Origin: a virus
Taxonomy: Duplodnaviria > Heunggongvirae > Uroviricota > Caudoviricetes
DNA: 48,484 nucleotides
Strand: one strand, 5' to 3'
Virus record (IMG/VR): IMGVR_UViG_2737471860_000008
Span: 1 to 48,484 of that record
Shown here: one piece after another, positions 1-48,484 of the stretch
How the letters are laid out: the number at the start of each line of letters is the position of its first letter
Numbering within the stretch: position 1 is the first letter of the stretch
The notes under the pieces: generated by a model
Told to the model about the DNA's origin: nothing
Databases searched by the model: none
What the model saw: the letters and a program-made list of their open reading frames with translations, nothing else
Position numbers and translations under genes: made by a program

Positions 1-1248
1 ATGGCACTGAATATTCCATTCAGAAATGCGTACTATCGTTTTGCATCCAGTTACTCATTTCTCTTTTTTATTTCCTGGTCGCTGTGGTGGTCGTTATACG
101 CTATTTGGCTGAAAGGACATCTAGGGTTGACAGGGACGGAATTAGGTACACTTTATTCGGTCAACCAGTTTACCAGCATTCTATTTATGATGTTCTACGG
201 CATCGTTCAGGATAAACTCGGTCTGAAGAAACCGCTCATCTGGTGTATGAGTTTCATCCTGGTCTTGACCGGACCGTTTATGATTTACGTTTATGAACCG
301 TTACTGCAAAGCAATTTTTCTGTAGGTCTAATTCTGGGGGCGCTATTTTTTGGCTTGGGGTATCTGGCGGGATGCGGTTTGCTTGATAGCTTCACCGAAA
401 AAATGGCGCGAAATTTTCATTTCGAATATGGAACAGCGCGCGCCTGGGGATCTTTTGGCTATGCTATTGGCGCGTTCTTTGCCGGCATATTTTTTAGTAT
501 CAGTCCCCATATCAACTTCTGGTTGGTCTCGCTATTTGGCGCTGTATTTATGATGATCAACATGCGTTTTAAAGATAAGGATCACCAGTGCGTAGCGGCA
601 GATGCGGGAGGGGTAAAAAAAGAGGATTTTATCGCAGTTTTCAAGGATCGAAACTTCTGGGTTTTCGTCATATTTATTGTGGGGACGTGGTCTTTCTATA
701 ACATTTTTGATCAACAACTTTTTCCTGTCTTTTATGCAGGTTTATTCGAATCACACGATGTAGGAACGCGCCTGTATGGTTATCTCAACTCATTCCAGGT
801 GGTACTCGAAGCGCTGTGCATGGCGATTATTCCTTTCTTTGTGAATCGGGTAGGGCCAAAAAATGCATTACTTATCGGAGTTGTGATTATGGCGTTGCGT
901 ATCCTTTCCTGCGCGCTGTTCGTTAACCCCTGGATTATTTCATTAGTGAAGTTGTTACATGCCATTGAGGTTCCACTTTGTGTCATATCCGTCTTCAAAT
1001 ACAGCGTGGCAAACTTTGATAAGCGCCTGTCGTCGACGATCTTTCTGATTGGTTTTCAAATTGCCAGTTCGCTTGGGATTGTGCTGCTTTCAACGCCGAC
1101 TGGGATACTCTTTGACCACGCAGGCTACCAGACAGTTTTCTTCGCAATTTCGGGTATTGTCTGCCTGATGTTGCTATTTGGCATTTTCTTCTTGAGTAAA
1201 AAACGCGAGCAAATAGTTATGGAAACGCCTGTACCTTCAGCAATATAG
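1..1248 (+). CDS. cscB: Sucrose:H+ symporter (MFS, oligosaccharide/H+ symporter family), 415 aa
   Basis: Full-length ORF with 12-TM-like hydrophobic profile; sequence matches my recollection of E. coli CscB (MALNIPFRNAYYRF...); csc locus is known to lie beside argW. Confidence 0.8.
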   Translation: MALNIPFRNAYYRFASSYSFLFFISWSLWWSLYAIWLKGHLGLTGTELGTLYSVNQFTSILFMMFYGIVQDKLGLKKPLIWCMSFILVLTGPFMIYVYEPLLQSNFSVGLILGALFFGLGYLAGCGLLDSFTEKMARNFHFEYGTARAWGSFGYAIGAFFAGIFFSISPHINFWLVSLFGAVFMMINMRFKDKDHQCVAADAGGVKKEDFIAVFKDRNFWVFVIFIVGTWSFYNIFDQQLFPVFYAGLFESHDVGTRLYGYLNSFQVVLEALCMAIIPFFVNRVGPKNALLIGVVIMALRILSCALFVNPWIISLVKLLHAIEVPLCVISVFKYSVANFDKRLSSTIFLIGFQIASSLGIVLLSTPTGILFDHAGYQTVFFAISGIVCLMLLFGIFFLSKKREQIVMETPVPSAI

Positions 1249-1689
1249 ACGTAAACTTTTTCCGGTTGTTGTCGATAGCTCTATATCCCTCAACCGGAAA
1301 ATAATAATAGTAAAATGCTTAGCCCTGCTAATAATCGCCTAATCCAAACGCCTCATTCATGTTCTGGTACAGTCGCTCAAATGTACTTCAGATGCGCGGT
1401 TCGCTGATTTCCAGGACATTGTCGTCATTCAGTGACCTGTCCCGTGTATCACGGTCCTGCGAATTCATCAAGGAATGCATTGCGGAGTGAAGTATCGAGT
1501 CACGCCATATTTCGCTATCAGGATTCTGTGTGATGGTTACATCGCCCGGCCCAGGGCTGTTTAGTCATCAGCGCTTTCTGACAGTGCTGAGATTTCAACC
1601 TGTTGCAGTAAAAATGAGTAGATATAAGGCAAGTGTGCTGCCAAACCCATCTTTTACGGGGTGAAGGTAGATTTCGTTTGAAGGGTATC

Positions 1690-1704
1690 TGGTGTCCCCT
1701 GCAG
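1690..1704. repeat. attR core (distal copy of 15-bp att repeat TGGTGTCCCCTGCAG)
   Basis: Exact 15/15 match to 47402-47416; flanking bases differ on both sides. Confidence 0.8.
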
Positions 1705-1763
1705 ACATCTACTTGAAGCGGCAGGGGATTGATTGGAATGGTATTTTTTAGATGTGAGAAATA

Positions 1764-1783
1764 TTTTACCCGCTATTTTACCC
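1764..1783 (+). promoter_or_regulatory. Two direct TTTTACCC repeats (putative integrase/RDF arm-type sites) near attR
   Basis: 8-mer TTTTACCC at 1764-1771 and 1776-1783; same 8-mer (both orientations) clustered at the int-proximal end 47241-47284. Confidence 0.4.
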
Positions 1784-1978
1784 ATTGGCGCGGCTTAAGA
1801 GCTTATTTTTGAATTCACAATGGTCACGATATAACCATCTTGCTCGCCCGTGGATAACTTTGGCTTTAGGCAGGTCGCCGGACTTAATCCGGTCATAGAT
1901 GAAGGTTTTACCAAAGCCAGTATCAGCCATGATGAATTTCAAATCAACCAGTGAATCAGGTTGTAGTTCGTGTTGCAT
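1778..1978 (-). CDS. torI: AlpA/TorI-family excisionase (recombination directionality factor), 66 aa
   Basis: Small HTH protein with AlpA-type motif (MADTGFGKT...IY...GDLPKAKV..GRARW) placed directly beside att; matches my recollection of K-12 TorI. Confidence 0.7.
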   Translation of the reverse strand: MQHELQPDSLVDLKFIMADTGFGKTFIYDRIKSGDLPKAKVIHGRARWLYRDHCEFKNKLLSRANG

Positions 1979-2020
1979 GAGTACTATCTCCGAATAGGGA
2001 ATCGAACCTGCAAATCAGGT

Positions 2021-2044
2021 AATAAAAAACCGCCATCAGGCGGC
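2021..2044 (-). terminator. Rho-independent terminator (minus strand)
   Basis: Hairpin CCGCC-ATCA-GGCGG followed on the minus strand by a T-run (TTTTTTATT); lies just 3' of the 55-aa ORF. Confidence 0.5.
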
Positions 2045-2203
2045 TTGGTGTTCTTTCAGTTCTTCAATTCGAATATTGGTTACGTCTGCATGTGCTATCT
2101 GCGCCCACAGCATCCAGTGGTCGTAGCAGTCGTTGATGTTCTCCGCTTCGATAACTCTGTTGAATGGCTCTCCATTCCATTCTCCTGTGACTCGGAAGTG
2201 CAT
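2036..2203 (-). CDS. Small hypothetical protein, 55 aa (not in ORF track, below 60 aa)
   Basis: ATG at 2203 preceded by GGAG SD (ggagatga-ATG); ORF ends in the terminator hairpin; hand-translated MHFRVTGEWNGEPFNRVIEAENINDCYDHWMLWAQIAHADVTNIRIEELKEHQAA. Confidence 0.35.
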   Translation of the reverse strand: MHFRVTGEWNGEPFNRVIEAENINDCYDHWMLWAQIAHADVTNIRIEELKEHQAA

Positions 2204-2275
2204 TTATCATCTCCATAAAACAAAACCCGCCGTAGCGAGTTCAGATAAAAGAAATCCCCGCGAGTGCGAGGATTG

Positions 2276-2560
2276 TTATTCATTGTCGATATTAATCTTT
2301 ATCGCGAACACCTTTACCGGTTTATCACCGAAGTGCGGATGTGTGATTGTCTTGATTTCATATCCGTCATACGGAACATCAATTCTACGGCTGGAATCGT
2401 CGCGCTTCGGATATCCCTTTGTGATAATCAGGCGGTCATACTTACGGTTAACGAGGCGCTTATTCCAATAGTCATTACACAGGCGATACTCTTCCGTTTT
2501 CTCCCCGCGAATCATGGCATCGAAGCATTCACCTTTGACGGCAAGTTGCAGGTTAGCCAC
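2276..2560 (-). CDS. Hypothetical phage protein, possibly ASCH/PUA-like (DUF3850-like), 94 aa
   Basis: Pattern KGECFDAMIRGEKTEEYR...YDRLIITKGY resembles ASCH-type small domains; assignment by eye only. Confidence 0.45.
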   Translation of the reverse strand: MANLQLAVKGECFDAMIRGEKTEEYRLCNDYWNKRLVNRKYDRLIITKGYPKRDDSSRRIDVPYDGYEIKTITHPHFGDKPVKVFAIKINIDNE

Positions 2561-2840
2561 GACCTTCCTCCTTTGGCTTGTGAATTTGTATCGTCATGCC
2601 GCTTTGAGTGGTGACTACAATGACAGAACCAGGCTGAAGGCTGTTAAGATTGAATGCTTCGTAAAACGAATCCAATGCCAGTGCTTTTTTATTCTTTCTG
2701 TTCCACCAACGCCACCCCTTGCTACAGGCTACACTGACAATCCACTGCCCACTCCTGTAAGCCATATAAAACCAGATGAGCAAAACCTGAAGGAATGCTA
2801 TCCAGTCAATAATCGTATATTTCGCGAAGGAGTCCATCAC
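2553..2840 (-). CDS. Small predicted membrane protein, 95 aa
   Basis: N-terminal hydrophobic stretch (IIDWIAFLQVLLIWFYMAY) then basic WRWWNRKNKK; overlaps neighbours by a few bases (operon-like). Confidence 0.5.
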   Translation of the reverse strand: MMDSFAKYTIIDWIAFLQVLLIWFYMAYRSGQWIVSVACSKGWRWWNRKNKKALALDSFYEAFNLNSLQPGSVIVVTTQSGMTIQIHKPKEEGRG

Positions 2841-3616
2841 TTCACCTCCTGCTGCGGTGCTGCTGGCATTTCACGCCAGTGCGTAACTGAGTGCGGATCC
2901 GGATATTCAGTGCCATCATCCCAGCGATTGCCATTCCACATTGCAGACCACATCTCACCGTCTTCATACATGACCATTACCGGAATTAACTTATCCGGCA
3001 TCCGCTCACTACAGCTTATCCAACCATCCGGAGTTACCGGAGAGTTGCCATTTACATCGAAGTTTGGCTCTGCGTCCTGAACCAGGAGGATGTAACCATT
3101 CTTGGCAGTATCAAGTTCTAACGCCTCGGTGACGGTACCGAAATAGCGATTACCTAAATCCGCATCACAAGTGCTTACATCAATGGAAACCTCCATGCCT
3201 TCGATTAATTCTGGCAAGTTGTAAGTTTGGCTTACAGGTTCGGCACCATGAAGCATGGCAGCACGGCAGGCGTTCCAGCCAGCTGTTCGCCCAAGCGAGT
3301 AAACTTCAGATGGCTCAAGATAATCAATGTCATGCCCGTCCTCATCGTCGTTCTCAGGTAATGCAGCAGGTACTACTGGTACTGGCGGAGCGGCGTAGAC
3401 TTCAATAATCCCATTATCAATAGGCCATTCTCCATCCTTGAGGTAGTCACTTGTGCCGTCAACTTGCTGTTCAGCAATGTGGAATGCACCAACTGGCTCT
3501 GCCTCAAGCGAGGCCAGTGCAATCCGTGCCAGTTCCATTTGTTCGCCACGGGTAAGTCCGTTATCAAGCGGATTTTTAATGAATAATTCGATACGTTCTT
3601 TGGTTATAGCGCTCAT
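2837..3616 (-). CDS. Phage protein with C-terminal DUF551-like domain, ~259 aa (start moved to MSAITKERIE)
   Basis: AGGAG SD before ATG at 3616; C-terminal W-rich motif (MWSAMWNGNRWDD...VTHWREMP) typical of DUF551. Confidence 0.55.
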   Translation of the reverse strand: MSAITKERIELFIKNPLDNGLTRGEQMELARIALASLEAEPVGAFHIAEQQVDGTSDYLKDGEWPIDNGIIEVYAAPPVPVVPAALPENDDEDGHDIDYLEPSEVYSLGRTAGWNACRAAMLHGAEPVSQTYNLPELIEGMEVSIDVSTCDADLGNRYFGTVTEALELDTAKNGYILLVQDAEPNFDVNGNSPVTPDGWISCSERMPDKLIPVMVMYEDGEMWSAMWNGNRWDDGTEYPDPHSVTHWREMPAAPQQEVK

Positions 3617-3617
3617 A

Positions 3618-4568
3618 TCACTCTCCTTTGATGCGAATGCCAGCAAGCCAGTTTCTTATGCCGATATATTCAGCGTTCCTGAAACCGCTTTTTACATATA
3701 TAAATGGCAAGCGAAGATTGTGACCATTGGCTGCCAGGTAGTCTTTACAACCCTGTTCGGTGAAACAGCAGGTAACGAATTCATCAATATCTTTCACAGC
3801 AACGCGCCGCCATTTTTCTGGTGGCTCTCGAAAGTTTTCGTGAAGTAGTTCGAGACGACGACTTTGGCGTTTATTGGCTTCATTGCCATCTTCATCAACC
3901 CAGACAATCCGGTCATAGTCATAATCAGCATCAACAACGATTTCGCGCTTTTGATACACACAAAACATGGGATCTGACGTTATTCGATTGTCCTGTGTCC
4001 GAATATTTTCACCGATGATGCCAAACGAATCTGGTGCAGATTTTGTCTGCATCTCTCCGATACGTTCAGCCATCGCAGCACACTCTTCAAAGTTGCTTAA
4101 TGCTTTTCGCTCCCATTCAGCGCATTGTTTTTCCAGTTCTGCAATGCGCTTACCTCCATCCGCGATTACTCCATCGTAATACTCACGCTGCTCGTTGAGT
4201 TTTGATTTTGCTGCTTCAAGCTCAACACGCAGCTTCCCTACCGTTAGCGCAATTTCCTCGTTCTCCTGGTCGCGGGATTTGATGTATTGCTGGTTTCTTT
4301 CCCGTTCATCCAGTAGTGCCAGCACGGTAGCCGGACTGGCTGCGGCGATGAATTCAGCATTGGCCTGCTGTTCCATTTGGAAATCTTCATCGAAACCGCT
4401 TTCTGGATGAGCTCCTTCAATTCTGCAAATGGGGATATATCCAGCAGCCTCGCGATGAATTAGCGCATCATCACCATCAAATCGGCCCTCTCCATATTCG
4501 AGCGACCACACACCACACGTTGCTTTTTCTGCCTTAGCACGCAGTGCCTGATAATCAATCTGGCTCAC
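3618..4568 (-). CDS. Ea22/Ead-like early protein, 316 aa
   Basis: N-terminus [19 protein letters not shown] resembles the Ead/Ea22-like domain of lambdoid early-left operons; central coiled-coil. Confidence 0.55.
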   Translation of the reverse strand: MSQIDYQALRAKAEKATCGVWSLEYGEGRFDGDDALIHREAAGYIPICRIEGAHPESGFDEDFQMEQQANAEFIAAASPATVLALLDERERNQQYIKSRDQENEEIALTVGKLRVELEAAKSKLNEQREYYDGVIADGGKRIAELEKQCAEWERKALSNFEECAAMAERIGEMQTKSAPDSFGIIGENIRTQDNRITSDPMFCVYQKREIVVDADYDYDRIVWVDEDGNEANKRQSRRLELLHENFREPPEKWRRVAVKDIDEFVTCCFTEQGCKDYLAANGHNLRLPFIYVKSGFRNAEYIGIRNWLAGIRIKGE

Positions 4569-4809
4569 TGGTTGCCTCCTGCTTTTCTGCCTTCAACACC
4601 ATGCGAGAACCATCATCCAGCTCCCACGCGATCTCACCACCTTCAACCATGACCAGTCGCCACACCAATTGAGCAGCCTCATTGGTAACATCACGACCTG
4701 GATCATTGCCAACGCGCATACGTCCACCTTCAACATCGCGCATTTTTGCCAGCATGATAGTTTTTGATAGCGGTGAAAAACCAAGCTGTAGTCGTGCGGA
4801 ATTACTCAC
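4555..4809 (-). CDS. Hypothetical early protein, 84 aa
   Basis: ORF in operon context, overlapping stop/start with neighbours. Confidence 0.4.
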
Positions 4810-5006
4810 TGCTTGCCTCCTTTACGCCACATCGCATTCAGATATTTGTTTTGATTCACTGATGGAAAAGAATTTCTCTTAAGCAATTCCTCTCTCGATG
4901 GCATTGGCTTTACGCGTTGGCGAATAATCATTTCTGCCGGAAGAATGCCGGGATTGTATGCAAGTCCTCTCATTGTAAATTCCTCAGTCATTACTGATAG
5001 CGCCAT
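4806..5006 (-). CDS. Hypothetical early protein, 66 aa
   Basis: ORF in operon context. Confidence 0.35.
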
Positions 5007-5280
5007 AGCGTGAGCGGTAATTACGCAGGCGCGGGTCGATATATTCAGGGAAGTGGGTATATGTGGATTTGCGGAATGGTCGGATTGATGTTTCGTTTAT
5101 TCGGTCTTTTTCCTGTTTTTCTGCGAGTTGTATATCGCGTCGGTACTTCCGTTCTTCTTTTGTTTCTGGTGGCAGAGCAAGAAACGCGTCGAGATTATTC
5201 TTGATATTTTCCAGCACCTCAGATATGGAATTGCCGGAACAGCGGCGCGGGTCGTCCGCACCATATAGAGGCGCTGGCAT
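4984..5280 (-). CDS. Hypothetical early protein, 98 aa
   Basis: ORF in operon context. Confidence 0.4.
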
Positions 5281-5296
5281 GGTTTTCTCCTGTTGA

Positions 5297-5845
5297 TTAT
5301 TTAGCTAACTTTTTCCAGATCGCTGAAACGTATTTGGCTTGGTGGATGGCATCATCAAGCGCGTTGTGGCGAGTTCCTTTGAATGGCATATCTCGCTTAG
5401 GATCGAATCCTATTACCTTCCCAAGTTCGACGATTGTTCTTACGTCGCGGTCATTCCACCACTGCCACGGAACTGGCTGCCCTGTCAGCGAATAACTGTT
5501 GCGGAGAATAACGCAGTCAAATGATGCTCCATTCCCCCAAACCTGAACGAGTTTGTGGTTGGCGTTCTTTATGATGAATTCAGATAACCATGAAAGAGCC
5601 GTTGAAAGCTCCTGAGTGTTGCTGGTTAGCGATTTTCTGGCTTCTTCACTCTGTTCCAGCCACCATAAAATCGTTGAAGCGTCAGGACGCGCCCGATATC
5701 GCATTGATGACTCAAGCGAGATATTTACCGAGAACTCTTCTCCTGTTTCTCCGGTATTCGGGTCAAAGAATACCGCCCCAATAGAAATAACTGGCGCGTA
5801 TGGCCCGTTGCCCATTGTTTCAAGGTCAACCATCAAGTGATTCAT
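5297..5845 (-). CDS. DnaQ-like 3'-5' exonuclease (DEDDh), 182 aa
   Basis: Exo I motif VDLETMG, Exo III motif H-NALDD near C-terminus; sits with SSB and annealing protein. Confidence 0.7.
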   Translation of the reverse strand: MNHLMVDLETMGNGPYAPVISIGAVFFDPNTGETGEEFSVNISLESSMRYRARPDASTILWWLEQSEEARKSLTSNTQELSTALSWLSEFIIKNANHKLVQVWGNGASFDCVILRNSYSLTGQPVPWQWWNDRDVRTIVELGKVIGFDPKRDMPFKGTRHNALDDAIHQAKYVSAIWKKLAK

Positions 5846-5853
5846 GTAAGTCC

Positions 5854-6360
5854 TTAAATTGCGTGAATAGCGTGACGAGGGAAGGGGAGAGTTACTGGTG
5901 CAAAGGGTATATCGTCGTCAAAATCCATCGGAGGTTCGTTGTGTTGTGCTGGTGATGATTGCTGCTGTGGCTTCTGCGATTGCCTGCTGGCTGCTTGTTG
6001 TTTGCTGTCGCCAATTCCGCCAAGCATTTGCATCACGCCATTAATTCCGACATGAACCTCGGTTGTGTAACGGTCTTGCCCTGACTGGTCTTTCCACTTT
6101 CTGGTTCTCAGCATTCCCTCGAAATAAATCTGATCACCTTTTTTCACATACTGCCCCACGACCTCAGCCAGTTTCCCGGATACAGCAACACGATGCCATT
6201 CAGTCAATTCCTTTTGCTCGCCAGTATTTTTATCTCGCCATTGTTCTGACGTGGCTATTGTCAGGTTAGCGAACGCTGTACCTGATGGTGAGTATCGAAC
6301 TTCCGGGTCTTGTCCTACCCGACCAAGGATAATCACCTTATTTACGCCTCTGCTTGCCAT
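5854..6360 (-). CDS. ssb: Single-stranded DNA-binding protein, 168 aa
   Basis: OB-fold N-terminus ([18 protein letters not shown]), Gln/Pro-rich linker, acidic tail DFDDDIPF. Confidence 0.9.
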
Positions 6361-7068
6361 TTATGCCGCCTGTTTTAGTTCGTTAACTCTGATGTTCATT
6401 ACCTGAACGCATTTAGCCTGCGCCTCCTCATTGCCAGCCATTAATTGCCAGTCACGCTGATAACGCTCGATGAGTTTTTTCTTGTCAGTTTCTGTTGACA
6501 CATAATCGCTGAAGTCTTTCAGGATTTGTTCGCAGTCAACCGATGGAGATTTCTGGTTGGTATTTTCTGGTGATGGTTTGTTATCTGATGCTGGTATTGC
6601 CCATCCCGGCAGCGATGGAGGGAGCCAGTAAAATCCTGTTCCATCCTTGAGTTTTGCCCTGTGCCATCCCTGCTTTTTATCGAGAGATGTTTGTGCGAAA
6701 CCTTCCTCAAGGTTATACAGATACCTACCGATTCCCCACTGAACGGCAGCGCGCTTCATTGCACCGGAACGACCACCTTTGACGGCTTCTACCTGCGTGT
6801 TTTCAGCAGCATCCCATTTGGTTACCCATTCGGAATCAATCTTGATTGATATGCCGCATTCAACTCCGCCGTTGTTGGGAATATCGCGGTATTCATTGCG
6901 CCATCCTGCTTTGCCGCAAACATCGTCCAGGCGTTTCATGATTGCCCGGTTCGTGACATAAGCCAGCACCATAGCCCACACCTTGCCATCGCGTGTTTTA
7001 CCGCTTTGCTGTATTCGCCATTCGATATCTTCAGGGCTGAATGGCTCATCGAATTTGTTCAAATCCAT
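6361..7068 (-). CDS. Rad52/Sak-like single-strand annealing protein, 235 aa
   Basis: Recombination-module position next to SSB and exonuclease; N-terminal region resembles Rad52-family phage SSAPs (by eye). Confidence 0.55.
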   Translation of the reverse strand: MDLNKFDEPFSPEDIEWRIQQSGKTRDGKVWAMVLAYVTNRAIMKRLDDVCGKAGWRNEYRDIPNNGGVECGISIKIDSEWVTKWDAAENTQVEAVKGGRSGAMKRAAVQWGIGRYLYNLEEGFAQTSLDKKQGWHRAKLKDGTGFYWLPPSLPGWAIPASDNKPSPENTNQKSPSVDCEQILKDFSDYVSTETDKKKLIERYQRDWQLMAGNEEAQAKCVQVMNIRVNELKQAA

Positions 7069-7167
7069 AATTCACCTCAGAATGGACACGGTCCAAGGAA
7101 ATAACGCTGATTTAATACTTCTACTCGGGACAAATTAAGGCATACCCGCATTCCTTCGCGGTCGCCA

Positions 7168-7326
7168 TTATGGCGATACCAGAGAGCTTTCTGCGTGTAC
7201 ATGCGTCTCTGTAACTTGCTCTCCTTCACTGTGGTTGCAAGTGACATGAATATCTCCTTCGTTACCGATTAATTCTTTCATCTGACGAATGAATTCTTCG
7301 TCTGACCAGTTATCTGTAAAACTCAT
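7168..7326 (-). CDS. Small hypothetical protein, 52 aa (hand-called)
   Basis: ATG overlaps stop of upstream small ORF (ATGA); MSFTDNWSDEEFIRQMKELIGNEGDIH... Confidence 0.3.
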   Translation of the reverse strand: MSFTDNWSDEEFIRQMKELIGNEGDIHVTCNHSEGEQVTETHVHAESSLVSP

Positions 7327-7475
7327 TTCCTGCGATACCACGGAAGGTTGATAGCTGATTTCATCGCTTTATTTGCTTCAAGCCACATTTTTGAATCACC
7401 AATAAATCTGGCTATTACTGCTTTGTTCTGTGCAGCACGAAGCATCTGGTGATTGATGGCTATTTCATTGCGCAT
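7323..7475 (-). CDS. Kil-like small protein, 50 aa (hand-called)
   Basis: GAGG SD; MRNEIAINHQMLRAAQNKAVIARFIGDSKMWLEANKAMKSAINLPWYRRK resembles lambda Kil central motif (IATFIGDEKMF). Confidence 0.4.
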   Translation of the reverse strand: MRNEIAINHQMLRAAQNKAVIARFIGDSKMWLEANKAMKSAINLPWYRRK

Positions 7476-7615
7476 AATAAGACCTCAACTCTTTTCCATC
7501 CGTCACGTAATTTACGGGTGATTCGTTCAAGTAAAGATTCATTTAATTGGAAGGCACCCATGCGAGCGCCTCCCGCGATTGCGTAAATCATGGGTGGTTC
7601 CTTATGTTGGTTTTA

Positions 7616-8584
7616 TTAGTAGGTTATTTTTGTTGCGAATACTTCGCCTTTTACGATGGCTGTTATGATATTTTTAGCAACATCTTCTGATGCGCCAACC
7701 TTGATAAGGTCAGCAAGTATTTTGTTATTTACTTCTTTCCGGTGAGCTTTATCCTTTGCTCTACGCTCTTCTTCTTCCTTGATTCTTTTTTCTTCTGCTA
7801 TTCTGGCTTGCTCTTTTGCTTCAGCCTCGCGCCGGATTCGTTCAGCCTCCTCCTGTGCTTTTCGGCGTTCTGCTTCAATTGCCGCCTGCTTTTCTCTTTC
7901 AGCTCGTTCTGCTGCCTCTTTTGCTTCGCGCTGTGCTCGTTGCTCGGCTTCAATGCGTTCACGCTCTGCACGTTCCGCTGCGGCCTTAGCTTCTGCTTCT
8001 CGCCTTGCTGCTGCTTCAATTTCGGCTTTTGCCTTTGCTTCGGCTTCTGCTCTGGCTCTCTCTTCAGCTTCTCTTTTTAAGCGTTCTTCATGCTCTCGCT
8101 TTTCCCGCTCCGCTTTGAGTCTTGCCTCTTCTCTTTGGCGGTCAAATTCGCGATCCATCAAAATCGCTATTTCATGGTCAGACTCAATTTGCTTTGCGAG
8201 AGCTTCAGCTGCTGCCTTAGCTTCTTCTTCGGCTTTAATCCGTGCCTGTTCTTCCTCATAATCAGTAAGAGGCTGGCGTGCCTTGGCTTTCAGCTCATCA
8301 AGGCGATCGCGCACTGTCTTGCGGTTGGCATCAATTAGCTTTGGAATTTCCTTCAGTTCAGCAACAAGGTCTTTGCCAAGACCATCGAGATATGTTTTCG
8401 TCTGCGCAACTTTATACGCCAGAGAAGCGATCTCCTTTCTGCCCTTTGCCGTTGTGATATCAGGCACAAAGGACATAACTTCACGTTCAACCTTTTGAAT
8501 GATTTCTTCAATCTGGTCGGCAGACTGAAATACAGTCATTGCATTTGCTTTTTCAATAACAACTAAATCTGTTACTTCACTCAT
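7616..8584 (-). CDS. Phage protein with long charged Glu/Ala/Lys/Arg coiled-coil (DUF1351-like?), ~322 aa
   Basis: Start moved to ATG 8584 (GGAGG SD, immediately after terminator); about 180 aa of EAKAKAE/REAEER repeats. Confidence 0.55.
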   Translation of the reverse strand: MSEVTDLVVIEKANAMTVFQSADQIEEIIQKVEREVMSFVPDITTAKGRKEIASLAYKVAQTKTYLDGLGKDLVAELKEIPKLIDANRKTVRDRLDELKAKARQPLTDYEEEQARIKAEEEAKAAAEALAKQIESDHEIAILMDREFDRQREEARLKAEREKREHEERLKREAEERARAEAEAKAKAEIEAAARREAEAKAAAERAERERIEAEQRAQREAKEAAERAEREKQAAIEAERRKAQEEAERIRREAEAKEQARIAEEKRIKEEEERRAKDKAHRKEVNNKILADLIKVGASEDVAKNIITAIVKGEVFATKITY

Positions 8585-8592
8585 ATATCCTC

Positions 8593-8625
8593 CATCAAAA
8601 AAAATCGCCCTCACATCGGAGGGCA
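8593..8625 (-). terminator. Rho-independent terminator in the leftward early operon (tL-like)
   Basis: Minus-strand hairpin GCCCTC-loop-GAGGGC followed by TTTTTTTT. Confidence 0.6.
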
Positions 8626-8760
8626 AAGAAGACTTCCAATAATCAGAACAAGTCGGCTCCTGTTTAGTTACGAGCGACATTGCTCCGTGTATTCACTCGT
8701 TGGAATGAATACACAGTGCAGTGTTTATTCTGTTGTTTGTGCCAAAAATAAAGGCCACTA

Positions 8761-8961
8761 TCAGGCAGCCTTGTTATTCTGTTTACCAAGTTCTCTGGCA
8801 ATCATTGCCGTTGTTCGTATTGCCCATTTATCGACATATTTCCCATTCTCCATTACAGGAAACATTTCTTCAGGCTTAACCATGCATTCCGATTGCAGCT
8901 TGCATCCATTGCATCGCTTGAATTGTCCACACCATTGATTTTTATCAATAGTCGTAGTCAT
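8761..8961 (-). CDS. Small Cys-rich (zinc-ribbon-like) protein, 66 aa
   Basis: C-x5-C-x2-C-x5-C cluster (CGQFKRCNGCKLQSEC); just downstream of N. Confidence 0.45.
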   Translation of the reverse strand: MTTTIDKNQWCGQFKRCNGCKLQSECMVKPEEMFPVMENGKYVDKWAIRTTAMIARELGKQNNKAA

Positions 8962-9039
8962 ACGGATAGTCCTGGTATTGTTCCATCACATCCTGCGGAT
9001 GCTCTTCGAACTCTTCAAATTCTTCTTCCATATATCACC

Positions 9040-9339
9040 TCAAATAAGTGGTTTGCTGCCTAATTTCATTTTCTGGCGACCAACACAAGTCACGCCCATT
9101 TCACTGCGTGGCTTGCGGTAGTAAATACGATTCTGTTTACGCTCGACTTCTTCTGCCTTCTTGCAGCGAAGGCTTCCGAGTGATGCTGCTTTATCTGCTC
9201 TGACGCAACCAGAGAGCTTTAGCGCAATTTTTCGCGCCAGTCGCTGTTCTTGCATTGCCTGCTCACGTTGAGCCTGTCTGCGTGCTCTGCGGCGATTTCT
9301 GGCGTTATCGTCAGCCAGATATGTAATGACTACTGTCAT
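9040..9339 (-). CDS. N: Antitermination protein N-like, ~99 aa (start moved to MTVVITY)
   Basis: GGAGG SD before ATG 9339; arginine-rich motif NARNRRRARRQAQ; C-terminus KQNRIYYRKP...GVTCVGRQKMKLGSKPLI resembles lambda N C-terminus. Confidence 0.75.
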   Translation of the reverse strand: MTVVITYLADDNARNRRRARRQAQREQAMQEQRLARKIALKLSGCVRADKAASLGSLRCKKAEEVERKQNRIYYRKPRSEMGVTCVGRQKMKLGSKPLI

Positions 9340-9379
9340 GTTGACCTCCGGGAAGGTACACATCCTTGTGTGTCGATGA

Positions 9380-9499
9380 TTATTTGTTTTTGCGTTCCCA
9401 CATCCAGTCATCTACTTCAGACCAGATAGTGAAACCGAAGCAGATGGCGAATGTGGTAACTAAACCACCGAGAATTGGGTTGGTCATGATGTCTAACAT
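9380..9499 (-). CDS. Small hydrophobic peptide, 39 aa (hand-called), between nutL and N
   Basis: GAGGAA SD then ATG; MLDIMTNPILGGLVTTFAICFGFTIWSEVDDWMWERKNK has one predicted TM helix. Confidence 0.35.
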   Translation of the reverse strand: MLDIMTNPILGGLVTTFAICFGFTIWSEVDDWMWERKNK

Positions 9500-9670
9500 T
9501 TTCTGTTCCTCAGATGATTAGCTTTGGTGGTGTGGTAGGTGGGAGACCCATTTCGACCCGCTTCGTCCGACTTCAATTCGGCAATAGTCCCGCAGGCCTC
9601 GCCGCTTTACGTGCGACATATTCCCGTCCATGAACCCTTCACCACACCCCAAAGCCAACTACTCTTTGGT

Positions 9671-9711
9671 TCCCGCATTTCGGCGGGACAATCCCATCAA
9701 TGTTAAAGAGC
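9671..9711 (-). promoter_or_regulatory. nutL-like site (boxA GCTCTTTAACA plus boxB hairpin)
   Basis: On the minus strand GCTCTTTAACA precedes hairpin CCCGC-CGAAAT-GCGGG by 12 nt; near-identical copy downstream of cro. Confidence 0.6.
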
Positions 9712-9850
9712 CTGCCAATCTGTTCCGTTTGGCTACCAGCGTCCTGCTGATGGCTTAAATTTAAGATCTCTTTAATTAATGGTCAAGAGTATTTTTGAAG
9801 AAAACTTAAATTTTCTTTCGTAACTTAAGTTTGGCTTTGATTTTTAAAGG

Positions 9851-9876
9851 AAATAAAAAAAGGGGCGAATGCCCCC
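9851..9876 (-). terminator. Rho-independent terminator immediately after cI
   Basis: Hairpin GGGGC-GAAT-GCCCC directly after the cI stop, followed on the minus strand by a T-run. Confidence 0.6.
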
Positions 9877-10527
9877 TTATGGAAGGTTTGCTAGTTTTGC
9901 ATCGACAACTACGCCGATGATTTTGCAGTTTCCGTTGATCTCGATCATCGGATATTGTGGGTTAAGTGGTTTTAGAAACTTCCTGCCTGCATCAATAACT
10001 AACTTCTTGAAAGTTGCCTCGTTTTCTCCTTCGAGCTTTGCAACTACCAGTTTCCCGTTACGCGGCTCTACTTCAGGATCGACGAGTATTATCATTCCTT
10101 CAGGGATACTGAGACCGGCCGGAGCCGTCATTGAGTCTCCCTTCACGTCCAACCAAAACGAATCTTCTGAACAGTCTACGGTTGTATCGTACCAGTTATC
10201 TATTGCACGCTTATGATATGGTTCTACAGCTTCCATCCAGCATCCTGCGCTCACCCAGCTAATCAGAGGGTATGACCCTCTTGGATCATGCCTACTGTGA
10301 TAGGCAATGTTTGAAAGACTTTCCTCTCCTTTCATCAGATAGTCAGGGGAACACTTCAACGCATTAGCCAGGGCGAGAAGATTCTCTCCATTTGGCTCTG
10401 TCTCAGAGCGTTCCCACTGAGATATGGCAACATTAGACACGCCGACCATCTTTCCAAGTGCGGCCTGCCTGATCTTGAGTTCTTTTCTCCGAGCGCGAAT
10501 GCGCTCTCCCATCAATTGAGTTTTCAT
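9877..10527 (-). CDS. cI: CI repressor (P22 C2/434-type, HTH plus S24 LexA-like autopeptidase), 216 aa
   Basis: N-terminal HTH (QAALGKMVGVSNVAISQWERSE), C-terminal S24 domain with GDSM serine and conserved Lys; divergent from cro. Confidence 0.9.
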   Translation of the reverse strand: MKTQLMGERIRARRKELKIRQAALGKMVGVSNVAISQWERSETEPNGENLLALANALKCSPDYLMKGEESLSNIAYHSRHDPRGSYPLISWVSAGCWMEAVEPYHKRAIDNWYDTTVDCSEDSFWLDVKGDSMTAPAGLSIPEGMIILVDPEVEPRNGKLVVAKLEGENEATFKKLVIDAGRKFLKPLNPQYPMIEINGNCKIIGVVVDAKLANLP

Positions 10528-10607
10528 AGTTAAGACATCTTAAATAAACTTGACTTAAGATTCCTTTAGTGGATAATTTAAGTGTTCTTTAATTTCGGAG
10601 CGAGTCT
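10528..10607. promoter_or_regulatory. OR operator/pRM-pR region with P22-type 18-bp operators
   Basis: ATTTAAGTGTTCTTTAAT at 10576-10593 and AGTTAAGACATCTTAAAT at 10528-10545 fit P22-type operators; -35 TTGACT (10550-10555) and -10 GATAAT (10572-10577) for rightward promoter. Confidence 0.6.
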
Positions 10608-10793
10608 ATGTACAAGAAAGATGTTATCGACCACTTCGGAACCCAGCGTGCTGTAGCTAAAGCGTTAGGCATTAGCGACGCAGCAGTCTCTCAGTGGAAG
10701 GAAGTCATCCCAGAGAAAGACGCCTATCGACTGGAAGTCGTTACAGCTGGCGCCCTGAAGTATCAAGAAAGCGCTTACCGCAAAGCGGCATAA
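10608..10793 (+). CDS. cro: Cro-like repressor, 61 aa
   Basis: Small HTH protein (QRAVAKALGISDAAVSQW) divergent from cI, GGAG SD. Confidence 0.8.
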   Translation: MYKKDVIDHFGTQRAVAKALGISDAAVSQWKEVIPEKDAYRLEVVTAGALKYQESAYRKAA

Positions 10794-10799
10794 GCAAAT

Positions 10800-10845
10800 T
10801 GCTCTTTAACAGTCATGGTCCTCATTCCCGCCGAAATGCGGGAAT
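10800..10845 (+). promoter_or_regulatory. nutR-like site (boxA TGCTCTTTAACA plus boxB hairpin)
   Basis: boxA 10800-10811, hairpin ATTCCCGC-CGAAAT-GCGGGAAT 10824-10845; same boxB sequence as at nutL. Confidence 0.6.
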
Positions 10846-10901
10846 ACAACGCGCATAAGTTGATGCGCATAACTTCTTATTTGTTAAGGAAATACTTACA
10901 T

Positions 10902-11195
10902 ATGGTTCGTGCAAACAAACGCAACGAGGCTCTAAGAATCGAGAGTGCGTTGCTTAACAAAATCGCAATGCTTGGAACTGAGAAGACAGCGGAAGCTGTG
11001 GGAGTTGATAAGTCGCAGATCAGCAGGTGGAAGAGGGACTGGATTCCAAAGTTCTCAATGCTGCTTGCTGTTCTTGAATGGGGCGTCGTTGACGACGACA
11101 TGGCTCGATTGGCACGACAAGTTGCTTCGATTCTCACCAATAAAAAACGCCCGGCTGCAACCGAGCGTTATGAACAAATGCAGATGGAATTCTGA
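10902..11195 (+). CDS. cII: CII transcriptional activator, 97 aa (start moved to MVRANK)
   Basis: Near-identical to lambda CII as I recall it ([51 protein letters not shown]...); the upstream extension in the ORF track contains nutR. Confidence 0.9.
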
Positions 11196-11227
11196 GGTCA
11201 TTACTGGATCAATCCACAGGAGGAATT

Positions 11228-11374
11228 ATGACAAAACAACTCAGTCCTTACCAGGACAAAATTCACAAACACATACTACGTGATCGCTTCCTGTCCAGCT
11301 TCAAGCAGCCTGGTCGATTCCGGGCTGAGTTGGAAAAAGTGAAGCTGATGCAGAAGGAGAAAGGTCATGAGTAA
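11228..11374 (+). CDS. Small hypothetical protein, 48 aa (hand-called)
   Basis: AGGAGG SD then ATG 11228; stop overlaps start of the O-like gene (ATGA). Confidence 0.4.
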
Positions 11375-12266
11375 CATATCTAATCTAGCCGAAGCCAGAG
11401 AGGCCAGAAGGCTACAACAACCGCATCAAAGCAGCGGTAAGGGGTATGCCTTGCTGCACCGTAAAATTATGGATGTGCCGTTTTACAAGGACGCAGAAGC
11501 TGCGCATCTGTGGGTTCACTTAATCCTCAAAGCAAAGTATACGCCTGAGTATGTAATGACTGACGCAGGAGAAATTCTGGTAGGCAGAGGGAAGCTACTT
11601 GGCGGTAGAAACTCTCTGGCGTTTGAAACAGGACTCAAACCAGATCGCGTTCAGTACCTGCTTAGAAAGTTCAAAAAACTCGGCATGATTGACTGGGTTT
11701 CACACGGTAAATTCTCAGTTTTCTCGGTAGAGAAATATGACGATTATCAGTCAAATTTTGTACCAGCAGATTACCAGCAAATTACCACCTCAAAGCCAGC
11801 AATACCAATGCCTGCAAGCAATACTGTACCAGCAGATTACCAGCAAATTACCACAGGTAAAGAATATAATAATATTATCTCTAATACTGACGTATTAGAG
11901 AGTGCCACAGCAGACAAAAAGTCTGACAAGAAAAAACCTTCCGTCAGCTGTCAGGATGTTGTCGATGCTTACCACGAAATCCTTCCTGAAGCGCAAAAAA
12001 TCCGCGCACTGAATGACAAGCGTAAAAACCAGATCCGAACGTTCTGGCGCAAAGCCGGAGTGATAACCCGCCAGCTTGACGGGCATGGGTTCACGATGCA
12101 GGACTGGAGAAATTATTTGATCTACGTAGGCGAAAATTGCCGATGGATGTTCGAAGAACGCCCAAACCATCAACGCGGAACCGTCTGGCACAAAAAGGGA
12201 TTTGATTTCCTGCTTAACGACAATACCTACCTGAAAGTTCGTGAGGGTGAACACGATGACCGATAA
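11367..12266 (+). CDS. Replication initiation protein (O-like, iteron-binding), 299 aa
   Basis: Position after cII; ori-type iterons lie inside the gene and encode the duplicated peptide [10 protein letters not shown]. Confidence 0.7.
11759..11854 (+). repeat. Replication origin iterons: two perfect 30-bp direct repeats plus AT-rich tract
   Basis: TGTACCAGCAGATTACCAGCAAATTACCAC at 11759-11788 and 11825-11854, followed by AT-rich sequence at about 11855-11895. Confidence 0.65.
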
Positions 12267-13692
12267 TTTTTATGCGCCGCCCCATAGCATCGAGGCAGAG
12301 CAGGCGGTGATTGGTGGATTGCTTCTGGATGATGACAGCAGTGAGCGCGTCCGGAAAGTTCTGGCGATGCTGAAGCCTGATTCATTTTACAGCCGACCAC
12401 ACAAAATTCTTTTCGAAGAAATAACCAGAATGCACCGGGAGCAAAAGCCAGTAGATGGCCTGACGCTTTTCGATGAACTGGAGCGCAAATCGTTAACGGT
12501 GTCTGTTGGCGGTTTTGCTTATATCGCTGAGATCGCAAAGAACACGCCAAGCGCAGCAAACATCGTTGCCTATGCAATGCAGGTTCGTGAAACCGCAATG
12601 GAACGCTACGCCATCAACCGCATGACTGAAGCGACGGAATTGCTCTATTCCCGCAACGGAATGACTGCAACGCAGAAGTACGAAGCTATTCAGGCGATTT
12701 TCACGCAACTGACAGACCATGCAAAAACCGGATCGCGTCGCGGCCTTCGCTCATTTGGTGAGATCATGGAAGACTGGGTTAGCGACCTTGAGAAGCGATT
12801 TGATCCGTCAGGCGAACAGCGAGGAATGAGCACAGGGATCCCATCGCTGGACAGGATGCTGTCACCGAAAGGTCTGGTGAAAGGCTCTCTGTTTGTCATT
12901 GGCGCTCGCCCTAAGATGGGGAAAACGACGCTATACAGCCAGATGGCAATCAACTGCGCAGTGCATGAGAAAAAGCCCGCTCTGATGTTCAGCCTTGAAA
13001 TGCCAGGTGACCAGATACTGGAAAAACTGGTAGGGCAGAAGTCTGGTGTTAACCCGAATATTTTTTACCTTCCGGCGACAAATGACGCTGATGACGGCTA
13101 TCAGGGTGATTACGATGGTGACTTCAACAGGGCGATCGAAACAGCCAATCGCTTGAGTGAAATCGACATGCTTTACATCGACGACACGCCGGGATTATCT
13201 CTGGCTCAAATCGTCAGCGAAAGCCGTCGAATCAAGCGAGAAAAAGGATGTGTTGGCATGATTCTGGTCGATTACCTGACACTAATGACCGCTGAAAAGG
13301 CCGATCGCAACGACCTTGCTTACGGCATGATCACCAAAGGACTGAAGAACCTTGCCAAAGAGCTTGATTGCGTTGTTGTGCTTCTGACACAGCTTAACCG
13401 CGCACTGGAAAGCCGAACCAATAAACGCCCATTACCAAGTGACTCACGAGATACAGGGCAGATTGAACAGGATTGCGATTATTGGGTGGGGATCCATCGT
13501 GAAGGTGCTTTTGATGACAGTGTTCCACCTGGTGAAACCGAACTAATCCTTCGTCTCAATCGTCATGGCAATACCGGCACGGTGTATTGCATTCAGGCAA
13601 ATGGCGCTATTTATGACACAGACCAACAGTCTGCTGAAATGCGCCGCCGTGAACGCGAGGAGCCGCAGTCCAAGAAGAAAGGAGGATTCTGA
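12256..13692 (+). CDS. Replicative DNA helicase (DnaB family), ~478 aa
   Basis: Walker A GARPKMGKTT, DnaB N-terminal domain (IEAEQAVIGGLLLD), RecA-like core; start moved to ATG 12256 (GAGGGTGA SD). Confidence 0.85.
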   Translation: MTDNFYAPPHSIEAEQAVIGGLLLDDDSSERVRKVLAMLKPDSFYSRPHKILFEEITRMHREQKPVDGLTLFDELERKSLTVSVGGFAYIAEIAKNTPSAANIVAYAMQVRETAMERYAINRMTEATELLYSRNGMTATQKYEAIQAIFTQLTDHAKTGSRRGLRSFGEIMEDWVSDLEKRFDPSGEQRGMSTGIPSLDRMLSPKGLVKGSLFVIGARPKMGKTTLYSQMAINCAVHEKKPALMFSLEMPGDQILEKLVGQKSGVNPNIFYLPATNDADDGYQGDYDGDFNRAIETANRLSEIDMLYIDDTPGLSLAQIVSESRRIKREKGCVGMILVDYLTLMTAEKADRNDLAYGMITKGLKNLAKELDCVVVLLTQLNRALESRTNKRPLPSDSRDTGQIEQDCDYWVGIHREGAFDDSVPPGETELILRLNRHGNTGTVYCIQANGAIYDTDQQSAEMRRREREEPQSKKKGGF

Positions 13693-13721
13693 TGACCATC
13701 TACATCACTGAGCTAATAACA

Positions 13722-13752
13722 GGGGCTATTTACACAGTAGCCCTTTTTTATT
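13722..13752 (+). terminator. Rho-independent terminator after the helicase gene (tR2-like)
   Basis: Hairpin GGGCTA-loop-TAGCCC followed by TTTTTTATT. Confidence 0.6.
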
Positions 13753-13776
13753 GGATTAAGAACGAGGGGGATCCTG

Positions 13777-13980
13777 ATGGACACCGTTAACGGAATGTGT
13801 TCAGACGCACCGCGTGCCAAAAAATGTAAATGCGGAAAATCACCGACAATATTCGACATGGAGAACGGGTGCCAAATCTACTGCGTTAACCACGCTGCTG
13901 TGGCGGCTGCGAATTATCGCAGTGCGGTAACGGAGTGGAATAACCTGAAATCTGTTAGAGAGGGAAGTCATGAATCTTGA
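13777..13980 (+). CDS. Small Cys-rich nin-region protein, 67 aa
   Basis: GAGGGGG SD; Cys cluster CKCGKS...CQIYCVNH. Confidence 0.45.
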   Translation: MDTVNGMCSDAPRAKKCKCGKSPTIFDMENGCQIYCVNHAAVAAANYRSAVTEWNNLKSVREGSHES

Positions 13981-14152
13981 CGAGCAAGATGCACAAACTA
14001 TTAGCTCATACATAAGGGCATCAAGACCAGATTACAAAGGTCCGGTATTCGTAGATTTATCTCGCCTTGAGGAGATTTACATGTGGGAAGCAAAGCTACG
14101 TACGCATCTTTTTATTCGCAAGATGACTAGCAACATTACAAAACCAATGTAA
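13970..14152 (+). CDS. Hypothetical nin-region protein, 60 aa
   Basis: ORF in operon context. Confidence 0.4.
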   Translation: MNLDEQDAQTISSYIRASRPDYKGPVFVDLSRLEEIYMWEAKLRTHLFIRKMTSNITKPM

Positions 14153-14160
14153 CTAGAGAG

Positions 14161-14382
14161 GTGAATATGAGCACACTCGCAGACCTTATTCATGCTGATA
14201 TGGCGGAAGATGGAGCAAGGCGTAATAGGTACTGGAAATCATCAAGCCTTCCAGTTTATGAAAGATTCAACCACAGGCCAAAACCAAAACGGAGTCGAAG
14301 AGACAAGGTGTTGAAAAAACTCATGCAAATTAACATGGCTGGTTTTGTCAGATTCGTGAGTGAAACGACTAACGGGGATTGA
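14161..14382 (+). CDS. Hypothetical basic nin-region protein, 73 aa
   Basis: GAGAGG SD; basic C-terminal half. Confidence 0.4.
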   Translation: MNMSTLADLIHADMAEDGARRNRYWKSSSLPVYERFNHRPKPKRSRRDKVLKKLMQINMAGFVRFVSETTNGD

Positions 14383-14383
14383 T

Positions 14384-14842
14384 ATGGACGATTCAAGAAA
14401 GCAGTTTGAAGAGTGGTTTAAAAACAAATATCACGTTTCAAGTGACGTGATGAAGATTATGCACATCAAGGTCGAGATTGCATGGGAGGCATGGCAGGCA
14501 TCGCGAGCAGCTATTGAAATAACCGCGCCAAAGTTTATCGACAGCAGAGAAGCATTAGCCAAAGGGTTTACTGTTGATTATTCCAATGGCTTCGGTGATG
14601 CAATGGATGCTTATGAGGAAAACATCCAGCTCTGCTGGAGTCAAAGTGAAGGAGTGAGTATGAGCGAGTTAAAGCCATGCCCGTTTTGCGGAGACAACGC
14701 GATGATTATGCGCATTCCTGAAAGTGGATGGCGATATGGCCAGTGCATGTCATGTTTTAGCAATGGCCCAAAGAGGCCTGATTACGAAGGCGCGGTAATA
14801 GCATGGAACCGGAGAGCAGGAGATGAAGAAACTAACGTTTGA
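14384..14842 (+). CDS. Protein with C-terminal Lar-family (restriction alleviation) zinc ribbon; possible nested start at 14660
   Basis: C-terminus MSELKPCPFCG...CMSC...AWNRRA matches the Lar-type motif; AAGGAG SD precedes the internal ATG at 14660. Confidence 0.55.
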   Translation: MDDSRKQFEEWFKNKYHVSSDVMKIMHIKVEIAWEAWQASRAAIEITAPKFIDSREALAKGFTVDYSNGFGDAMDAYEENIQLCWSQSEGVSMSELKPCPFCGDNAMIMRIPESGWRYGQCMSCFSNGPKRPDYEGAVIAWNRRAGDEETNV

Positions 14843-15239
14843 ACTAAGAAGCCACATCCATCAGCAGAACGCCATTCAAGCCATCCAGCAAATCCTTCCA
14901 GACCCAACCAAACCAATCGTAGTAACCATTCAGGAACGCAACCGCAGCATTCGGCAAAATGCACGCCTTCACGCGATGCTATCTGAAATAAGTAAGAAGG
15001 CTACATATCATGGAAAAGCAAGAAATATTGAGTTTTGGAAGGGGTTATTCGTTTCTGGTTGGCAGATTGCAACCAACCAGCACCCTGAGATTATATCAGG
15101 GTTAGAAGGTGAGCTAATAAACATCAGAGAGAGTACGGCGACTCTATCTGTAAAAAAAATATCCGAAATAATGGACTACATAGAAGCATATTGTGCCATG
15201 AACTCAATTCATCTTAGCGAATGGAGGAATTATGATTGA
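14823..15239 (+). CDS. ninB: NinB-like recombination protein, C-terminally altered by an HNH cassette insertion
   Basis: N-terminus MKKLTFELRSHIHQQNAIQAIQQILPDPTKPIVVTIQERNRS matches lambda NinB as I recall it; the native C-terminal codons (KARWGDRAA) are found at 15805-15834 fused to the HNH ORF. Confidence 0.7.
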   Translation: MKKLTFELRSHIHQQNAIQAIQQILPDPTKPIVVTIQERNRSIRQNARLHAMLSEISKKATYHGKARNIEFWKGLFVSGWQIATNQHPEIISGLEGELINIRESTATLSVKKISEIMDYIEAYCAMNSIHLSEWRNYD

Positions 15240-15834
15240 GGTTTGGGTAGATATCGAAGGGATTCCATTTTATCAGGTTAGCAATAAAGGAAATTTCAGG
15301 TCTATTACGAGGGAAGTTACAGTAACATCAACCAGACAGAGGCCATATAAGAAAATAATTAATGGCACTAGTGTAAAACCATTCAAGTGCAAGTCGACAG
15401 GATATCTTCAAATAAAGGTATACGGTAAGAAATACAGCGCCCACAGGATAGTTGCGAAAGCATTCTGTACAGGGTTTTGTGATGGCTTGGTAGTTAATCA
15501 CAAAAATGGGCGAAGAGATGACAATAGGGCTGATAACCTTGAATGGGTATCACATTCTGAAAACTCAAAACACGGATATAAACAAAATGGAAGAATACCT
15601 ATATCGCTAGGTAAATTTAGTGGTGACCATCCTGCCAGTAAAGCTGTTATTTCTACTGACATGAAAACTGGGGAGGAGGTTTATTATGAAGCAGCTATGG
15701 ATGCTGTCAGAGAAGGATTTGATAGTTCGTCAATTAGTCGTTGCTGTAATGGCGAAAGCTCATATCACAAAGGAAGATTCTGGCGATTTGCAAATGAAAA
15801 AATGAAAGCGCGATGGGGAGACCGGGCAGCATGA
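15232..15834 (+). CDS. HNH homing-type endonuclease, 200 aa, ending in the displaced ninB 3' codons
   Basis: HNH motif [24 protein letters not shown]; NUMOD-like N-terminus; AT-rich relative to flanks; own GGAGG SD. Confidence 0.8.
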
Positions 15835-16004
15835 TGCGATGTTATCGGTGCGGTGAATGCAAAGAAGATAACCGCTTCCGACCAAATCAACCTTACTGGA
15901 ATCGATGGTGTCTCCGGTGTGAAAGAACACCAACAGGGGTGTTACCACTACCGCAGGAAAAGGAGGACGTGTGGCGAGACAGCGACGAAGCATCACCGAC
16001 ATAA
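15831..16004 (+). CDS. Small zinc-ribbon nin-region protein (NinD-like?), 58 aa
   Basis: [22 protein letters not shown]; start overlaps ninB stop (ATGATG/TGA). Confidence 0.5.
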
Positions 16005-16153
16005 TCTGCGAAAACTGCAAATACCTTCCAACGAAACGCTCCAGAAATAAACGCAAGCCAATCCCAAAAGAATCTGACGTAAAAACCTTCAACTACACGG
16101 CTCACCTGTGGGATATCCGGTGGCTAAGACATCGTGCGAGGAAAACAAGGTGA
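15971..16153 (+). CDS. ninE: NinE-like protein, 60 aa
   Basis: [60 protein letters not shown] matches lambda NinE as I recall it. Confidence 0.7.
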
Positions 16154-16859
16154 TTGACCAAAATCGAAGTTACGAACAAGAAAGCGTCGAGCGAGCTTTA
16201 ACGTGCGCTAACTGCGGTCAGAAGCTGCATGTGCTGGAAGTTCACGTGTGTGAGCGTTGTATATATGAATGCTTAAATATGGTGGAACATAATGAGAAAT
16301 ATAAGCAACATAGACGAATTAAGAAATAAATTATCATATGATGATGTTTTAGGTGTACTTAGATGGAAAGTGTCTCCTTCTAATAATGTTAAGGTTGGCA
16401 GTGTTGCTGGTTACATTAGGAGTGATGGTTATAGGATGTTAACTATCGATGGTGTAATTACTTATGCTCACCACGTCATATGGATGATAAATAATGGTGA
16501 GATTCCATTAGGGTATAAAATTGATCATATAAATGGAGTAAGGTCAGATAATAGGCTATCTAATCTTCGATTGGTTACACACCAACAGAATGCACAGAAC
16601 CAAAAGAGAAAAATAACCAATTCGTCAGGAGTGACTGGAGTATATTTCAATAAAGAGAGATGTAAGTGGATTGCGAATATATGCGTAGATGGGCGCACCA
16701 AATATCTTGGAATATTTGCTAGCATCATTGACGCTATTGCAGAAAGGAAGAGGGCAGAAAAAGAACTGGGTTTTCATGAAAACCATGGCAGACCATAACT
16801 GCGCAGAACTGATGAGCGATCCGAATAGCTCGATGCACGAGGAAGAAGACGATGAATGA
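16150..16859 (+). pseudogene. ninF: ninF split by a 539-bp HNH endonuclease cassette (5' part 16150-16260, 3' part 16800-16859 in a different frame)
   Basis: 5' part encodes ...QESVERALTCANCGQKLHVLEVHVCERC and 3' part encodes CAELMSDPNSSMHEEEDDE, which together match lambda NinF as I recall it; 539 bp between them shifts the frame. Confidence 0.6.
16292..16798 (+). CDS. HNH endonuclease with AP2-like DNA-binding region, 168 aa
   Basis: HNH motif IDHINGVRSDNRLSNLRLVTHQQN; AT-rich; lies entirely within the ninF interruption. Confidence 0.8.
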   Translation: MRNISNIDELRNKLSYDDVLGVLRWKVSPSNNVKVGSVAGYIRSDGYRMLTIDGVITYAHHVIWMINNGEIPLGYKIDHINGVRSDNRLSNLRLVTHQQNAQNQKRKITNSSGVTGVYFNKERCKWIANICVDGRTKYLGIFASIIDAIAERKRAEKELGFHENHGRP

Positions 16860-17574
16860 GTTAATAAATGGCAATGCCATCAAAATGACAAGCATTGAAA
16901 TCGCTGAGTTGGTTGGTAAGCGTCATGACAATGTGAAACGTACCATCGAAACGCTGGCTAAAAATGGTGTTATCCGGCTTCCTCAAATTGAGGTTTCCGA
17001 AAGAATCAATAACTTAGGGTTCAATGTTCAGTACGAGCATTACGTCTTCGAAGGCGAACAAGGTAAGCGAGACAGTATTGTCGTTGTTGCCCAGTTGTCG
17101 CCGGAATTCACCGCTCGCCTTGTTGACCGTTGGCGAGAGCTTGAAGACGCTGCGGTTAATATCCCCAAAACTCTACCAGAAGCGTTGCGCCTTGCTGCTG
17201 ATTTTGCTGAGCAGAAAATGCAACTGGAAAACCAGCTCGCAATTGCCGCACCTAAAGTTGAGTTTGCCGATCGCGTTGGCGAGGCCAGCGGAATTTTGAT
17301 TGGAAACTATGCAAAGGTTGTTGGTATTGGTCCAAACAAACTGTTTGCATGGATGCGCGATCGCAAAATCCTTATTGCTTCAGGTTCCCGGCGCAATGTG
17401 CCAATGCAGGAATATATGGATCGCGGCTATTTCACCGTAAAAGAAACAGCGGTCAACACAAATCACGGAATACAGATATCGTTCACCACAAAAATCACCG
17501 GGCGTGGTCAACAGTGGCTGACCAGAAAGCTGCTCGATAACGGAATGCTGAAAGTAACAGGGGAGGCTGCTTAA
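16852..17574 (+). CDS. Rha/Ant-family phage regulatory protein (antirepressor-like), 240 aa
   Basis: N-terminal Rha-like region (MTSIEIAELVGKRHDNVKRTIE) and C-terminal ANT-like region. Confidence 0.65.
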   Translation: MNELINGNAIKMTSIEIAELVGKRHDNVKRTIETLAKNGVIRLPQIEVSERINNLGFNVQYEHYVFEGEQGKRDSIVVVAQLSPEFTARLVDRWRELEDAAVNIPKTLPEALRLAADFAEQKMQLENQLAIAAPKVEFADRVGEASGILIGNYAKVVGIGPNKLFAWMRDRKILIASGSRRNVPMQEYMDRGYFTVKETAVNTNHGIQISFTTKITGRGQQWLTRKLLDNGMLKVTGEAA

Positions 17575-17864
17575 TGGCTAACCTACGCAAAGAAGCGCGC
17601 GGCAGAGAATGTCAGGTACGTATTTACGGCGTATGCAATGGCAATCCTGAAACTACAGTTCTGGCACATTACCGGATGGCTGGAATTTGCGGAACGGGAA
17701 TGAAGCCTGACGACCTGATCGGAGCATGGGCTTGTAGCGCGTGTCACGATGAAATCGACCGACGTACAATGATTCTCGACAACAAAGACGCCAGACTTTA
17801 CCACCTCGAAGGCGTGATCAGGACGCAGGCGATACTGCTGAAGGAGGGGAAGATTAAGTCATGA
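17574..17864 (+). CDS. DUF1364/YbcO-like protein (putative nuclease), 96 aa
   Basis: Cys/His-rich motif RECQVRIYGVCNG...CSACHDEIDRR; nin-region position before rusA. Confidence 0.5.
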   Translation: MANLRKEARGRECQVRIYGVCNGNPETTVLAHYRMAGICGTGMKPDDLIGAWACSACHDEIDRRTMILDNKDARLYHLEGVIRTQAILLKEGKIKS

Positions 17865-18256
17865 AAACCTACCGAATAAAATTGCCGTGGCCTCCTTCAA
17901 ACAACCGATATTGGCGACACTCAAGAGGGAGCCACTACATCAGCGACTGGGGGAAGAGATACCGAAAAGAAGTAATCGAATTAATCCAGCAACAACAGCT
18001 AGACATCAAAATCACACCTCGCATCAGAATAACCATCCACGCAGCACCTCCCGATAACCGCAAACGAGATTTGGACAATCTGCCCAAAGCCGTTTTTGAC
18101 GCACTCACCAGTGCGGGCTTCTGGCTGGATGACGGTCAGATAGACGATATGCGCGTCAAGCGCTATCAGGCGATTAAAGGTGGAATGCTTTTGTTGGTTG
18201 TGACTGAAACATGCGGCAGTTTGCCAATGATTACAGAGCTACTGGAGGCCGCATGA
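17861..18256 (+). CDS. rusA: RusA Holliday-junction resolvase, 131 aa
   Basis: LPWPPSNNRYWRH...RDLDNLPKAVFDALTSAGFWLDDGQIDD matches RusA catalytic Asp cluster. Confidence 0.85.
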   Translation: MKTYRIKLPWPPSNNRYWRHSRGSHYISDWGKRYRKEVIELIQQQQLDIKITPRIRITIHAAPPDNRKRDLDNLPKAVFDALTSAGFWLDDGQIDDMRVKRYQAIKGGMLLLVVTETCGSLPMITELLEAA

Positions 18257-18299
18257 CGTTCTCAGTAAAAACCATTCCAGATAACAAGGGAGAAGGCGC

Positions 18300-18788
18300 A
18301 TGGGCATAAGAGAACTAAACCTCACCAAAGAACAGCACGATTGGCTGAATGGATGGCTTGAACTGTGGGGCGCATGGGTTTATTCAGGCCGCCTGGAAAA
18401 GCGCATGAGCAGCGTAATAGCGAAGTTCATGGAGAGCGTAGAGCCGGGAAGAGTTATGACAAGGCCAATGTGTAATGATGATGATGGAATGTTGATTTCT
18501 CAGGTCGTCGATTCCGTCATGTGCATTGACAAGAAAGCCTTTGGCATCCTCCTCAGCTACTACGCTCATGGCTCTTCCAAGCACGCCATTGCATCTTACT
18601 ATCATTGCGTCGCAAGACCTCGCAAGATGTTATGCCGTGGCGGCGGGCGCATTCAAAAACCATCGCTCGCAACCTGTCGACGGGAAGTTGACGAAATCCT
18701 TAATGCCTCGTTGTTTATGATTTACCCGGTTCTGGATAGTGCGTTTAAAAATCGGAAACGTGTAGAGAAAATTAAACATGTAGCATAG
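18300..18788 (+). CDS. Late-gene antiterminator Q-like protein, 162 aa (by position; family not verified)
   Basis: Last gene before tRNAs and the lysis cassette, Cys/His-containing; no firm motif recognised. Confidence 0.45.
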   Translation: MGIRELNLTKEQHDWLNGWLELWGAWVYSGRLEKRMSSVIAKFMESVEPGRVMTRPMCNDDDGMLISQVVDSVMCIDKKAFGILLSYYAHGSSKHAIASYYHCVARPRKMLCRGGGRIQKPSLATCRREVDEILNASLFMIYPVLDSAFKNRKRVEKIKHVA

Positions 18789-18879
18789 AACGTGTTGACA
18801 TCATTGAGCAAATGAGCAACACTATTCGCATAAGCTGCCGTTAGTGACTCTTAAGTTGCAACGGTGGCTTTTTTTATTT

Positions 18880-18954
18880 GGGTCAGTCGTATAAAGGTCA
18901 TTACGGAAGGCTGTTAACCTTCTTATCGTGGTTCGAGTCCACGCTGTCCCGCCA
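18880..18954 (+). tRNA. tRNA-like gene, anticodon GUU (Asn), with imperfect acceptor and D stems
   Basis: Hand-folded cloverleaf: anticodon loop CTGTTAA, T arm CGTGG-TTCGAGT-CCACG, encoded CCA; one mismatch each in acceptor and D stems. Confidence 0.45.
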
Positions 18955-18959
18955 AACAT

Positions 18960-19035
18960 GCTGTTTTAGCTCCAATGGTAGAGCGGTCGCCTTGTAAGCG
19001 AATGGGTAGCGGTTCAAGTCCGTTAAACAGCACCA
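18960..19035 (+). tRNA. tRNA-Thr (anticodon UGU), 76 nt with encoded CCA
   Basis: Hand-folded: 7-bp acceptor stem GCTGTTT/AAACAGC, D stem GCTC/GAGC, anticodon loop CTTGTAA, T loop TTCAAGT. Confidence 0.7.
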
Positions 19036-19205
19036 TAACTGAGCCGTAGCCACTGGCTATCCTGAATTCATCAGTGATAGTTACGCTGCGGCCTTCTACA
19101 CATGATCTTCGTGAAAGCGGGTGGCAGGAGGTCGCGCTAACAACCCCTGCCGTTTTGCCATTATTCCTAAATAAATAGAGCAAATCCCCTTATTGGGGCT
19201 AAGAC

Positions 19206-19529
19206 ATGAAGATGCCAGAAAAACATGACCTGTTAGCCGCCATTCTCGCGGCAAAGGAACAAGGCATCGGGGCAATCCTTGCGTTTGCAATGGCGTACCT
19301 TCGCGGCAGATATAATGGCGGTGCGTTTACAAAAACAGTAATCGACGCAACGATGTGCGCCATTATCGCCTGGTTCATTCGTGACCTTCTCGACTTCGCC
19401 GGACTAAGTAGCAATCTCGCTTATATAACGAGCGTGTTCATCGGCTACATCGGTACTGACTCGATTGGTTCGCTTATCAAACGCTTCGCTGCTAAAAAAG
19501 CCGGAATAGAAGATGGTGGAAATCAATAA
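19206..19529 (+). CDS. S: Holin (lambda S-type, class I), 107 aa
   Basis: Near-identical to lambda S as I recall it ([39 protein letters not shown]...) including the dual-start MKM. Confidence 0.9.
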
Positions 19530-19989
19530 TCAACGTAAGGCGTTCCTCGATATGCTGGCGTGGTCAGAGGGAACTGATAACGGACGTCAGAAAACCAGAA
19601 ATCATGGTTATGACGTCATTGTTGGCGGAGAGCTATTCACTGATTACTCCGATCACCCACGCAAACTTGTCACGCTAAACCCCAAACTCAAATCAACAGC
19701 CGCCGGACGCTACCAGCTTCTTTCCCGTTGGTGGGATGCCTACCGCAAGCAGCTTGGCCTGAAAGACTTCTCTCCGAAAAGCCAGGACGCTGTGGCACTG
19801 CAACAGATTAAAGAGCGTGGCGCTTTACCGATGATTGATCGCGGTGATATTCGTCAGGCTATCGACCGTTGCAGTAATATCTGGGCTTCACTGCCTGGCG
19901 CTGGCTATGGCCAGTTCGAGCATAAGGCTGACAGCCTGATTGCAAAATTCAAAGAAGTTGGCGGAACGGTCAGAGAGATTGAGGTATGA
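19513..19989 (+). CDS. R: Endolysin (lambda R-type lytic transglycosylase), 158 aa
   Basis: Matches lambda R as I recall it ([39 protein letters not shown]...). Confidence 0.9.
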
Positions 19990-20453
19990 GCAGAGTAACC
20001 GCGATTATCTCCGCTCTGGTTATCTGCATCATCGTCTGCCTGTCGTGGGCGGTAAATCATTACCGTGATAACGCCATCGCCTACAAAGAACAGCGTGATA
20101 AAAAAGTCAGTGAGCTGAAGCAGGCGACCGCCACCATTACTGACATGCAGCAGCGCCAGCGTTCTGCTGATGCACTCGATGCTAAATACACGAAGGAGTT
20201 AGCTGATGCGAAAGCTGAAAATGATGCTCTTCGGCGCAAGCTTGATAATGGTGGTCGGGTGTTCGTCAAAGGAAAATGCCCTGTGTCATCCTCAGCCGAA
20301 ACCTCCAGCGCCTCCGGCATGGGCAATGATGCCACCGTCGAACTCTCTGCAGTTGCTGGACGAAACGTTCTCGGTATCCGGTCCGGAATCATCAGCGACC
20401 AAACAGCCATGAGGGCGCTGCAGGAATACATCACCACGCAGTGCCTGAAGTAA
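19986..20453 (+). CDS. Rz: i-spanin Rz, 155 aa
   Basis: N-terminal TM and coiled-coil matching lambda Rz N-terminus; C-terminal half divergent. Confidence 0.85.
20206..20412 (+). CDS. Rz1: o-spanin Rz1 lipoprotein, embedded in the +1 frame of Rz, 68 aa
   Basis: Lipobox LIMVVGC, proline-rich [11 protein letters not shown]; entirely nested within Rz. Confidence 0.8.
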
Positions 20454-20510
20454 GGCATTACAGAGCCACTTCCAGAGGTGGCTCGATAATGTCACTACGA
20501 GGTAAGGACT

Positions 20511-21251
20511 ATGGCAAAACCGGACTGGGGAGCACTGCAACACCAGTTCCTCGCCGAGCATGCCAAAACAGGAATATCCCCGAAAGACTGGTGCGCAGCG
20601 CAGGGACTGAATTATTCATCTGCGAAACGCTATATCAAAGTAACGACTTACGGTGCGAATTCGCAAAAAAAAAGTGCGAACAAATCTGCGAATTCGCAGA
20701 AGGAGAAAGGCGGGGCCAATAAAAACGGGAAGGTGAAAAAAAACCAGCCCGACACAGGCGCCCGCTCAAAATCTCCAGAAACGAAACCGATACGCGGATC
20801 GCGCACTGCTCCGCCGACGAACGCCTTCCAGCCTGGCAACCAGAACGCATTAAAGCATGGTGGCTATGGCCGCCGGATGCTGCTCTCTGACGCCATCACC
20901 GAAGATGCCCAGATGCTCACGCTCGACGATGAGCTTTTCTGGCTGCGAGCGGCGAGCCTGACAGCGGCAGAGAATATCGGGCGCTGGCAGACAGAGCTGG
21001 AGACAGCCGCCAGCGAGCAGGCCAAAGATCTGCACGACCTCATCTCTCAGGCGCAGAAAGCCATGCATCGCAACACTGCGCGCATTGAGTCGCTGGAGTA
21101 CACCAAGGCGGCGATTATCAAGCAGCGCGTTGATGCCGCTTACCGCGAAGCCGCGACCGAAAAGGTTGAACTCGAAATTGATGTACTGAAAGACGGCGAC
21201 AAGGATAACGCGATCGTCGTGCATAACTCGCTGCCAATACCGGGAAGATAA
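20511..21251 (+). CDS. Terminase small subunit (DNA-binding), 246 aa
   Basis: Immediately upstream of the large terminase; N-terminal HTH-like region, low-complexity basic linker. Confidence 0.6.
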   Translation: MAKPDWGALQHQFLAEHAKTGISPKDWCAAQGLNYSSAKRYIKVTTYGANSQKKSANKSANSQKEKGGANKNGKVKKNQPDTGARSKSPETKPIRGSRTAPPTNAFQPGNQNALKHGGYGRRMLLSDAITEDAQMLTLDDELFWLRAASLTAAENIGRWQTELETAASEQAKDLHDLISQAQKAMHRNTARIESLEYTKAAIIKQRVDAAYREAATEKVELEIDVLKDGDKDNAIVVHNSLPIPGR

Positions 21252-21254
21252 ATC

Positions 21255-22586
21255 ATGGCCGACATTTACCTACCCACGCTACACAACGGGCAGTTAACGG
21301 TCTGGTCTGATTCCTGGGATCACCAGTTGAATGCGGTTCGCTGTGGTCGACGCTGGGGGAAAACCTTCATGCTGTCGAGCGCCGCGGTGACCTACGCAAC
21401 GTCGCAGTTTCGGCGCCCGGGCATGGACATCGAGCTGGGCGGCCGGGTCGGTATCTTCACTGCCGAGTATCGCCAGTACCAGGAGATCTACGACAAGCTG
21501 GAAGAAATCCTGTTGCCGCTGAAAAAGAGCTTCAGCCGGCAGGAAAAGCGCCTGCTGCTGAAGAACGGCGGGAAGATTGACTTCTGGGTCACCAACGACA
21601 ACAAACTGGCCGGTCGTGGTCGTGAGTACGAAATTATCCTGATCGATGAGGCGGCTTTTACCAAGTCGCCTGAAATGCTGAAGGAAATCTGGCCGAAGTC
21701 GATTAAGCCGACGCTGCTGACGACAAAGGGCCGGGCTTACGTATTCTCAACGCCTGACGGTGTGGACGAAGAAAATTTCTTCTATGCCATCTGCCATAAC
21801 AAAGACCTCGGCTTCCATGAGCATCACGCGCCGACGTCATCAAACCCCTTCGTTCCTCCCGAGGAGCTGGAGAAAGAGCGACAGAACAACGATCCTCGCG
21901 TTTTCCGGCAGGAGTTCCTGGCCGAGTTCGTCGACTGGTCCGCTGCGTCGCTTTTCGACGTCCGCAAATGGTTTGAGGGTGAAAACCAGGATCAGCCTGT
22001 CGATTACCCTGAGATGTGCCAGGCCGTTTTCGCTGTCATGGATACCGCCGTTAAGGGCGGTACTGAGCACGACGGCACGGCGGTGGTTTACTACGCCGTA
22101 GACACCCGGCCCGGAATTCAGCGCCTGACCATTCTTGACTGGGATGTGGTGCAGATCGACGGCGCGCTGCTGGAAGAGTGGATTCCGTCTGTTTTCACCA
22201 GGCTGAATGAGCTATCCGGCCAGTGCGTCGCTGTAAATGGCAGCCTCGGCGTTTTCATCGAAGACGCCAGCATGGGCAGCATCCTCCTGCAGAAAGGTGA
22301 AAGCCTGGGATGGCCGGTCAACAAAATTGAATCCGCCCTGACCAGCAAAGGGAAGGACGAACGCGCCATTATGGCCTCTGGGTATCACTACCGCGGGCTG
22401 GCGAAAATATCCCGATACGCCTACGAGAAGACGGCCGTCTTCAAGGGCGAAACAGCAAACCATCTGCATAAGCAGGTGTCACGATTCCACCTTGCCGATA
22501 AGAACGCGCACAAGCGCGCCGACGATTTGCTGGATGATTACACCTACGGGCTGATCATCGCGTTCGGTAGCGGCGACGCACTCTAG
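21255..22586 (+). CDS. Terminase large subunit, 443 aa
   Basis: Walker A-like CGRRWGKTF, Walker B ILIDEAAF, C-terminal nuclease-like region. Confidence 0.85.
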   Translation: MADIYLPTLHNGQLTVWSDSWDHQLNAVRCGRRWGKTFMLSSAAVTYATSQFRRPGMDIELGGRVGIFTAEYRQYQEIYDKLEEILLPLKKSFSRQEKRLLLKNGGKIDFWVTNDNKLAGRGREYEIILIDEAAFTKSPEMLKEIWPKSIKPTLLTTKGRAYVFSTPDGVDEENFFYAICHNKDLGFHEHHAPTSSNPFVPPEELEKERQNNDPRVFRQEFLAEFVDWSAASLFDVRKWFEGENQDQPVDYPEMCQAVFAVMDTAVKGGTEHDGTAVVYYAVDTRPGIQRLTILDWDVVQIDGALLEEWIPSVFTRLNELSGQCVAVNGSLGVFIEDASMGSILLQKGESLGWPVNKIESALTSKGKDERAIMASGYHYRGLAKISRYAYEKTAVFKGETANHLHKQVSRFHLADKNAHKRADDLLDDYTYGLIIAFGSGDAL

Positions 22587-22597
22587 CGAGAAAACCA

Positions 22598-24013
22598 ATG
22601 AACGAAGATGATATCGCAATCGGCAGTTGCTCGCCGGAGCTGATCACGCTCCTGGACAGCGATGACATTCAGCCGGGTATGTCGGCTGGCTATCAGACCT
22701 GCAAAACGATTTACCTCTTCCACCCGTTGGGCGGGAAAATGGTAGATCGCCCGATCAAGATGGCGATGAACGAGTCGCGCACGGTTCACATTTCGCAGGC
22801 GTATGGCATTGAGCAGCGTCTCCGCGATGCATTTGAGCGGGAGTGGAAAGCACTGGGCGCCGATAAGCACATCGCTAATGCGGCGCGCATCTCTCGCATT
22901 TACGGTGTTTCGGCGATCGCAATGCTGGTTGATAACCAGGAGCCGTCCTCTGCGGTGGACTACCGCACGCTGTATAAGCACAACGTGACATTCAACATTC
23001 TCGACCCGCTGAACACTGCCGGAAGCATCGTCCTGAACCAGGATCCGAACGCGCAGGACTTTCAGAAGGTCGACGGGATCAGAGTGGCGGGCAAGCCGTA
23101 TCACAAATCCCGCTGTGTTGTGCAACAGAACGAGGACCCGATTTATCTGGCCTATAACTCTGCTGCCTTTGGCTTTACCGGTCGCAGCGTTTACCAGCGC
23201 GCTCTGTTCCCGCTGAAATCCTTCATCCAGACCATGCGCACCGATGACATGGTTTCCGTGAAGGGTGGCTTGCTGGTAACGAAGATTCAGGGACCGAGCT
23301 CAGTCGTCAACAACATGATGCAAAAGCTCAGCGGCATCAAACGAATGATGCTGAAGCGAGGGAAGACAGGCGAAGTCCTGCAGATCGGCGCAAATGACAG
23401 CATCGAATCCATCGACCTGAGCAACCTGGAAAAGCCGCTCGACTCCTCCCGGAATCACATTCTGGAGAATATCGCTGCGGCAGCTGACATGCCGGCTATC
23501 ATTCTGAACTCGGAAACATTCGCCCAGGGCTTCGGCGAGGGGACGGAAGACGCTCGATCTGTTGCAGTCTACATCGACAACATCCGCGAGTGGCTTGAGC
23601 CGCTGTATGACTATTTCATCCGTATTTGCCAGTATCGCGCCTGGAGCATTGAGTTTTTCAATTCTCTGCGTGCTGACTTTCCGGAGCTGAAAAACACCTA
23701 CAGCCTGTACTTCTCCTCATGGATTAACAACTTCGAATATCGCTGGCCGTCATCCCTGAAAGAGCCGGAAAGCGAAAAAGTGAAGGTCGACGAAATCCGG
23801 TTTAAGGCGATCGTCAGCATGCTGGAAGTGCTGCTTCCACAGGTCAACACGGATGATGAGAACCGCGCTCTGCTTATCGAGTGGGCGCAGACCAACGCGA
23901 ACGCTAACGAAAGCCTGTTCCCGCAGCGGCTCGATCTCGATATCGACTCTCTAAAGGCTAATCGGCCTGAACAGCCACGGGATGAAGAGCCCGGAGGCGA
24001 GATGATGCTATGA
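22598..24013 (+). CDS. Portal protein (Mu gp29-like), 471 aa
   Basis: Size and position between large terminase and MuF-like gene. Confidence 0.7.
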   Translation: MNEDDIAIGSCSPELITLLDSDDIQPGMSAGYQTCKTIYLFHPLGGKMVDRPIKMAMNESRTVHISQAYGIEQRLRDAFEREWKALGADKHIANAARISRIYGVSAIAMLVDNQEPSSAVDYRTLYKHNVTFNILDPLNTAGSIVLNQDPNAQDFQKVDGIRVAGKPYHKSRCVVQQNEDPIYLAYNSAAFGFTGRSVYQRALFPLKSFIQTMRTDDMVSVKGGLLVTKIQGPSSVVNNMMQKLSGIKRMMLKRGKTGEVLQIGANDSIESIDLSNLEKPLDSSRNHILENIAAAADMPAIILNSETFAQGFGEGTEDARSVAVYIDNIREWLEPLYDYFIRICQYRAWSIEFFNSLRADFPELKNTYSLYFSSWINNFEYRWPSSLKEPESEKVKVDEIRFKAIVSMLEVLLPQVNTDDENRALLIEWAQTNANANESLFPQRLDLDIDSLKANRPEQPRDEEPGGEMML

Positions 24014-24831
24014 AGACTTTCACGCGCACCGTACGCGAGGCGGTGAAGTTCTTTCTGCGCAATGGCTACACCTCGCGGCAGGAGCTGGAGCAATGGCAGG
24101 CCATTATCCGGCAAGCGGCCGAAAGCGAAACTGATGACGACTACATGAGCATGGTGTCCGATCGGTTGCGTAAGACCTATGACATGCAGGTGAGCAAGGC
24201 TGGAGCGCTGGAGCGCCACAAGGGGCTTTCACGCTTCACGCTGAACTACATGGAGCCGAAGTTACGCAGCGAGCTGGATCGCCGCATCCTGGCCAGCGCT
24301 GACCTGATAAAGCTGAATCGCAAGAAAGCCATCGACACTACTCTGTCGCGGTTTAGCGGATGGGCCAGCAGCATTCCCTCAGCAGACAGCATTGCGCTGA
24401 CCGGCATTCAGGGAACGATGCGGGAGAAGGCGGCGCACATTCAGAAGGCCGCCGAGAAGGTGGACTATGAAGCGCGCCGCGTGATGATTGACCAGAGCCA
24501 TAAGCTGATCGCCAATATCGACAACATCATCGCGACGGGCAACAACGCGATTGCTGCCGAGTGGCACAGTCACTGGCGCCAGGCAGGTTATGACTACCGG
24601 GAAGACCACAAGGAGCGGGATAAGCTGGTCTATCTCATCCGCGGAAACTGGGCGCAGAAAAATGGCTATGTCAAAGTTGGTCCCGCCGGCTATCTCGACG
24701 AAATCACGCAGCCTGGCGAAGAGGTTTTCTGTCGGTGCTACGTCACCTATCTGTACAACCTCCGCAGCATTCCCGAGGACATGCTGACCCAGAAGGGCCG
24801 CAAGTTCCTGGAGTCCATGAAAGCAGCATAG
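24010..24831 (+). CDS. Head morphogenesis protein (Mu F-like), 273 aa
   Basis: Position after portal; overlapping start/stop with portal. Confidence 0.6.
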   Translation: MKTFTRTVREAVKFFLRNGYTSRQELEQWQAIIRQAAESETDDDYMSMVSDRLRKTYDMQVSKAGALERHKGLSRFTLNYMEPKLRSELDRRILASADLIKLNRKKAIDTTLSRFSGWASSIPSADSIALTGIQGTMREKAAHIQKAAEKVDYEARRVMIDQSHKLIANIDNIIATGNNAIAAEWHSHWRQAGYDYREDHKERDKLVYLIRGNWAQKNGYVKVGPAGYLDEITQPGEEVFCRCYVTYLYNLRSIPEDMLTQKGRKFLESMKAA

Positions 24832-24840
24832 GAGCATTAA

Positions 24841-26457
<1,617 letters not shown>

Positions 26458-26472
26458 CGGGAGCTCTGAAGC

Positions 26473-27333
26473 ATGGCTAATTTATCTCTTAACCCGATGG
26501 CGACCACGAATGCCGCTGGTTCCTTCGGTGTGCAGTCTGATGGCTTCATTCAGGGCGTTGCTCTGGATGATCCGGCAAATCGCTTTAACCTGGCGTCCGG
26601 CACTGTCGCCGCCACCGAAACCAAACCGCTGTGGGGTGGCCTGCCGGTTGCCGAGTTGCTGCCCGGCGTGAACTCCAGTACTCGCGGGTCGACTATTCGT
26701 CGCGCTGTATCACTGGCTGAGCTAGAAGGCTTCACCGTCTTCAACCAGGCCCACAACGGGCTTACCACTCCGCAATCACCGGTTCCGCTGTATGCGTCCG
26801 GCATGAGCGTTTCATTCTATCGCCTTGGCTCCAACATGCGCGTTCCGCTGAAAGCTTCAGCGCAGGTGGTAGCGCTCGGAACCGCTGGCGCATCGGTGAA
26901 AACGCCGCTGGCGTGGGACTTCGTCAATAACCAGGTGACCACCGCAGCCGCGGCGGCTTTTGCCGGTGCTGACATTGCCACAACCGCTGTTACCTATTCG
27001 AACGGCGTGGCCACCGCCACCACCGCCTCTGCGCATGGACTGACCGCTGGCCAGTACGTGAAGATCAGCGGTGTAACTCCGGCGGCCTATAACGGAACCG
27101 TCGTTGTGCTGACCGTGCCGACAGCGACAACCTTCACCTATGCGCCTGCCAGCGCGCCGGGCGGTTCCGCAACCACGCAGGGCAATATCGGTGCTGTGGC
27201 TCAGGCAGACATCACCCTGCCGGTGAAAGTCATCTCCATCGAGAGCGGGAACTCGAAAACTGTCAGCTATGACAGCGCTACGGGCTTCCTTACCTGGAAC
27301 AACACCGACAGCTGCGCGCTGGTCTTACTTTAA
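26473..27333 (+). CDS. Capsid-associated structural protein (decoration-like) carrying a ~45-aa HG.T.GQ...YNG...TFTY domain, 286 aa
   Basis: Position between scaffold and major capsid; Ala/Thr/Gly-rich. Confidence 0.5.
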   Translation: MANLSLNPMATTNAAGSFGVQSDGFIQGVALDDPANRFNLASGTVAATETKPLWGGLPVAELLPGVNSSTRGSTIRRAVSLAELEGFTVFNQAHNGLTTPQSPVPLYASGMSVSFYRLGSNMRVPLKASAQVVALGTAGASVKTPLAWDFVNNQVTTAAAAAFAGADIATTAVTYSNGVATATTASAHGLTAGQYVKISGVTPAAYNGTVVVLTVPTATTFTYAPASAPGGSATTQGNIGAVAQADITLPVKVISIESGNSKTVSYDSATGFLTWNNTDSCALVLL

Positions 27334-27346
27334 TCGGGAGCTTTAA

Positions 27347-28378
27347 ATGGCTGCAATTACCCCCAGCTACACCATCGTCAACCCGTCGTACATTGCGCCG
27401 GAGTTGATCATTGGTTACCAGCAGGCGTCCGGTGCGTTCGAAACCATCGCCAGCGGTAACCCGCAGGTCCGCCTTGGCGTAGGCGACCAGTACGTTTATA
27501 TGCGCCGCCTGGATATCCGCACCCAGGTGACCTCAAGCCAGTCCGGCAACGCCAACCAGCTGCCGAGCGTGGCGCTCGAGGCGCGCATGATCTCCACTCC
27601 AACCTACCTGTTCCGCTGCCGTGGTATCTACGATCACCACGACACCGCGGCGGCCGGTAACTGGAACGTGGCTCTGCCAGAAGCTCAGCGTCTCGGCATG
27701 CGTCAGGGCATCTTCCAGCAGTTGCGTTCTGCGCTGCTGTACGGCATGAACCCGGCAGGCGGCGAAGGTCTGCTGAACACCGCAGGCGCGACCACCGAAA
27801 CCCTGCCGCCGGACAGCAACAGCAACACCACTGTGCTGACCTACGACCATGGACAGATGGCTGTCTATCTGCTGGGCCATGTACAGGCCGCGCTGACCCG
27901 CACCATGCAACTGGGTCGCCAGCAGCGTGTTGTTATCCTCGGTCCGCAGCGAGTGCTGGGCGCGATGGAGATTCAGCAGATCGTTCAGCTGACATCTTAT
28001 CAGCGTCCTGGCGGCGGTACTGATACCGTCGGCGGCACCGTGAAAGAGGTTCTCCGTGGCGCGAATGTTCAGGTTGACTGGGTGTACGACGACACGCTGA
28101 TCGGCGCCGGTGCCGGCGGTACTGACGCGGTGGTTATCACCGTCCCGGAAGTGGAAGTGCCGATGGCCAACTCCACCGTGAACACCAACGAATTCGCCAA
28201 ACTGAGCCCGTCTCTGGCGGCGAACGCCCTGATGTTCACCGACATGGCGGCACCGATGGAAATCCCGACGCCAATCCCCGGGGGCGCTATCGACGTGCTG
28301 TCAGAAATGCGCTCTACGGCTGGCTGGGCAGTCCGTCCGGAAGCTATCACCATCCTGTCGATGAAATACAGCGACTAA
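27347..28378 (+). CDS. Major capsid protein (probable), 343 aa
   Basis: Size, position after scaffold/decoration genes, followed by a strong intrinsic terminator. Confidence 0.6.
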   Translation: MAAITPSYTIVNPSYIAPELIIGYQQASGAFETIASGNPQVRLGVGDQYVYMRRLDIRTQVTSSQSGNANQLPSVALEARMISTPTYLFRCRGIYDHHDTAAAGNWNVALPEAQRLGMRQGIFQQLRSALLYGMNPAGGEGLLNTAGATTETLPPDSNSNTTVLTYDHGQMAVYLLGHVQAALTRTMQLGRQQRVVILGPQRVLGAMEIQQIVQLTSYQRPGGGTDTVGGTVKEVLRGANVQVDWVYDDTLIGAGAGGTDAVVITVPEVEVPMANSTVNTNEFAKLSPSLAANALMFTDMAAPMEIPTPIPGGAIDVLSEMRSTAGWAVRPEAITILSMKYSD

Positions 28379-28402
28379 AACTCGAAATTGAGAAGTGCTT
28401 AA

Positions 28403-28438
28403 GCCTCTGCATGGTTCGCTGTGCAGGGGCTTTTTTAC
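28403..28438 (+). terminator. Rho-independent terminator after the capsid gene
   Basis: Hairpin GCCTCTGCA-loop-TGCAGGGGC followed by TTTTTT. Confidence 0.6.
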
Positions 28439-28450
28439 GAAGGGTAAACA

Positions 28451-28933
28451 ATGAAACTGTACATCGCCAACACTACCAAGCAGCGCCACATCTTCACTTT
28501 CCGCCAGCTGGAAACCGGGCGCCTTCGCCAGATCCCCATTGAGCACGGCTCACAGATGCTGGTTCTGGATGGCTCGACCGAAGAAGTCGAAGCGGTTATT
28601 CAGCATCATCAGGTTTACGGTCTGGTTGACTCAACCAAAATCGACCAGAGCCAGGCATTTGTCGGCCTGTGCTACAGCATCAACAAACCCGTTTCTGCCA
28701 GCGTTATTGAGAAAACCATTCGCGATAACGATGGTCATCTGACCCGCGGGGCTCATAACCGCCGGCAGGCATCCGTCGCCGCGCTGGATAACACACTGCG
28801 CGAAAGCGGTATCGGCTACGAAGGTGACATGGAATTCAGCGCAGAGCAGGCCAAGGGGCGCGATGACCATTCAGACGACCCGACCATCAACGAAAAAATT
28901 GTCACGCCGAAAGCCGGGAGCAAGAAGAAATGA
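28451..28933 (+). CDS. Head completion/connector-like protein, 160 aa
   Basis: Position only. Confidence 0.4.
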   Translation: MKLYIANTTKQRHIFTFRQLETGRLRQIPIEHGSQMLVLDGSTEEVEAVIQHHQVYGLVDSTKIDQSQAFVGLCYSINKPVSASVIEKTIRDNDGHLTRGAHNRRQASVAALDNTLRESGIGYEGDMEFSAEQAKGRDDHSDDPTINEKIVTPKAGSKKK

Positions 28934-29358
28934 CCACCAGTCTGTCGGGATTCATCGAATTCGTTCGATCTGATATGGGCATCACCCCCGACAAGGTTCC
29001 CGACGACTCGCCGTCTTTTTCTCTCGCCTATGGCGGCGCCATTGAATGGGTTAACCCGGACTTCGCGTGCGTTATGCCTAACATGTACAGCATCGCGGTT
29101 TATAACCTTGGGGCATCGTTTCTCATCAATTACGGGACAGAGGCTGTGTTTGCTGAGTTCCGTAAACAATATGGGCTGAATGACTTCAAAGCCGGTGTTA
29201 TCACGGGAGCCGGGGATAACTCTACCAGCGCACAGCGCCTGGTCCCTGATTTCTTCAAAGACCTGTCGCTGGCAGATCTGCAGATGCTCCAGGACCCGTG
29301 GGGCCGTCGCTACCTGATGTTCGCTCAGCAGTTCGGGAGCCTGTGGGGTCTGACATGA
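28930..29358 (+). CDS. Head-tail adaptor-like protein, 142 aa
   Basis: Position; overlapping start/stop. Confidence 0.4.
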   Translation: MTTSLSGFIEFVRSDMGITPDKVPDDSPSFSLAYGGAIEWVNPDFACVMPNMYSIAVYNLGASFLINYGTEAVFAEFRKQYGLNDFKAGVITGAGDNSTSAQRLVPDFFKDLSLADLQMLQDPWGRRYLMFAQQFGSLWGLT

Positions 29359-29795
29359 TCACCTTTCATCTGGGCGTTATCGATATCCCCTACGAGGACG
29401 AGGACGAGGACACCACGACGGGGAGCGTAGCGGAAGAGCTGGAAGCGAGGTATCAGATTATGCAGACGTTCTTTGACCGCTACGGGAACGACATCGCTGA
29501 GCTGATGAGCAAAGACCTGGCCGCAGCTCTTGAAAACATGTTCGCTGGCGCGCCGCCGGCAAAAGACCCGCTCGCTGAGTCAATGTCCAAAGTTCACGAT
29601 CTCTTTGTCGGCTTCCTCGATAACACCGAGATGAACGGCCTCCCTGGCGTACCAACGCGCCGCGCGCTTGAGGGAATATCGAAGCGCTTTAAAGGCAAAA
29701 ATGGGCCGCCGCGCCCTTCGTTCATTGACACAGGAACCTATCAGGCAGCTATGCGCGCCTGGGTAAGCGGGGTGATGAATGCCTTCCCTGAGTGA
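29355..29795 (+). CDS. Head-tail joining/neck protein, ~146 aa (start moved to MITFHLG)
   Basis: ATG overlaps upstream stop (ATGA); position. Confidence 0.4.
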   Translation: MITFHLGVIDIPYEDEDEDTTTGSVAEELEARYQIMQTFFDRYGNDIAELMSKDLAAALENMFAGAPPAKDPLAESMSKVHDLFVGFLDNTEMNGLPGVPTRRALEGISKRFKGKNGPPRPSFIDTGTYQAAMRAWVSGVMNAFPE

Positions 29796-30717
29796 GTTAC
29801 AGAACGCCAAAACCGAGCTTAACGCTACCCTGACGCAGGGGCTGGATGATCTGAGCCGGTTCCAGGTGGTCACGTTCACGAAGTACATCAGAAAGGTGCT
29901 TCCGCTCGATGGCTTCGTGTTCTGGGTGAAAGCCTCGGTCCTGTCTGACGATCCGAACAATGAGCCGGATACGGTGGATGTGAAGGGCTATCTGCACCTG
30001 ACGACAGAAACCATTCAGGACGACGAGCAACTTTACGATCGCAACGTGGTGACGTTCACCGCGCAGGAGGACATCGACCCGTTTAACGACATCGGGTCAG
30101 AGGTGCTGTACATCGGCGAGTTTTTTGGCGTTCAGTTCTCGTTCTCCCGTCGTACCGGGCTGAATGAGCCGGCGAACCTGTACCACTACACCGGAGAGGC
30201 AATTTTCCCGCACATGCGGTCGCAGATCATCAACTCTGCGGATGACATAGACCTCTCCGACGTGGTGGTGTCGAGTTCTTTGCCGATTTGGCTGGCCCTG
30301 AATCAGTACATGCCGATGTTCCCGGCGATGCTCTCAACGCAGAACCTTTCACCGCCTTATGCAACGGTGAAATGCAGCAATACGTCACCGATCGCCGGCG
30401 CTTTCTATCTGGACGAGAAGCAAAACCAGTATCAGCTGGTATCGGAAGATGTCACGCTTTCGGTCACCGGCCTGCGTAACGCCAGCATTGAAGACTTTGT
30501 GCGGTATGTGCAGGACTACACGACCGGCGATGCCCCGGAGATGGGGATCATGAATATTCCCGTCGTGCAAGATGAGCGAGTCACTCAGAACGAGCTCAAC
30601 ATCATTGCCATGCGTAAGACCATCAAATTCAAAATCAATTACTACCAGCAACGGATGCGTAACTTAGCGCGCCAGCTGATCACGTCTGCAATTCCGTCCA
30701 TTGACCCGGAGAAATAA
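29779..30717 (+). CDS. Tail completion/neck structural protein, 312 aa
   Basis: Position before sheath. Confidence 0.45.
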   Translation: MPSLSELQNAKTELNATLTQGLDDLSRFQVVTFTKYIRKVLPLDGFVFWVKASVLSDDPNNEPDTVDVKGYLHLTTETIQDDEQLYDRNVVTFTAQEDIDPFNDIGSEVLYIGEFFGVQFSFSRRTGLNEPANLYHYTGEAIFPHMRSQIINSADDIDLSDVVVSSSLPIWLALNQYMPMFPAMLSTQNLSPPYATVKCSNTSPIAGAFYLDEKQNQYQLVSEDVTLSVTGLRNASIEDFVRYVQDYTTGDAPEMGIMNIPVVQDERVTQNELNIIAMRKTIKFKINYYQQRMRNLARQLITSAIPSIDPEK

Positions 30718-30721
30718 GTAA

Positions 30722-32116
30722 ATGGCAATTGTTAATATTAACGTGTCGGTGACGAATCCGCCGAAGCCCTCGCAGTTGTTAAAGTCCGGGGCGATGATTT
30801 CTATGGGCGGCACGACGCTGAATGCCGGTGAATATCAGCTGCTGACCAGTGAAACCGACCTGGCCGACATCCTCGCACCGGCGAAATCCATCTCAACGCT
30901 CGCCTGGGCTACTGGCGTGGTAACCGTCACGCTGGCTGCCGCTCACGGATGGACTAACGGGTCACAGGTCCCGGTGATTATCTCCGGAGCGACTCCGGCG
31001 GGGTACAATGGCGCCTATACCGCTACGGTGACAGGTACCAACACCTTCACCTATCCGCTGACGACCAACCCCGGCACCGCAACGGCAATGGGGACGGTAA
31101 AAACGGTAGTTCAGAACGAAATTTCCCAGATGAATACCTCGTTCTGGGCCCAGGGTAAAACGCGGGCTGTTTATGTGCTGGAGCTGGGCGATGTGTCCAT
31201 GGAGGCAGCTATCGCAGCGCTGACAACCTTCATCGCTGAAGACGTCGCCCTGGGCAACACCTACCAGAAGTTTTTCTCCTATCTGGTGCCGCGCGAATGG
31301 GATTCGGTCGATGAATTTAAAACCCTGACCGGGCTTTATACCTCGCCGGGCAGCCTGGTTTACTTCTTTGTCACCACAACGATCGCGACCTATCAGGATT
31401 GGGTCGCGACCAAAAACAAAACTGTCTTTGCCGGCGTCGAGGCTCCGGATATTCCGGCGAGCGAGTTTTCCATGGCCGGCCCGTTCCAGTCGTCCCTGGC
31501 AAACGACCCGGGGTCGAGCAACATGGTGCCGCCGATGTCGTACCGCTTTATGTACGGCCTGACTGAGTACCCACTGGAAGGCAACAGCGCGCTGCTGAAA
31601 TCGCTGCAGGACAACAACATCAACTACATCGGCACCGGCGCAGAAGGTGGTCTCAGCAATAAAGTGCTGTTCACCGGCCGCATGCTCGACGGTAACCCGT
31701 TCAACTACTGGTATTCGGTGGCGTGGACGGCGATCAACCTTGAGCTCGACCTGGCGAATGAAATTATCAACGGCTCCAACACGACCGTTAACCCGCTGTA
31801 CTACGAGCAGAAGGGCATTGACCGCCTGCAGCGTCGCGCTCTGAAAACCTTGCGTAATGGCATCAGCTACGGGCTGATCCTCGGTCGCGTCATTGACACG
31901 CAACTGACGCAGGAAGATTTCAACACTGAGTATGACAAAGGCACTTACGCCGGCAACGCCGTGATCAACGCCGTGCCGTTCAGTAACTACAACAGCCTGA
32001 ACCCCTCCGATTACCAGGAAGGCAAATATAACGGGCTGAGCGCCGTCATGACGCCGCGCCGCGGCTTCGAATCCATCACGTTTAACGTGAACGTAACGAA
32101 CTTTGTAGGGGCGTAA
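30722..32116 (+). CDS. Tail sheath protein (contractile tail), 464 aa, with inserted ~45-aa HG.T.G...YNG...TFTY domain
   Basis: Size and order sheath-tube-chaperone-tape measure as in Mu/P2-type tails. Confidence 0.6.
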   Translation: MAIVNINVSVTNPPKPSQLLKSGAMISMGGTTLNAGEYQLLTSETDLADILAPAKSISTLAWATGVVTVTLAAAHGWTNGSQVPVIISGATPAGYNGAYTATVTGTNTFTYPLTTNPGTATAMGTVKTVVQNEISQMNTSFWAQGKTRAVYVLELGDVSMEAAIAALTTFIAEDVALGNTYQKFFSYLVPREWDSVDEFKTLTGLYTSPGSLVYFFVTTTIATYQDWVATKNKTVFAGVEAPDIPASEFSMAGPFQSSLANDPGSSNMVPPMSYRFMYGLTEYPLEGNSALLKSLQDNNINYIGTGAEGGLSNKVLFTGRMLDGNPFNYWYSVAWTAINLELDLANEIINGSNTTVNPLYYEQKGIDRLQRRALKTLRNGISYGLILGRVIDTQLTQEDFNTEYDKGTYAGNAVINAVPFSNYNSLNPSDYQEGKYNGLSAVMTPRRGFESITFNVNVTNFVGA

Positions 32117-32119
32117 AAA

Positions 32120-32557
32120 ATGGCGAACCCATTAGTACCGCAGGGCTTTCTTAACCGCGTACGCGGGGCTCTTTCCGTCACGGATACACCGGCGCTGAAC
32201 GTTTCGGCGTCGTACCTGGCAAAGGACGGCATTAGCCTGCGTCCGGATGGCCCAGCTACCGACATCATCCCTACGATGACCGGCACCGTCGGCAGCCAGG
32301 CGCCGTATCAGCAGGTAACGCTGACCGTGCATCTCCTGAAAACTCAGGGGCTGGGCGAAAGCTACCGGCAGCGCTTTTTAACCGATACGTCGCTGGGTGA
32401 AATCGTGGTGACGCCGGATGCAACGACGTTCGGCAATATCACGCTGCTCAACTGCTACCTGGTCAACTTCAACGAGCTGGCTTTCAGCGGGATGGACCCG
32501 GCTTTTGTGGTAACCATCAGCGGCTATATGGTCACCAACGACAACATGTGGGTGTAA
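32120..32557 (+). CDS. Tail tube protein, 145 aa
   Basis: Position directly after sheath. Confidence 0.5.
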   Translation: MANPLVPQGFLNRVRGALSVTDTPALNVSASYLAKDGISLRPDGPATDIIPTMTGTVGSQAPYQQVTLTVHLLKTQGLGESYRQRFLTDTSLGEIVVTPDATTFGNITLLNCYLVNFNELAFSGMDPAFVVTISGYMVTNDNMWV

Positions 32558-32560
32558 TGC

Positions 32561-33133
32561 ATGAAAATTGACAAGAAACTGAATCTGGTCACCAGCGTTA
32601 CCCGCGAAGACGGCTCGATCGTATACCTGCATGTGACGCCATTCCCCTATGAGGTGGTGGAAGAACACTGCATCCTGCTGGGGAACCTGTTCACCAAATT
32701 CATCTCGCAGGTTGGTGGTCTTGGCGCCGCCAGAATCGCCGCGATGATGCTGAGGCAGAGCCTGAAAGCGGAAATCGATAACGGTCGGACAGGTCCGAAC
32801 ATCGTTGATGAAATTCAGCGACTGACGGTCGTTATCCATAACGTCGGCGGCCAGTGGAAAACCACGCCTCTTGAGGTGGCATTCAAGCAGGGGGTTATCG
32901 ACCCTGATGAGTATCGCGAGGTCGAAGGCGAAGTGGTTTTTTTTATGGTTTCCTCTGCTATTCAGAAGGCAAACCTGATCGCGCCGACCGTGGGAACGGT
33001 GATCAAAATGTACGATGGGCAACTAACCTCATCGAGCGTTACGGCGTTCCGCGATTCGTTGCAGACGTCGAAGCCGGTTACCGATACCCCGACCCAGAAT
33101 GCCCCGCCGGAAACGTCATTTATACCCTCTTAG
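32561..33133 (+). CDS. Tail assembly chaperone-like protein, 190 aa
   Basis: Position between tube and tape measure. Confidence 0.4.
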   Translation: MKIDKKLNLVTSVTREDGSIVYLHVTPFPYEVVEEHCILLGNLFTKFISQVGGLGAARIAAMMLRQSLKAEIDNGRTGPNIVDEIQRLTVVIHNVGGQWKTTPLEVAFKQGVIDPDEYREVEGEVVFFMVSSAIQKANLIAPTVGTVIKMYDGQLTSSSVTAFRDSLQTSKPVTDTPTQNAPPETSFIPS

Positions 33134-33256
33134 ACTGGGCGTCTAATGAGGGCTTCTGGCAGGTGATAAGGGAGATCACCGGCGAGGAGTATGCCAGCCC
33201 GGCGCAGTACCGGCAGCGCTACCTTCTCGCCGCGCTCAAAGAAAGAGGTTTCTTCA

Positions 33257-35161
33257 ATGGTAGCTAAGTCGATCGTCGACATTGACGTAAATGACGACAA
33301 GTTTGTCGCGTTTATGGAAAGGTTTCGCGAGTACCAGAGCGCGCTGGATGATTTACCGGAAGCCTGGCGGGTAGCTGCCGTTGGTATTGGCGAAAGCAGC
33401 AAGCAGACCGAAAAGGCCAAAGGTGAGGCGAAGGGGTTAGGCGCGGAGTTTAATGCCGTGGCCGAGGCCATTCTGACCATCAACAGCGGTATCGATCGGC
33501 TCAATACCAACCTGGAAGACTCGAAGAAAAAGCAGGACGAATTCAACAAAAGCACCCGATCTGCGAAAGGCTTCCTCAGCGATGCGACGAAAGACGCTAA
33601 ATCGCTGGCAGGTCATATCAAGGAAGCGACGGCCAGCCTTCTTTCCTGGGGTGGTATTGTCGGGATATTTACCGGCGTCCTTGGCGTTGGCGGCCTGTTT
33701 GGCATCAACCGCCTGGCGGCCACCACCGGCGCCCAGCGGTTTACCTCTCTCGGGCTCGGGACGAGCATCGGCGCGCTGGATTCCACCGCCATAAACTACC
33801 AGAAAGTGCTGGGCAATCCGGCGGGGACGCTGGGCGCTATCCGCGATTCGCAGATGGACCTGTCGAAGCGCTGGACGTTTCAGGCGATGGGGATTAACAA
33901 TCCCGACCAGGACCCGGCCAAACTGCTCCCGCAGATGATCCGTAATGCGCGAGATATCTTCGTGCAGAACGGCAGCACGCTACAGGGCGCACAGGCGCAC
34001 GGCCTGACAAACTTCTTTACGCTGGACGACCTGAACCGCTTCAAAAACATGAGCGATGAGGAGATCACCGCCATGGAGAAGCGCGCGCAGCAGGATGCGC
34101 GCATGTTGCAAATTACCGACCAGCAGGCGCGCCAGTGGCAGGATTTTAACGTCCAGCTCGACTACAGCAGCCAGAGCATCAGGAACACTTTTGTGCGCGG
34201 CCTGGGTCCTCTCACGCCGCAACTGAGCAAACTGTCTGATGCGCTGGCAGGCGCGATCGATACCGTCCTGAAATCCCCCGAACTCGGCAAGTGGATTGAT
34301 GCGCTTGCCGGTGGTATTGAGCGGTTCGGTAACTACCTGGCTTCGCCGACGTTCAAAAGCGACGTTGAGTCGTTTATGTCGGGCGTTGAGCGGCTGGGGC
34401 GCGTCATCATGAAAGTGCTCGGCTGGCTCGATGGCGGATCGTCGGCGATGGACGATATCAAGTCCGGGTCCTCATTCCTGAATAATGACGTCCAGACCGA
34501 TGCCGGCGGAAACCACTTCGTAAAAGGCGGCATCAGCGACCCGAACACGCCAGCAGCGTCAAAATGGCTGGCACGCCATCTGTACAGCTTGACTGGTACG
34601 GCACCTGCCGAGTACGACCAGTATTTTCTGGATGCAGCCAAGAAATACAACGTCGACCCGCGCTGGCTTAAAGCCATTGCCGCGGGGGAATCTTCATGGG
34701 ACCAGAACGCGCAAGGGCCTGTTACAAGGTCTGGTAAGCGTGCATTAGGCTTGATGCAAATTATGCCTGATAACTTTCAGCCTGGTGAGAAGCCGTTTGA
34801 CCCGCGGGACAACATCATGGCTGGCGCCCGAGTTTTTTCCTGGGCGATGCAGAGCGCGAATGGTGATCTCGACGAAGCGCTGCGTTATTACAACGGCGGA
34901 AGCCGCCGCGGGAGTGCAGAAAACAGGGCTTATCCCGGCAGAATCAGGGAGAAGTATGCCGCGATGTATGGAGCACCGAAGAGCAATGATGCTACCGGCG
35001 TCGATAGTTCAGAGATTGCCAAGAACACCTCGAAAACTAACCAGCTCCTGCAACAGATCGTAGATGGGAAAGGCGGAAGAGGCGGGAGCGGTGACGTTGT
35101 TATTTATAACAACACCGGCGGGAATGCCGTGGTAACTTCAGCGCAATTGGGGGCGAGGTAA
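33257..35161 (+). CDS. Tape measure protein with lytic transglycosylase (SLT) domain, ~634 aa (start moved to MVAKSIVD)
   Basis: Coiled-coil N-terminal half; SLT-like motif in C-terminal part (GESSWDQNA...GLMQIMP...YNGG). Confidence 0.6.
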   Translation: MVAKSIVDIDVNDDKFVAFMERFREYQSALDDLPEAWRVAAVGIGESSKQTEKAKGEAKGLGAEFNAVAEAILTINSGIDRLNTNLEDSKKKQDEFNKSTRSAKGFLSDATKDAKSLAGHIKEATASLLSWGGIVGIFTGVLGVGGLFGINRLAATTGAQRFTSLGLGTSIGALDSTAINYQKVLGNPAGTLGAIRDSQMDLSKRWTFQAMGINNPDQDPAKLLPQMIRNARDIFVQNGSTLQGAQAHGLTNFFTLDDLNRFKNMSDEEITAMEKRAQQDARMLQITDQQARQWQDFNVQLDYSSQSIRNTFVRGLGPLTPQLSKLSDALAGAIDTVLKSPELGKWIDALAGGIERFGNYLASPTFKSDVESFMSGVERLGRVIMKVLGWLDGGSSAMDDIKSGSSFLNNDVQTDAGGNHFVKGGISDPNTPAASKWLARHLYSLTGTAPAEYDQYFLDAAKKYNVDPRWLKAIAAGESSWDQNAQGPVTRSGKRALGLMQIMPDNFQPGEKPFDPRDNIMAGARVFSWAMQSANGDLDEALRYYNGGSRRGSAENRAYPGRIREKYAAMYGAPKSNDATGVDSSEIAKNTSKTNQLLQQIVDGKGGRGGSGDVVIYNNTGGNAVVTSAQLGAR

Positions 35162-35871
35162 TGGGATTCACACGTGAAATGTATAAGCTGGGTTTTGAAA
35201 TATCCCCAGTAATACTTTGCGGAGGGATAGCGCAGGCCATTCCTGGAGGAATGCTCCCGATCGTCGCTTTGACGCAGAGCGCGAGCTTTGTTACGGGACT
35301 GCTTGGAGGAGCCATAAACCTAACCGATCTGGATAAATATTTCTGCCACTGGCGCCCGGTTCAGGGCGCCACAATGGTTGATTATGAAATTGCCAGATAC
35401 CCTTTCGCCAACCAGGTAGTAGCTGCGAACGCCTTGCTTGCTCAGCCTTTGCGCGTTTCGTTGGTAATGGAGGCCCCGGTCAATGAAAACACCGGGGCGA
35501 TGACAAAGCTCGTCACTATGAGTGCTTTGCAGTCTGTCCTTCAGGCGCATTCTAACTTAGGCGGCACGTTTATCGTCGCCACCCCATCCGTTATCTATAG
35601 CAACTGCATTTTGCGTGTCGTGAGGGACATCACTTCTGGTAATGATCCATTACCACAGCGTTCATGGATATGGGATTTCGAGCAGCCACTGATAACCGAT
35701 AATGGTGCAGAGCAGGCTGTGAACAATTTTTTAAACAAGATTGGCGCCGGGGATATGGTAACCGACCCATCCTGGACTAATACCGCCAATTCTCTTGGCA
35801 ACACGCCTCTCGGGAGCTCTGTATCGGAAGCAATAACCGGCCTATTGGGTAAGTTGGGGGTAGGGCCATGA
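35161..35871 (+). CDS. Tail/baseplate assembly protein, 236 aa
   Basis: Position after tape measure. Confidence 0.4.
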   Translation: MGFTREMYKLGFEISPVILCGGIAQAIPGGMLPIVALTQSASFVTGLLGGAINLTDLDKYFCHWRPVQGATMVDYEIARYPFANQVVAANALLAQPLRVSLVMEAPVNENTGAMTKLVTMSALQSVLQAHSNLGGTFIVATPSVIYSNCILRVVRDITSGNDPLPQRSWIWDFEQPLITDNGAEQAVNNFLNKIGAGDMVTDPSWTNTANSLGNTPLGSSVSEAITGLLGKLGVGP

Positions 35872-36146
35872 CAACCCAGAATTATCCGTTTACCGGCAAT
35901 GATCGTCAAAGCATGACTTTTACACCGATCCTTGATGGCACCGTCTATAACTGCCAGGTCAAATGGAACATTGCCGGGCTGAGGTGGTATGTCCTCATAA
36001 CCGATGGTTCTGGGAATACCATTCTAAATACCCCGCTCGTTGGCTCCGTGCTTAACGGTGGAATAAATATTATCTCCGGAGTGTTTAATTCGTCCTCCAT
36101 GTACTGGCGAGAACAGAATGGACAGATTGAGGTAAACAGCTCATGA
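35868..36146 (+). CDS. Small tail protein, 92 aa
   Basis: Position; overlapping start/stop. Confidence 0.4.
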   Translation: MTTQNYPFTGNDRQSMTFTPILDGTVYNCQVKWNIAGLRWYVLITDGSGNTILNTPLVGSVLNGGINIISGVFNSSSMYWREQNGQIEVNSS

Positions 36147-37180
36147 GATATTATGATATTGAGATAACCATTCCTGCTGAAGGTGCCTCTCCGGAAAGAA
36201 CGATAAAATACAGTAGCCATAAGAACGGAGTTTACAACCCAGGCGCCATGATGATTGAGTTTGATATCCTCAGATACGGTGAATCGACACCCCAGGGCGA
36301 AACTCACCTGACCATCTGGGGTATTGGCCCAAAAGAAATGCAGCAGGCTCGCCAGAATTTCTTTGGCAAAAAAATTAAAATATCCCTTGGGATGAAAGAT
36401 GGGCTGCCATTGGCTGGGAAGGTTACCGCGCCAAAACTGGTGTTGGATGGCGTGATAAATCAGGTCTTTGGTAACTGGCAGGGAATTGAGTTAAGACTTG
36501 ACTTCATAATCGTGGTTGGCCCTGTCCAGAACGTGCAAAATAACAAACCAGTACCCCTTCCTTTAACCTTTGACTGGAAGGAGGGGCAGAAGCTTTCTGT
36601 AGCCCTCACGCAGTGTTTTATGAACATCAGAGGGTATACGTTCAACATCAACATAAGCGACCGGCTAATTCTTAATCATTACCGGGGGCTGTTTTGTGAT
36701 GATATTGTCACACTGGCCAAGGACCTTAATGCTTTTTCACGTTCCAGAATTCGCGATGGCGGATACTCTGGTGTAGAGATCGCAATAGTGAATGGTAATG
36801 AGATCCGGGTATGGGATAACGATTATGATAACCACCCGGATAAGACTTCTGTTTCCAGCGCCGTAGCCAGAAGTAACAGCCCAACCCAAATAGATTTCAA
36901 GGATTTGATAGGGCAGCCAACATGGGTGGCATTTAACACAATCAGCATGGCGTGCGTAATGCGCGGTGATATTCAGGTTGGCGATCACATCCTGATGCCT
37001 AAAAAAAGCACTCCGTTGATACAGGCCTCTTCGTACTCTCAATATCGAGAAGACTCTGCCTTTACTGGCGACTTTATTGTGAACTCCGTTCGCCTGTTAG
37101 GTAATAGCAGGCAACCAACGGCAGAAGCATGGGTAACAATTATTGAGGCTTCCCCTTTCATTAAGGCAGGTAATGCATGA
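36143..37180 (+). CDS. Baseplate hub-like protein (Mu gp44/P2 gpD-like), 345 aa
   Basis: Size and position before spike gene. Confidence 0.45.
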   Translation: MRYYDIEITIPAEGASPERTIKYSSHKNGVYNPGAMMIEFDILRYGESTPQGETHLTIWGIGPKEMQQARQNFFGKKIKISLGMKDGLPLAGKVTAPKLVLDGVINQVFGNWQGIELRLDFIIVVGPVQNVQNNKPVPLPLTFDWKEGQKLSVALTQCFMNIRGYTFNINISDRLILNHYRGLFCDDIVTLAKDLNAFSRSRIRDGGYSGVEIAIVNGNEIRVWDNDYDNHPDKTSVSSAVARSNSPTQIDFKDLIGQPTWVAFNTISMACVMRGDIQVGDHILMPKKSTPLIQASSYSQYREDSAFTGDFIVNSVRLLGNSRQPTAEAWVTIIEASPFIKAGNA

Positions 37181-37893
37181 GCATCGACAACAAGCTTAAT
37201 TTTGCCTCAAGCATGAACAGGTTTACTGAAAGAAAAATTGATAATGCGCTTCAAAAATCAGGGAAAGTTCTTCCGGCGAGCGTGGTTAAGCAAACAGGGA
37301 ATATGATCACTGTTTCCTTTGAGCTAAGGGATATCCCATATGTTTTGCCGCAAGTGACTATCCCCTTATTCGGCCCTCAATATATTCGTTACCCCATGCA
37401 GCCGGGAGATAAGGGGATTGTTATCCCCGCAGATACTTACATTGGCGGGGTTAGCGGTCAGGGAGGCGGCATTGCGGATATGACTCCGCCAGCAAACTTA
37501 AGCGCCCTTGTTTTCTTGCCAATCAGTAATACCGAGTGGCAGGGTGTCGACGGACAGGTGGTGACGGTATACGGTCCCGAGGGGGTAACGCTGCGCGACA
37601 GCGGCAGCAACACGACGTTTCTCCTGAAGCCTGACAGCATCGCCATTTCCACACCTGACAGCTTCACCGTCACCGTTGGCGGGACAGTTTTTTCACTGAC
37701 CGGTAGCAAATGGAACCTTTCAGGAGATGCAGGACATCTGCAGGACTCTGTTGCCAGCACCAGCCCGGCAATCATGCACGCCGGGTGGCAATCGCTTCTG
37801 GCCTGGCTGAACAGCCATGAACATTCAAACGGCAACGATGGAAATGATACCGGGGGGCCGACTTCAACGTTTAACGGGAGTATCACCGAGTGA
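37177..37893 (+). CDS. Baseplate spike (gpV-like), 238 aa
   Basis: Gly-rich beta-rich protein with C-terminal HEH motif, position. Confidence 0.45.
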   Translation: MSIDNKLNFASSMNRFTERKIDNALQKSGKVLPASVVKQTGNMITVSFELRDIPYVLPQVTIPLFGPQYIRYPMQPGDKGIVIPADTYIGGVSGQGGGIADMTPPANLSALVFLPISNTEWQGVDGQVVTVYGPEGVTLRDSGSNTTFLLKPDSIAISTPDSFTVTVGGTVFSLTGSKWNLSGDAGHLQDSVASTSPAIMHAGWQSLLAWLNSHEHSNGNDGNDTGGPTSTFNGSITE

Positions 37894-38222
37894 GAACCTA
37901 TGGCCGAAACTCTGAGGGGAAGTGGGTCCTGGTGGAAACCGACGAAAATGGGTTTAATGACTCGGTGTATTTGACCACTCTGATCCAGAATCTGAAACTG
38001 GCACCGCAGGAGTCGCCCTTTTATGCGAACAACGGAATACCGGCCGCCGGTTCAGTGATCCAGCAAATCCTGCCAACGTATTACGTAAACCGTATTCAAA
38101 AACAGTTCAGCCAGTATTTTTCCTCGCTGCAGATTGCACTGATCAGCGACGACCCGCCTGTTTATAACATCTCGGCAATCACAAACGCAGGTTCAAAAAT
38201 AATTACACAGGTGGCCGTATGA
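37890..38222 (+). CDS. Small baseplate protein (gpW-like by position), 110 aa
   Basis: Position. Confidence 0.4.
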   Translation: MRTYGRNSEGKWVLVETDENGFNDSVYLTTLIQNLKLAPQESPFYANNGIPAAGSVIQQILPTYYVNRIQKQFSQYFSSLQIALISDDPPVYNISAITNAGSKIITQVAV

Positions 38223-39637
38223 GCGATTTACCAGTCAGCTATACGTCAGCAGGACCGGTTCCTCTGACGCCGGAAGAGCTAAGAGCACAGCTCGTTTCCC
38301 AGGCCATTGCGCTATCTCCGGGGCTCACAACTGATTTGCCTGGCTCTCTGATTGAGGACGTGGCCAGTACCGATGTCGGCGCGCTCATCGTTTGTGATCA
38401 AGCAAGGGTTGACCTGATTAACTCAGTGGGGCCGCTAAAGGCTAACCTCGCCATGCTAGAGCTTCTCGCGCAGCAGGCTGGTATCCCCGGGCAAAAAACG
38501 GCTGGCACGACAACGGTTCCGATTCAGTTTTCCGGCCCGGCGGGATTTGTTATCCCACAGGGGTTTATTGTTTCTGATGGGACCTATACCTATTCAGTCA
38601 GTGATGCGACGATTATCTCATCGTCTGGAGTATCTGCCAGCGTATCATGCGAGGGAACGGAGACCGGGACCTGGGCGGTTCCGGTAAATACGGTTAACCA
38701 GATCATATCCAGTCTACCGTCTGACGTCACCATCACCTGCACCAACCCGATCGCCGGCACTCCGGGTGCTGACCCGGAAACGAACTATCAGTTTCGTGAT
38801 CGCGTATGGCAGGCGCAGATGGCCACCGTTCAGGGATATCCTGGATTTATCCGGCAATATCTCACCAGCCTTGATAACGTGCAGGCGCGCCTGGTTTCTG
38901 TCATTCAGGACGGGGATAAGTGGATAGTTATGTGTGCCGGCGGTGATATTTACGATATTGCTGGCGCGCTCTATAAGTCTGCAGGGGATATCAGTCGGCT
39001 GAAAGGGTGTTCACTGAACGTAACGGGGATCACGAATGCAAATCCTGGTGTCGTCAGCACAGACCTGACTCATGGTTACACTGACGGCCAGGTTATCCGG
39101 ATCACTGGCGTTACCGGGATGACGGGTATTAATGACGTTCCTCTGACCGTGACGGTACTGTCTCCTCACACGTTTTCCATCGGGATTGACACCACGTCAT
39201 CCGGGACCTGGGGAGGCGGCGGCGAGGTGACACCGAACGTCAGAAACAATACCGTGACGGTGAATGACTGGCCTGATAACTACGTGATCCCGTTCGTGAC
39301 GCCATTGCTGCAGCGGGTCACTGTGACGTATCAGTGGGGGACAGAAAGTGTTAACTACCTGACAGATGCCACGGTCGCCTCTCTGGTCTCGGCGCCTACG
39401 ATTCAGTATGTGAACGGCATATTCGCCGGGAAACCGCTGAACGTTAACAACCTGAAAGACGCATTCTTACAGGCGATTAACTCGACAATCGACATGGGGC
39501 TGATCAGTACTCTAAACGTCGTGGTCACCATCAATGGTGTGATAACGCCACCGGATGCCGGGACGAATATCATCAGCGGCGATAAGTTCAGTTATTTTTA
39601 TATCGCGTCGGATGGCGTGATCGTAACAGGGGCGTAG
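38219..39637 (+). CDS. Baseplate wedge protein (gpJ-like), 472 aa, with inserted HG.T.GQ...TF domain
   Basis: Size and position; overlapping start/stop with neighbours. Confidence 0.5.
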   Translation: MSDLPVSYTSAGPVPLTPEELRAQLVSQAIALSPGLTTDLPGSLIEDVASTDVGALIVCDQARVDLINSVGPLKANLAMLELLAQQAGIPGQKTAGTTTVPIQFSGPAGFVIPQGFIVSDGTYTYSVSDATIISSSGVSASVSCEGTETGTWAVPVNTVNQIISSLPSDVTITCTNPIAGTPGADPETNYQFRDRVWQAQMATVQGYPGFIRQYLTSLDNVQARLVSVIQDGDKWIVMCAGGDIYDIAGALYKSAGDISRLKGCSLNVTGITNANPGVVSTDLTHGYTDGQVIRITGVTGMTGINDVPLTVTVLSPHTFSIGIDTTSSGTWGGGGEVTPNVRNNTVTVNDWPDNYVIPFVTPLLQRVTVTYQWGTESVNYLTDATVASLVSAPTIQYVNGIFAGKPLNVNNLKDAFLQAINSTIDMGLISTLNVVVTINGVITPPDAGTNIISGDKFSYFYIASDGVIVTGA

Positions 39638-39638
39638 C

Positions 39639-40343
39639 ATGCTGGACGATATCATCCGGTCGTATATGTATACGCAATACAACGACGATGACAATCTGCG
39701 GGCGTTTTTTACTGCTTATAACTCGATGGCGCAGGGCATTTATGACTGGATGGTTAATGCCAACCTGCCGATTTTCATCGGTGACTACAACACCGGAGAC
39801 CAGCTCCGGTGGATTGCCCATGGCATCTATGGCGTTTTGCCGCCGGTGATTTCCAGCAGCGATCAGCAGGAGATAGGCCCATATAACACCTTCGAATTTA
39901 ACCAACTGGCATTCAATGAGTACCGGGTGATTGACCAGTCGAACCAGGTTGTTGTCTCCGATGACCTTTTTAAGCGGATCATGACCTGGAATTTTTATAA
40001 AGGTGACGGCTTCTATTTCTCTATCCCATGGATAAAACGGCGTATTCTGCGGTTCCTGTTGGGAGTGAATGGCACAGACATCCTCAACGACCAGCGATGG
40101 AGTATCTCGATCCAGTTTGTGGATGGCGGTATCGTGATTTCCATCTATAAGGGGCGCCGCAGGTTCACGCGGAGCGCTATCTACAACGCATCGGCCTATA
40201 ACTCCAGGAAGTACAACCAGAAGGACACGGCTTTTGTGATCACCGAGGATTTCGAGTTCGCCATTTTTTTCAAGCAGGCCATGGATAGCGGCCTGCTTCA
40301 CATGCCGTTCTATCAGTCCATTTCGGTGGAAATTATTGATTGA
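39639..40343 (+). CDS. Baseplate/tail-fibre-attachment protein (gpI-like), 234 aa
   Basis: Position between J-like protein and fibre genes. Confidence 0.45.
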   Translation: MLDDIIRSYMYTQYNDDDNLRAFFTAYNSMAQGIYDWMVNANLPIFIGDYNTGDQLRWIAHGIYGVLPPVISSSDQQEIGPYNTFEFNQLAFNEYRVIDQSNQVVVSDDLFKRIMTWNFYKGDGFYFSIPWIKRRILRFLLGVNGTDILNDQRWSISIQFVDGGIVISIYKGRRRFTRSAIYNASAYNSRKYNQKDTAFVITEDFEFAIFFKQAMDSGLLHMPFYQSISVEIID

Positions 40344-40386
40344 AGCACAATGACTGTGGTGTAGTATTTACCTCATCCACCACAGC

Positions 40387-41079
40387 ATGGTAAAGATTAA
40401 AATGAAAACTTCAATTATGCTTGCTTTTTTATCAGTTTCGTTGTGCGCAGGAAGTTCTTTTGCAGCTTCTTTTGATTGTAATAAATCAAAAAATTTTGCA
40501 GAAAAAACAATTTGTTCTGACAAGAAATTATCAGAAGATGATGAGGTTCTTGCTAAGGTTTATAATCTTGCAAAGAAAGTTGCGCATAATAAAAATGGGT
40601 TCGATAGGCTGACAAAAGATTTATGGGACTCAAGGGATTTGTGCACCGACTACAAATGCATTAATGATTGGTATGATACTGTATTTGTTGCGTATGATTC
40701 TGTTATAAAAACAAATGCAAGCGATGAGGTTTTGAATAATATTCAGAAAAAATATGATGAGTCAATAACGCAGAAGCCAGCAATAAGCAACGGAGCTAAA
40801 AACAAAAAAGAAGCTAAAGATTATAGTTTATACGATTCAAAAGACAGAGCCGCGCCAGTTGAACATAACGCAATATTATACAAAGACACTCCAGAGGCAT
40901 TCGAATTTATAGATACACTTGTTGGGTTTGTCAGACAAAGCTCTTACAAATGTGACTCTGTTAGCTCTTTCATACCCATGGTTTCATCTAATGGATTTAC
41001 GCTCGCATGTAATAAATTCAGCTACAAATATGAAATTAAAAACAACGGCGGAAATGTCTCTGTTTCTGTAGATAATTAA
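40387..41079 (+). CDS. AT-rich moron: secreted DUF1311 (LprI-like lysozyme-inhibitor fold) protein, 230 aa
   Basis: Signal peptide MKTSIMLAFLSVSLCAGSSFA; DUF1311-type motif FDCNKSKNFAEKTICSD..L...D..L...Y; AT-rich versus neighbours; own terminator. Confidence 0.6.
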   Translation: MVKIKMKTSIMLAFLSVSLCAGSSFAASFDCNKSKNFAEKTICSDKKLSEDDEVLAKVYNLAKKVAHNKNGFDRLTKDLWDSRDLCTDYKCINDWYDTVFVAYDSVIKTNASDEVLNNIQKKYDESITQKPAISNGAKNKKEAKDYSLYDSKDRAAPVEHNAILYKDTPEAFEFIDTLVGFVRQSSYKCDSVSSFIPMVSSNGFTLACNKFSYKYEIKNNGGNVSVSVDN

Positions 41080-41130
41080 CTCAAAGCCCACGCCAGTGGG
41101 ATTTCATAAATAACACATTGATAACATCAA

Positions 41131-41153
41131 ACCCGCTTCGGCGGGTTTTTTTA
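41131..41153 (+). terminator. Rho-independent terminator after the moron
   Basis: Hairpin CCCGC-TTCG-GCGGG followed by TTTTTTT. Confidence 0.75.
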
Positions 41154-41174
41154 TGCCTATATCCCGGAGGAGAC

Positions 41175-44087
41175 ATGGCACTAACCCTTTTGGCTACAAA
41201 CAACGCAGAAAGCACGCTGGCTTCTGCTATCAGCGCTACCGACACGTCGCTGATCGTTAGCGCTGGAACTGGTGCCGAGTTCCCTGATGCTGTGGCAGGC
41301 GAAAGCTACTTTAAGCTTACGATCACCGATGCCGCCACCGGCTCTCAGGTTGAGATCGTGAACGTGACAGCCAAGGCTGGTGACATCTTCACGATTGAAC
41401 GTGCGCAGGAAGGAACGCTGGCTCATGCGTGGGCGGCCAACGATATGGTTGCCAACATGATGACGGCGGATACGCTGAACATTATCGCTCAATATGCCCA
41501 GCAGGCAGCTGCATCAGCAGCACAGGCTGAAGAGTATGCAAATAACGCTTCTGACTATGCACAGAATAAGTTCACGTTCTATAAAACCTCAAGCGATCCA
41601 GATGGCACCATTGCAGGTCTGGCAGCGACTACTGACGGCCAGTCTTTCTGGGTAGCCCAGGGTCCGGATGCGCTTTCTGCTGCATGGCAGTATCAAAACA
41701 AAGCAGGCGTGGCCGTATTGCAGGCAAAGCAACCAGGCACAGCGGCTATAACAGGGACAATCCGCGAATTTCCGACGTTGGCTGCGGCGCAGGCTGATGC
41801 AGATGCCGGCAACATTCCTGTCGGGTCAACTGCGTATTACCGCAGCGCTGACGACGCAACTCTTGCGATTGAGGTTGTTAACACCGCAGGAACGCTGCAG
41901 CCTACCGGACGAAAAATGCCATCCGCAATGCCAATGGGTTACCAGTCTGCTACAGCTGTGAGTAGCGGTGCGGCTAATACCATTGCTATCACTATCCCCG
42001 GATTATTAGTGGATGGCAGTTTGATTTATTTCCTGTCTCCTATTTTGAATACGGCGGCTGTTAGCGTTACCGTGACAGATGCCAGGGGGAACTCGGTTAC
42101 TCGGGCAATACAGAAACAAAATAATGCAGCTTTAGTTGGGAATGAGTTGCTTCTCAATCAGCCCGCACTGATGGAATTCCGCACTGGGACTGCTAACAAT
42201 TTTGTCCTTGTGGCATCCGGCCCGGTAGCCGCTGAACTTGCGTCAAGAATTTCCACGCTTGAATTAAATAGCGTAGCGTTATTGTCTGGCGTTGCTAATT
42301 CTGGAGATGCCTATTCCGGCACCGCATCTACAATCCCTGGACTTGTTGCATCTGATCGCGTCTTTCTTTTTACGCCAAGCGCCACCAATACAACCCGTAC
42401 ACCAACTCTTTCCGTTAATGGTGGAACGGCAAGGCAGATTAAGCAAAATAACGGGACCAGCGTCGCTGCTGGAGATTTTGTAGCGGGATACACGTATTTA
42501 ATCAAATTTAATTTTTCATCAGCAGATTTTCGGATGCTGACCTACCCGGCTGACAGAAGTCGCGTACTTAATGGTTATTCAAAGGCAACTGTTACCAGCG
42601 ATGCTACCAGTCCTAACTCGGTAGCATTAACAATTCCCGGGTTACTTGGCGATGGAACTCAGCTTACTTTTGAGCCGGTTGTTGCAAATACCGGTGCTAT
42701 GACTTTGGTCATCACCGATATGTACGGTAACACAGTCACGCGTAACTTATTCAAAGGGGCTAATACTGCGCTAACTGGTGGAGAGCTGCGGGCGGCAATG
42801 CCAGCCACTGTGCAATACCGTGGCTCTCCGCAGAATAACTTTAAGCTGTTGTATGCCGGTGATCCAACCACGGATATACAGTCCCTCTCAAAAGACGTTA
42901 CGACCCTCAAGGGGGCGCTGACAGACCCGTATGCAGCACTGGCCGATAAACTTGTGGGCACCGGAGTGTCAACAGATCAGTCACCGTTCGGTACCATCAC
43001 CTGGTCCGCGGGAGTTAAGACCGTCACAAAGCGCCAGATAATTTGTACGTCTATCGGGTCTTCTGTGGGCGTTGGGGCGGGCTCTACTGGCGGCGGCGTT
43101 GCCGGTGCTCCTTATGCTCCGAACACGCTGTTTGTCAATGCCTTAAAAGAAGAGCTTAAGCAGTATGGTCAGTTCGATATTATTGATGATAACCAGTGCA
43201 TACCGACCCAGGCATTCCAGCAGTTCGCTGCCCAGCTCGCGAATTCGCCTTATTCAACCTCCGACTTTGTTTTGATCGTGGGGGGGATGAATGATGCACC
43301 AGTTGGTAACTACAATATGGGGCGCACATATCCGGGTCAGCAAACGACGCTTGAGGCTCTTGTCGACCTGTGCCTGGCACGTGGCGCTATTCCCATCATC
43401 TGTACGACTCCGCACCATAACGTAGAAATGCCTCAAACTTACCCGACAATACCAGGAGGGCAGCCTTTATTGTGGCCTTATCGCACATATAACGTAGGAC
43501 CGACAACAACTTATGCATTTGACTCTTCTTCAAAGACGATAACGCAAGGGGCGTTCGCAAACCCACTGTATGGGGGTAATATTCTCAAGCCAGGACACAC
43601 ACTGCATGTAGCAAGTGGCGCGAATGCTGGAGATTATACAATTGCGTCTATTTCATCTGACCGAACAGTAATAACAGTTGTAGAACCGATACCATCTACT
43701 ACTTCCTATGCCACCACCATCACGCAAACCAACCTGAACAGCATTATTGAGGACATACTGGAGCCGCCCCCATCCACATCTTTTGTCACAAAGGACTGGA
43801 GCGGAAGCGGCGTGAAAGTTTTGGGCGATGTGAGATTCGAGTCAGTAAACATGATGCAACGTACAGTGGCTCGCCAAAAAAATGCATTTTTGGCCGACTG
43901 TGAAAAGTCGTTCTTTAAATACGGCGTGGAGGTGGGCGGGTACTCGTCGGTATATAACGTCCCGGTTGGGAACTATAACCACATGAACGATAACGGGTAC
44001 ACAGTCACATTCGACTACACACTGAAAGTTGCGGCAAGAAAAATAGCCAATCTTATTTTTGGCGATAAATATTACTCTGCAGCATAA
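41175..44087 (+). CDS. Tail fibre/tailspike, ~970 aa, with SGNH/GDSL-like esterase domain (start moved to MALTLLATNN)
   Basis: GGAGGAG SD before ATG 41175; conserved fibre N-terminal domain; central region with GSS...GGMNDA...PHH blocks resembling SGNH hydrolases. Confidence 0.7.
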   Translation: MALTLLATNNAESTLASAISATDTSLIVSAGTGAEFPDAVAGESYFKLTITDAATGSQVEIVNVTAKAGDIFTIERAQEGTLAHAWAANDMVANMMTADTLNIIAQYAQQAAASAAQAEEYANNASDYAQNKFTFYKTSSDPDGTIAGLAATTDGQSFWVAQGPDALSAAWQYQNKAGVAVLQAKQPGTAAITGTIREFPTLAAAQADADAGNIPVGSTAYYRSADDATLAIEVVNTAGTLQPTGRKMPSAMPMGYQSATAVSSGAANTIAITIPGLLVDGSLIYFLSPILNTAAVSVTVTDARGNSVTRAIQKQNNAALVGNELLLNQPALMEFRTGTANNFVLVASGPVAAELASRISTLELNSVALLSGVANSGDAYSGTASTIPGLVASDRVFLFTPSATNTTRTPTLSVNGGTARQIKQNNGTSVAAGDFVAGYTYLIKFNFSSADFRMLTYPADRSRVLNGYSKATVTSDATSPNSVALTIPGLLGDGTQLTFEPVVANTGAMTLVITDMYGNTVTRNLFKGANTALTGGELRAAMPATVQYRGSPQNNFKLLYAGDPTTDIQSLSKDVTTLKGALTDPYAALADKLVGTGVSTDQSPFGTITWSAGVKTVTKRQIICTSIGSSVGVGAGSTGGGVAGAPYAPNTLFVNALKEELKQYGQFDIIDDNQCIPTQAFQQFAAQLANSPYSTSDFVLIVGGMNDAPVGNYNMGRTYPGQQTTLEALVDLCLARGAIPIICTTPHHNVEMPQTYPTIPGGQPLLWPYRTYNVGPTTTYAFDSSSKTITQGAFANPLYGGNILKPGHTLHVASGANAGDYTIASISSDRTVITVVEPIPSTTSYATTITQTNLNSIIEDILEPPPSTSFVTKDWSGSGVKVLGDVRFESVNMMQRTVARQKNAFLADCEKSFFKYGVEVGGYSSVYNVPVGNYNHMNDNGYTVTFDYTLKVAARKIANLIFGDKYYSAA

Positions 44088-44096
44088 GGAATTATC

Positions 44097-44384
44097 ATGG
44101 CCTTTAAACTATCAGCAGTAAAAACTGTCCAGATTTATTATCTCGGAGGATTTCTGTGTGATAAGGATATCAATATTGACCTTATTTACTCAGTAGAAAG
44201 CGTCAGGCAGGATGATGCAGGTCAAGTTAAAGCCTCAGTCTCCGTTAGATATAATGATGCGGCGAAAGTTAACGCAGGAGAGTATGCGGTAACTCTGGAC
44301 GCATCGTCATCGAAGCCGTGGGCAGAACAGGCTGAACAGCAACTCATGCAAGCTGAAGAGTTTGCTGGGGCTGTTGTCCTGTAA
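44097..44384 (+). CDS. Hypothetical protein downstream of the fibre gene, 95 aa
   Basis: ORF with SD (AAGGAA); function unknown. Confidence 0.4.
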   Translation: MAFKLSAVKTVQIYYLGGFLCDKDINIDLIYSVESVRQDDAGQVKASVSVRYNDAAKVNAGEYAVTLDASSSKPWAEQAEQQLMQAEEFAGAVVL

Positions 44385-44414
44385 GCACAAAAAACCTACG
44401 CAGACTGAACGAGG

Positions 44415-44457
44415 TTGACCTTCCCTCTCAATAAAACTACTGTATATAAAAACAGTG
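44415..44457 (+). promoter_or_regulatory. SOS-type promoter: -35 TTGACC, 17-bp spacer, -10 TACTGT overlapping a LexA box TACTGTATATAAAAACAGTG
   Basis: CTGT-N8-ACAG palindrome at 44440-44455 fits the LexA box consensus TACTG(TA)5CAGTA. Confidence 0.65.
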
Positions 44458-44475
44458 TTTATCGGAGGGCAGATC

Positions 44476-44715
44476 ATGCTTCGACAGTCAGACATCGCCG
44501 CGGCTTTCCGCGAGTCGGTTTTGCGCAGCTCTAAGGGGTTCCAGTACCTTCACACCCGCGACTTTGTTAGCGCGCTGCGCCAGCATGGCATCCACTTTTC
44601 CGAGGTGGAAGCTAACGCCTGGATAGCGCGCGAGCAAACGTATTTCGTCGATAAGACGCCTGACCATAGCGAAAACAGGCTGTGGATGATGGCCAACATG
44701 GGGAGGGTTTTGTAA
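44476..44715 (+). CDS. Hypothetical small protein, first gene of LexA-box operon, ~80 aa
   Basis: GGAGGG SD 6 nt before ATG 44476; stop overlaps next start (TAATG). Confidence 0.55.
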   Translation: MLRQSDIAAAFRESVLRSSKGFQYLHTRDFVSALRQHGIHFSEVEANAWIAREQTYFVDKTPDHSENRLWMMANMGRVL

Positions 44716-45032
44716 TGGGCTTTCCATCACCGGCAACGGACTATACCGAACAGCGGCTGACCGTTAACTCGATCTGTAATGTCGGGCCAAATACTCGCCT
44801 TTACGAAAGGGATGGTGGTTATGTTGTGCTGGATATCTCCCTGAAGCCAAAGCAGGGAAGCCAGCTGCTTATCCATCACGGTGGCGGGACGGAACTTGCC
44901 ACGCTGAGAGGAAAGTCACTGATAACCGATGATGGCGAAGCGATCGAGGGGGATGCTCTGGACGATGTCACTGTCATTGGTGTCGTGACATTTACTATCT
45001 GCGATGTTCGTTCTGATAATTCTATTATTTAA
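44715..45032 (+). CDS. UmuD-prime-like protein (S24-like fold, catalytic Ser apparently absent), ~105 aa
   Basis: Starts MGFPSPATDYTEQR, matching the post-cleavage N-terminus of UmuD (GFPSPAADYVEQR); C-terminal VIGVV block conserved; no GDSM serine motif. Confidence 0.6.
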   Translation: MGFPSPATDYTEQRLTVNSICNVGPNTRLYERDGGYVVLDISLKPKQGSQLLIHHGGGTELATLRGKSLITDDGEAIEGDALDDVTVIGVVTFTICDVRSDNSII

Positions 45033-45043
45033 CTGGGGTATAT

Positions 45044-46075
45044 ATGGCGCTGAAGCTATTAGCCAATAATAACGCAAAGAGTGTGCTCGCTGCGGGTATT
45101 AGCGCGTCCGCTACCGTTATTACCGTGGGTACTGGAGCGGGGTCTTTATTCCCTTCCCCTGTATCTGGGCAGAGCTATTTCAAATTAACGATAACCGACG
45201 CGGCCACGAAAACAATTTCCGAAATTATGCACGTCACGTCTGTATCTGGTGACGTGATGACAGTAATTCGTGGTCAGGAAGGAACTACGGCACGCGTATG
45301 GTCAACGAATGACATTGTCGCGAATTTAATGACCGCCGGGTCATTATTATCTTTCCTGCAGATCAGTAATAACCTGTCAGAAATTAAAGATGCTGGTGAT
45401 GATGCGGTAAATGAAGCCCGTTATAACCTCGGAATATCTGATTCCTCTGGTTTTGTCGGTCGTTCACTTGGCGCTCCAAAAGTTTTCTATGCAAACGGAA
45501 CCTATACGCGATCTCCTCTGGCCCGTTATGCAAAAGTAACGTTGACAGGTGCCGGTGGCGGCGGTGGCGGCTGCCAGGCCTACAACAATACAGAAACCTT
45601 CTCCGGTGCTGGCGGCGGCGCGGGCGCGACCATTATCGTATGGGTTGACCTGTCTGCTGCCAGTTCTTATGCGATTACTGTCGGCAAGGGTGGTAAGGGC
45701 GGAGTTGGCGCAGTAAGTGGTGCAGATGGTGGGGCCACCTCGTTTGCCAGCCTGTTCTCAGCTCCTGGCGGGAAAGGCGGCGTGAAGTCAGGCGTGTCCA
45801 ATACCGCCGGCGGCGCCGGAGGTACGGCGGCGACCGGAGATATCAGGATCAACGGTGGTACCGGCTCAGATGGACAGACAGGCTCAAGCCTTCTGACGGG
45901 CAACGGCGGGGCGTCGTATTTTGGCGGCGGTGGCCGGGCGGGTTCTCAGGCCGGTATTGCTGGCGCAGCTCCCGGATCCGGTGGTGGTGGCGCGTATGAC
46001 CTTGGGTTTACCGGTGCGGCATTTACCGGTGGTGATGGTGCTACTGGCATGGCGATCGTGGAAGAATTCGCGTAA
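45044..46075 (+). CDS. Second tail-fibre protein with Gly-rich C-terminal domain, 343 aa
   Basis: N-terminal ~105 aa paralogous to the N-terminus of the 41175 fibre (…YFKLTITDAAT…QEGT…); C-terminal GGGGxG-rich repeats. Confidence 0.65.
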   Translation: MALKLLANNNAKSVLAAGISASATVITVGTGAGSLFPSPVSGQSYFKLTITDAATKTISEIMHVTSVSGDVMTVIRGQEGTTARVWSTNDIVANLMTAGSLLSFLQISNNLSEIKDAGDDAVNEARYNLGISDSSGFVGRSLGAPKVFYANGTYTRSPLARYAKVTLTGAGGGGGGCQAYNNTETFSGAGGGAGATIIVWVDLSAASSYAITVGKGGKGGVGAVSGADGGATSFASLFSAPGGKGGVKSGVSNTAGGAGGTAATGDIRINGGTGSDGQTGSSLLTGNGGASYFGGGGRAGSQAGIAGAAPGSGGGGAYDLGFTGAAFTGGDGATGMAIVEEFA

Positions 46076-46079
46076 TGGC

Positions 46080-47240
46080 TTACACTCCTGCACGACCATC
46101 GATGTAATCAGCCCACCACTGCATCATTTCTCTGCGCTTATCGAGATACTGAGCATGGTTGTAAATTCCGCGCACAGATCCGCCGTTGGCATGTGCAAGT
46201 TGCACTTCAATAGCATCAGCAGGCCATTCGTGCTCGTTCATAATCGTGCTGAATTCATGCCTGAATCCGTGACCGCTTTCCAGACCCTCATAGCCGATTT
46301 GTTTGATCACAAGCAATACCGCGTTCTCGCAGATTGGCTTCTTCTTATCGTTGCGTCCGGCAAAAACAAACTCTGATACTGGTTTAGTGATGGAGCTTAG
46401 CGTAGTGAGAAGTTCAACCACCTGGTCCGACATCGGGACCACATGAATCTTGCGTCCCTTCATCACGCTGGCGTCGATGGTGATAATCCTGTTTTCAAAA
46501 TCGACGTTCTTCCATAGCATGGAACGAAGCTCTTTCGTTCTTAGGGCTGTGTAGCGTAAAACTTTGGTCGCAATGAGCGATACGATACTTCCTGAAAATG
46601 TTGCCAGTGCTTTGTTGAATGCCGGGATCTGGTCTGCAGGAAGAAACGGGAAGTTCTTCTTGCGGTATCCTTTCATGGCGTCAGCAAGGTCAGGTGCCGG
46701 GTTATATTTAGCCCTGCCGGTGACAATAGCGTAACGGAAAACCTCGCCGCATCTTCTGCGGGCTTTGTTGGCTCGCTCCATTGCACCGCGATCTTCAAAT
46801 CTGCGGATTACTTCCAGTAGTTGCATCGGCTCAATATCCTGAATTTCAAGGCCGCCGATGATAGGTAAAATGTCGTCATCAAACATTTTTGCAAGTTCAT
46901 TTGCATAGCCTACTGACCAGACTTGCTTCTTGTGCTCGTACCATTCCTTGTAAATCGCACTAAATGAATTGTTGTTAGACGAAGCCTTTTTCGCCTTTAC
47001 CGGATCGATGCCAACCGAGATGTCTTTCCTCGAAGTCCATGCCTTATCCCTTGCCTCCTGCAAAGTCATTAGCGGATATTTTCCTACGGTTAGGACTTTC
47101 TCCTTACCGTCAATCTTGTAGCGAAGCTGCCATACCTTTTTCCCGGATACAGGGACATAAAGGTACAGTCCATTACCATCGAGAAGGCGGTATGGTTTTT
47201 CTTTCGGCTTTGCTGCTTCAATCTGCTTAACGGTGAGCAT
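46080..47240 (-). CDS. intS: Tyrosine integrase (IntS/P4-type), ~386 aa (start at MLTVKQ; alternative GTG at 47276)
   Basis: C-terminal catalytic region with R...H..R...Y pattern (HGFRHEF...RGIYNHAQY); adjacent to tRNA; matches my recollection of K-12 IntS. Confidence 0.85.
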   Translation of the reverse strand: MLTVKQIEAAKPKEKPYRLLDGNGLYLYVPVSGKKVWQLRYKIDGKEKVLTVGKYPLMTLQEARDKAWTSRKDISVGIDPVKAKKASSNNNSFSAIYKEWYEHKKQVWSVGYANELAKMFDDDILPIIGGLEIQDIEPMQLLEVIRRFEDRGAMERANKARRRCGEVFRYAIVTGRAKYNPAPDLADAMKGYRKKNFPFLPADQIPAFNKALATFSGSIVSLIATKVLRYTALRTKELRSMLWKNVDFENRIITIDASVMKGRKIHVVPMSDQVVELLTTLSSITKPVSEFVFAGRNDKKKPICENAVLLVIKQIGYEGLESGHGFRHEFSTIMNEHEWPADAIEVQLAHANGGSVRGIYNHAQYLDKRREMMQWWADYIDGRAGV

Positions 47241-47284
47241 GGGTAAAAATCCGGTGGGTAAAATTATTTTATCCACTTTTTACC
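47241..47284. promoter_or_regulatory. Cluster of GGGTAAAA/TTTTACCC repeats upstream of int (putative arm-type sites)
   Basis: GGGTAAAA at 47241-47248 and 47256-47263, TTTTACCC at 47277-47284; same 8-mer twice near attR. Confidence 0.4.
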
Positions 47285-47401
47285 CGTCATGTAGTGCGGC
47301 TGTCAACGATCTGACGCGAACCATGACGAACTGTAAATCTACGGAAGGCTTGATATTCAGGGGATTTTACGGACTGGTACGGATTGGAGCGAACTGATAA
47401 A

Positions 47402-47416
47402 TGGTGTCCCCTGCAG
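47402..47416. repeat. attL core (copy of the 15-bp att repeat, part of argW 3' end)
   Basis: Exact match to 1690-1704. Confidence 0.8.
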
Positions 47417-47476
47417 GAATCGAACCTGCAATTAGCCCTTAGGAGGGGCTCGTTATATCCATTTAACTAAGAGGAC
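47402..47476 (-). tRNA. argW: tRNA-Arg (anticodon CCU), 75 nt
   Basis: Minus-strand sequence GTCCTCTTAGTTAAATGGATATAACGAGCCCCTCCTAAGGGCTAATTGCAGGTTCGATTCCTGCAGGGGACACCA folds as cloverleaf with anticodon CCT. Confidence 0.9.
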
Positions 47477-47551
47477 AATGCGGCATGAGTATACCCGCTA
47501 ATGGACTGCGGGGTAAGTACGCTGCCGCTCGATTGCTTAAACCCTCGCCAT

Positions 47552-48484
47552 TTATGCTGGGTTTTTATCATTTTTCTTAATGTTTTCCGCACGTTCTGCT
47601 TTTTGGCGTGCTTCTGCTTTACGCTTGTTGCTCATGTCGTTACGAATCTGTGCATGACTCATTAACGCGAAGATAAAGGTGCCGCCGCAGATGTTCCCCG
47701 CTAAAGTAGGTAGTGCGAAGGGCCAGATGAAATCGCTCCAGTGCAGCGTGCCGTTAAACACCAGATAGAGGATTTCAACAGAACCGACAACGATGTGGGT
47801 GGTGTCACCCAGTGCAATAAGCCAGGTCATCAATATAATCACCACAATCTTTGCCGCACCCGCAGCAGGAAACATCCAAACCATAGTGGCGATCAGCCAG
47901 CCGGAAATGATCGCGTTGGCAAACATCTCGCTGGGGGTGTTCTTCATCACATCCATGCCGATTTTGACAAATGCATCGCGAGTTTCTTCATTGAAGATAG
48001 GCATATATTCAAATGCCCATGCAGCAATACCTGTCCCGAGAATATTACCCAGCAGCACGACGCCCCATAATCGCATAAGTAAGCCGACGTTGCTCATTGT
48101 CGGTTTTTGCATGACGGGTAGTACCGCAGTCACGGTGTTTTCGGTAAATAATTGCTGGCGGGCCATAATGACGATAATAAAACCAAAGGTATAACCGAGA
48201 TTCTCCAGTAAGAAGCTGCCTGGCACTCCTTCCAGTTCGACATGAAATATCCCTTTTGCCAGTAGCGAAGCGCCCATCGACAGACCCGCCGCAATGGCTG
48301 ACCACAGTAGCGCCATTGCGTCGCGTTCCAGCTCTTTTTCACCATCCTGGCGGATATGCTCATGAATTGCCATCGCCCGGGAGGGGAGTCGATCTTCATC
48401 TATTTCTATTTTTTTGCCGCGCTCTTTTTCTTCGCTCTCAACTTCAATTTCGTCGCTGTGTTGATCAATTTTGTCGTTGTCCAT
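47552..48484 (-). CDS. yfdC: Inner-membrane formate/nitrite transporter-family protein, 310 aa (start codon at window edge)
   Basis: Multi-TM protein; matches my recollection of E. coli YfdC, the gene that neighbours argW. Confidence 0.7.
   Translation of the reverse strand: MDNDKIDQHSDEIEVESEEKERGKKIEIDEDRLPSRAMAIHEHIRQDGEKELERDAMALLWSAIAAGLSMGASLLAKGIFHVELEGVPGSFLLENLGYTFGFIIVIMARQQLFTENTVTAVLPVMQKPTMSNVGLLMRLWGVVLLGNILGTGIAAWAFEYMPIFNEETRDAFVKIGMDVMKNTPSEMFANAIISGWLIATMVWMFPAAGAAKIVVIILMTWLIALGDTTHIVVGSVEILYLVFNGTLHWSDFIWPFALPTLAGNICGGTFIFALMSHAQIRNDMSNKRKAEARQKAERAENIKKNDKNPA

Follow-up and report, generated by a model that had tools for sequence, protein, structure and literature searches.

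A very probably complete mosaic temperate prophage at argW joins a KplE1/HK620-type recombination module and a lambdoid early region to a Felixviridae-type virion module

The window analysed here, a stretch of 48,484 nucleotides, very probably holds one complete temperate phage genome, mosaic in composition and integrated through IntS at the 3' end of the E. coli argW tRNA gene. As the first-pass annotation had proposed, the prophage looks full length, with 45,712 bp between two 15-bp cores, and every module of a temperate phage is present between the repeats. The mosaic has three parts: a KplE1/HK620-type recombination module (IntS, TorI and the att arms), a lambdoid early and regulatory region with a P22-type C2 repressor, Cro, operators and N, and a conserved Felixviridae virion module of ~21 kb, predicted to specify a particle with a contractile tail, after which come two receptor-binding proteins. 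The lambdoid part also takes in an HK620-type O and a DnaB-like P with ori iterons, the nin region, Q, two tRNAs and an S-R-Rz/Rz1 lysis cassette.

Integration site and recombination module

1..1248, plus strand: host cscB (sucrose permease), left flank; complete ORF, called sucrose permease/oligosaccharide MFS transporter in matching records
1690..1704: left att core, the displaced argW 3' end, equivalent to K-12 pawZ
1705..1777: excisionase-proximal att arm; 71/73 identical to K-12, colinear with HK620 attP
1778..1978, minus strand: excisionase/recombination directionality factor TorI (HkaC)
46080..47240, minus strand: tyrosine integrase IntS; arm-binding, central and catalytic Pfam domains
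47241..47401: integrase-proximal att arm; 156/161 identical to K-12, colinear with HK620 attP
47402..47476, minus strand: argW tRNA-Arg(CCU); carries the right att core as the last 15 nt of its 3' end (47402-47416)
47552..48484, minus strand: host yfdC, right flank; so named in matching genomes

The 15-mer core, TGGTGTCCCCTGCAG, is found exactly twice in the window, at the two positions first reported for it (1690-1704 and 47402-47416), and in none of 100 shuffles. ARAGORN and Rfam agree on a minus-strand tRNA-Arg(CCT) at 47402-47476, whose 3' end is the right core, as had been claimed. This tRNA has the same sequence as K-12 argW, and the K-12 annotation calls the displaced 15-nt copy pawZ. 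The proposed host flanks, cscB and yfdC, appear in matching genomes as an 'oligosaccharide MFS transporter' and yfdC. Following the suggestion that the flanks be aligned to an unoccupied argW locus, we rebuilt the empty site from window positions 901-1704 and 47417-48200 with a single core copy. The resulting 1,588 bp matched many E. coli genomes in one piece at 100% identity over the full length, and at least 80% of it was covered in 1,411 of 5,426 genomes. Joining the prophage ends, in turn, gave the attP of HK620 (245/251 identical, no gaps).

The annotation of an IntS-type integrase abutting the tRNA and a TorI/AlpA-type excisionase abutting the other repeat also held, the former being identical to K-12 IntS at 376/381 residues and the latter, of 66 aa, to TorI at 66/66. 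The K-12 proteins perform excisive recombination in vitro, and the module is common to unrelated argW phages (PMC3509656). IntS would have inserted the phage into the argW 3' end, with the end of the tRNA rebuilt from the phage core. Complete phages that use argW are already known, namely HK620, Sf6, CUS-3 and Stx2 phages.

Relationship to KplE1/CPS-53

The K-12 site had been said to hold only a remnant of ~10 kb, which is indeed 10,215 bp long, and the prophage had been called an intact relative of this element, KplE1/CPS-53. That second claim failed, as the similarity is confined to the recombination module. An intact or ancestral-type copy, from a lineage that decayed to the 10-kb K-12 remnant, would fit the shared integration site and core, the TorI at 100%, the IntS at 99% and the att arms at ~97%, but we consider such descent very unlikely. 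With BLASTN against K-12, only yfdC-argW-intS (97.1%) and torI with the att core (98.2%) matched, and a TBLASTX search of the KplE1 interior (yfdG to ypdJ) against the window gave no match. This interior, made up of gtr genes, tail-fibre assembly remnants and yfdM-yfdT, instead matches Shigella phages of the SfIV, SfV and SfII type (67% cover, 93% identity), and the recombination module itself is the one found in unrelated argW phages. Taken together, BLASTN, TBLASTX and the Shigella-phage matches refute kinship with KplE1 at the whole-genome level. K-12 has a 16-nt core against one of 15 nt here, a difference that stems from the host flank (csc genes here, dsdC in K-12).

Early, immunity, replication and lysis genes

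2036..7475, minus strand: early-left operon (Pfam); ea-type genes (DUF4752, DUF551, Ead/Ea22, DUF7446, DUF2737), Abc2 anti-RecBCD, DEDDh-type exonuclease, SSB, Rad52-type annealing protein and Kil
7616..8680, minus strand: 354-aa protein, phrog_1376; labelled 'TolA' or coiled-coil protein in relatives
8761..8961, minus strand: ral (restriction alleviation); Pfam Ral, 1-66 of 66, E 1.2e-47
9040..9411, minus strand: N-type antiterminator; Arg-rich, Pfam N_peptide, 88% identical to HK620 N
9759..9835: OL operators, P22 type; consensus at 9759-9776 (exact) and 9794-9811 (1 mismatch)
9877..10527, minus strand: prophage repressor, P22 C2 type; HTH domain and S24 self-cleaving domain (Pfam)
10528..10593: OR operators; 3 sites of P22 type, all exact, separating the repressor gene from cro
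10608..11195, plus strand: cro (P22_Cro) and cII (Pfam)
11367..13692, plus strand: replication genes O and P, the latter for a DnaB-like helicase; both 98-99% identical in aa to their HK620 counterparts
11761-11787 and 11827-11853: ori iterons inside O, at the position of the annotated HK620 rep_origin
13777..18256, plus strand: nin region; Lar-like protein, NinB, NinD, NinE, split ninF, Roi/KilAC antirepressor, YbcO and RusA (Pfam)
15232-15834, plus strand: free-standing HNH/NUMOD4 endonuclease in the nin region (Pfam)
16150-16259 and 16799-16859, plus strand: 5' and 3' parts of ninF, from alignment with HK620 ninF
16260..16798, plus strand: AT-rich insertion of 539 bp in ninF, from the same alignment
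16292-16798, plus strand: HNH_3 endonuclease ORF inside the insertion (Pfam HNH_3, E 1.2e-19)
18300..18788, plus strand: Q late antiterminator (Pfam Phage_antitermQ)
18880..19035, plus strand: phage-borne tRNA-Asn(GTT) and tRNA-Thr(TGT); same pair in the STEC346 relative
19206..20453, plus strand: lysis cassette of holin S, endolysin R and Rz
20206-20412, plus strand: Rz1 lipoprotein, embedded in the lysis cassette

The repressor N-terminal domain matches the P22 C2 repressor structure (PDB 1adr, E 3e-37), and its translation shows Ala-Gly and GDSM motifs. The true start of the N-type antiterminator is probably an internal Met, and no clear cIII was identified in the prophage. The cultured phages HK75, mEp235 and mEpX2 encode an SSB 100% identical to the one here, and a PADLOC search with the 354-aa protein returned no match. 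The GC content of the ninF insertion is 35%, against 50.5% for the prophage. ninF had been singled out as the sole visibly damaged gene; it is indeed split by the HNH endonuclease insertion, and we found no other broken gene. ninF lies in the dispensable nin region of lambda, as established by lambda genetics with the nin5 deletion.

A Felixviridae-type virion module

20511..28378, plus strand: packaging and head genes (Pfam, PHROGs); TerS, TerL, portal, head-morphogenesis protein, 286-aa protein and major capsid protein
24844-26457, plus strand: NUDIX-prohead protease fusion (Pfam, PHROGs)
28451..40343, plus strand: connector, tail and baseplate genes (PHROGs, Pfam); probable tube protein, chaperone, tape measure with SLT domain, baseplate hub and baseplate J; 89-100% aa identity to Chronis, full length
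30722-32116, plus strand: sheath-like protein (PHROGs, Pfam)
40387..41079, plus strand: accessory gene within the tail module, lipoprotein-like; RefSeq relatives carry the name 'LprI family'

By its sequence, the virion half belongs to the Felixviridae, a family named only recently and of the contractile-tail type; this affiliation went unnoticed in the first reading. Window positions 21255-41923 (20.7 kb) are 95.5% identical to Klebsiella phage vB_Kpn_Chronis (MN013086; Felixviridae, Maevirinae, Chronisvirus chronis), which was isolated from sewage (PMC7163006). From TerS to the tail-module lipoprotein (20511-41079), each of the 24 proteins aligns over its full length and colinearly with Chronis, at 88-100% identity except for TerS (70%). 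Positions 20456-41467 are 97.4% identical to the argW prophage of E. coli CUVET20-416 (NZ_CP098870), and both published Felixviridae PCR primers match perfectly (24868-24888 and 26435-26455). PHROGs labels in the module include sheath, baseplate hub and baseplate wedge. The sheath-like protein is 81% identical to that of Yersinia relatives, which are mitomycin-inducible and myoviruses by electron microscopy (PMC9224151). The lipoprotein-like gene is 98-100% identical in CUVET20-416, Chronis and STEC346.

41175..44087, plus strand: tailspike, 970 aa; conserved N-terminal anchor and divergent C-terminal part
44097..45032, plus strand: three small accessory genes (PHROGs, NCBIfam)
44682-45032, plus strand: HumD/UmuD'-like protein, among these three (PHROGs, NCBIfam)
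45044..46075, plus strand: second receptor-binding protein, a glycine-rich tail fibre (Pfam Gly_rich_2, tail-fibre PHROGs)

The tailspike and the tail fibre have the same N-terminal anchor. In the numbering of the 989-aa ORF at 41118-44087, residues 140-989 of the tailspike, with its receptor-binding part, run colinearly at 87% with an ORF that is open in Lambdavirus PDP110P1, and the C-terminal part has a weak GDSL/SGNH esterase match. Among the accessory genes, 44097-44384 matches only PDP110P1, and RothC and E. coli relatives have conserved copies of 44455-44715 and 44682-45032.

Proposed life cycle and alternative explanations

The repressor would keep OL and OR shut until SOS-triggered self-cleavage leads to transcription that depends first on N and then on Q. 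TorI and IntS would then recombine the cores, rebuilding attP and attB, O and P would replicate the genome, and TerS, TerL and the portal would package ~45.7 kb, matching the 45,702 bp of Chronis. We infer that the prophage would be inducible and infectious. Frameshifts or premature stops in essential genes, named at first pass as grounds for rejecting intactness, were looked for and none was found; intactness was judged here from open, full-length ORFs, a method to which missense and regulatory defects are invisible.

There is an appreciable, if minority, chance that the prophage is complete in appearance and yet cryptic, with a missense, regulatory or packaging-site defect that blocks induction or the formation of infectious particles. 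A mobile endonuclease gene does disrupt ninF, and decaying relatives exist: in E. coli elppa10 the tape measure is frameshifted and baseplate J is in fragments, and the KlebPhaCol authors raise the possibility that many felixvirus prophages are deteriorating. We also found no circular or attP-joined copy; the exact tailspike sequence is on only 1 other contig, where the prophage is integrated, and the IMG/VR relatives likewise look like integrated prophages. Against a defect stand the full-length virion proteins with their close match to a cultured phage, the intact operators, origin, lysis cassette and recombination module, and the genome size shared with Chronis.

We regard it as extremely unlikely that the window combines a resident HK620-like remnant with an incoming Felixviridae phage, or is an assembly chimera. 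The closest relatives do switch sharply near 20.5 kb, from HK620, Sf6 and IME10 on the left to Chronis on the right, and coverage of the early region stays at or below 60% in every complete E. coli genome. A single genome is nevertheless favored: the core occurs just twice, there is one int-xis pair, every module appears once and in the canonical lambdoid order, and the total of 45.7 kb equals that of Chronis and RothC, both lambdoid in layout. The same lysis-to-TerS junction recurs in E. coli relatives, and a separately assembled public contig (Logan, run SRR2239602) matches at 100% identity along 17.3 kb, right junction included.

Nearest relatives

Beyond the virion module, the single mosaic genome resembles Chronis in its overall lambdoid layout, an IntS-like integrase (85% aa), a TorI-like excisionase (86% aa), a related attP and a tRNA-Asn after Q. 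Chronis differs in its Klebsiella host, in the tailspike C-terminal part and in its early, immunity and replication genes, which are only 50-65% aa identical or unrelated; whole-genome similarity is ~52%, under the 70% genus line used by ICTV. HK620 is, with Sf6, CUS-3 and IME10, a P22-like podovirus that integrates at argW, and its attP, Int (97%), Xis (100%) and early-region gene order agree with the prophage, as do O, P, Roi, YbcO, S and R (95-99% aa identity). Its virion genes are entirely unlike, specifying a P22-type short tail rather than a contractile-tail Felixviridae module; immunity specificity also differs, and whole-genome similarity is ~21%.

The argW prophages of CUVET20-416 and ~36 other complete E. 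coli genomes share the virion module, Q, lysis genes, fibre, intS and the argW site. They differ in the tailspike and in an early region with another repressor type, lambda-P-type replication, and intact ninF and ninX. Some of these relatives have decayed (elppa10) or are inserted elsewhere, next to torT (STEC346).

Integration module and junctions at argW

The prophage is a mosaic, itself new, in which three known parts are joined: the IntS/TorI module of argW, lambdoid early genes with P22-type immunity, and the virion core of the Felixviridae. At its two ends in the window we find:

1690-1704: left copy of the 15-mer att core TGGTGTCCCCTGCAG
1778-1978, minus strand: excisionase adjoining the non-tRNA junction
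46080-47240, minus strand: tyrosine integrase adjoining the tRNA-side junction
47402-47416: right copy of the att core
47402-47476, minus strand: tRNA-Arg(CCT)

The 15-mer occurs exactly twice in the window and not once in 100 shuffles of the sequence. ARAGORN and Rfam agree on the tRNA-Arg, so the right copy forms the 3' end of the tRNA, and the twin repeat described in the first-pass annotation is borne out by exact count and by both tRNA searches. The tRNA shows no differences from K-12 argW, and the K-12 counterpart of the displaced 15-nt copy is annotated as the pseudogene pawZ. The empty site, rebuilt by fusing window positions 901-1704 to 47417-48200 (1,588 bp), was searched for among 5,426 complete genomes of E. 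coli. Many carry the full 1,588 bp as a single piece at 100% identity, and at least 80% of it is covered in 1,411 of the 5,426; beneath the match lie cscB, an oligosaccharide MFS transporter gene, tRNA-Arg and yfdC. The W derivatives LY180 and KO11FL are examples of strains whose csc-argW site is unoccupied. This unbroken match to unoccupied argW, the comparison proposed at the outset, upholds the junctions to within the repeat. Fusing the prophage ends (47240-47416 to 1705-1778) rebuilds an attP that is identical to the annotated HK620 attP region at 245 of 251 positions, gapless.

The excisionase is identical to K-12 TorI at all 66 residues, and the integrase, which has three integrase domains, to K-12 IntS at 376 of 381. 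The non-coding att arms match those of K-12 at 156/161 and 71/73 positions (5 and 2 differences); their sequence is thus conserved, and they are predicted to carry IntS, TorI and IHF binding sites as in the KplE1/HK620-type module. Insertion at the 3' end of argW between direct cores, an IntS-type integrase and a TorI-type factor, the features that define this module, are all present. The module has already been described as common to KplE1, HK620, Sf6 and other argW phages (PMC3509656), and across the phage collection we found the same integrase region in podoviruses, Stx2 phages and others. Both argW as a prophage hot spot and the IntS/TorI module are already known, and the latter is well studied.

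The first-pass annotation had taken the element for what was apparently an intact relative of KplE1 (CPS-53), the 10.2-kb cryptic argW prophage of K-12. Membership of the same integration family (int, xis, att) stands, and the remainder of that claim does not. In BLASTN, the whole K-12 locus matched the window only at yfdC-argW-intS and at torI with the core, and TBLASTX found no match to the window for the KplE1 interior (yfdG to ypdJ). That interior (positions 3704-12300 of L003, the K-12 CPS-53 locus) finds its counterparts among serotype-converting phages of Shigella, namely SfIV, SfV and SfII (67% cover, 93% identity). On these grounds we reject any kinship beyond int, xis and att: the KplE1 link is confined to the recombination module, and the prophage does not represent KplE1 in intact form, tempting as it is to conclude this from a common integration site and integrase. 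The K-12 CPS-53 remnant itself looks like an SfIV/SfV-type phage that formerly carried the argW IntS/TorI module.

Lambdoid early region

The left half of the prophage (1690 to ~20450) consists of lambdoid early genes, in segments ~96% identical to HK620, Sf6, CUS-3, IME10 and mEp235; in a search with a 24-kb query, the best single record covered at most 42%. Pfam and PHROGs matches give the order ea-type genes, Abc2, exonuclease, SSB, Rad52-type annealing protein and Kil, followed by a 354-aa protein, Ral, N, repressor, Cro, CII, O and a DnaB-like P, and then by the nin region, Q, two tRNAs, S, R and Rz, with Rz1 embedded in Rz. The lambdoid order of int-xis-recombination-N-repressor-cro-cII-O-P-nin-Q-lysis-virion genes is thus found throughout, the N and Q antiterminators included. 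O and P share 98-99% identity with their HK620 homologs, and iterons lie within O at the same place as the annotated HK620 origin.

In its DNA-binding domain the repressor has a match to the solved structure of P22 C2 (PDB 1adr, e-value = 3e-37), its translation contains the Ala-Gly and GDSM self-cleavage motifs, and Cro is assigned to Pfam P22_Cro. Three exact sites for the 18-bp consensus, which we take to be that of P22-type operators at OL/OR, lie between the repressor gene and cro, with two further sites at OL. What was tested here is their clustering: five sites at OL/OR against 1.3 expected across the whole window. Together, the C2-type repressor, P22 Cro and clustered operators assign the prophage to the P22 immunity type.

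The SSB has an odd C-terminal extension past DDDIPF, and damage was rejected as its explanation because a 100% identical protein is found in the cultured phages HK75, mEp235 and mEpX2. We also observed a 39-aa hydrophobic ORF (MLDIMTNPILGGLVTTFAICFGFTIWSEVDDWMWERKNK) at 9380-9499 on the minus strand, between the OL/nutL region and N, which overlaps the longest N frame. Among the accessory genes, PADLOC found no defence system and just two weak domain-level matches.

Insertion in ninF

The nin region contains the following features:

15232-15834: free-standing homing-endonuclease-like gene between ninB and ninD
16150-16859: ninF, interrupted after codon 36
16260-16798: 539-bp insertion in ninF

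The insertion has a GC content of 35%, against 50.5% for the prophage, and carries its own ribosome-binding site and an ORF for a 168-aa HNH_3 endonuclease. Its flanks are colinear with HK620 ninF, which is uninterrupted around the candidate target sequence GAGCACTGCTGCGCAG, and deletion of the insert would restore the reading frame. We considered a group I intron as the source of the interruption and rejected it, since Rfam, searched at its gathering threshold and with the cutoff relaxed to E = 10, returned no group I intron match in the insert, and the non-coding part, just ~30 nt, leaves no room for a catalytic core. The interruption is an inserted free-standing HNH gene. It is absent from all 401 phage records that match the flanks, and it is found at the same position with at least 99% identity in 44 of the 5,426 complete E. 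coli genomes, where the downstream genes differ. This recurrence at one site amid varied downstream genes suggests that ninF is the target of a homing endonuclease gene. The region that contains ninF is dispensable according to established lambda genetics, as seen from the nin5 deletion. The gene between ninB and ninD encodes 200 aa at 40% GC, with NUMOD4, HNH_3 and I-HmuI-like domains.

Virion module and Felixviridae membership

The virion module (window 21255-41923, 20.7 kb) is 95.5% identical to Klebsiella phage vB_Kpn_Chronis (MN013086), and window 20456-41467 is 97.4% identical to the argW prophage of E. coli CUVET20-416 (NZ_CP098870). The Felixviridae, ratified as a family by the ICTV in 2025 (PMC12451628), include the genus Chronisvirus, of which Chronis is the type. 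Members share the core that defines the family, ~20.2 kb of conserved structural genes (gp1-gp24), and their genomes measure 40-60 kb (PMC12629751). Against Chronis, we find 24 colinear full-length proteins that preserve the gp1-gp24 synteny, and the prophage, at 45,712 bp, lies within the family's size range. Further, both published diagnostic Felixviridae gp7 PCR primers match without mismatch and face each other inside a single gene.

Proteins of the virion module and the databases that identify them
TerS, TerL, portal, head-morphogenesis protein, major capsid protein: Pfam, PHROGs
Sheath-like protein: phrog_205 (e-value = 7e-52)
Tape measure with lytic transglycosylase domain, baseplate hub, baseplate J: PHROGs, Pfam

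Individual sites in the module are:

22598-24013: portal gene (Phage_portal_3)
24844-26457: gene targeted by the gp7 primers
24868-24888, plus strand: first gp7 primer match
26435-26455, minus strand: second gp7 primer match
38219-39637: baseplate J
40387-41079: lipoprotein-like gene inside the tail module

A home-made VIRIDIC-like score, as distinct from the official VIRIDIC tool, gave an intergenomic similarity of 52% to Chronis, 42% to RothC and 21% to HK620. By the same score Chronis and RothC share 49%, and the published Maevirinae line is at least 45% to members. The genus line of at least 70% (Chronisvirus, Nakavirus) is missed at 52% and 42% on this home-made scale. With the published thresholds, these scores would place the prophage in the same family, probably in the same subfamily and in a different genus, and a separate genus would be needed for it.

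The sheath-like protein is present in just 14 phage records and is 81% identical at the protein level to that of the Yersinia vB_YenM_06.16-1 group, phages induced with mitomycin C whose contractile tails were seen by electron microscopy (PMC9224151). A sequence search of solved structures with this protein was uninformative. The KlebPhaCol paper (NAR 2025) reported structural matches of Felixviridae core proteins to a myophage assembly. Given the PHROGs and Pfam matches, the tails of the Yersinia relatives and these structural matches, a contractile-tail virion is the best inference for this prophage.

Several genes of the module carry names that deserve comment. The gene targeted by the gp7 primers, labelled in the literature as a hypothetical or putative virion protein, encodes a fusion: a NUDIX domain, its Nudix box complete, lies at the N terminus and is joined to a DUF2213/prohead-protease-like region. 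The protein is 100% identical to its Chronis homolog. The RefSeq homolog of the 22598-24013 protein (14099-15514 in L001, the CUVET20-416 prophage) is named 'anti-CBASS protein Acb1 family protein'. This name is probably misleading; the protein matches Pfam Phage_portal_3 (e-value = 2e-20) and its gene lies between TerL and the head-morphogenesis gene. A segment of baseplate J is scored as a ubiquitin-E1 FCCH domain (Pfam, e-value = 4e-14), hence the odd name that RefSeq gives the homologs; the segment is probably a small beta-barrel insertion with no ubiquitin-related function. The lipoprotein-like gene product has a signal peptide, is called 'LprI family' in RefSeq and is conserved at 98-100% in Chronis and the E. 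coli relatives. It had no PADLOC match, and the gene could serve lysogenic conversion or exclusion.

Receptor-binding cassette

After the core lie two receptor-binding proteins with a common N-terminal anchor, a 970-aa tailspike and a 343-aa glycine-rich fibre. The tailspike has a weak, below-threshold match to a GDSL/SGNH esterase, and its receptor may accordingly be an acetylated surface polysaccharide; a sequence search of solved structures matched only its N-terminal anchor. In Lambdavirus PDP110P1 a single colinear ORF corresponds to residues 140-989 of the tailspike, its variable part.

41514-46168: receptor-binding cassette (tailspike C-terminal part, three small genes, glycine-rich fibre)
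44455-45032: gene pair between the tailspike and the second fibre

The cassette (compared with L009 3001-7648) has 86.6% identity to part of Lambdavirus PDP110P1 and Wanchaivirus PDP110P2, from which it follows that it moves between phages of differing tail types. The gene pair, conserved in RothC and the E. coli relatives, encodes a 79-86-aa protein (phrog_3893) and a HumD/UmuD'-like protein, in which no GDSM serine motif was seen.

Completeness and activity

All 24 proteins from TerS to the lipoprotein-like product align end to end with Chronis, at identities of 88-100% with the exception of TerS (70%). No lesions were found in genes expected to be essential, and so the earlier reading of ninF as the sole visibly damaged gene, with essential genes free of frameshifts and stop codons, is sustained. 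The prophage length compares with 45,702 bp for cultured Chronis. With this length, a complete module set and the junctions upheld, the proposal of a full-length prophage at argW is confirmed, and the element is a temperate phage genome that is complete and, judged by its gene content, apparently without damage. In contrast, the argW relative in E. coli elppa10 (NZ_CP083478; L007 17753-23170) carries a frameshift in the tape measure gene and has its baseplate J gene in fragments, a prophage of this type in decay.

A search for free or circular copies found the exact tailspike on just one other public contig, in the integrated state. Over 17.3 kb, the right junction included, this contig (Logan, run SRR2239602) matches the window at 100% identity, and it presumably derives from the same strain. 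Related prophages in IMG/VR end at int, the tRNA and the host flank. According to the authors of the Felixviridae, most members are uncultured and lysogeny has been confirmed only for RothD. It is possible, if not quite probable, that the prophage represents a new Felixviridae genus in E. coli and is both inducible and infectious. If so, it would provide a genetically tractable E. coli model for the family because its P22-type immunity, HK620-type replication and K-12-type IntS/TorI recombination are all well understood.

Distribution

At least 80% of the virion module is covered in 37 of the 5,426 complete E. coli genomes, and IMG/VR holds ~30 related predicted prophages. In the KlebPhaCol survey, the hosts of Felixviridae prophages were exclusively Enterobacteriaceae, for the most part Klebsiella and Salmonella. 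The best matches among the 5,426 genomes cover at most 88% of the virion module (97.3% identity) and at most 60% of the early region, and the exact mosaic was not found among them. The conceptual gain is small, as mosaic lambdoid prophages are routine and both the site and the module are known. The value of the prophage is as an apparently undamaged E. coli representative of a recently defined family known mostly from Klebsiella and gut metagenomes, and its main worth is as a candidate E. coli model for the Felixviridae.

Three carriers of the virion module were examined, two of which have it at argW and one beside torT. The latter, the prophage of E. coli STEC346 (NZ_CP091044, L008), has the same Felixviridae virion module and the same tRNA-Asn/tRNA-Thr pair and ends beside torT, not argW, so the Felixviridae core in E. 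coli is not tied to one integration module.

Follow-up and report, generated by a model that had tools for sequence, protein, structure and literature searches.

A T-loop-like motif (1997-2013, minus strand) directly ahead of the excisionase gene of a P22-like prophage is best explained overall as a cis-element under selection, a mimic of the half of attB on the tRNA side, a reading to which we assign a probability of roughly 50%. That the motif is a functional element under selection is likely, and it probably represents a site, previously undescribed, for the control of prophage excision. It does not work as an att site; instead, it is the next piece of argW beyond the crossover core, displaced 293 bp to the far side of xis. 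The motif sequence was not mentioned in a phage context in the literature searched.

The window analyzed is a stretch of 48,484 nucleotides, and the motif contains within it a 16-mer, GGAATCGAACCTGCAA, that is found exactly, on the plus strand, both at 1998-2013 (TTGCAGGTTCGATTCC on the xis strand) and in argW at 47416-47431, as the initial annotation had stated. These two sites are the sole matches in the window with two or fewer mismatches; the chance expectation for a 16-mer at this tolerance is 0.03, and two or more matches occurred in 0 of 100 shuffles. The placement of the 16-mer between the excisionase gene (ATG at 1978-1976) and a minus-strand terminator (2046-2027) was likewise confirmed, as was the statement that no cloverleaf can form there, since neither ARAGORN nor a relaxed Rfam scan (E up to 10) of 1600-2300 detected a tRNA gene or pseudogene at the 16-mer. 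Identity to argW ends on either side of it. However, the argW 15-mer that precedes the 16-mer (47402-47416) had been overlooked: it also repeats, at 1690-1704. The left end consequently carries the last 30 nt of argW split into two pieces that are contiguous in argW, with order and orientation unchanged; the pieces share the G at 47416 and have 293 bp, including xis, between them. A 13/16 direct repeat between the motif region and codons 6 to 11 of xis was judged to be a chance match.

The recombination module and its crossover core

The prophage lies in argW, which encodes tRNA-Arg(CCT) (47402-47476, minus strand), between a cscB-type transporter gene (1-1248) at one end of the window and yfdC (47552-48484) at the other. 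The xis/torI gene (1778-1978) and int (46080-47240), both on the minus strand, are located at opposite prophage ends. The former encodes the TorI/HkaC recombination directionality factor (RDF), a 66-aa protein 100% identical to HK620 HkaC, Sf6 gp18, and TorI, and E. coli genomes annotate the gene as torI. The latter encodes an intS-type integrase of 386 aa from the ATG at 47240, a start that was mapped from the CUS-3 and HK620 annotations. In KplE1, HK620, Sf6, and Kapi1, attP lies between xis and int, so that the two genes become separated at opposite ends of the prophage (PMC2951348; PMC8787464). The present prophage carries this known KplE1/Sf6/HK620 IntS-attP-TorI recombination module, sharing with KplE1 (CPS-53), HK620, and Sf6 the integrase arm, the 15/16-nt core at the 3' end of argW, an identical TorI, the location of attP, and the separation of int and xis. 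The KplE1 recombination module is reportedly the subject of the 2007 study of Panis, Mejean, and Ansaldi. As published, the module comprises attL, attR, intS, torI, and the Int arm and core, TorI, and IHF sites, whereas the T-loop motif is not listed (PMC2951348; PMC3509656).

Unoccupied argW sites cease to match the window after 1704, and in strain D5 the match stops 15 nt inside tRNA-Arg. Sf6, HK620, Kapi1, phiv205-1, and other phages match the window from 1690 on. Together, these boundaries define the att core as 1690-1704/47402-47416. The left copy, attR in KplE1 nomenclature, is TGGTGTCCCCTGCAG, the 3'-terminal 15 nt of argW, and is identical to the right copy. Its counterparts are the annotated attP cores of HK620 and Sf6 and, in KplE1, the 16-nt core CTGCAGGGGACACCAT (PMC2951348). 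Two arm-type integrase sites, arranged as a direct repeat of TATTTTACCC (GGGTAAAATA on the xis strand), overlap the xis stop codon at 1762-1783. The GGGTAAAA arm-type repeats near the xis stop recur adjoining int at 47241-47290, within an int-side att arm (47241-47401) that also holds GTTCG, GTCCG, and GATCG TorI sites, by the site definitions of PMC2951348, and the intS promoter; in lineages with a different Int, GGGCATAA stands at the position of the GGGTAAAA arm repeats. On the other side of xis, reading of the sequence places a GGAG Shine-Dalgarno (SD) element at 1988-1991, kept in all aligned lineages, followed by the motif and, just upstream of the module, by the intrinsic terminator that closes the early-left operon (2046-2027), which is homologous to the HK022 tL4 terminator region.

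Several further features were observed in the prophage. A perfect 8-bp inverted repeat, TCCCCTGC/GCAGGGGA (1695-1702 and 1721-1728, 18 nt apart), has one arm in the att core. The CCCCTGC partner of this arm is retained by almost every diverged module (L093-L127), and the repeat may represent an integrase site or else a hairpin in RNA, located between xis and int. A 43-aa open reading frame on the minus strand (1654-1785), annotated in related phages as the HkaB/Sf6 gp17 homologue, spans the att core, and its product therefore differs between the phage and prophage states. Phage-borne tRNA-Asn(GTT) and tRNA-Thr(TGT) genes are present at 18880-19035 on the plus strand (compare Kapi1, where they stand just before the lysis module). 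Two plus-strand genes encode tail-fiber/spike-like proteins, one of 970 aa (41175-44084) and one Gly-rich and of 343 aa (45044-46072), the latter located between the tail genes and int. Their 57% identity over the first 101 residues suggests two putative receptor-binding proteins with a common N-terminal adaptor domain.

Conservation of the motif upstream of xis

The motif was surveyed in phage records and in loci from one genome per species, with TorI relatives 36 to 88% identical. About 14 diverged Enterobacterales lineages carry the motif core GTTCGATTCC(C) 16 to 25 nt ahead of the xis ATG; these include the Erwinia phages Midgardsormr38 and phiEt88, the Salmonella phages Emek (true xis ATG at position 2495 of locus L010) and g341c, and prophages of Serratia, Citrobacter, Pantoea, Edwardsiella, Enterobacter, and Phytobacter. 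In the window, the conserved core reads GTTCGATTCCC (1997-2007). Alignment of 15 lineages showed GTTC.ATT.C to be invariant, with unrelated sequence 5' of it, and the SD-proximal part of the motif-bearing leader has diverged between lineages. The distance from the motif to the ATG varies (16, 18, 19, or 25 nt), and the motif is therefore noncoding. In comparisons of the TorI-type, Emek-type, and phiEt88 clades with one another, identity averaged 0.96 for the motif 10-mer, compared with 0.40 for the TorI protein, 0.34 for synonymous third positions, and 0.29 for the 30 nt upstream, in a sample whose lineages are not independent and in which horizontal spread of the leader could inflate the apparent conservation, although the divergence of the SD-proximal leader counts against such inflation.

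The motif is always the 5' edge of the module. All of 80 E. coli-type viral contigs share a conserved stretch that starts at the terminator T-run, approximately 50 nt from the ATG, and takes in the motif, whereas the terminator stems preceding this stretch differ; the 37 nt before the xis ATG are identical in 65 of them. These contigs were retrieved in a protein scan of viral contigs as 100%-identical E. coli copies, and they therefore inform on the mosaic boundary, not on diversity. In the Emek locus, homology to the xis of P22, ST64T, and ST104 stops at 2454, and the motif begins 10 nt on, at 2464. This boundary indicates that an IntS/TorI-type module replaced the P22 xis-int-attP module there and that the motif is the outermost piece traveling with the module. 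The first approximately 18 codons of the P22-type xis remain as a stub in Emek (within 2392-2476), and the same was seen in g341c (L011).

Pattern scans of viral contigs, the matches of which are mostly real tRNA genes, so that the result is an association statistic only, placed the GATTCC motif followed by an SD and an ATG before TorI-like open reading frames in 41 of the 121 matches listed and the GAATCC version in 0 of the 122 listed. The initial annotation had allowed that the match might reflect the generic T-loop consensus, with no conservation in related phages. In fact, the 16-mer occupies the same position in HK620, Sf6, Kapi1, phiv205-1, and CUS-3 and is present, with few single-nucleotide polymorphisms, in 80 of the 80 E. 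coli-type contigs, and its core recurs in distant genera.

The motif is absent in about 24 of 38 sampled lineages, including the isolated phages Chronis and EhrS_49 and the relatives of phiEt88. In two loci, L100 (Dryocola) and L119 (Enterobacter sp.), the 30 nt before xis consist of the terminator T-run and TTATTGCCTG/CCCG joined directly to GGAGGAAA, which looks like a clean deletion of approximately 25 nt, comprising the motif, between short CTGG repeats. Loss in many lineages, these apparent deletions included, indicates that the motif is dispensable and that the module can persist without it; like in vitro excision, for which a 135-bp attR lacking the motif suffices (PMC3509656), this counts against the main reading. 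In Midgardsormr38 (L007, about 2455-2485), a 16-bp tandem duplication of the motif (CAGGTTCGATTCCCGT CAGGTTCGATTCCC) stands directly before the xis SD.

A candidate operator ahead of the RDF gene

Judged from sequence, there is slightly less than an even chance that the motif is an operator for a recombination protein, with the integrase and TorI both tentative candidates and the integrase slightly ahead. The motif lies in the xis leader, just after the early-left terminator, and its sequence is found in the argW attachment region on the T-loop side, in the half of attB directly 5' of the crossover core. As an operator, it would be a sequence-specific DNA site of 10 to 13 bp. The core-binding and catalytic domains of the integrase, TorI, or both would bind it, and binding would couple Int and RDF levels to xis expression from read-through early-left transcripts. 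According to a 2013 report of Menouni et al., torI is said to be expressed by read-through that is normally blocked by Rho. The authors of the KplE1 work described the control of RDF expression as an open question for the module (PMC2951348).

The integrase is a candidate because the motif is the same as the half-site in attB that all member integrases have to recognize. All lineages target the same core, TGCAGGGGAC(A/G)CCA, and directly 5' of this core, attP has TTCGATGT(A/C) where the tRNA has TTCGATTCC. Since attP thus keeps a degenerate T-loop beside the core, the T-loop is very likely an Int core-type half-site. The motif reproduces the T-loop half of attB (GGTTCGATTCC) exactly and agrees with the attP half-site consensus RTTMGRTGYM in 9 of 10 positions. 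Furthermore, it accompanies either arm-type specificity, GGGTAAAA or GGGCATAA, which is what one would expect if the catalytic and core-binding domains, themselves conserved, read the site. However, the motif has neither an adjoining overlap region nor a partner half-site, its 3' side being the SD and leader at a spacing that varies by several nucleotides, and a lone core-type site would be bound only weakly by integrase, which argues against the operator reading. One possible arrangement, which we put forward tentatively, is that the integrase core-binding domain, delivered from the arm sites at the 3' end of xis and with or without TorI, would bind the motif and throttle RDF expression.

TorI is a candidate because the motif contains the GTTCG core. 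TorI sites are GTTCG, GATCG, and GTCCG, and TorI represses intS through such sites (PMC2951348); the pentamer is present in the motif as GGTTCGA. In the int-side arm, the base that follows the TorI site is C or T in 20 of the 20 sites read, whereas the motif continues instead with invariant ATTCC, and bona fide TorI sites form phased arrays, whereas the motif is a single site. In phage phiEt88, the motif persists even though the arm repeats have changed from GTTCG to GTWAC. As a discriminator against a TorI operator, this case is weakened: the phiEt88 leader may be recombinant, its closest RDF relatives are without the motif, and the N terminus of its RDF looks TorI-like.

Two kinds of known system bear comparison with the motif. 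P4 Vis at PLL and P2 Cox at Pe act on autoregulatory RDF operators. The similarity lies in an AlpA/Vis-type RDF whose own recognition pentamer, GTTCG, stands just upstream of its gene; here, however, the site is single (two in Midgardsormr38), is followed by invariant ATTCC, and is not overlapped by a promoter. The tRNA-derived att sites, reportedly classified by Williams in 2002, are similar in that the motif is the T-loop half of the argW attB and the attP half-site is a degenerate T-loop. The motif differs from them in lying 293 bp and one gene away from the overlap region, and this detachment means that normal core-site strand exchange is not possible at the motif.

Alternative explanations and implications

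We consider it unlikely that the motif acts at the RNA level, in the 5' untranslated region of xis on a read-through transcript, either by AUUCC:GGAG pairing that damps translation or as a T-loop mimic. The weak UUCC:GGAG anti-SD pairing is possible in all lineages, with candidate pairs that never vary, and appears in the minimum-free-energy folds of several of them; an outer GGUU:AACC or UUCG:UGAA helix is present in L097, L120, and phiEt88. The conserved G-UUCGAUU-C also corresponds exactly to T-loop positions 53 to 61, and the Edwardsiella and Serratia versions are able to close a T-arm-like hairpin. However, RNAalifold analysis of 15 lineages returned 0 consensus pairs, and eight single folds gave z-scores of -2.0 to +0.8, not significantly different from shuffles. 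The T-stem partner is missing in most lineages (Emek, L120, and L127), and anti-SD pairing accounts for UUCC only, not for the invariant GTTCGA. A full-length Rfam match to the enterobacterial small RNA STnc130 on the plus strand (1928-2055) was rejected as subthreshold (27.4 bits versus a gathering score of 55; E of 0.025 to 0.064). This match is antisense to the 5' end of xis and ends at the bidirectional hairpin, and it is driven by the terminator and AU-rich parts, with the motif unaligned. STnc130 is itself only a putative small RNA near dmsA in Salmonella.

Similarly improbable is a neutral fossil, in which the motif would be left over from an att core that was older or longer, or from an earlier integration, and was split by insertion of xis and the arm; it would have no present function. 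The initial annotation had proposed a trace of an older integration. As passive decay, this proposal is contradicted by the motif itself, which keeps about 96% identity across clades whose synonymous sites (0.34) and upstream DNA (0.29) have reached saturation and is thus conserved where neutral sites are randomized. The overlap and acceptor parts have decayed while the T-loop part has not, the motif has been duplicated in tandem in Midgardsormr38, and it is retained at independent mosaic joints. As an account of origin, a fossil att copy stands as a possibility. The 15-mer and 16-mer are consecutive pieces of argW in the same order and orientation; with the T-loop remnant beside the attP core, a tRNA-derived direct repeat stands on each side of xis; the leader 3' of the motif has a weak resemblance to the acceptor strand (in Midgardsormr38, CACCGGAGATACACTT versus TGCAGGGGACACCATT, 9 of 16 positions); and the motif has been lost in many lineages. 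These features suggest that the motif may have originated in a second att core, since dead, of which it formed the tRNA-proximal half, with xis left between two direct att-derived repeats. An ancestral attP with longer tRNA identity and an insertion of xis, or a duplicated core, is a plausible origin but does not explain why only the T-loop part was kept.

There is only a slim chance that int is served here by a pI promoter under CII activation (annotated as "promoter: phage integration"), the cII-binding site of which would cover window positions 2010-2022. The GenBank annotations of HK620 (1664-1702) and Sf6 (18404-18431) cover the 16-mer, so that a lambda-type pI shares the location in these records, and it resembles the motif in being a regulatory site just upstream of recombination genes. 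However, the gene that follows here is the RDF gene and not int, and a sigma-70 scan of 1600-2300 on both strands (-35 and -10 hexamers at 16- to 18-nt spacing) found 0 promoter-like sites. The canonical cII site of lambda and P22 is TTGC-N6-TTGC, whereas the proposed site, TTACCTGATTTGC, is TTAC-N5-TTGC in the E. coli type. Its half-sites, unlike the T-loop core, are not kept outside that type, where the sequence 5' of the motif is unrelated. Such a promoter would also coexpress xis with int, and for intS a separate promoter has been mapped to the att arm (PMC2951348).

That the 16-mer serves as a functional secondary or alternative att core, a possibility raised in the initial annotation, is very improbable. 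The reading has a precedent in the CUS-3 GenBank record (CP000711.1), which starts and ends on the 16-mer, with the copies at 1-16 and 40192-40207 labeled "attL core" and "attR core"; the study behind this record is said to be that of King et al. in 2007. The annotated pair is literally the 16-mer pair described here, but that pair is not the crossover site. At the start of the CUS-3 record (L001, 1-16; L004, 1-30), the 16-mer is followed directly by the 15-mer and then by the same IntS arm. In UTI89 (L129, 681-916), which is 100% identical over that CUS-3 end, the "attR core" is followed at once by torI and then by dsdC. Because it is bounded by the 16-mer rather than by the true 15- to 17-nt core, the CUS-3 record lacks torI and the real attR; it was cut 293 bp short of the latter by an annotation error. 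In the present window, bacterial homology gives way to phage homology at the 15-mer (1690-1704) and not at the 16-mer (1998-2013), and the 16-mer pair, taken as a direct repeat, leaves xis/torI and arm sites outside and so does not enclose the whole element. Sequence 3' of the motif shares nothing with argW, which leaves no common overlap region on that side. In vitro, excision works with a 135-bp attR (PMC3509656), the phage-side primer of which maps to 1782-1801, so that the 16-mer is not included. In Kapi1, integration at argW was lost once the 17-bp attB had been precisely deleted (0/24 versus 19/20 colonies), although the T arm remains (PMC8787464). The 16-mer repeat is therefore a trap for prophage-boundary calling, and pipelines that choose the longest tRNA-matching direct repeat could repeat the CUS-3 error.

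Chance convergence on the generic tRNA T-loop consensus is scarcely credible: although GGTTCGAnTCC is found in many tRNAs, the match is 16/16 where 0.03 would be expected even with 2 mismatches, it continues the att core exactly and in the same orientation as the consecutive piece of argW, and its GATTCC version is specific and kept across lineages.

An element of 10 to 13 nt under strong purifying selection upstream of the RDF gene is a candidate for control of the excision switch. If the operator reading is correct, the recombinase itself would set the int/xis ratio, and with it the balance between integration and excision, in a module in which int and xis cannot be cotranscribed. If the motif is indeed an attB-mimicking operator, xis would have been acquired through integrase-mediated insertion into an ancestral attP, and the dead left att copy would later have been co-opted. 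At argW in E. coli and Shigella, few recombination modules are commoner than the well-studied IntS/TorI module, versions of which are found across the Enterobacterales.

What the first reader, a model, noticed from the sequence alone, without database searches (positions are those of the whole stretch)
14384..14842. Lar-type restriction-alleviation zinc ribbon fused in frame to an upstream domain, with an internal SD and start
The C-terminal 60 aa (MSELKPCPFCG...AWNRRA) look like a stand-alone Lar-family protein and are preceded by a strong AAGGAG SD at the right spacing, yet the reading frame is open for another ~90 codons upstream. Either two isoforms are made or an N-terminal domain has been fused to an anti-restriction module. 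Neighbouring small Cys-rich ORFs (13777-14382) may belong to the same anti-defence cluster.
Basis: partly seen in the sequence, partly recalled or inferred. Interest (0 to 1): 0.45.

Follow-up and report, generated by a model that had tools for sequence, protein, structure and literature searches.

The report
Frameshift fusion of two prophage genes
A single extra base in a lambda-like E. coli prophage has joined two normally separate small genes, one of unknown function and one Lar-type zinc-ribbon gene, into one reading frame; this is a rare but real mutant allele, not a designed two-domain anti-restriction protein.

Summary
Positions 14384-14842 (+) form one open 152-codon frame. Its last 60 codons, from ATG 14660, are a Lar-family zinc ribbon (Pfam PF14354, 43.4 bits against a 28.6 cut-off), preceded by AAGGAG at 14649-14654.

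The fusion comes from one inserted A at 14628. Six aligned relatives lack that base. In them a Phage_phiTE_015-family gene of about 90-106 aa ends '...AG[IV]KVKE', then TGA, then 2 nt, then the ATG of the next gene. Removing A14628 restores a 90-aa protein identical to a database protein, P0001.

The "internal SD and start" is therefore the Lar gene's own ribosome-binding site, at a junction conserved in most lambdoid relatives.

The allele is not a sequencing error. The same 459 bp occur in 11 independent assemblies whose flanks have diverged and whose modules have been swapped. It is rare: 0 of 5,426 complete E. coli genomes carry it, and no representative among 1.84 billion proteins has both domains.

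A second, independent 2-nt deletion makes an equivalent fusion in another phage background.

The insertion completes a quasipalindrome (TCCAGC-TCT-GCTGGA), which suggests a template-switch mutation. The frameshift removes invariant C-terminal residues of the upstream protein.

Most likely Lar is still made from its own start, alongside a damaged fusion product. The finding is ordinary and of low interest.

The parts
14384..14842 (+). Fused ORF of 152 aa. It is identical to GenBank KIG92799.1 (P0124).
   Evidence: Precomputed Pfam: PF26207 Phage_phiTE_015 plus PF14354 Lar_restr_allev.
14384..14627 (+). Unaltered part of the phiTE_015-family gene (residues 1-81). It is identical to residues 1-81 of the 90-aa protein P0001.
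   Evidence: Its AlphaFold2 model has mean pLDDT 79.7.
14628..14628 (+). Inserted A, a +1 frameshift mutation that creates the fusion.
   Evidence: Alignment A1: the base is absent from 6 relatives. It is present in all 11 carrier loci. Deleting it restores P0001 exactly.
14625..14639 (.). Perfect palindrome TCCAGC-TCT-GCTGGA. The inserted A completes it; the wild type reads TCC-GC TCT GCTGGA.
   Evidence: One search lists it as a 6-bp stem. Quasipalindrome template-switch mutagenesis in E. coli is described in PMC7202029. The link to this insertion is inference.
14629..14659 (+). Out-of-frame linker. Residues 82-92 read QLCWSQSEGVS and replace the ancestral RSAGVKVKE-stop.
   Evidence: G85 and K89 are invariant in the family, and I81 and V88 nearly so (alignment A2).
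14649..14654 (+). Shine-Dalgarno sequence AAGGAG of the Lar gene, 5 nt upstream of its ATG.
   Evidence: It is conserved in all relatives.
14655..14657 (+). Ancestral TGA stop of the phiTE_015 gene, now out of frame.
14660..14842 (+). Lar-family zinc-ribbon gene of 60 aa (P0121). The zinc ligands would be C7, C10, C29 and C32 of this ORF, and a C-terminal helix carries the A..WNRR motif.
   Evidence: Its AlphaFold2 model has mean pLDDT 82.9.
14823..15239 (+). The ninB gene. Its start overlaps the last 20 nt of the Lar ORF, and this overlap forms the right-hand junction of the cassette.
   Evidence: Pfam NinB at 137.9 bits, with positions.
14167..14382 (+). Upstream DUF7301 gene. Its TGA stop lies 1 nt before the ATG at 14384.
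   Evidence: Pfam PF23975 at 108.5 bits, with sequence.

Best explanation
**Location.** The locus is the variable slot between the replication genes and ninB of a lambdoid prophage, on E. coli contig JWZI01000007.1.

**Ordinary arrangement.** A small gene of the Phage_phiTE_015 family (function unknown) ends '...AG[IV]KVKE' plus TGA. The stop directly follows the AAGGAG that serves as Shine-Dalgarno sequence for the next gene, whose ATG lies 2 nt after the stop. This is the tightly packed, translationally coupled pattern typical of nin regions. In this phage the next gene is a 60-aa Lar-family zinc ribbon.

**The mutation.** In one lineage a single A was inserted 27 nt before the stop, at 14628. 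It probably arose by a template switch that completed a quasipalindrome. The insertion shifts the upstream frame into the Lar frame. That frame happens to be open for about 14 codons upstream of the Lar ATG, so the two genes now read as one 152-codon ORF.

**Shown.**
- The insertion and its absence from relatives.
- Exact restoration of a known 90-aa protein when the base is removed.
- The presence of the allele in independent, diverged assemblies, and its rarity.
- A second, independent fusion.

**Inferred.**
- The Lar ribosome-binding site is untouched, so the 60-aa Lar protein is still made by internal initiation.
- Ribosomes that start at 14384 additionally make a 152-aa fusion. Its phiTE_015 moiety lacks the end of its last helix and its conserved C-terminal strand, so it is probably impaired.
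- Translation now runs uninterrupted to the ninB overlap, so the mutation is non-polar. That would explain why it is tolerated and persists as a roughly neutral allele.
- The Lar module probably acts like other Lar-family proteins, as a small zinc-ribbon modulator of host restriction. This is inferred from family membership only.
For: - **The insertion.** The A at 14628 is absent from six relatives in alignment A1 and from all wild-type junctions listed.
- **Repair test.** Deleting it yields a 90-aa protein identical to P0001.
- **Same neighbourhood, two genes.** E. coli MB64 has the gene order DUF7301 | phiTE_015 family | Lar family | NinB | NUMOD4, with two separate genes. At least 20 contigs carry a 98%-identical Lar in the unfused arrangement.
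- **Family pattern.** Of 120 homologue clusters, 82 end in G[VI]KVKE and none has a Lar motif. Of 80 viral loci, 70 end in K[VL]KE and 66 have a 2-nt gap to the next ATG.
- **No established fusion.** A HMMER scan of 1.84 billion representative proteins found none that covers both domains.
- **A real allele.** The same 459 bp occur in L008-L014 and L018-L021, from different projects. Their flanks differ by up to 37 SNPs in about 6 kb and carry different mosaic modules.
- **Rarity.** No complete E. coli genome (0 of 5,426) and no phage record covers 80% or more of the gene.
- **Second fusion.** A 2-nt deletion produces an equivalent fusion in L016 and L017.
- **Fusion window.** In wild-type loci the downstream frame is open for only 13-26 codons upstream of its ATG.
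- **Structural loss.** The frameshift removes invariant G85 and K89 and the predicted C-terminal strand 87-89.
- **Mutational signature.** The palindrome at 14625-14639, with background on quasipalindrome mutagenesis from PMC7202029.
- **Background.** Tight packing and stop/start overlaps of nin genes are described in PMC8022706.
Against: - No expression data exist. Whether the 60-aa form, the 152-aa form or both are made is inferred.
- The allele has persisted through divergence and module exchange, and a second independent fusion exists with the same Lar allele. This is also what one would expect if the fusion were mildly advantageous.
- The exact unfused ancestor (P0001-type gene directly followed by this Lar allele) was not found. 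P0001 itself lies upstream of a different gene.
- The conserved C-terminus of the phiTE_015 family could be conserved partly at the DNA level, as a recombination junction. Its loss may therefore cost less than assumed.
Confidence: 0.8

Rival explanations
1. Adaptive neo-fusion giving two isoforms. On this reading, selection favours tethering the phiTE_015 domain to the Lar zinc ribbon. The long form and the internally initiated short form would have distinct roles in countering host restriction.
For: - The allele occurs in 11 independent assemblies with diverged flanks and different mosaic modules.
- An independent 2-nt deletion created the same kind of fusion with the same Lar allele.
- Lar domains elsewhere often sit behind other N-terminal domains or occur in tandem (the PHROG 599 profile is 262 positions long).
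Against: - No fusion of these two domains appears among 1.84 billion representative proteins, nor among the 120 nearest phiTE_015 clusters.
- The carriers show no sequence diversification within the gene.
- The frameshift destroys invariant residues and a predicted strand of the N-terminal domain.
- phiTE_015 genes are followed by many unrelated genes, and by Lar-like genes in only 2 of 80 loci. There is therefore no sign of a functional partnership.
- Any +1 or -2 slip in the last ~42 nt gives a fusion automatically.
Confidence: 0.1
2. Sequencing or assembly error in this one contig. On this reading the real genome has two separate genes.
For: The difference is a single-base indel, and the draft assembly is the only NCBI record that calls the 152-aa protein.
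Against: - The same inserted A is present in 11 assemblies from unrelated accessions: four NCBI assemblies besides the source contig, and six SRA runs.
- The base does not lie in a homopolymer run (CC-A-GC).
Confidence: 0.02
3. Programmed recoding. On this reading the wild-type junction normally yields a fusion by ribosomal frameshifting, and this allele merely hard-wires it.
For: - The Lar frame is the -1 frame of the upstream gene and is open for about 14 codons before its ATG.
- A strong SD-like element sits at the stop codon.
Against: - There is no slippery heptamer of the X XXY YYZ type in GGAGTCAAAGTGAAGGAGTGA (read directly).
- The local RNA does not fold better than shuffled sequence (z-scores -0.09 to 0.82).
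- The same junction precedes many unrelated genes.
- A +1 slip at GAG-TGA would not enter the Lar frame.
Confidence: 0.01

Closest known systems
Lar / RalR of the Rac prophage, E. coli K-12 (Pfam PF14354, TIGR03655)
   Same: - The fold signature is the same: KPCPFCG...C..C...A..WN.R, with four cysteines and a C-terminal helix.
- The size is similar (60 aa against 64 aa) and both are carried on a prophage.
- The two share 32% identity over 50 aa, and the Pfam score is above the gathering threshold.
   Different: - It is not the RalR orthologue: the equivalog model NF007260 scores 22.8 bits against a cut-off of 113.
- It lies in the nin region upstream of ninB, not beside recET.
- No RalA-type antisense RNA, or any other Rfam family, was detected near it.
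- In this lineage it is read through from the upstream gene.
- Neither restriction alleviation (King & Murray 1995, cited in PMC4041452) nor the DNase toxicity reported for RalR (PMC4041452) has been tested for this subfamily.
Unfused phiTE_015 + Lar cassette of other lambdoid prophages (for example E. coli MB64, WP_257198707.1 + WP_373569450.1)
   Same: The gene order (DUF7301, phiTE_015 family, Lar family, NinB, NUMOD4-HNH) and the junction sequence are the same.
   Different: MB64 and the carriers of P0129 keep the stop codon and so have two genes. The window has one extra A and one ORF.
Phage_phiTE_015 family (PF26207, PHROG 343)
   Same: Residues 1-81 are identical to family member P0001. 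The conserved W..WQASR.AIEI core is present.
   Different: The family's conserved C-terminus, I-R-x-A-G-[IV]-K-V-K-E, is replaced by QLCWSQSEGVS followed by the Lar domain.
Lambda Ral (PF11058)
   Same: Its proposed role is the same, alleviation of type I restriction. A full-length Ral homologue is also encoded in this prophage, at 8761-8961 on the minus strand (159.7 bits).
   Different: It is an unrelated sequence family and lies in a different operon, the early left operon.

Membership tests
Lar family (Pfam PF14354 Lar_restr_allev) | The HMM score reaches the Pfam gathering threshold. | tested here: met
   43.4 bits for the 60-aa ORF and 39.7 bits for the 152-aa ORF, against a cut-off of 28.6.
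Lar family (NCBIfam TIGR03655 anti_R_Lar) | The HMM score reaches the curated cut-off. | tested here: inconclusive
   The 60-aa ORF scores 39.6 bits, exactly at the cut-off of 39.6. The fused ORF scores 36.7 bits, below it.
Lar family | A four-cysteine zinc ribbon (CPFCG ... CxxC) followed by a helix carrying A..WN.R. | tested here: met
   C7, P8, F9, C10, C29, W49 and R52 are invariant, and C32, A45 and N50 nearly invariant, across 52 Lar-domain proteins including K-12 RalR. The AlphaFold2 model shows two beta-hairpins and a helix at residues 42-54, with mean pLDDT 82.9.
Lar family | Alleviates type I restriction or enhances modification in vivo. | not testable with these tools
   This needs plating of unmodified phage on EcoKI-type hosts.
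RalR type I toxin (NCBIfam NF007260 equivalog) | The equivalog HMM score reaches its cut-off. | tested here: not met
   22.8 bits against a cut-off of 113.
RalR type I toxin | A partner antisense small RNA (RalA) is present. | tested here: inconclusive
   No Rfam family other than three tRNAs reaches its gathering threshold anywhere in the window. I did not check whether Rfam holds a RalA model.
Phage_phiTE_015 (PF26207, PHROG 343) | A profile match over the whole domain. | tested here: met
   The collection's precomputed Pfam annotation lists PF26207 for the fused protein. The repaired protein matches PHROG 343 at E = 1e-28. My local Pfam copy lacks this model and gave no hit.
Phage_phiTE_015 | The conserved C-terminal motif I-R-x-A-G-[IVL]-x-V-K-[EK], followed immediately by a stop. 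| tested here: not met
   The motif is replaced by QLCWSQSEGVS as a result of the frameshift.

The most novel reading that the evidence does not exclude
The two independent frameshift fusions (+A in this lineage, -AT in L016 and L017) of a phiTE_015-family gene to the same Lar allele might not be neutral accidents. They might instead be a 'Rosetta stone' signal that the two proteins act together. If so, a covalently tethered form would give the prophage an advantage, for example by stabilising or targeting the Lar zinc ribbon against host restriction complexes. That would assign a first function to the phiTE_015 family.
Probability: 0.07. Interest if true: 0.45.

Novelty: new member of a known kind. 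Interest (0 to 1): 0.15.

Why it matters
The main value is for annotation. The same DNA is recorded in public databases as a 152-aa, a 60-aa and a 44-aa protein. It should be read as a frameshifted phiTE_015 gene followed by an intact Lar-family gene.

It is also a clear small example of three things:
- how the stop/SD/start junctions of lambdoid nin regions act as cassette boundaries;
- how a frameshift next to such a junction creates a gene fusion automatically;
- how a quasipalindrome may have seeded that mutation.

It does not reveal a new anti-restriction architecture.

Tried and rejected
- **Pfam for the N-terminal part.** The local Pfam and NCBIfam scans of the N-terminal 92 aa and of the repaired 90-aa protein gave no hit. 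The family was identified only through the precomputed PF26207 annotation and PHROG 343.
- **Modelling the whole fusion.** I tried to build a joint alignment for it (A3). MAFFT placed the Lar homologues on the N-terminal domain, so I dropped it and modelled the two parts separately.
- **Is the Cys-rich ORF 13777-13980 a degenerate Lar?** BLASTP found no alignment. hhalign gave probability 1.7% with the single sequence and 15% profile against profile. This is not established.
- **Programmed frameshifting.** Considered and rejected: there is no slippery site and no stable local RNA structure.
- **Sequencing error.** Rejected: there are 11 independent carriers.
- **Literature.** A search for phiTE_015, DUF7301, PF26207 and PF23975 found 0 papers.
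- **Collections.** No phage record and no complete E. coli genome contains the fused gene.

Full report
**1. What is in the sequence**

The window matches E. coli draft contig JWZI01000007.1 (GCA_000818995.1) with 100% identity over 20.5 kb. It carries a lambdoid prophage. The finding lies in the early right operon, between the DnaB-type helicase gene (12241-13692) and ninB (14823-15239).

The ORF 14384-14842 (+) is open for 152 codons. An in-frame ATG lies at 14660 (codon 93). It is preceded by AAGGAG at 14649-14654, with a 5-nt spacer.

The last 60 aa match Pfam PF14354 Lar_restr_allev at 43.4 bits (cut-off 28.6). They also match PHROG 599 'Lar-like restriction alleviation protein'.

**2. 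Why the frame is open**

Three annotated relatives carry a homologue of the N-terminal part as a stand-alone gene: phage mEp235 gp47, Salmonella phage UPF_BP1 gp14 and ST64T orf32. Each ends '...AG[IV]KVKE', then a stop, then 2 nt, then the ATG of the next gene.

An alignment of the junction from six relatives shows that the window has one extra base, the A at 14628. The window reads ATCC-A-GCTCTGCTGGAG.

Deleting that A gives a 90-aa protein ending ...ENIRSAGVKVKE, with TGA at 14655-14657. This protein is identical over its whole length to database protein P0001.

E. coli MB64 has the same neighbourhood but with two genes. The order is DUF7301, a 'phiTE_015 family protein' (104 aa), a 'Lar family restriction alleviation protein' (60 aa), NinB, then a NUMOD4-HNH gene.

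The 'fusion' is therefore a +1 frameshift 27 nt before the ancestral stop. The 'internal SD and start' is the native ribosome-binding site of the Lar gene.

**3. Real allele or error?**

It is a real allele. The exact 152-aa protein is in public data as KIG92799.1, and it is called on seven contigs.

Four more NCBI assemblies that call only the 60-aa Lar carry the same inserted A and leave the upstream 276 bp unannotated.

All 11 carrier loci have the 459-bp gene identical at the DNA level. Their flanks differ from the window by up to 37 SNPs in about 6 kb. They also carry different mosaic modules, for example P22-type terminase and portal genes in L010 and NinG, a phosphatase and a different antiterminator in L013. 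This fits a single origin followed by inheritance and spread.

The allele is nevertheless rare:
- no place in 5,426 complete E. coli genomes or in 50,697 phage records covers 80% or more of the gene;
- none of the 120 nearest homologue clusters contains a Lar motif;
- an exhaustive HMMER scan of 1.84 billion representative proteins found no protein that covers both domains.

**4. A second, independent fusion**

P0123 (167 aa, found in L016 and L017) joins a different phiTE_015 allele to the same Lar allele. The cause is a 2-nt deletion, GGAATCAAAG to GGACAAAG. Its unfused parent arrangement is present on at least 20 contigs.

In wild-type loci the downstream gene's frame is open for 13-26 codons upstream of its ATG, most often 14. 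Any +1 or -2 slip in the last ~42 nt therefore produces a fusion automatically.

Other changes to the tail also occur in this family. L086 has a -1 frameshift that gives an early stop. Eight of the 80 viral loci (L094-L101) instead end in the tail '...ANIHASQRSNQK', like protein P0084; I read this as a deletion joining the gene to the end of its downstream neighbour. The 3' end of this gene is thus altered often, and the fusions need not have been selected.

**5. The junction is a cassette boundary**

In 80 viral loci that encode family members, 70 genes end in K[VL]KE and 66 have a 2-nt gap to the next ATG. The downstream gene varies widely:

| Downstream gene | Loci (of 80) |
|---|---|
| NinB | 36 |
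| 61-aa protein beginning MSRRSS (hydrophobic, probably membrane) | 17 |
| 'MSAYEE...' proteins | 7 |
| 84-aa protein | 3 |
| Lar-like | 2 |
| other single genes | 5 |
| no ATG within 4 nt of the stop | 10 |

The inserted genes also share C-terminal tails ('...EETNV' or '...SQRSNQK'). For Lar, the tail is encoded by the first 20 nt of ninB read in another frame (14823-14842).

This matches the tight packing of lambdoid nin genes with stop/start overlaps (PMC8022706). It argues against any dedicated partnership between the phiTE_015 protein and Lar.

**6. Likely origin of the mutation**

The inserted A converts TCC-GC TCT GCTGGA into the perfect palindrome TCCAGC-TCT-GCTGGA at 14625-14639. One search lists this as a 6-bp stem.

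A mutation that completes an imperfect inverted repeat is the signature of quasipalindrome template-switch mutagenesis, which is described in E. coli (PMC7202029). The base does not lie in a homopolymer. This origin is inference, not proof.

**7. Consequences (inferred)**

The AlphaFold2 model of the repaired protein has mean pLDDT 79.7. It shows helices at residues 3-16, 20-25, 27-42, 54-59 and 70-83, and two short strands at 45-47 and 87-89.

The frameshift replaces everything from residue 82 onward. It removes invariant G85 and K89, nearly invariant V88, and the C-terminal strand. The N-terminal moiety of the fusion is therefore probably impaired.

The Lar SD and ATG are unchanged, so the 60-aa protein should still be made. 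Local RNA folding gives no sign that the site is sequestered (z-scores near 0).

Translation now runs continuously to the ninB overlap, so the mutation should not be polar. That would explain why it is tolerated.

**8. What the modules are**

*Lar module.* It has the four invariant cysteines and the A..WNRR helix. It shares 32% identity with K-12 RalR/Lar over 50 aa. It passes the Pfam threshold and sits exactly at the TIGR03655 cut-off. It fails the RalR equivalog model, with 22.8 bits against 113. It is therefore a member of the broad Lar family, not the RalR orthologue. Neither restriction alleviation (King & Murray 1995, cited in PMC4041452) nor DNase toxicity (PMC4041452) is established for this subfamily.

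*phiTE_015 module.* It has no known function, no related solved structure by sequence search and no meaningful fold match.

**9. The neighbours**

The three ORFs upstream are 13777-13980 (PHROG 6308), 13970-14152 (PHROG 21123) and 14167-14382 (DUF7301, PHROG 1785). All are families of unknown function.

Only the first has cysteines. Its weak resemblance to Lar (hhalign probability 15%) is not established. An 'anti-defence cluster' is not supported. Separately, the prophage does encode a full-length Ral homologue at 8761-8961 on the minus strand.

**10. Verdict**

The feature is a rare but genuine frameshift allele that fuses two ordinarily separate, translationally coupled nin-region genes. 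It is an ordinary event and matters mainly for annotation. Interest is 0.15. The unexcluded novel reading, that the fusion is selected and reveals a functional link between the two proteins, has a probability of about 0.07.

Noticed in passing
L022-L101 (junction at about 1760-1830 of each locus); window 14643-14662 and 14823-14842: The slot between the phiTE_015-family gene and ninB behaves like a cassette site. It has a conserved left junction (AAAGTGAAGGAGTGAGTATGAG) and a right junction inside the 5' end of ninB. At least eight unrelated small genes occupy it in different phages. Their C-terminal tails ('EETNV', 'SQRSNQK') appear to go with the ninB allele that follows, as seen in the window, where the tail is ninB's 5' end read in another frame.
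   Followed up: partly
L094-L101 (phiTE_015 match starts at 1501 in each); protein P0084: Eight of the 80 viral loci carry a 109-aa variant ending '...AGIKEKNFYEANIHASQRSNQK'. It looks like a deletion that joins the phiTE_015 gene to the tail of the downstream small gene. This is a different kind of fusion at the same junction, and it is common in Salmonella: the P0084 cluster has 98 member sequences and was seen on 23 contigs.
   Followed up: no
L086, about 1780-1810: A 1-nt deletion (GCTGGAGTC to GCTGAGTC) in the same 3' tail gives an early TGA ('...IRSAESK') instead of a fusion. This shows that frameshifts in this tail recur.
   Followed up: no
window 8761-8961 (-): A full-length homologue of lambda Ral, an antirestriction protein (PF11058, 159.7 bits). 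The prophage therefore carries both a Ral gene and a Lar-family gene.
   Followed up: partly
window 13777-13980 (+): A 67-aa ORF with five cysteines (PHROG 6308). Its pattern, KCKCG...C...C...AVTEWNN, loosely mirrors the Lar layout. A profile-profile comparison aligns 45 columns but gives only 15% probability.
   Followed up: partly
window 13692-13790 (+) and 13721-13745: A terminator-like hairpin followed by a T-run lies just after the helicase gene, inside a 32-aa ORF (PHROG 5907). Phage mEp235 has an annotated rho-independent terminator at the same relative position, so this is probably a tR2-type terminator at the entry to the nin region.
   Followed up: no
window 15232-15834 (+) and 16292-16798 (+): Two HNH endonuclease genes lie within the nin region, one NUMOD4 + HNH_3 and one HNH_3. 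They are likely homing-endonuclease-type insertions.
   Followed up: no
window 18880-19035 (+) and 47402-47476 (-): tRNA-Asn(GTT) and tRNA-Thr(TGT) lie between the Q-type antiterminator gene and the lysis genes. A tRNA-Arg(CCT) lies near the right end of the window.
   Followed up: no
proteins P0121, P0122 and P0124 (window 14384-14842): The same DNA is recorded in public databases with three gene calls: 152 aa (KIG92799.1), 60 aa (Lar family) and 44 aa (WP_244462268.1). This is inconsistent annotation of a frameshifted locus.
   Followed up: partly
proteins P0082 and P0115 (phiTE_015 family): Some family members carry N-terminal extensions. One (P0115, 160 aa) includes a CxxC...CDC segment. 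The family is also mosaic internally: the N-terminal and central blocks vary around a conserved W.AWQASRAAIEI core.
   Followed up: no

Follow-up and report, generated by a model that had tools for sequence, protein, structure and literature searches.

Homing-type nucleases are placed at the boundaries of genetic exchange between phages in current views, as set out in two reports (PMC10448857, PMC12724721). MobE is reported to be mobilized, along with the DNA on its flanks, by gene conversion in one direction (PMC2790892), and the I-HmuI-like HNH enzymes of the lactococcal Skunavirus phages are reported to group according to their insertion location and to cause marker exclusion (PMC12724721). 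Fusions of NinB (Orf) to HNH domains have been published (PMC2034487, PMC4118853), and in lambda Orf itself mutations of the α5 helix lower DNA binding modestly, with W137A raising the Kd for single-stranded DNA from 223 to 628 nM (PMC4118853). Literature searches turned up no account of an HNH gene at the ninB 3′ end in lambdoid phages, of a NinB clade linked to such a gene or of captured ninB tails. The genes themselves carry GenBank/RefSeq annotations, as 'HNH homing endonuclease' in Salmonella phage SEN22 and as 'NinB protein (Fragment)' and 'endonuclease' in phage APC_JM3.2.

Here we describe such a locus in a stretch of viral DNA of 48,484 nt (IMG/VR record IMGVR_UViG_2737471860_000008), which is referred to as the window. 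Most of ninB and the body of an HNH endonuclease gene form one AT-rich mosaic patch, set between the remains of a resident lambda-type ninB. Judged from sequence comparisons, the patch is probably a mobile cassette that consists of a free-standing, I-HmuI-like putative homing endonuclease and a linked ninB allele, a reading to which we assign a probability of roughly 0.65.

The ninB gene and its product

The ninB (orf) gene occupies positions 14823–15239 on the plus strand and encodes a protein of 138 residues. Its assignment is based on the list of open reading frames, on PHROG 72, on Pfam NinB (PF05772; E = 2e-40, 137.9 bits, profile positions 2–129 of 131), which demonstrates the presence of the NinB core domain, and on a phmmer match to the sequence of the lambda Orf structure (1PC6), in which residues 1–130 align with Orf residues 1–126 (E = 1e-30). 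The gene is chimeric. Codons 1–42 (14823–14948, plus strand) are a lambda-type resident part that contains the left recombination joint, with nucleotides 63–126 identical to both lambda and the Escherichia coli STEC308 prophage; the remainder belongs to the patch.

The protein ends in ...HLSEWRNYD, with the stop codon at 15237–15239, at a point corresponding approximately to Orf residue 134. The α5 helix of lambda Orf, which carries W137 and W141, is absent from it, and the helix-coding remnant of ninB is now fused to the HNH gene. Because many uninterrupted NinB relatives have an equally short C terminus, the helix is not a defining feature of the family. In the phmmer alignment to 1PC6, LSEWRNYD corresponds to Orf 127–134, which places SEW at S128-D-E130 rather than at L135-E-W137. 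The tryptophan of SEW derives from the TGGAGG ribosome-binding site, and the 'EW' is not that of the lambda L-E-W137 preceding KARW. The modest effect of W137A in lambda Orf is consistent with a functional NinB that lacks the helix. Between the window and SEN22, the ninB part of the patch has a dN of 0.079 and a dS of 2.6 (dN/dS of approximately 0.03). The gene is therefore not simply broken: the 138-residue protein belongs to a clade of NinB proteins whose genes have been passed on together with an HNH gene.

The HNH gene and its captured tail

The HNH open reading frame (15232–15834, plus strand) encodes 200 residues, of which residues 1–186 (to 15789) form an I-HmuI-like body. This body is covered by PHROG 59 and ends, as in the other type 1 enzymes described below, in ...HKGxxWRF at residue 186. 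Pfam detects NUMOD4 (1.4e-13, above the cut-off) and HNH_3 (2.4e-11, 43.5 bits against a cut-off of 24.8), and I-HmuI_NUMOD-like scores 9e-4 and 19.2 bits, under its 27-bit cut-off. Residues 55–186 match I-HmuI (PDB entry 1U3E) with an E-value of 4e-14 (phmmer; chain residues 36–170 of 174). The HNH motif reads VVNH90KNG...SEN111, with H90 aligned to H75 of 1U3E, N111 aligned to N96 and D74 of I-HmuI replaced by Asn, and the C-terminal HKG..W/F.RF/Y module is retained. We take the aligned histidine of I-HmuI to be the general base, the asparagine to be the distal Asn and the HKG module to be DNA-binding. The closest phage homologues in tblastn searches are annotated as homing endonucleases (including intron-encoded I-KsaIII, yosQ). 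The HNH gene has a dN of 0.14 and saturated dS between the window and SEN22, and these substitution patterns indicate that both ninB and the HNH gene are under purifying selection. The GC content is 0.39 in the HNH gene and 0.39 in ninB codons 43–138, against 0.50 in the window as a whole.

The two genes meet at 15223–15239 (plus strand; GGAGGAATTATGATTGA), a stretch that encodes (W)RNYD and the ninB stop codon and at the same time holds the Shine–Dalgarno sequence and ATG of the HNH gene. GGAGG lies at 15223–15227, four bases 5′ of the ATG at 15232, and the HNH start overlaps the ninB stop (ATGATTGA). The same type of junction recurs in a Yersinia locus and in two metagenome loci (L006 and L007).

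Beyond the body, the HNH protein has a C-terminal extension of 14 residues, nine of which come from the NinB tail. The linker ANEKM (15790–15804, plus strand) lies past the I-HmuI-homologous body and is part of the cassette, with the counterparts ADERM in SEN22 and ANER in Acinetobacter. It is followed by KARWGDRAA and the stop codon (15805–15834, plus strand), a remnant of the ninB 3′ end that is read in the HNH frame and contains the right recombination joint. This sequence is the C terminus of lambda NinB; its identity to the STEC308 tail at 30 of 30 nt and its single occurrence in the six frames of the window show that this is homology rather than chance. The remnant includes both a GGAG at 15817–15820, 10 nt 5′ of the ninD ATG, and the ATGA overlap that couples the start of ninD (15831–16004, plus strand; Pfam NinD 1e-40; 100% identical to STEC308) to the stop codon of the HNH gene, formerly that of ninB.

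An earlier sequence-only reading of this DNA had described a ninB frame that reaches ...HLSEW and stops four codons later, an HNH frame with its own GGAGG, a native NinB C terminus, KARWGDRAA, at 15805–15834, and a ninD start that still overlaps the stop, all of which agree with the features found here. It had also taken the four codons after SEW to be foreign; RNYD is instead an instance of a conserved junction, W/G-R/G/K-x-Y-D/E, that is present in all HNH-linked relatives of NinB.

Boundaries and spread of the patch

In the STEC308 prophage, ninB is an intact lambda-type gene (146 residues) that shares its tail and the adjoining ninD with the window, and the ninB site is thus polymorphic for the presence of the HNH gene, the empty alleles being lambda-type. 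Lambda-type identity between the window and STEC308 spans ninB nucleotides 1–126 only, ending at 14948, and identity is regained from 15805 onwards through the tail, ninD and the later ninF with its HNH gene. From these two points, 285 nt of lambda-type ninB have been replaced by a patch of 856 nt (14949–15804, plus strand), which comprises ninB codons 43–138 of the HNH-linked clade and the HNH body. The boundaries were taken from ungapped comparisons of the ends, as a global MAFFT alignment of the window with STEC308 misplaced the left side. Neither the 50,697 phage records nor the 5,426 E. coli genomes searched with an artificial empty-site query contained an uninterrupted copy of the ninB allele, and none was present among the top matches of a search of 5.8 billion proteins. 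The comparison of filled with empty sites rests on lambda-type alleles, which differ over the 285 nt and do not belong to the HNH-linked clade, because an HNH-free close relative of this ninB allele was not found.

These boundaries revise the sequence-only reading, in which an AT-rich foreign segment began at 15225 and constituted a clean insertion that decapitates ninB. The lambda-type tail is indeed fused in frame to a homing-type HNH gene, and alignment to the uninterrupted STEC308 gene confirms the right joint at 15805. The left joint is at 14948 and not after SEW; the foreign DNA starts at approximately 14949, inside ninB (GC content of 0.39 against 0.50), and a clean insert of 580 bp gives way to a replacement of 285 nt by 856 nt. 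The same C-terminal architecture was seen without an intact HNH gene in decayed copies only, namely L068 and two loci disrupted by IS elements, L029 and L012.

The patch is 98.5–100% identical in 14 loci with differing flanks. These loci were collected by a script with a strict anchor, which did not capture the Stx-type loci L023–L035; checks by eye covered L025, L033, L036 and L044, of which L025 and L033 are among the loci missed by the script. Across the 14 loci the patch is combined with at least six ninB 5′ alleles, seven tail variants and at least four different downstream genes, and the tail variants track the downstream gene, not the patch. The comparison with phage APC_JM3.2 shows this within a single pair: identity to the window is 283/283 in the ninB part of the patch and 565/573 in the HNH gene, 107/126 in the ninB 5′ end and 27/30 in the tail, and the downstream DNA is unrelated. 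Approximately 60 Stx-converting phages have the same 1012 nt at 99.1% identity, with dam (DNA methyltransferase) replacing ninD downstream. The ninB allele was present in approximately 63 phage records and in 77 of the 5,426 complete E. coli genomes, and was never continuous with the tail. The window overall is a mosaic, with the best phage match covering only 40% of its first 25 kb.

The linked NinB clade and two types of HNH gene

The nearest NinB relatives, from 99% down to approximately 56% identity, all end in the W/G-R/G/K-x-Y-D/E junction, and the conserved RNYD-type codons coincide with the Shine–Dalgarno sequence and ATG of the HNH gene (GGAGnnnTATGA). An HNH gene overlaps the ninB stop by 7–40 nt in every relative locus whose DNA was examined, namely those of SEN22, Yersinia (L004), Acinetobacter (L008), Pantoea (L010) and Mixta (L012) and the metagenome loci L006, L007, L053 and L072; NinB identity in the Yersinia, Acinetobacter, Pantoea, Mixta and metagenome relatives is 55–67%. 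From E. coli to Yersinia and Acinetobacter, every examined locus of this NinB clade has an HNH gene or a remnant of one 3′ of ninB. A neighbour-joining tree of the NinB core contains a clade of nine taxa, all HNH-linked, with 91% bootstrap support. Monophyly of all HNH-linked NinB proteins is not supported: the wider clade of 12 taxa has 37% support, and L053 and L068 are placed elsewhere. Between the window and Yersinia, amino acid identity is 62% for NinB and 66% for the HNH protein; dN/dS is uninformative beyond the pair window–SEN22 because synonymous sites are saturated. Farther, uninterrupted members of the subfamily end in ...ERWAA, ...PDRWAA or ...KKWSARWGA, or stop early, and these varied ends indicate that the long NinB tail is ancestral but not universal.

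Two unrelated types of HNH gene occur at the ninB site. Type 1 is the I-HmuI-like type of the window. Type 2, which combines HNH_3 with an AP2-like half, is the type of the second HNH gene of the window (16292) and is found at the ninB site in L006, L007 and L053. Most HNH genes at this site end in remnants of the NinB tail that range from 2 to approximately 20 residues, for example SDASRLEIEWATRWGKS and AFGTQRGVEWSPTSLGRAA. Where the window has 14 residues after the HNH body, SEN22 has ADERM-AA, Yersinia has GDKGKVAA, Acinetobacter has ANERDMSSAVMRWAQQHNRSSAA, Pantoea has ATDADTAEIKQWIGYSGDKNRSAA, L072 has SDASRLEIEWATRWGKS (set beside the lambda NinB tail), L006 has ...QAIEWASRFGDKQRAAA and L070 has AHAFGTQRGVEWSPTSLGRAA (lambda counterpart AFGTERGVKWSDE...). 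The L070 NinB (which ends in ...INAWMTENVEVAA) and its remnant cover overlapping NinB positions with differing sequences and therefore represent two alleles. The AA and stop codon of SEN22 match the P22-type tail of its own context. Nearly all tails end in GCNGCATGA, with a purine-rich motif resembling a Shine–Dalgarno sequence 6–13 nt 5′ of the ATG of the next gene. Between L006 and L007, 16 of 22 tail residues are kept (read by eye), with a dN/dS of 0.24 over the last 15 codons.

Decay of the HNH gene was also observed. An IS5-family element lies in the HNH gene of L029 and an IS1 in the Mixta copy (L012), E. coli has frameshifted HNH proteins (for example, P0127), and L068 has an open reading frame of 60 residues in place of the HNH gene, with the first seven codons retained.

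Origin of the cassette

Some observations favour a history in which an HNH element of 580 bp was inserted cleanly between the SEW and KARWGDRAA codons of a single ninB gene, leaving four foreign codons behind. When the two parts are rejoined, the resulting protein of 143 residues has 47% identity to lambda NinB from end to end. In addition, eight nucleotides at the left junction (CGAATGGA) equal the STEC308 sequence just before the tail, and the uninterrupted relative P0021 has a KKWSARWGA tail. This history is nevertheless very improbable and is contradicted for the window, as the 275 nt upstream of the junction are equally foreign (approximately 50% nucleotide identity to lambda-type ninB, GC content of 0.39 and 100% identity to the patch elsewhere), the tail matches its local lambda-type context without a difference (100% identity), ends of the RNYD type are kept wherever an HNH gene follows, SEW aligns with Orf 128–130 and, in L070, NinB and the remnant come from two alleles. 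Retention of a NinB tail 3′ of the HNH gene would also agree with a self-splicing element (a group I or group II intron, or an intein) that restores full-length NinB. The probability of such an element is negligible: the HNH open reading frame occupies the entire insert, ninB has its stop codon before the tail, and the tail is in the +1 frame relative to ninB. No Rfam intron family was detected in 14700–17000, even at E ≤ 10, and no Hint domain was detected with Pfam. A NinB–HNH fusion produced by slippage at the A8 run (15152–15159) was rejected as well, as the shifted frame stops after KKYPK, as it does in the frameshifted copies L048 and L050.

Both joints fall in short stretches that are conserved among ninB alleles (nucleotides 63–126 on one side, the tail and ATGA on the other), and the whole window is mosaic, as would be expected if the ninB–HNH unit were an interchangeable module of the nin region, exchanged at short joints through general or Red/Rad52-type recombination, with the HNH gene as a passenger. 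We consider this unlikely: purifying selection on the HNH gene implies that it does something, the near-identical patch is found in at least six different 5′ contexts, and HNH genes of two families recur at the exact site in distant lineages. It is quite unlikely, too, that the HNH protein is a domesticated partner of the NinB clade, supplying breaks or nicks that are fed to NinB recombination as a two-gene equivalent of the Orf–HNH fusions, with the α5 tail possibly aiding DNA binding or contact with NinB. The linkage of the NinB clade to HNH genes over deep divergence, which is similar in both genes, would agree with such a partnership, as would the failure to find an HNH-free close relative of the allele in the phage records, E. 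coli genomes and top protein matches searched, the published fusions and the long α5-like tails kept in several lineages. Homologues of the HNH gene are located, too, after a NinB of another subtype (L070) and, in Klebsiella, after a weak NinB-like open reading frame (Pfam NinB E = 0.004, below the cut-off). However, the fusions have an HNH of the DUF968 zinc-finger type, whereas the HNH protein here is of the I-HmuI/NUMOD homing type; two unrelated HNH types occupy the site, one of which also splits ninF; and erosion has left only AA of the tail in SEN22 and GDKGKVAA in Yersinia. Moreover, ninB is intact where HNH copies have been lost to IS elements or frameshifts, a Pseudomonas homologue of the HNH gene adjoins an unrelated upstream gene, and most NinB genes of lambdoid phages lack an adjacent HNH gene. 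A more elaborate version, which we regard as rather improbable, is a co-evolving two-gene module in which the nuclease breaks rival lambdoid genomes or prophages, the helix-less NinB channels the breaks into recombination and α5 on the nuclease serves as the contact with DNA or NinB. If true, this module would be the split counterpart of the Orf–HNH fusions of Gram-positive phages, and the mosaicism of lambdoid phages would have a built-in engine.

The homing cassette remains our preferred explanation. In the alignments, HNH genes from two families at the exact ninB site in distant lineages point to site-directed spread over neutral shuffling. We infer a nuclease activity, a target site and homing along the following lines. 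The putative nuclease would nick or cut lambda-type ninB in cassette-free phages or prophages, and the cassette-bearing genome would serve as the template for repair of the break. Crossovers would fall in the conserved 5′ block of ninB (nucleotides 63–126) and at or inside the ninB tail, such that codons 43 to approximately 137 of the resident ninB would be overwritten on repair. The divergent ninB allele linked to the nuclease would shield the carrier from self-cleavage. The HNH open reading frame, having no stop codon of its own, would read through the last 30 nt of the resident gene, and the resident tail may persist because it supplies the next gene with its translation initiation region (the GGAG resembling a Shine–Dalgarno sequence and the ATGA overlap).

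Three points weigh against homing. The long co-divergence of NinB and HNH outlasts a textbook cycle of invasion and decay, and would also fit a partnership; ordinary exchange of lambdoid modules, with no nuclease, could give the same mosaic; and a purely DNA-level role of the tail does not fully explain its conservation at the protein level in some lineages.

As a homing cassette, the locus would be a well-resolved natural example of a homing-type nuclease reshaping a gene of temperate phages. The patch overwrites most of ninB in many lambdoid and Shiga-toxin phages, and beyond it only a few codons of the resident gene remain, with the start signals of the next gene. For annotation, this anatomy accounts for the 'fragment' calls of ninB and for the NinB residues that end the HNH protein. 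It also offers a concrete and testable case of a possible contribution of nuclease-driven gene conversion to lambdoid mosaicism, including that of Stx-converting phages. The ninB–HNH cassette fits the current views of nucleases at exchange boundaries; it is a real, well-defined, ordinary and widespread element, its genes are already annotated, and it reveals no new kind of system.

Comparison with known systems

The predicted architecture of the window protein is the same as that of I-HmuI, the intron-encoded HNH nicking homing endonuclease of Bacillus phage SPO1 (PDB entry 1U3E). It differs in that the window gene is free-standing and not within an intron, in the substitution of D74 by Asn and in the C-terminal extension of 14 residues. 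The I-HmuI-like HNH proteins of Skunavirus are among the nearest phage homologues (31–35% identity by tblastn), and their reported clustering by location has a parallel in the HNH genes that keep faithfully to one site at the ninB 3′ end. Their hosts and insertion sites are different, and a captured tail of a host gene is not described in the part of the report consulted (PMC12724721).

The Orf/NinB–HNH fusions of Gram-positive phages (DUF968, PF06147) likewise bring together a mediator of the NinB family and an HNH domain (PMC4118853, PMC2034487). However, these are single polypeptides with an HNH of the zinc-finger type, whereas the window has two open reading frames in different frames with NUMOD4/HNH_3, and Pfam gave no PF06147 match. 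A further parallel is ninF, in the window and in STEC308: an HNH gene of the type present at the ninB site in L006 and L007 interrupts this small nin gene close to its 3′ end and leaves an orphan tail; PGAP labels the STEC308 genes 'NinF', 'HNH endonuclease' and 'NinF, incomplete, missing N-terminus'. Unlike the ninB case, this insertion is genuinely clean: its two flanks agree with lambda ninF at 60/60 and 53/57 nt. Its tail is out of the HNH frame.

The free-standing homing endonucleases of T4-type phages (for example, MobE and the Seg proteins), which home without an intron and co-convert the adjacent DNA, are likewise located between or within conserved genes and take flanking DNA with them, a pattern that fits the 856-nt patch and its variable flanks. 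In the window, by comparison, the gene is hosted by a temperate lambdoid phage or prophage, homing is proposed from the pattern of sequences, and what would be co-converted is the target gene itself, in the form of a fixed and highly divergent allele.

Interruption of ninF by a second HNH gene

The ninF region (window positions 16108–16859) is interrupted by a second HNH gene at 16292–16798, which encodes a 168-residue protein comprising an HNH_3 domain and an AP2-like half and has a GC content of 0.36. Comparison of both flanks with lambda ninF indicates that the insertion is clean: the 5′ flank (16150–16209) matches nucleotides 1–60 at 60 of 60 positions, and the 3′ flank (16803–16859) matches nucleotides 115–171 at 53 of 57. 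The orphan ninF tail, CAELMSDPNSSMHEEEDDE followed by a stop codon, lies in a third reading frame. The same ninF::HNH arrangement is present in the Escherichia coli STEC308 prophage, where the copy is 100% identical to that of the window and the orphan tail is annotated by PGAP as an incomplete NinF.

Broken and apparently replaced copies of the ninB-linked HNH gene

The HNH gene located next to ninB has been disrupted by insertion sequences at two of the compared loci. At L029 (2910–4700), a 1.2-kb IS5-family element (DDE_Tnp_1, 1.7e-35) lies within the gene after approximately nucleotide 140, and in a Mixta prophage (L012, 2910–3600) IS1, recognized by its InsA domains, shortens the gene to 123 codons. 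Several E. coli database proteins (P0124–P0127) are partial or frameshifted forms of the window HNH protein, with P0127 carrying an out-of-frame tail beyond residue 145 or thereabouts, which means that HNH pseudogenes circulate in prophages. In a Hadza gut contig (L068), NinB ends in STWRTYND and is followed, in place of the HNH gene, by a 60-residue open reading frame (ORF) of no known family (2913–3095). The first seven residues of this ORF (MIDWRYY) correspond to those of the type-2 HNH protein (MVDWHYY) of the sister metagenome locus L053; the HNH body appears to have been replaced with the junction kept.

An A8 run is located inside the window ninB at 15152–15159. Two otherwise near-identical viral contigs (L048 and L050) have a frameshift at this run and a truncated NinB ending in SVKKYPK, despite which their HNH gene is intact. 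The frameshift could be a sequencing error, pseudogenization or slippage-prone variation.

The ORF upstream of ninB

The ORF 5′ of ninB (14360–14842; 160 residues counted from the first GTG) overlaps the ninB start by 20 nucleotides, and its residues 103–153 form a Lar restriction-alleviation domain (Pfam 6.6e-10). Because an internal ATG at 14661 is preceded by AAGGAG, the Lar-like portion could constitute a gene of its own.

HNH homologues in other contexts and relation to known phages

Homologues of the window HNH protein, with 53–58% identity, occur in three further contexts. They lie 3′ of a Klebsiella ORF with very remote similarity to NinB (L074, 2077–3085; sub-threshold Pfam NinB match, E = 0.004), of an unrelated 112-residue ORF in Pseudomonas aeruginosa (L073, 2166–3094), and of a different NinB subtype in a metagenome phage locus (L070, 2115–3067), in which the NinB and HNH proteins alike have AA as their last residues, with an ATGA overlap. 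Downstream at this last locus (5041–5567), a DnaB-type helicase gene has a weak Hom_end_hint (intein) match, so that a second, different type of homing element may be present there.

At approximately 48.5 kb, the window (1–48484) resembles a complete lambdoid phage or prophage, and its mosaicism is strong. Of the first 25 kb, only 40% is matched by the best-matching phage record, vB_EcoP-683R2, in 15 segments with 96% identity.

Follow-up and report, generated by a model that had tools for sequence, protein, structure and literature searches.

A compact HNH-AP2 endonuclease gene between two codons of ninF in lambdoid phages, probably spread by homing

Most work on free-standing homing endonucleases has concerned virulent T4-like phages. 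Free-standing HNH homing endonuclease genes (HEGs) that split phage genes include mobE, in nrdA of Aeromonas phage Aeh1, and mobA, in gene 60/39 of T4, and hairpins that sequester the ribosome-binding site (RBS) have been reported for mobE and I-TevI (PMC2988022). Here we describe an insert in ninF of a lambdoid phage that shares several features with these genes. We found no description of this element in the literature on ninF and homing endonucleases or on the nin region and HNH genes.

The DNA analyzed (hereafter the window) is the whole 48,484-nt stretch of IMG/VR record IMGVR_UViG_2737471860_000008, which represents a lambdoid temperate phage with an overall GC content of 0.502. Its nin region is ordered ninB, an HNH gene, ninD, ninE, ninF, a roi-like antirepressor gene, a DUF1364 gene, rusA and a Q-like gene. 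This region is lambda/HK620-like and typical of E. coli. The structural and late region (window positions 20000-40000) is ~95% identical to the Klebsiella phages vB_Kpn_Chronis, RothC and RothD, so that the phage is a mosaic across host genera. In lambda the nin region is dispensable, the nin5 deletion being viable.

We placed the junctions of the insert by reading the sequence and aligning it to the uninterrupted ninF of lambda and HK620 (Table 1). The initial annotation had ninF run up to the codons for CERC at 16260 and resume at 16800, and the alignment confirms both positions to the base. The last codon of the 5′ part is TGT (16258-16260, ending ..VHVCERC), and ninF resumes at TGC 16800 (CAELMSDPNSSMHEEEDDE) to reach its stop codon at 16857-16859. 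Between codons 37 and 38 of the gene lies the HNH/AP2 cassette, in agreement with the 539 bp of AT-rich DNA first described (16261-16799); its GC content is 0.353, compared with 0.495 and 0.50 in the two ninF parts. Three reading frames are involved, with ninF starting at 16150 (mod 3 = 1), the HNH ORF at 16292 (mod 3 = 2) and the 3′ part at 16800 (mod 3 = 0), and the two halves of ninF are indeed in different frames, as the initial annotation had stated. Hundreds of phages and prophages carry intact ninF alleles that match both halves at 96-99% identity, so the split gene is no chance resemblance; a comparison with intact alleles had been proposed as a check, and uninterrupted alleles that match both halves do exist.

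The insert consists of 31 nt that contain a Shine-Dalgarno (SD) sequence, an ORF of 168 codons and one more base, leaving 32 nt outside the ORF. Immediately upstream of it, GTTGT replaces ACTGC. Of these bases, G16256 (-5) and T16257 (-4), which change CAC to CGT (His to Arg), are exclusive to insert-bearing alleles. T at -1 had also been considered as an insert-specific mark, which proved wrong: T16260 is present in some empty alleles too, with CACTGT occurring in 18 empty alleles from IMG/VR.

Table 1. Features of the interrupted ninF and of the neighboring ninB cassette, in window coordinates.
Feature	Coordinates	Strand	Basis
ninB-associated HNH gene (NUMOD4 + HNH_3) at the ninB 3′ end	15232-15834		Pfam
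ninF 5′ part, codons 1-37, GTG start, both CxxC pairs	16150-16260	+	Aligns with lambda and HK620 ninF; Pfam NinF E = 6e-12
Predicted NinF′ ORF, 59 aa: 37 ninF codons and 22 insert codons (IYECLNMVEHNEKYKQHRRIKK, then stop)	16150-16329	+	RefSeq: 'protein NinF'
GTTGT instead of ACTGC	16256-16260	+	Allele comparison
Predicted RNA hairpin, SD in loop, AUG paired in stem	16256-16309	+	Folding versus shuffles
Inserted cassette, 539 bp, GC 0.353	16261-16799	+	Terminal repeats, target duplication: none
SD-like GGTGGA, 5 nt 5′ of the HNH start codon	16281-16286	+	Read from sequence; equivalent in L159 is AGGAG
Putative free-standing HNH-AP2 homing endonuclease gene, 168 aa	16292-16798	+	Pfam HNH_3, phrog_99, AF2 model
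HNH_3 nuclease motif, aa 58-102	16463-16597	+	Pfam, alignment of relatives
Predicted AP2-type DNA-binding domain, about aa 112-160, three strands and a helix	16625-16771	+	Relatives, AF2 model
Possible 27-aa ORF, MKTMADHN and ninF tail, overlapping the HNH 3′ end	16776-16859	+	RefSeq: 'protein NinF'
ninF 3′ remnant, 19 codons and stop, out of frame with the 5′ part	16800-16859	+	Sequence, alignment

The 168-aa protein encoded by the insert matches Pfam HNH_3 (E = 1.2e-19, over the curated cutoff) and phrog_99, annotated 'HNH endonuclease' (E = 3e-70). Its C-terminal third matches Pfam AP2 weakly (E = 0.0085, under the cutoff); six of nine aligned relatives match AP2, and an AF2 model of the protein (pLDDT 84) aligns with the AP2/ERF domains of TEM1 and AtERF1 with a probability of 1.0 and an rmsd of 1.5-2.9 Å. 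The closest solved structure to this model is I-HmuI (Foldseek E = 1.8e-4), the intron-encoded HNH nicking endonuclease of SPO1 (PDB 1U3E), to which the HNH motif aligns weakly at the sequence level. Five residues of the HNH motif (D78, H79, N87, N91 and N100) do not vary among relatives, and a C-terminal GFHENHG motif is likewise invariant in the HNH-AP2 relatives. With both domains present, the ORF is, as judged from domain matches and predicted fold, a probable member of the HNH_3 + AP2 homing endonuclease class. The 3′ end of the insert (MKTMADHN) was also considered as a vestige of a donor ninF. We rejected this reading: since GFHENHG is conserved at the C-terminus across the family, the right end of the insert codes for the endonuclease.

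The junction between ninF and the HNH gene is predicted to form an RNA hairpin, with a folding energy well below that of shuffled sequences (z = -3.2; none of 200 shuffles fold as well). In its basal stem GUUGU, the last five nucleotides of the ninF 5′ part, pairs with GCAAC in the ORF, and GTTGT ranks second among 64 variants for hairpin stability. The structure resembles the RBS-sequestering hairpins of mobE and I-TevI, and could hypothetically provide translational control of the HNH gene. It is not conserved in L159, the diverged copy described below. A promoter or terminator belonging to the cassette itself gave no signal over shuffle expectation.

We next consider the consequences for ninF, which the initial annotation had judged to be probably inactivated. 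The upstream part reads into the insert, which supplies a stop codon at 16327-16329. The resulting NinF′ retains both CxxC pairs, that is, all four zinc-ribbon cysteines, and covers the entire 25-position Pfam NinF model. It is not a full-length NinF (PF05810, ~56-58 aa, a zinc ribbon followed by an acidic tail), as the acidic tail of 19 residues is encoded in another frame. The loss is confined to this tail, and the earlier judgment goes further than the sequence shows. As read from the sequence, ninF is truncated, not destroyed, with a predicted product of 59 aa, and its inactivation is possible. To our knowledge NinF has no known function, and given that lambda can dispense with the nin region, inactivation would matter little. 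A stretch of 22 stop-free codons has a probability of ~0.14 by base composition, and L159 carries a different tail, so nothing suggests that the new C-terminus is under selection.

The roi-like gene downstream starts at 16852, within the 3′ remnant of ninF, which also contains the SD sequence for it, GAGGA (16839-16843); the retention of both may explain why an insertion is tolerated here. In-frame ATGs of the 3′ half are found at 16776 and 16785, neither with an evident SD, and the 27-aa ORF that begins at the first of them had no match in a Pfam search. Because this downstream piece comprises 19 codons without a clear start signal, a functional gene in pieces of the Aeh1 nrdA type appears unlikely for ninF.

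The insert is absent from 50,697 deposited phage genomes, in which the nearest proteins are ~50% identical and all are below 60%. It is present in 45 of 5426 complete E. coli genomes, with 44 of the 45 copies at least 99% identical and every copy positioned under 'protein NinF'. Its presence is therefore sporadic and at a fixed site, within otherwise homologous conserved alleles: about 2000 of these genomes have a match to the ninF region, and ~2% of them carry the insert. The exact 5′ junction occurs in 28 IMG/VR contigs, and a metagenome scan recovered four contigs with near-identical copies and, beyond these, distant homologues. The HNH-AP2 class as a whole has thousands of phage homologues. 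At 90% identity the 168-aa protein falls in a cluster of 369 members, outside which one relative is 85% identical and all others are at most 56% identical.

The 85% relative (L159, positions 1-909; Logan SRR25288770) is a diverged orthologous ninF::HNH. Its 5′ junction is identical (TGT/ATATATG, where / denotes the junction) and lies in a diverged ninF (..IHVCEKC). L159 lacks the CAELMS codons, its HNH ORF runs to 176 aa through the diverged ninF tail in another frame, and the next gene is ybcO/DUF1364. That a diverged ninF shares this 5′ junction indicates that the association with ninF predates the recent sweep in E. coli. L159 is the sole diverged copy found: a GTDB protein scan yielded no further ones, and a search with a degenerate junction pattern returned chance matches in unrelated taxa only.

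RefSeq already annotates pieces of the element. At three loci (L004 3337-3763, L005 3737-4160 and L010 2385-2760), RefSeq/PGAP calls the HNH gene a partial pseudogene, overlapped by a 50-51-aa ORF named 'protein NinF'. We rejected the pseudogene call for E. coli E2348/69, 14EC007 and E308, where the 168-codon ORF is intact. The calls of 'two NinF proteins' and a 'partial HNH pseudogene' are annotation artefacts that arise from a single intact mobile gene.

The population pattern of the insert bears on how it moves. Across 34 insert-bearing loci we distinguished at least 12 upstream and at least 8 downstream sequence contexts, the latter including roi, ninG, another HNH and DUF1364, and the insert is present on lambda-type and P22-type ninF 5′ ends alike. 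Its nucleotide diversity is 0.48%, with 16 haplotypes in 31 copies, in a sample whose isolate prophages are not independent of one another. In the adjoining 134 bp of conserved ninF, diversity is 2.7% in carriers and 3.1% in 122 empty alleles, and in carriers these immediate flanks are ~5.5 times as diverse as the insert. Seven flank haplotypes are common to filled and empty alleles, a sharing to which free recombination among lambdoid phages could contribute, and frequent polymorphisms at -80, -76, -67, +33 and +37 segregate in both classes alike. No allele indicative of precise loss (an empty site with CGTTGT) occurs in IMG/VR or the E. coli genomes.

The HNH ORF is intact in 31 of 32 complete copies. 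Its 21 variable sites, 12 synonymous and 9 non-synonymous, correspond to a dN/dS of ~0.2, and this deficit of non-synonymous changes (binomial p = 3e-4) shows that the ORF is under purifying selection. Together, the low diversity of the insert, its many contexts, its intact ORF and its shared flanks point to a young functional element that entered many older ninF alleles at one site, a pattern typical of homing and indirect evidence for it. Its spread among E. coli prophages seems to be recent.

The only copy with a broken HNH frame (IMGVR_UViG_3300023488_000025) has an early stop at codon 87. The stop, the pattern of mismatches and a 3′ ninF junction shifted by one base point to a 1-bp insertion within the insert, and this copy is an example of decay. 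Separately, E. coli E2348/69 (NC_011601.1) carries a filled ninF (L004, ~735.8 kb) and an empty ninF (L283, ~1056.7 kb) in two prophages. The empty allele has two synonymous changes, TGC to TGT at -1 and CTG to CTT at +12. Among the 18 empty IMG/VR contigs with T at -1, 13 share the T at +12 with the E2348/69 allele, and some -1 T contigs derive from samples that also yielded filled alleles. The -1 T/+12 T combination may represent a resistant target variant, or may have arisen by chance.

In light of this pattern, we consider it likely that the 539-bp insert is a minimal free-standing HEG of the HNH_3 + AP2 class, lodged between ninF codons 37 and 38 and spread by homing. The gene would be transcribed as part of the delayed-early pR operon, with translation from an SD of its own. 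Its target would be an empty lambdoid ninF in the same cell, brought there by mixed infection or by the encounter of a phage with a prophage. The enzyme would nick or cut the highly conserved ninF around GTGTGTGAGCACTGC/TGCGCAGAACTG (/ denotes the insertion point), and repair of the break by recombination off the HEG-bearing allele would copy the cassette along with a few flanking bases. The carrier allele would be protected by the insert itself, and possibly also by the adjacent change of CAC to CGT. The cost to the phage would be low: ninF lies in a dispensable region, a 59-aa zinc-ribbon product would still be made, and the remnant retains the RBS of the next gene. Two observations count against homing. 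With 0 of 50,697 deposited phage genomes carrying the insert, no spread in lytic growth is observed, and E2348/69 holds both a filled and an empty ninF, the latter of which may or may not be cleavable.

A more far-reaching version of this proposal is doubtful on present evidence. It holds that the element is actively homing in temperate lambdoid phages, where it has swept many E. coli ninF alleles with co-conversion tracts of a few bases; that its translation is limited by a hairpin built partly from bases of the host gene, the change of CAC to CGT extending the stem; and that it acts as an interference weapon against HEG-less lambdoid competitors at induction or in mixed infection. If true, it would place an intronless-homing system within the most tractable phage genetics available, that of lambda.

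Several lines of evidence bear on alternatives to a homing HEG. Many phage HNH endonucleases are intron-encoded, and the insertion point lies exactly between codons, as might be expected if a self-splicing group I intron or an intein restored ninF at the RNA or protein level. However, an Rfam scan of 14500-17500 at E ≤ 10 returned no intron family, only two chance matches to eukaryotic families. The non-coding part of the insert amounts to just 31 + 1 nt, and because 32 bases are too few for a ribozyme, the insert is not a group I intron; the initial annotation had likewise argued that there was too little non-coding DNA for one. Features of an intein are also absent: Pfam finds HNH_3 alone and no Hint domain, the two halves of ninF are in different frames, and the HNH ORF occupies a third, with stop codons. 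The intron or intein reading is already effectively refuted, and we assign it almost no probability. Features of a transposon are absent from the insert as well, which has no terminal repeats or target duplication beyond chance 8-mers and no transposase domain.

The insert could instead be a passive mosaic module, which entered ninF once by illegitimate recombination and was later carried about among lambdoid prophages solely by ordinary homologous recombination, with an endonuclease that is inactive or irrelevant to its spread. Such a history would fit the pervasive mosaicism of nin regions and the presence of filled and empty alleles together in E2348/69, but it requires repeated exchange within 33-67 bp of the insert. 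The ~5.5-fold lower diversity of the insert relative to its immediate flanks argues against it too, and an intact ORF under purifying selection is unexpected of a dead passenger; we regard passive carriage as improbable. The same purifying selection would be compatible with a domesticated phage function, in which the HNH protein is not selfish but associated with the terminase, as is HK97 gp74, or serves as a nuclease in defence or competition, and it is general knowledge that HEGs can confer a competitive advantage in mixed infections. Yet the HNH gene is far from the packaging genes, lies inside and not beside another gene, and is carried by only ~2% of genomes with a ninF-region match. Furthermore, it combines HNH_3 with AP2, falls in phrog_99, and has relatives that are often annotated as homing endonucleases. 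We therefore find domestication very improbable and favor a selfish HEG that spreads by homing.

A second HNH gene of this nin region lies at the 3′ end of ninB. The HNH proteins of the ninF and ninB cassettes are 27% identical over 113 aa and fall in different PHROG families, and only the ninB protein has NUMOD4, which upholds the earlier claim that the two insertions are independent. Both are AT-rich HNH cassettes in a nin gene that leave an original 3′ remnant downstream; they differ in HNH family, and in that ninB stays full length whereas ninF is not restored. Homology to lambda ninB in the window is confined to 14822-14947 and 15803-15834, and 14823-15834 holds, between lambda-like ends, an AT-rich divergent replacement of the 3′ two-thirds of ninB together with the NUMOD4-HNH gene. 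By Pfam, ninB is full length despite the cassette, and the HNH ORF reads into the old ninB 3′ end (..KARWGDRAA). From its sequence, the ninB cassette resembles a HEG that moves together with a recoded segment of the gene it targets. The same arrangement is found in many E. coli prophages.

Further HNH genes are present in related prophages, at 4153-4719 of L005 (E. coli 14EC007) and at 1775-2386 and 4762-5286 of L003 (AMSCJX03). Their sites include the gap between the helicase gene and ninB and that between DUF1364 and rusA. One of them starts with MAKPARRRC, the N-terminus of NinG, and is thus another intragenic insertion. The nin region seems, on these gene positions, to be a hotspot for several HEG families.

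The element is of the type expected from an established class of mobile gene and leaves the current understanding of that class unchanged. It is valuable chiefly as a homing system amenable to experiment: a clearly delimited, recently spreading HEG with a defined, highly conserved target in the lambda nin region makes homing, co-conversion and possible interference between phages testable by lambda genetics.

Compared with other bacterial and phage HNH-AP2 endonucleases (phrog_99), the ninF element has the same two-domain architecture and C-terminal GFHENHG and differs in location, as none of the examined relatives outside its own cluster, bar the 85% copy, lies in ninF. It resembles I-HmuI in its elongated multi-domain architecture; unlike that intron-encoded enzyme, with its NUMOD/HTH C-terminal modules, it has AP2, and the two are ~22% identical. 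Like mobE and mobA, it is a free-standing HNH gene inside a coding sequence, without an intron or intein, and the upstream piece of the split gene ends at a stop supplied by the insert; as with mobE, a hairpin is predicted in the RNA around the endonuclease RBS. In contrast to both, the gene that it splits is tiny and non-essential, the downstream piece is 19 codons without a clear start signal, the DNA-binding module is AP2, and the element resides in a temperate lambdoid phage instead of a T4-like one.

Follow-up and report, generated by a model that had tools for sequence, protein, structure and literature searches.

A compositionally distinct cassette in the tail module

The window, i.e. 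the whole 48,484-bp stretch of viral DNA analysed here, raises two related questions: how did a markedly AT-rich gene come to lie between a baseplate gene and a tail-fibre gene, and what might its product do in the cell that carries it? Both flanking genes are on the plus strand. The upstream flank is a baseplate-module gene (39639–40343; 234 aa) that follows the Baseplate_J gene, and the downstream flank is a 970-aa tail-fibre gene (41175–44087) recognized by matches to PHROG tail-fibre families. The first-pass annotation described the upstream neighbour as gpI-like, which is justified by its position after Baseplate_J but not by family: it matches only phrog_8212 (4e-91), whose function is unknown, and a Pfam scan of it gave no match. 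Its ortholog in Pantoea phage PdC23 is annotated as DUF2612, and the gene is 100% identical across Chronis, RothC and RothD.

The open reading frame (ORF) at 40387–41079 coincides exactly with the lowest-GC 693-bp segment of the 48,484-bp sequence (33.5% GC vs 50.2% for the whole window; 0.008% of such segments are equally low), so the earlier description of a compositionally distinct insert between baseplate and tail-fibre genes holds. The flanks have a GC content of about 51%, and third-position GC is 28% in the ORF versus 60–67% in the two upstream baseplate genes. GC content also deviates strongly at every locus of the gene that was checked (n = 7). Homology to RothC stops at 40339 and restarts at 41130; these exchange boundaries delimit a 790-bp exchangeable cassette (40340–41129, plus strand) made up of a promoter-like element, the gene and a 3′ untranslated region.

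We then compared the occupancy of this slot among relatives. In PdC23 it is empty: the stop codon of the baseplate gene ends 2 nt ahead of the tail-fibre ATG. RothC and RothD carry a reverse-strand ORF for a secreted protein of 133 aa, and Yersinia phages 29.18 and 30.14 carry a gene for a 210-aa lipoprotein; both are unrelated to the window cargo. In Serratia prophages the cassette gene occupies another slot, after the tail-fibre assembly gene. It adjoins the tail fibre at most loci and elsewhere a P22 immI-like Arc/antirepressor block, and its orientation is that of the late operon at all family loci. Because the slot of relatives is either empty or filled with unrelated envelope-protein genes, sequence comparison gives good support to the first-pass proposal of a moron and marks this site in the tail module as a cargo hotspot; the deviant GC content, the terminator and the different slot in Serratia point the same way.

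The window phage has genes for an integrase, a CI-like repressor and a Q-like antiterminator (18300–18788), with the lysis cassette directly after Q; its endolysin lies at 19513–19989. Its family is reported to be temperate, PdC23 being one of two non-temperate members, and the phage group is gut-associated (preprint 10.1101/2024.12.02.626457). PdC23, reported as non-temperate, is also the sole relative examined that lacks any cargo.

Taken as a whole, the locus is best explained, with somewhat more confidence than doubt on our part, as a horizontally acquired accessory cassette in a tail-module hotspot of a temperate myovirus with lambda-type regulation that belongs to the Chronis/RothC (Felixviridae) group. 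The cassette would be textbook phage accessory cargo and its product already carries an NCBI label, so this identification changes little in itself. The baseplate/tail-fibre junction of gut-associated temperate Klebsiella, E. coli and Yersinia phages has received at least three envelope-protein genes that are unrelated to one another, and is therefore a promising site to search for lysogenic-conversion functions.

Upstream element and terminator

A −35-like hexamer, TTGAAG (40340–40345, plus strand), overlaps the TGA stop codon of the upstream gene (40341–40343), and a putative −10 region follows at 40359–40367 on the same strand (GTGTAGTAT, with the −10-like hexamer TAGTAT at 40362–40367). 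In RothC the same C-terminal residues of the baseplate gene are encoded by other codons (ATCGACTAA), so that the TTGAAG hexamer must have arrived with the cargo. Among 16 distinct upstream regions, the G, T and A of GTGTA at 40359, 40360 and 40363 are invariant, G40361, T40362 and T40367 are kept in at least 90%, and the T, A and final T of TAnnnT are present in at least 15. A motif TGTAnnnT can be recognized by eye in all 16, although the fit of Yersinia L003 needs a one-base alignment shift. TTGAAG, TTGAGG or TTTAAG lies 16 nt 5′ of TAnnnT in most lineages, and alignment of the upstream regions indicates that the promoter-like element accompanies the gene into the different slot.

A consensus scan of the plus strand returned no promoter that passes the threshold; TTGAAG-N16-TAGTAT, with 8 of 12 consensus matches, falls below it. 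We regard this pair of hexamers as a conserved, sub-threshold candidate promoter. DNA of 33% GC may undergo H-NS silencing in the lysogen. The distance from the upstream stop codon to the start codon is only 58 nt and, given this short gap, the 8/12 matches and the lack of a scan-passing promoter, the late transcript could account for most or all expression of the gene.

An upstream inverted repeat had also been noted. It is real, with perfectly complementary 8-bp arms, but they lie at 40354–40361 (CTGTGGTG) and 40378–40385 (CACCACAG), i.e. the element spans 40354–40385 on the plus strand and not 40353–40379, and its RNA fold is not significant (z = −1.5; 15 of 200 shuffles are equally good), so that alone it does not exceed chance. 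The arms enclose the −10-like hexamer and are invariant in eight distinct Klebsiella-type upstream sequences, despite variation in the loop and in the 9 nt preceding the left arm. Other lineages form hairpins in other registers (z from −0.6 to −3.4), for which reason a conserved RNA helix was rejected, and the half-site is absent from the phage immunity region, which makes a phage-repressor operator unlikely.

Downstream of the gene, the strong intrinsic terminator that had been described is confirmed at 41129–41152 (plus strand; fold z = −3.2). It consists of AAACCCGC-TTCG-GCGGGTTT and a T-run, i.e. an 8-bp stem with five G–C pairs (41129–41136 and 41141–41148), a TTCG loop and seven T to 41152. 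No comparable terminator was found in the 20 kb of upstream late genes, and the Rfam matches were all terminator look-alikes that fell below threshold. The terminator is part of the conserved right junction, kept with different cargo in RothC and missing from the empty slot of PdC23. Since it lies in this junction and not in the exchangeable segment, the idea that the gene has its own terminator is true of the slot only. The tail-fibre ribosome-binding site, GGAGGAG (41166–41172), begins 13 nt past the T-run. This gap has no space for a promoter, so transcription of the tail-fibre gene would have to pass through the terminator.

Proposed expression of the cassette

These features suggest the following expression scheme. 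In the lysogen, a putative weak sigma-70 promoter in the cassette (TTGAAG-N16-TAGTAT, with the conserved TGTAnnnT) would drive the gene, and transcription would end at the terminator. In the lytic cycle, polymerase modified by Q and coming from the late promoter ∼21 kb upstream would pass the cassette and the terminator and continue into the tail-fibre gene.

The scheme resembles that of HK97 gene 15 and the lambda lom and bor morons. Like them, the cassette (i) is extra DNA relative to related phages, with deviant GC content; (ii) consists of a single gene between a promoter-like element and a terminator, in a late operon read through by antitermination; and (iii) encodes a product with predicted targeting to the envelope (PMC3594210). 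It differs from the HK97 and lambda morons in that its promoter is a conserved, sub-threshold candidate and its terminator is part of the slot junction. In addition, its product is predicted to be soluble and periplasmic, whereas theirs are inner- or outer-membrane proteins.

Alternatively, the cassette could be a late-expressed accessory gene, transcribed only with the late operon, that works in lytic growth, e.g. by tempering lysis or protecting progeny, with the terminator acting solely as an attenuator. The lack of a consensus-grade promoter, the short intergenic gap and the shared orientation with the late operon in all family loci agree with such a role, as does the position of the terminator in the conserved junction, where it stays even in RothC, whose opposite-strand cargo cannot use it. 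However, the conserved TTnAAG-N16-TAnnnT element is found with the gene in another slot as well, the composition is strongly foreign and the cassette is dispensable and exchangeable among relatives. Moreover, the only cargo-free relative examined is one of the two family members reported as non-temperate, and relatives of the C-terminal module described below are encoded on the strand opposite to the late genes. We consider exclusively late expression unlikely.

Architecture of the encoded protein

The coding sequence (40402–41079, plus strand; 225 aa plus stop) has a full-length match to phrog_33858 (1e-137). Translation from another in-frame start, at 40387, would give 230 aa; RefSeq uses the ATG at 40402, and in other lineages a Shine–Dalgarno-like AGG/GGA precedes the MK start. 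The exact 225-aa protein occurs on 386 public contigs under the NCBI name 'lysozyme inhibitor LprI family protein' (e.g. WP_024188859.1); this entry, phrog_33858 and the window protein represent the same family. For proteins of the phrog_33858/WP_024188859.1 type, we found labels only and no description of function, module structure or moron context.

The first 63 nt of the coding sequence (40402–40464, plus strand) encode a predicted Sec signal peptide (MKTSIMLAFLSVSLCAGSSFA, cut before A), identified by hydropathy and the −3/−1 rule. It comprises a K-rich n-region, a hydrophobic core (IMLAFLSVSLCAG) and a signal peptidase I-like site, SFA↓AS; hydropathy peaks at residues 4–17 of the 225-aa form. 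Among 21 homologs the signal segment is variable (14–90% identity), and an invariant A-SFDC block follows it directly. This rule-based prediction agrees with the signal peptide noted at first pass. No canonical lipobox is present: VSLC-AG is not canonical and its cysteine is not conserved, the conserved site being SFA↓AS. No transmembrane segment was found beyond the signal peptide.

In the numbering of the 230-aa form, the mature part can be divided into three regions, all on the plus strand. The N-module (residues 27–108; 40465–40710) is a divergent LprI/DUF1311-like helical bundle, modelled as helical by AlphaFold2 with pLDDT values of 81–86. Its cysteines C31, C43, C86 and C91 show no variation across 21 sequences and align with those of PF07007-positive domains. 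A hypervariable K/N/E-rich linker follows (residues 109–144; 40711–40818), with a family identity of 8–58% and, at residues 123–148, a pLDDT below 50 in the AlphaFold2 model. The C-module (residues 145–230; 40819–41076) is an unnamed beta-alpha-beta4 domain with a confident model and two invariant cysteines, C189 and C208. It has no Pfam family and no solved relative, and its weak fold matches are inhibitor folds, e.g. cystatin and latexin. Proteins that combine the C-module with other N-terminal parts are prophage morons too, encoded on the strand opposite to late genes.

Foldseek found no solved relative of the full model in the PDB. When PDB sequences were searched with the profile of the whole family, the sole match was one between the low-complexity linker and a splicing factor, which we rejected. 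No PADLOC-DB v2 defence-protein model matched at E ≤ 0.1. Two further matches were rejected as not meaningful: a weak one to DUF3990 (E = 0.019) and one to A1S_1983, 'putative colistin resistance' (24.5 bits vs a cutoff of 150). For A1S_1983 itself, the record is limited to putative export of the protein and to mutations in evolved strains (PMC5088200).

Relationship to the DUF1311/LprI superfamily

The presence of a DUF1311 motif had been claimed at first pass. By Pfam's own model it is not detected: direct Pfam and NCBIfam scans of the window protein gave no LprI match, and PF07007, with a gathering threshold of 22 bits, gave none at E ≤ 10. Of the 21 family members, two match PF07007, the best with E = 0.13. 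As remote homology, the claim stands. In an hhalign comparison the N-module aligns with PF07007-positive domains over 68 columns with a probability of 99.1% (E = 7.5e-19), and four bridging proteins (P0023, P0120, P0149 and P0153) pass PF07007 on the very residues matched by the family profile. Altogether, PF07007 is carried by 30 of the 148 family-profile matches. The assignment of the N-module as a divergent member of the LprI/DUF1311 superfamily is solid at the level of sequence profiles. Relatives of the N-module are fused to many unrelated domains, among them Ivy.

The solved DUF1311 structure, 3gi7, is a helical bundle. A second DUF1311 paralog occurs in a near-identical viral contig (L082) and is absent from the window. 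Two pattern-based scans of genome contigs gave no family match, which reflects a limit of the method and not absence, as the family occurs in NCBI genomes.

Proposed function and alternative readings

On the accessory-cassette reading, the product would leave the cytoplasm through the Sec pathway and lose its signal peptide by cleavage, and up to three disulfides would stabilize it in the periplasm. The mature protein would combine a divergent LprI/DUF1311-type helical module with four cysteines, a flexible linker and a small alpha+beta module that recurs as prophage cargo. By analogy, and with low confidence, we suggest that it binds and antagonizes or modulates a periplasm-acting enzyme, most plausibly a peptidoglycan hydrolase. 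Possible targets would be an incoming type VI secretion effector, the tail lysin of a superinfecting phage or a host autolysin; whichever the target, the lysogen would benefit regardless of which receptor the phage itself recognizes. The functional analogy is drawn through the N-module, and this module may serve as a generic scaffold.

Three characterized systems inform this proposal. The DUF1311 immunity protein Etsi4 of EHEC rescues cells exposed to Etse4, an effector active in the periplasm (PMC12981562). Immunity proteins of this type are periplasmic DUF1311 proteins that neutralize a periplasm-acting cell-wall effector (PMC12981562, PMC12135965), and the N-module of the window protein is DUF1311-like. 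Unlike them, the cassette has no adjacent effector gene, its neighbours being the baseplate and tail-fibre genes. More generally, at the 13 loci with gene content examined, no cognate-effector gene lies beside the cassette gene, which is flanked by genes for baseplate, tail-fibre, Arc or antirepressor proteins.

The second is Salmonella ScwA (SL1344_0490), a periplasmic, DsbA-dependent DUF1311 protein that controls the levels of MltD, Slt and AmiC (PMC7933661). It resembles the window protein in its low GC content, apparent horizontal acquisition, enterobacterial setting, signal peptide, four-cysteine DUF1311 module and lack of an MliC domain (PMC7933661). However, the DUF1311 domain of ScwA is C-terminal (residues 185–271) and passes Pfam, whereas the N-module of the window protein is N-terminal, scores below the cutoff and has a different module, the C-module, attached to it. 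In addition, ScwA is chromosomal and not described as phage cargo. The third, M. tuberculosis LprI, shares with the window protein the order of signal peptide, DUF1311-type module and second small domain, but is a lipoprotein with MliC, whereas the window protein is a predicted non-lipoprotein whose second domain is not MliC. In LprI, DUF1311 is fused to MliC, and the DUF1311 part is not an established inhibitor of lysozyme (PMC7933661).

It is also conceivable, if doubtful, that the C-module is the active part, a disulfide-bonded cystatin-like roll that would represent a new phage-borne family of periplasmic enzyme inhibitors; the DUF1311 module, which evolves faster, and the linker would then be an adaptor. 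As prophage cargo, the C-module is found repeatedly after N-terminal modules of different kinds, in classic moron positions next to genes for lysis, baseplate and immunity functions. If this holds, C-module inhibitors could be a portable 'orphan immunity' against cell-wall-degrading type VI effectors or incoming tail lysins, and lysogenic conversion or exclusion would act at the peptidoglycan step rather than at the receptor or inner membrane. The C-module is an uncharacterized recurrent prophage cargo domain, and as a periplasmic enzyme inhibitor it would provide a new type of phage-conferred envelope protection.

A more specific possibility, also suggested at first pass, is a periplasmic LprI-like lysozyme inhibitor that shields the peptidoglycan of the lysogen from host lysozyme or endolysins. 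The NCBI name implies it, and it would be consistent with the homology of the N-module to PF07007, the gut association of the phage group and the weak cystatin and latexin fold matches of the C-module. Family-profile matches also show DUF1311 recurring in fusion with the lysozyme-inhibitor domain Ivy, and M. tuberculosis LprI carries the corresponding fusion to MliC. However, neither the window protein nor any of the 21 members contains an MliC (PF09864), Ivy (PF08816) or PliG domain, which makes an inhibitor of the MliC, Ivy or PliG kind unlikely. No experiment supports PF07007 as an inhibitor of lysozyme, the activity of LprI being credited to MliC; deletion of ScwA, which has DUF1311 only, leaves lysozyme sensitivity unchanged; and bona fide inhibitors are described as lipoproteins, whereas the window protein is predicted to be soluble (PMC7933661). 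The claim of envelope protection by lysozyme inhibition thus finds no backing in these domains or in the ScwA phenotype, and we consider it rather improbable. Since no defining feature stands behind the RefSeq label 'lysozyme inhibitor', the label should not be used for inferring phenotype.

Finally, the gene could encode a receptor-masking or entry-blocking superinfection exclusion protein, comparable to T5 Llp, phi80 Cor or P22 SieA, that travels with the receptor-binding gene. It lies beside the tail fibre at most loci or beside the P22 immI-like Arc/antirepressor block, the region in which P22 carries sieA. The product is predicted to be envelope-targeted. Its moron architecture is that of the exclusion gene HK97 gp15 (PMC3594210). 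However, the absence of a PADLOC model match, of a lipobox and of a transmembrane segment past the signal peptide speaks against this explanation, which we judge distinctly unlikely. The window protein differs from Llp and Cor in having neither a lipoprotein signal peptide nor co-variation with the receptor-binding protein; on the latter comparison, the receptor-blocker hypothesis was rejected. The window phage and Chronis carry the same cargo, with fibres alike only over the N-terminal 250 aa, and Yersinia phages 21.09 and 29.18 have fibres that are 98.7% identical and carry unrelated cargo. Cargo type does not follow tail-fibre type, which argues against a receptor blocker.

A moron at a tail-module cargo hotspot

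The 790-bp cassette at 40340–41129, between the baseplate gene (39639–40343, plus strand) and the tail-fibre gene (41175–44087, plus strand), is a true moron with clear boundaries. It occupies a cargo hotspot in the tail module, and its product is a secreted two-module protein (export predicted). This structural and evolutionary reading of cassette and product is strong. The ORF at 40387–41079 has the lowest GC content of any 693-bp stretch in the window (33.5% versus 50.2% over all 48,484 bp), with a GC3 of 28% compared to 60–67% in the two preceding baseplate genes, which agrees with the AT-rich, compositionally distinct cassette described in the first-pass annotation. In all seven loci measured, the gene has 33–38% GC against 43–55% in its flanks.

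We compared this slot among related phages. Among cultured phages, vB_Kpn_Chronis of Klebsiella is the closest to the window (97.5% identity at the nucleotide level over the region); together with RothC and RothD it is placed in the proposed family Felixviridae of temperate, gut-associated phages (preprint 10.1101/2024.12.02.626457). The slot is empty in Pantoea phage PdC23, where the orthologous baseplate gene stops 2 nt before the tail-fibre ATG (locus L010, 3711–3714) and the junction contains no cargo, spacer or terminator. The RothC and RothD sequences match the window at 96% identity as far as 40339 and resume this match at 41130; the segment in between holds another AT-rich gene, in the opposite orientation, whose 133-aa product has a signal peptide of its own (L002, 4756–5157, minus strand). 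A third cargo, a 210-aa lipoprotein with lipobox LSGC, is present in Yersinia phages 29.18 and 30.14 (L008, 3764–4396, plus strand; MKIVSYVLALTFFLSGC...); phage 210.17 probably has the same lipoprotein, given that its record length and match coordinates equal those of 29.18. Pfam and PADLOC gave no match to either alternative cargo. In Yersinia phages 21.09 and 06.16-1 the slot contains a homolog of the window gene (49% identity), while in Serratia prophages the homolog lies elsewhere, 3' of the tail-fibre assembly gene; further prophages have an Arc/Mnt/antirepressor block of P22 immI type after the gene. In five loci (L004, L011, L012, L013 and L096) the cassette or a C-module relative adjoins such a block inserted in the tail module, whereas the window's own Ant anti-repressor gene is in the early region (16852–17574).

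Judged by these slot sequences, the baseplate/tail-fibre junction is a cargo hotspot and the cassette an insertion there. Morons have been defined as extra DNA relative to related phages, with deviant GC content and their own promoter and terminator (PMC3594210). The slot comparison and the deviant GC in all seven loci place the cassette within this definition, as earlier proposed for a moron inside the tail genes, with the qualifications that the terminator is outside the exchangeable segment and the promoter is a candidate only.

A predicted secreted protein of shuffled modules

The exact 225-aa protein (from ATG 40402) was found on 386 public contigs. Among 5,426 complete E. coli genomes, 8 encode it, and its position there is always the same prophage slot; NCBI PGAP annotates it as 'lysozyme inhibitor LprI family protein'. 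Its family comprises 23 clusters at 90% identity, all enterobacterial, and its alignment resolves four parts (residues numbered from the alternative start at 40387, 230 aa). Features of a Sec signal peptide and a predicted signal peptidase I site (SFA|AS) mark the N-terminus, consistent with the secretion first proposed; this segment is variable among homologs and is directly followed by an invariant A-SFDC block. The N-module (residues 27–108) has four invariant cysteines, the linker is hypervariable and lysine-rich (8–58% identity), and the C-module (residues 145–230), with two invariant cysteines, is far more conserved than the N-module (70–98% versus 43–79%).

Sequence comparison shows that these modules are shuffled: (i) homologs P0005–P0008 are near 49% in the N-module and near 97% in the C-module; (ii) P0020, P0022, P0024 and P0029 keep the N-module with an unrelated C-module; and (iii) one E. 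coli prophage has a DNA match to the C-half only (96% identity). The unrelated C-module (e.g. L005, 6001–6630) is ∼90 aa long with two cysteines (YEC...GCK) and has no Pfam match.

The C-module is an unnamed domain recurring as prophage cargo, and proteins in which it follows other N-terminal parts are likewise prophage morons. P0085, on the opposite strand, has the terminase genes on one side and a holin–lysozyme–Rz cassette on the other; P0110 is flanked by a Baseplate_J gene and an Arc/antirepressor block; the divergent carriers P0108 and P0155 adjoin small XRE-type regulators; and in P0057 the C-module occurs together with Sel1 repeats and a clear PF07007 domain.

The DUF1311 motif of the first-pass annotation is not recovered by Pfam's own LprI/DUF1311 model, which gives no match to the window protein even at E ≤ 10 and matches only two of 21 family members (best E 0.13). 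Remote homology recovers it. An exhaustive profile search matched 8,935 cluster representatives, mostly via the N-module, and PF07007 is present in 30 of the best 148 of these. In short single-domain matches, PF07007 (28–31 bits; cutoff 22) spans the same residues as the family profile, and hhalign of the family N-module against PF07007-positive domains gives a probability of 99.1% (E = 7.5e-19) with all four cysteines aligned. The N-module is, on this profile evidence, a divergent LprI/DUF1311 domain. At least 79 viral contigs encode N-module relatives, so DUF1311-type secreted proteins are a common phage cargo. A near-identical phage (L082, 3010–3600; same IMG/VR contig as L015) encodes a second secreted DUF1311 protein elsewhere in its genome (30% identity to the N-module; 26.8 bits with PF07007); this second protein is absent from the window.

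Upstream element, terminator and proposed read-through

A consensus scan found no plus-strand promoter. In an alignment of 16 distinct upstream regions from 27 loci, the G, T and A of GTGTA (window 40359, 40360 and 40363) are invariant and the other TGTAnnnT positions are kept in at least 90% of sequences, although Yersinia L003 fits only with a one-base shift. The −10-like hexamer of the window is TAGTAT (40362–40367); 16 nt upstream of this position, most lineages have a −35-like hexamer of TTGAAG type (40340–40345 in the window). This promoter-like element is also present with the gene in the Serratia slot. The window −35-like hexamer overlaps the stop codon of the upstream gene, and RothC has the same C-terminal residues there but other codons, which shows that the hexamer entered together with the cargo. 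The TTGAAG/TAGTAT element is a plausible candidate for a weak sigma-70 promoter.

The inverted repeat reported upstream of the gene exists (CTGTGGTG/CACCACAG, 40354–40361 and 40378–40385), but its end had been placed 6 nt short. Within the window sequence by itself it does not stand out (z = −1.5; 15 of 200 shuffled sequences fold equally well). Eight distinct upstream sequences of Klebsiella type share both arms without change, while the loop and adjacent bases vary. Hairpins or palindromes surround or overlap TGTAnnnT in most lineages (window 40354–40385; L004 5940–5980; upstream in L007, L011 and L012), with different registers and arm sequences in the other lineages (z from −0.6 to −3.4); the differing registers rule out a single conserved helix. 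The repeat half-site does not occur in the immunity region of the window.

The intrinsic terminator (41129–41152; 8-bp stem, TTCG loop, seven T; z = −3.2) is real, but it is not the cassette's own as first thought: it sits in the conserved right junction, outside the exchangeable segment, and is kept in RothC although the cargo there points the other way. Each forward-oriented cargo in the slot has such a hairpin right before the fibre ribosome-binding site, and the 20 kb of late genes before it contain no comparable terminator. The T-run ends 13 nt before the fibre ribosome-binding site (ATG 41175), leaving no space for a promoter, so fibre expression would have to depend on read-through. In lambdoid phages, Q-modified polymerase reads through terminators, and the Q homolog of the window phage could provide such read-through into the fibre gene.

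Possible function

By analogy with other DUF1311 proteins, the window protein is most economically read as a putative periplasmic binder or antagonist of a cell-wall-acting enzyme. The DUF1311 protein ScwA is periplasmic with two DsbA-dependent disulfides, has no effect on lysozyme sensitivity and controls levels of MltD, Slt, AmiC and other peptidoglycan hydrolases (PMC7933661). DUF1311 proteins are also implicated as type VI secretion immunity proteins, e.g. Etsi4, which rescues cells from the periplasm-active effector Etse4 (PMC12981562, PMC12135965). The window protein would similarly bind or antagonize a periplasmic enzyme acting on the cell wall, which would serve the lysogen whatever receptor the phage uses. 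It has no match to PADLOC defence models.

The lysozyme-inhibitor role carried by the PGAP label and the first-pass annotation is not supported for the window protein, nor by the literature for DUF1311 itself: besides the ScwA result, the inhibiting activity of LprI is assigned to its MliC domain (PMC7933661), and MliC, Ivy and PliG domains are all absent from the window protein.

If the product masked a receptor as Llp and Cor do, cargo and receptor-binding domain would be expected to co-vary. This role is ruled against because they do not: two Yersinia phages with 98.7%-identical fibres have unrelated cargoes, and the window and Chronis have their cargo in common but unrelated fibre C-termini (only the first 250 aa are shared).

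The window fibre contains a GDSL/SGNH hydrolase-like region (residues 627–755; Pfam 28.8 bits, just under the cutoff of 32.9), and the fibre gene of the same slot in E. coli prophage L100 is named 'SGNH/GDSL hydrolase family protein' by PGAP. By sequence, the window fibre is probably of an esterase-type, receptor-modifying kind.

Other genes of the window phage

The window comprises all or nearly all of a temperate phage genome, with an integrase (46080–47276, minus strand), a CI-like repressor (9877–10527, minus strand), a Q-like antiterminator (18300–18788) directly followed 3' by a holin–endolysin–Rz cassette (19206–20453), and head, tail and baseplate genes in one long rightward block. Two HNH homing-endonuclease genes in the early-right region (15232–15834 and 16292–16798; PHROG E = 1e-39 and 3e-70) form its second- and third-lowest GC troughs. 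In the Baseplate_J protein (38219–39637), residues 275–338 additionally match the FCCH domain of ubiquitin-activating E1 (PF16190, 52.9 bits), from which PGAP names the orthologs. Between the main fibre and the integrase are a UmuD-like gene (44682–45032) and a second tail-fibre or fibre-assembly-like gene (45044–46075), the 3' end of which climbs to 63% GC.
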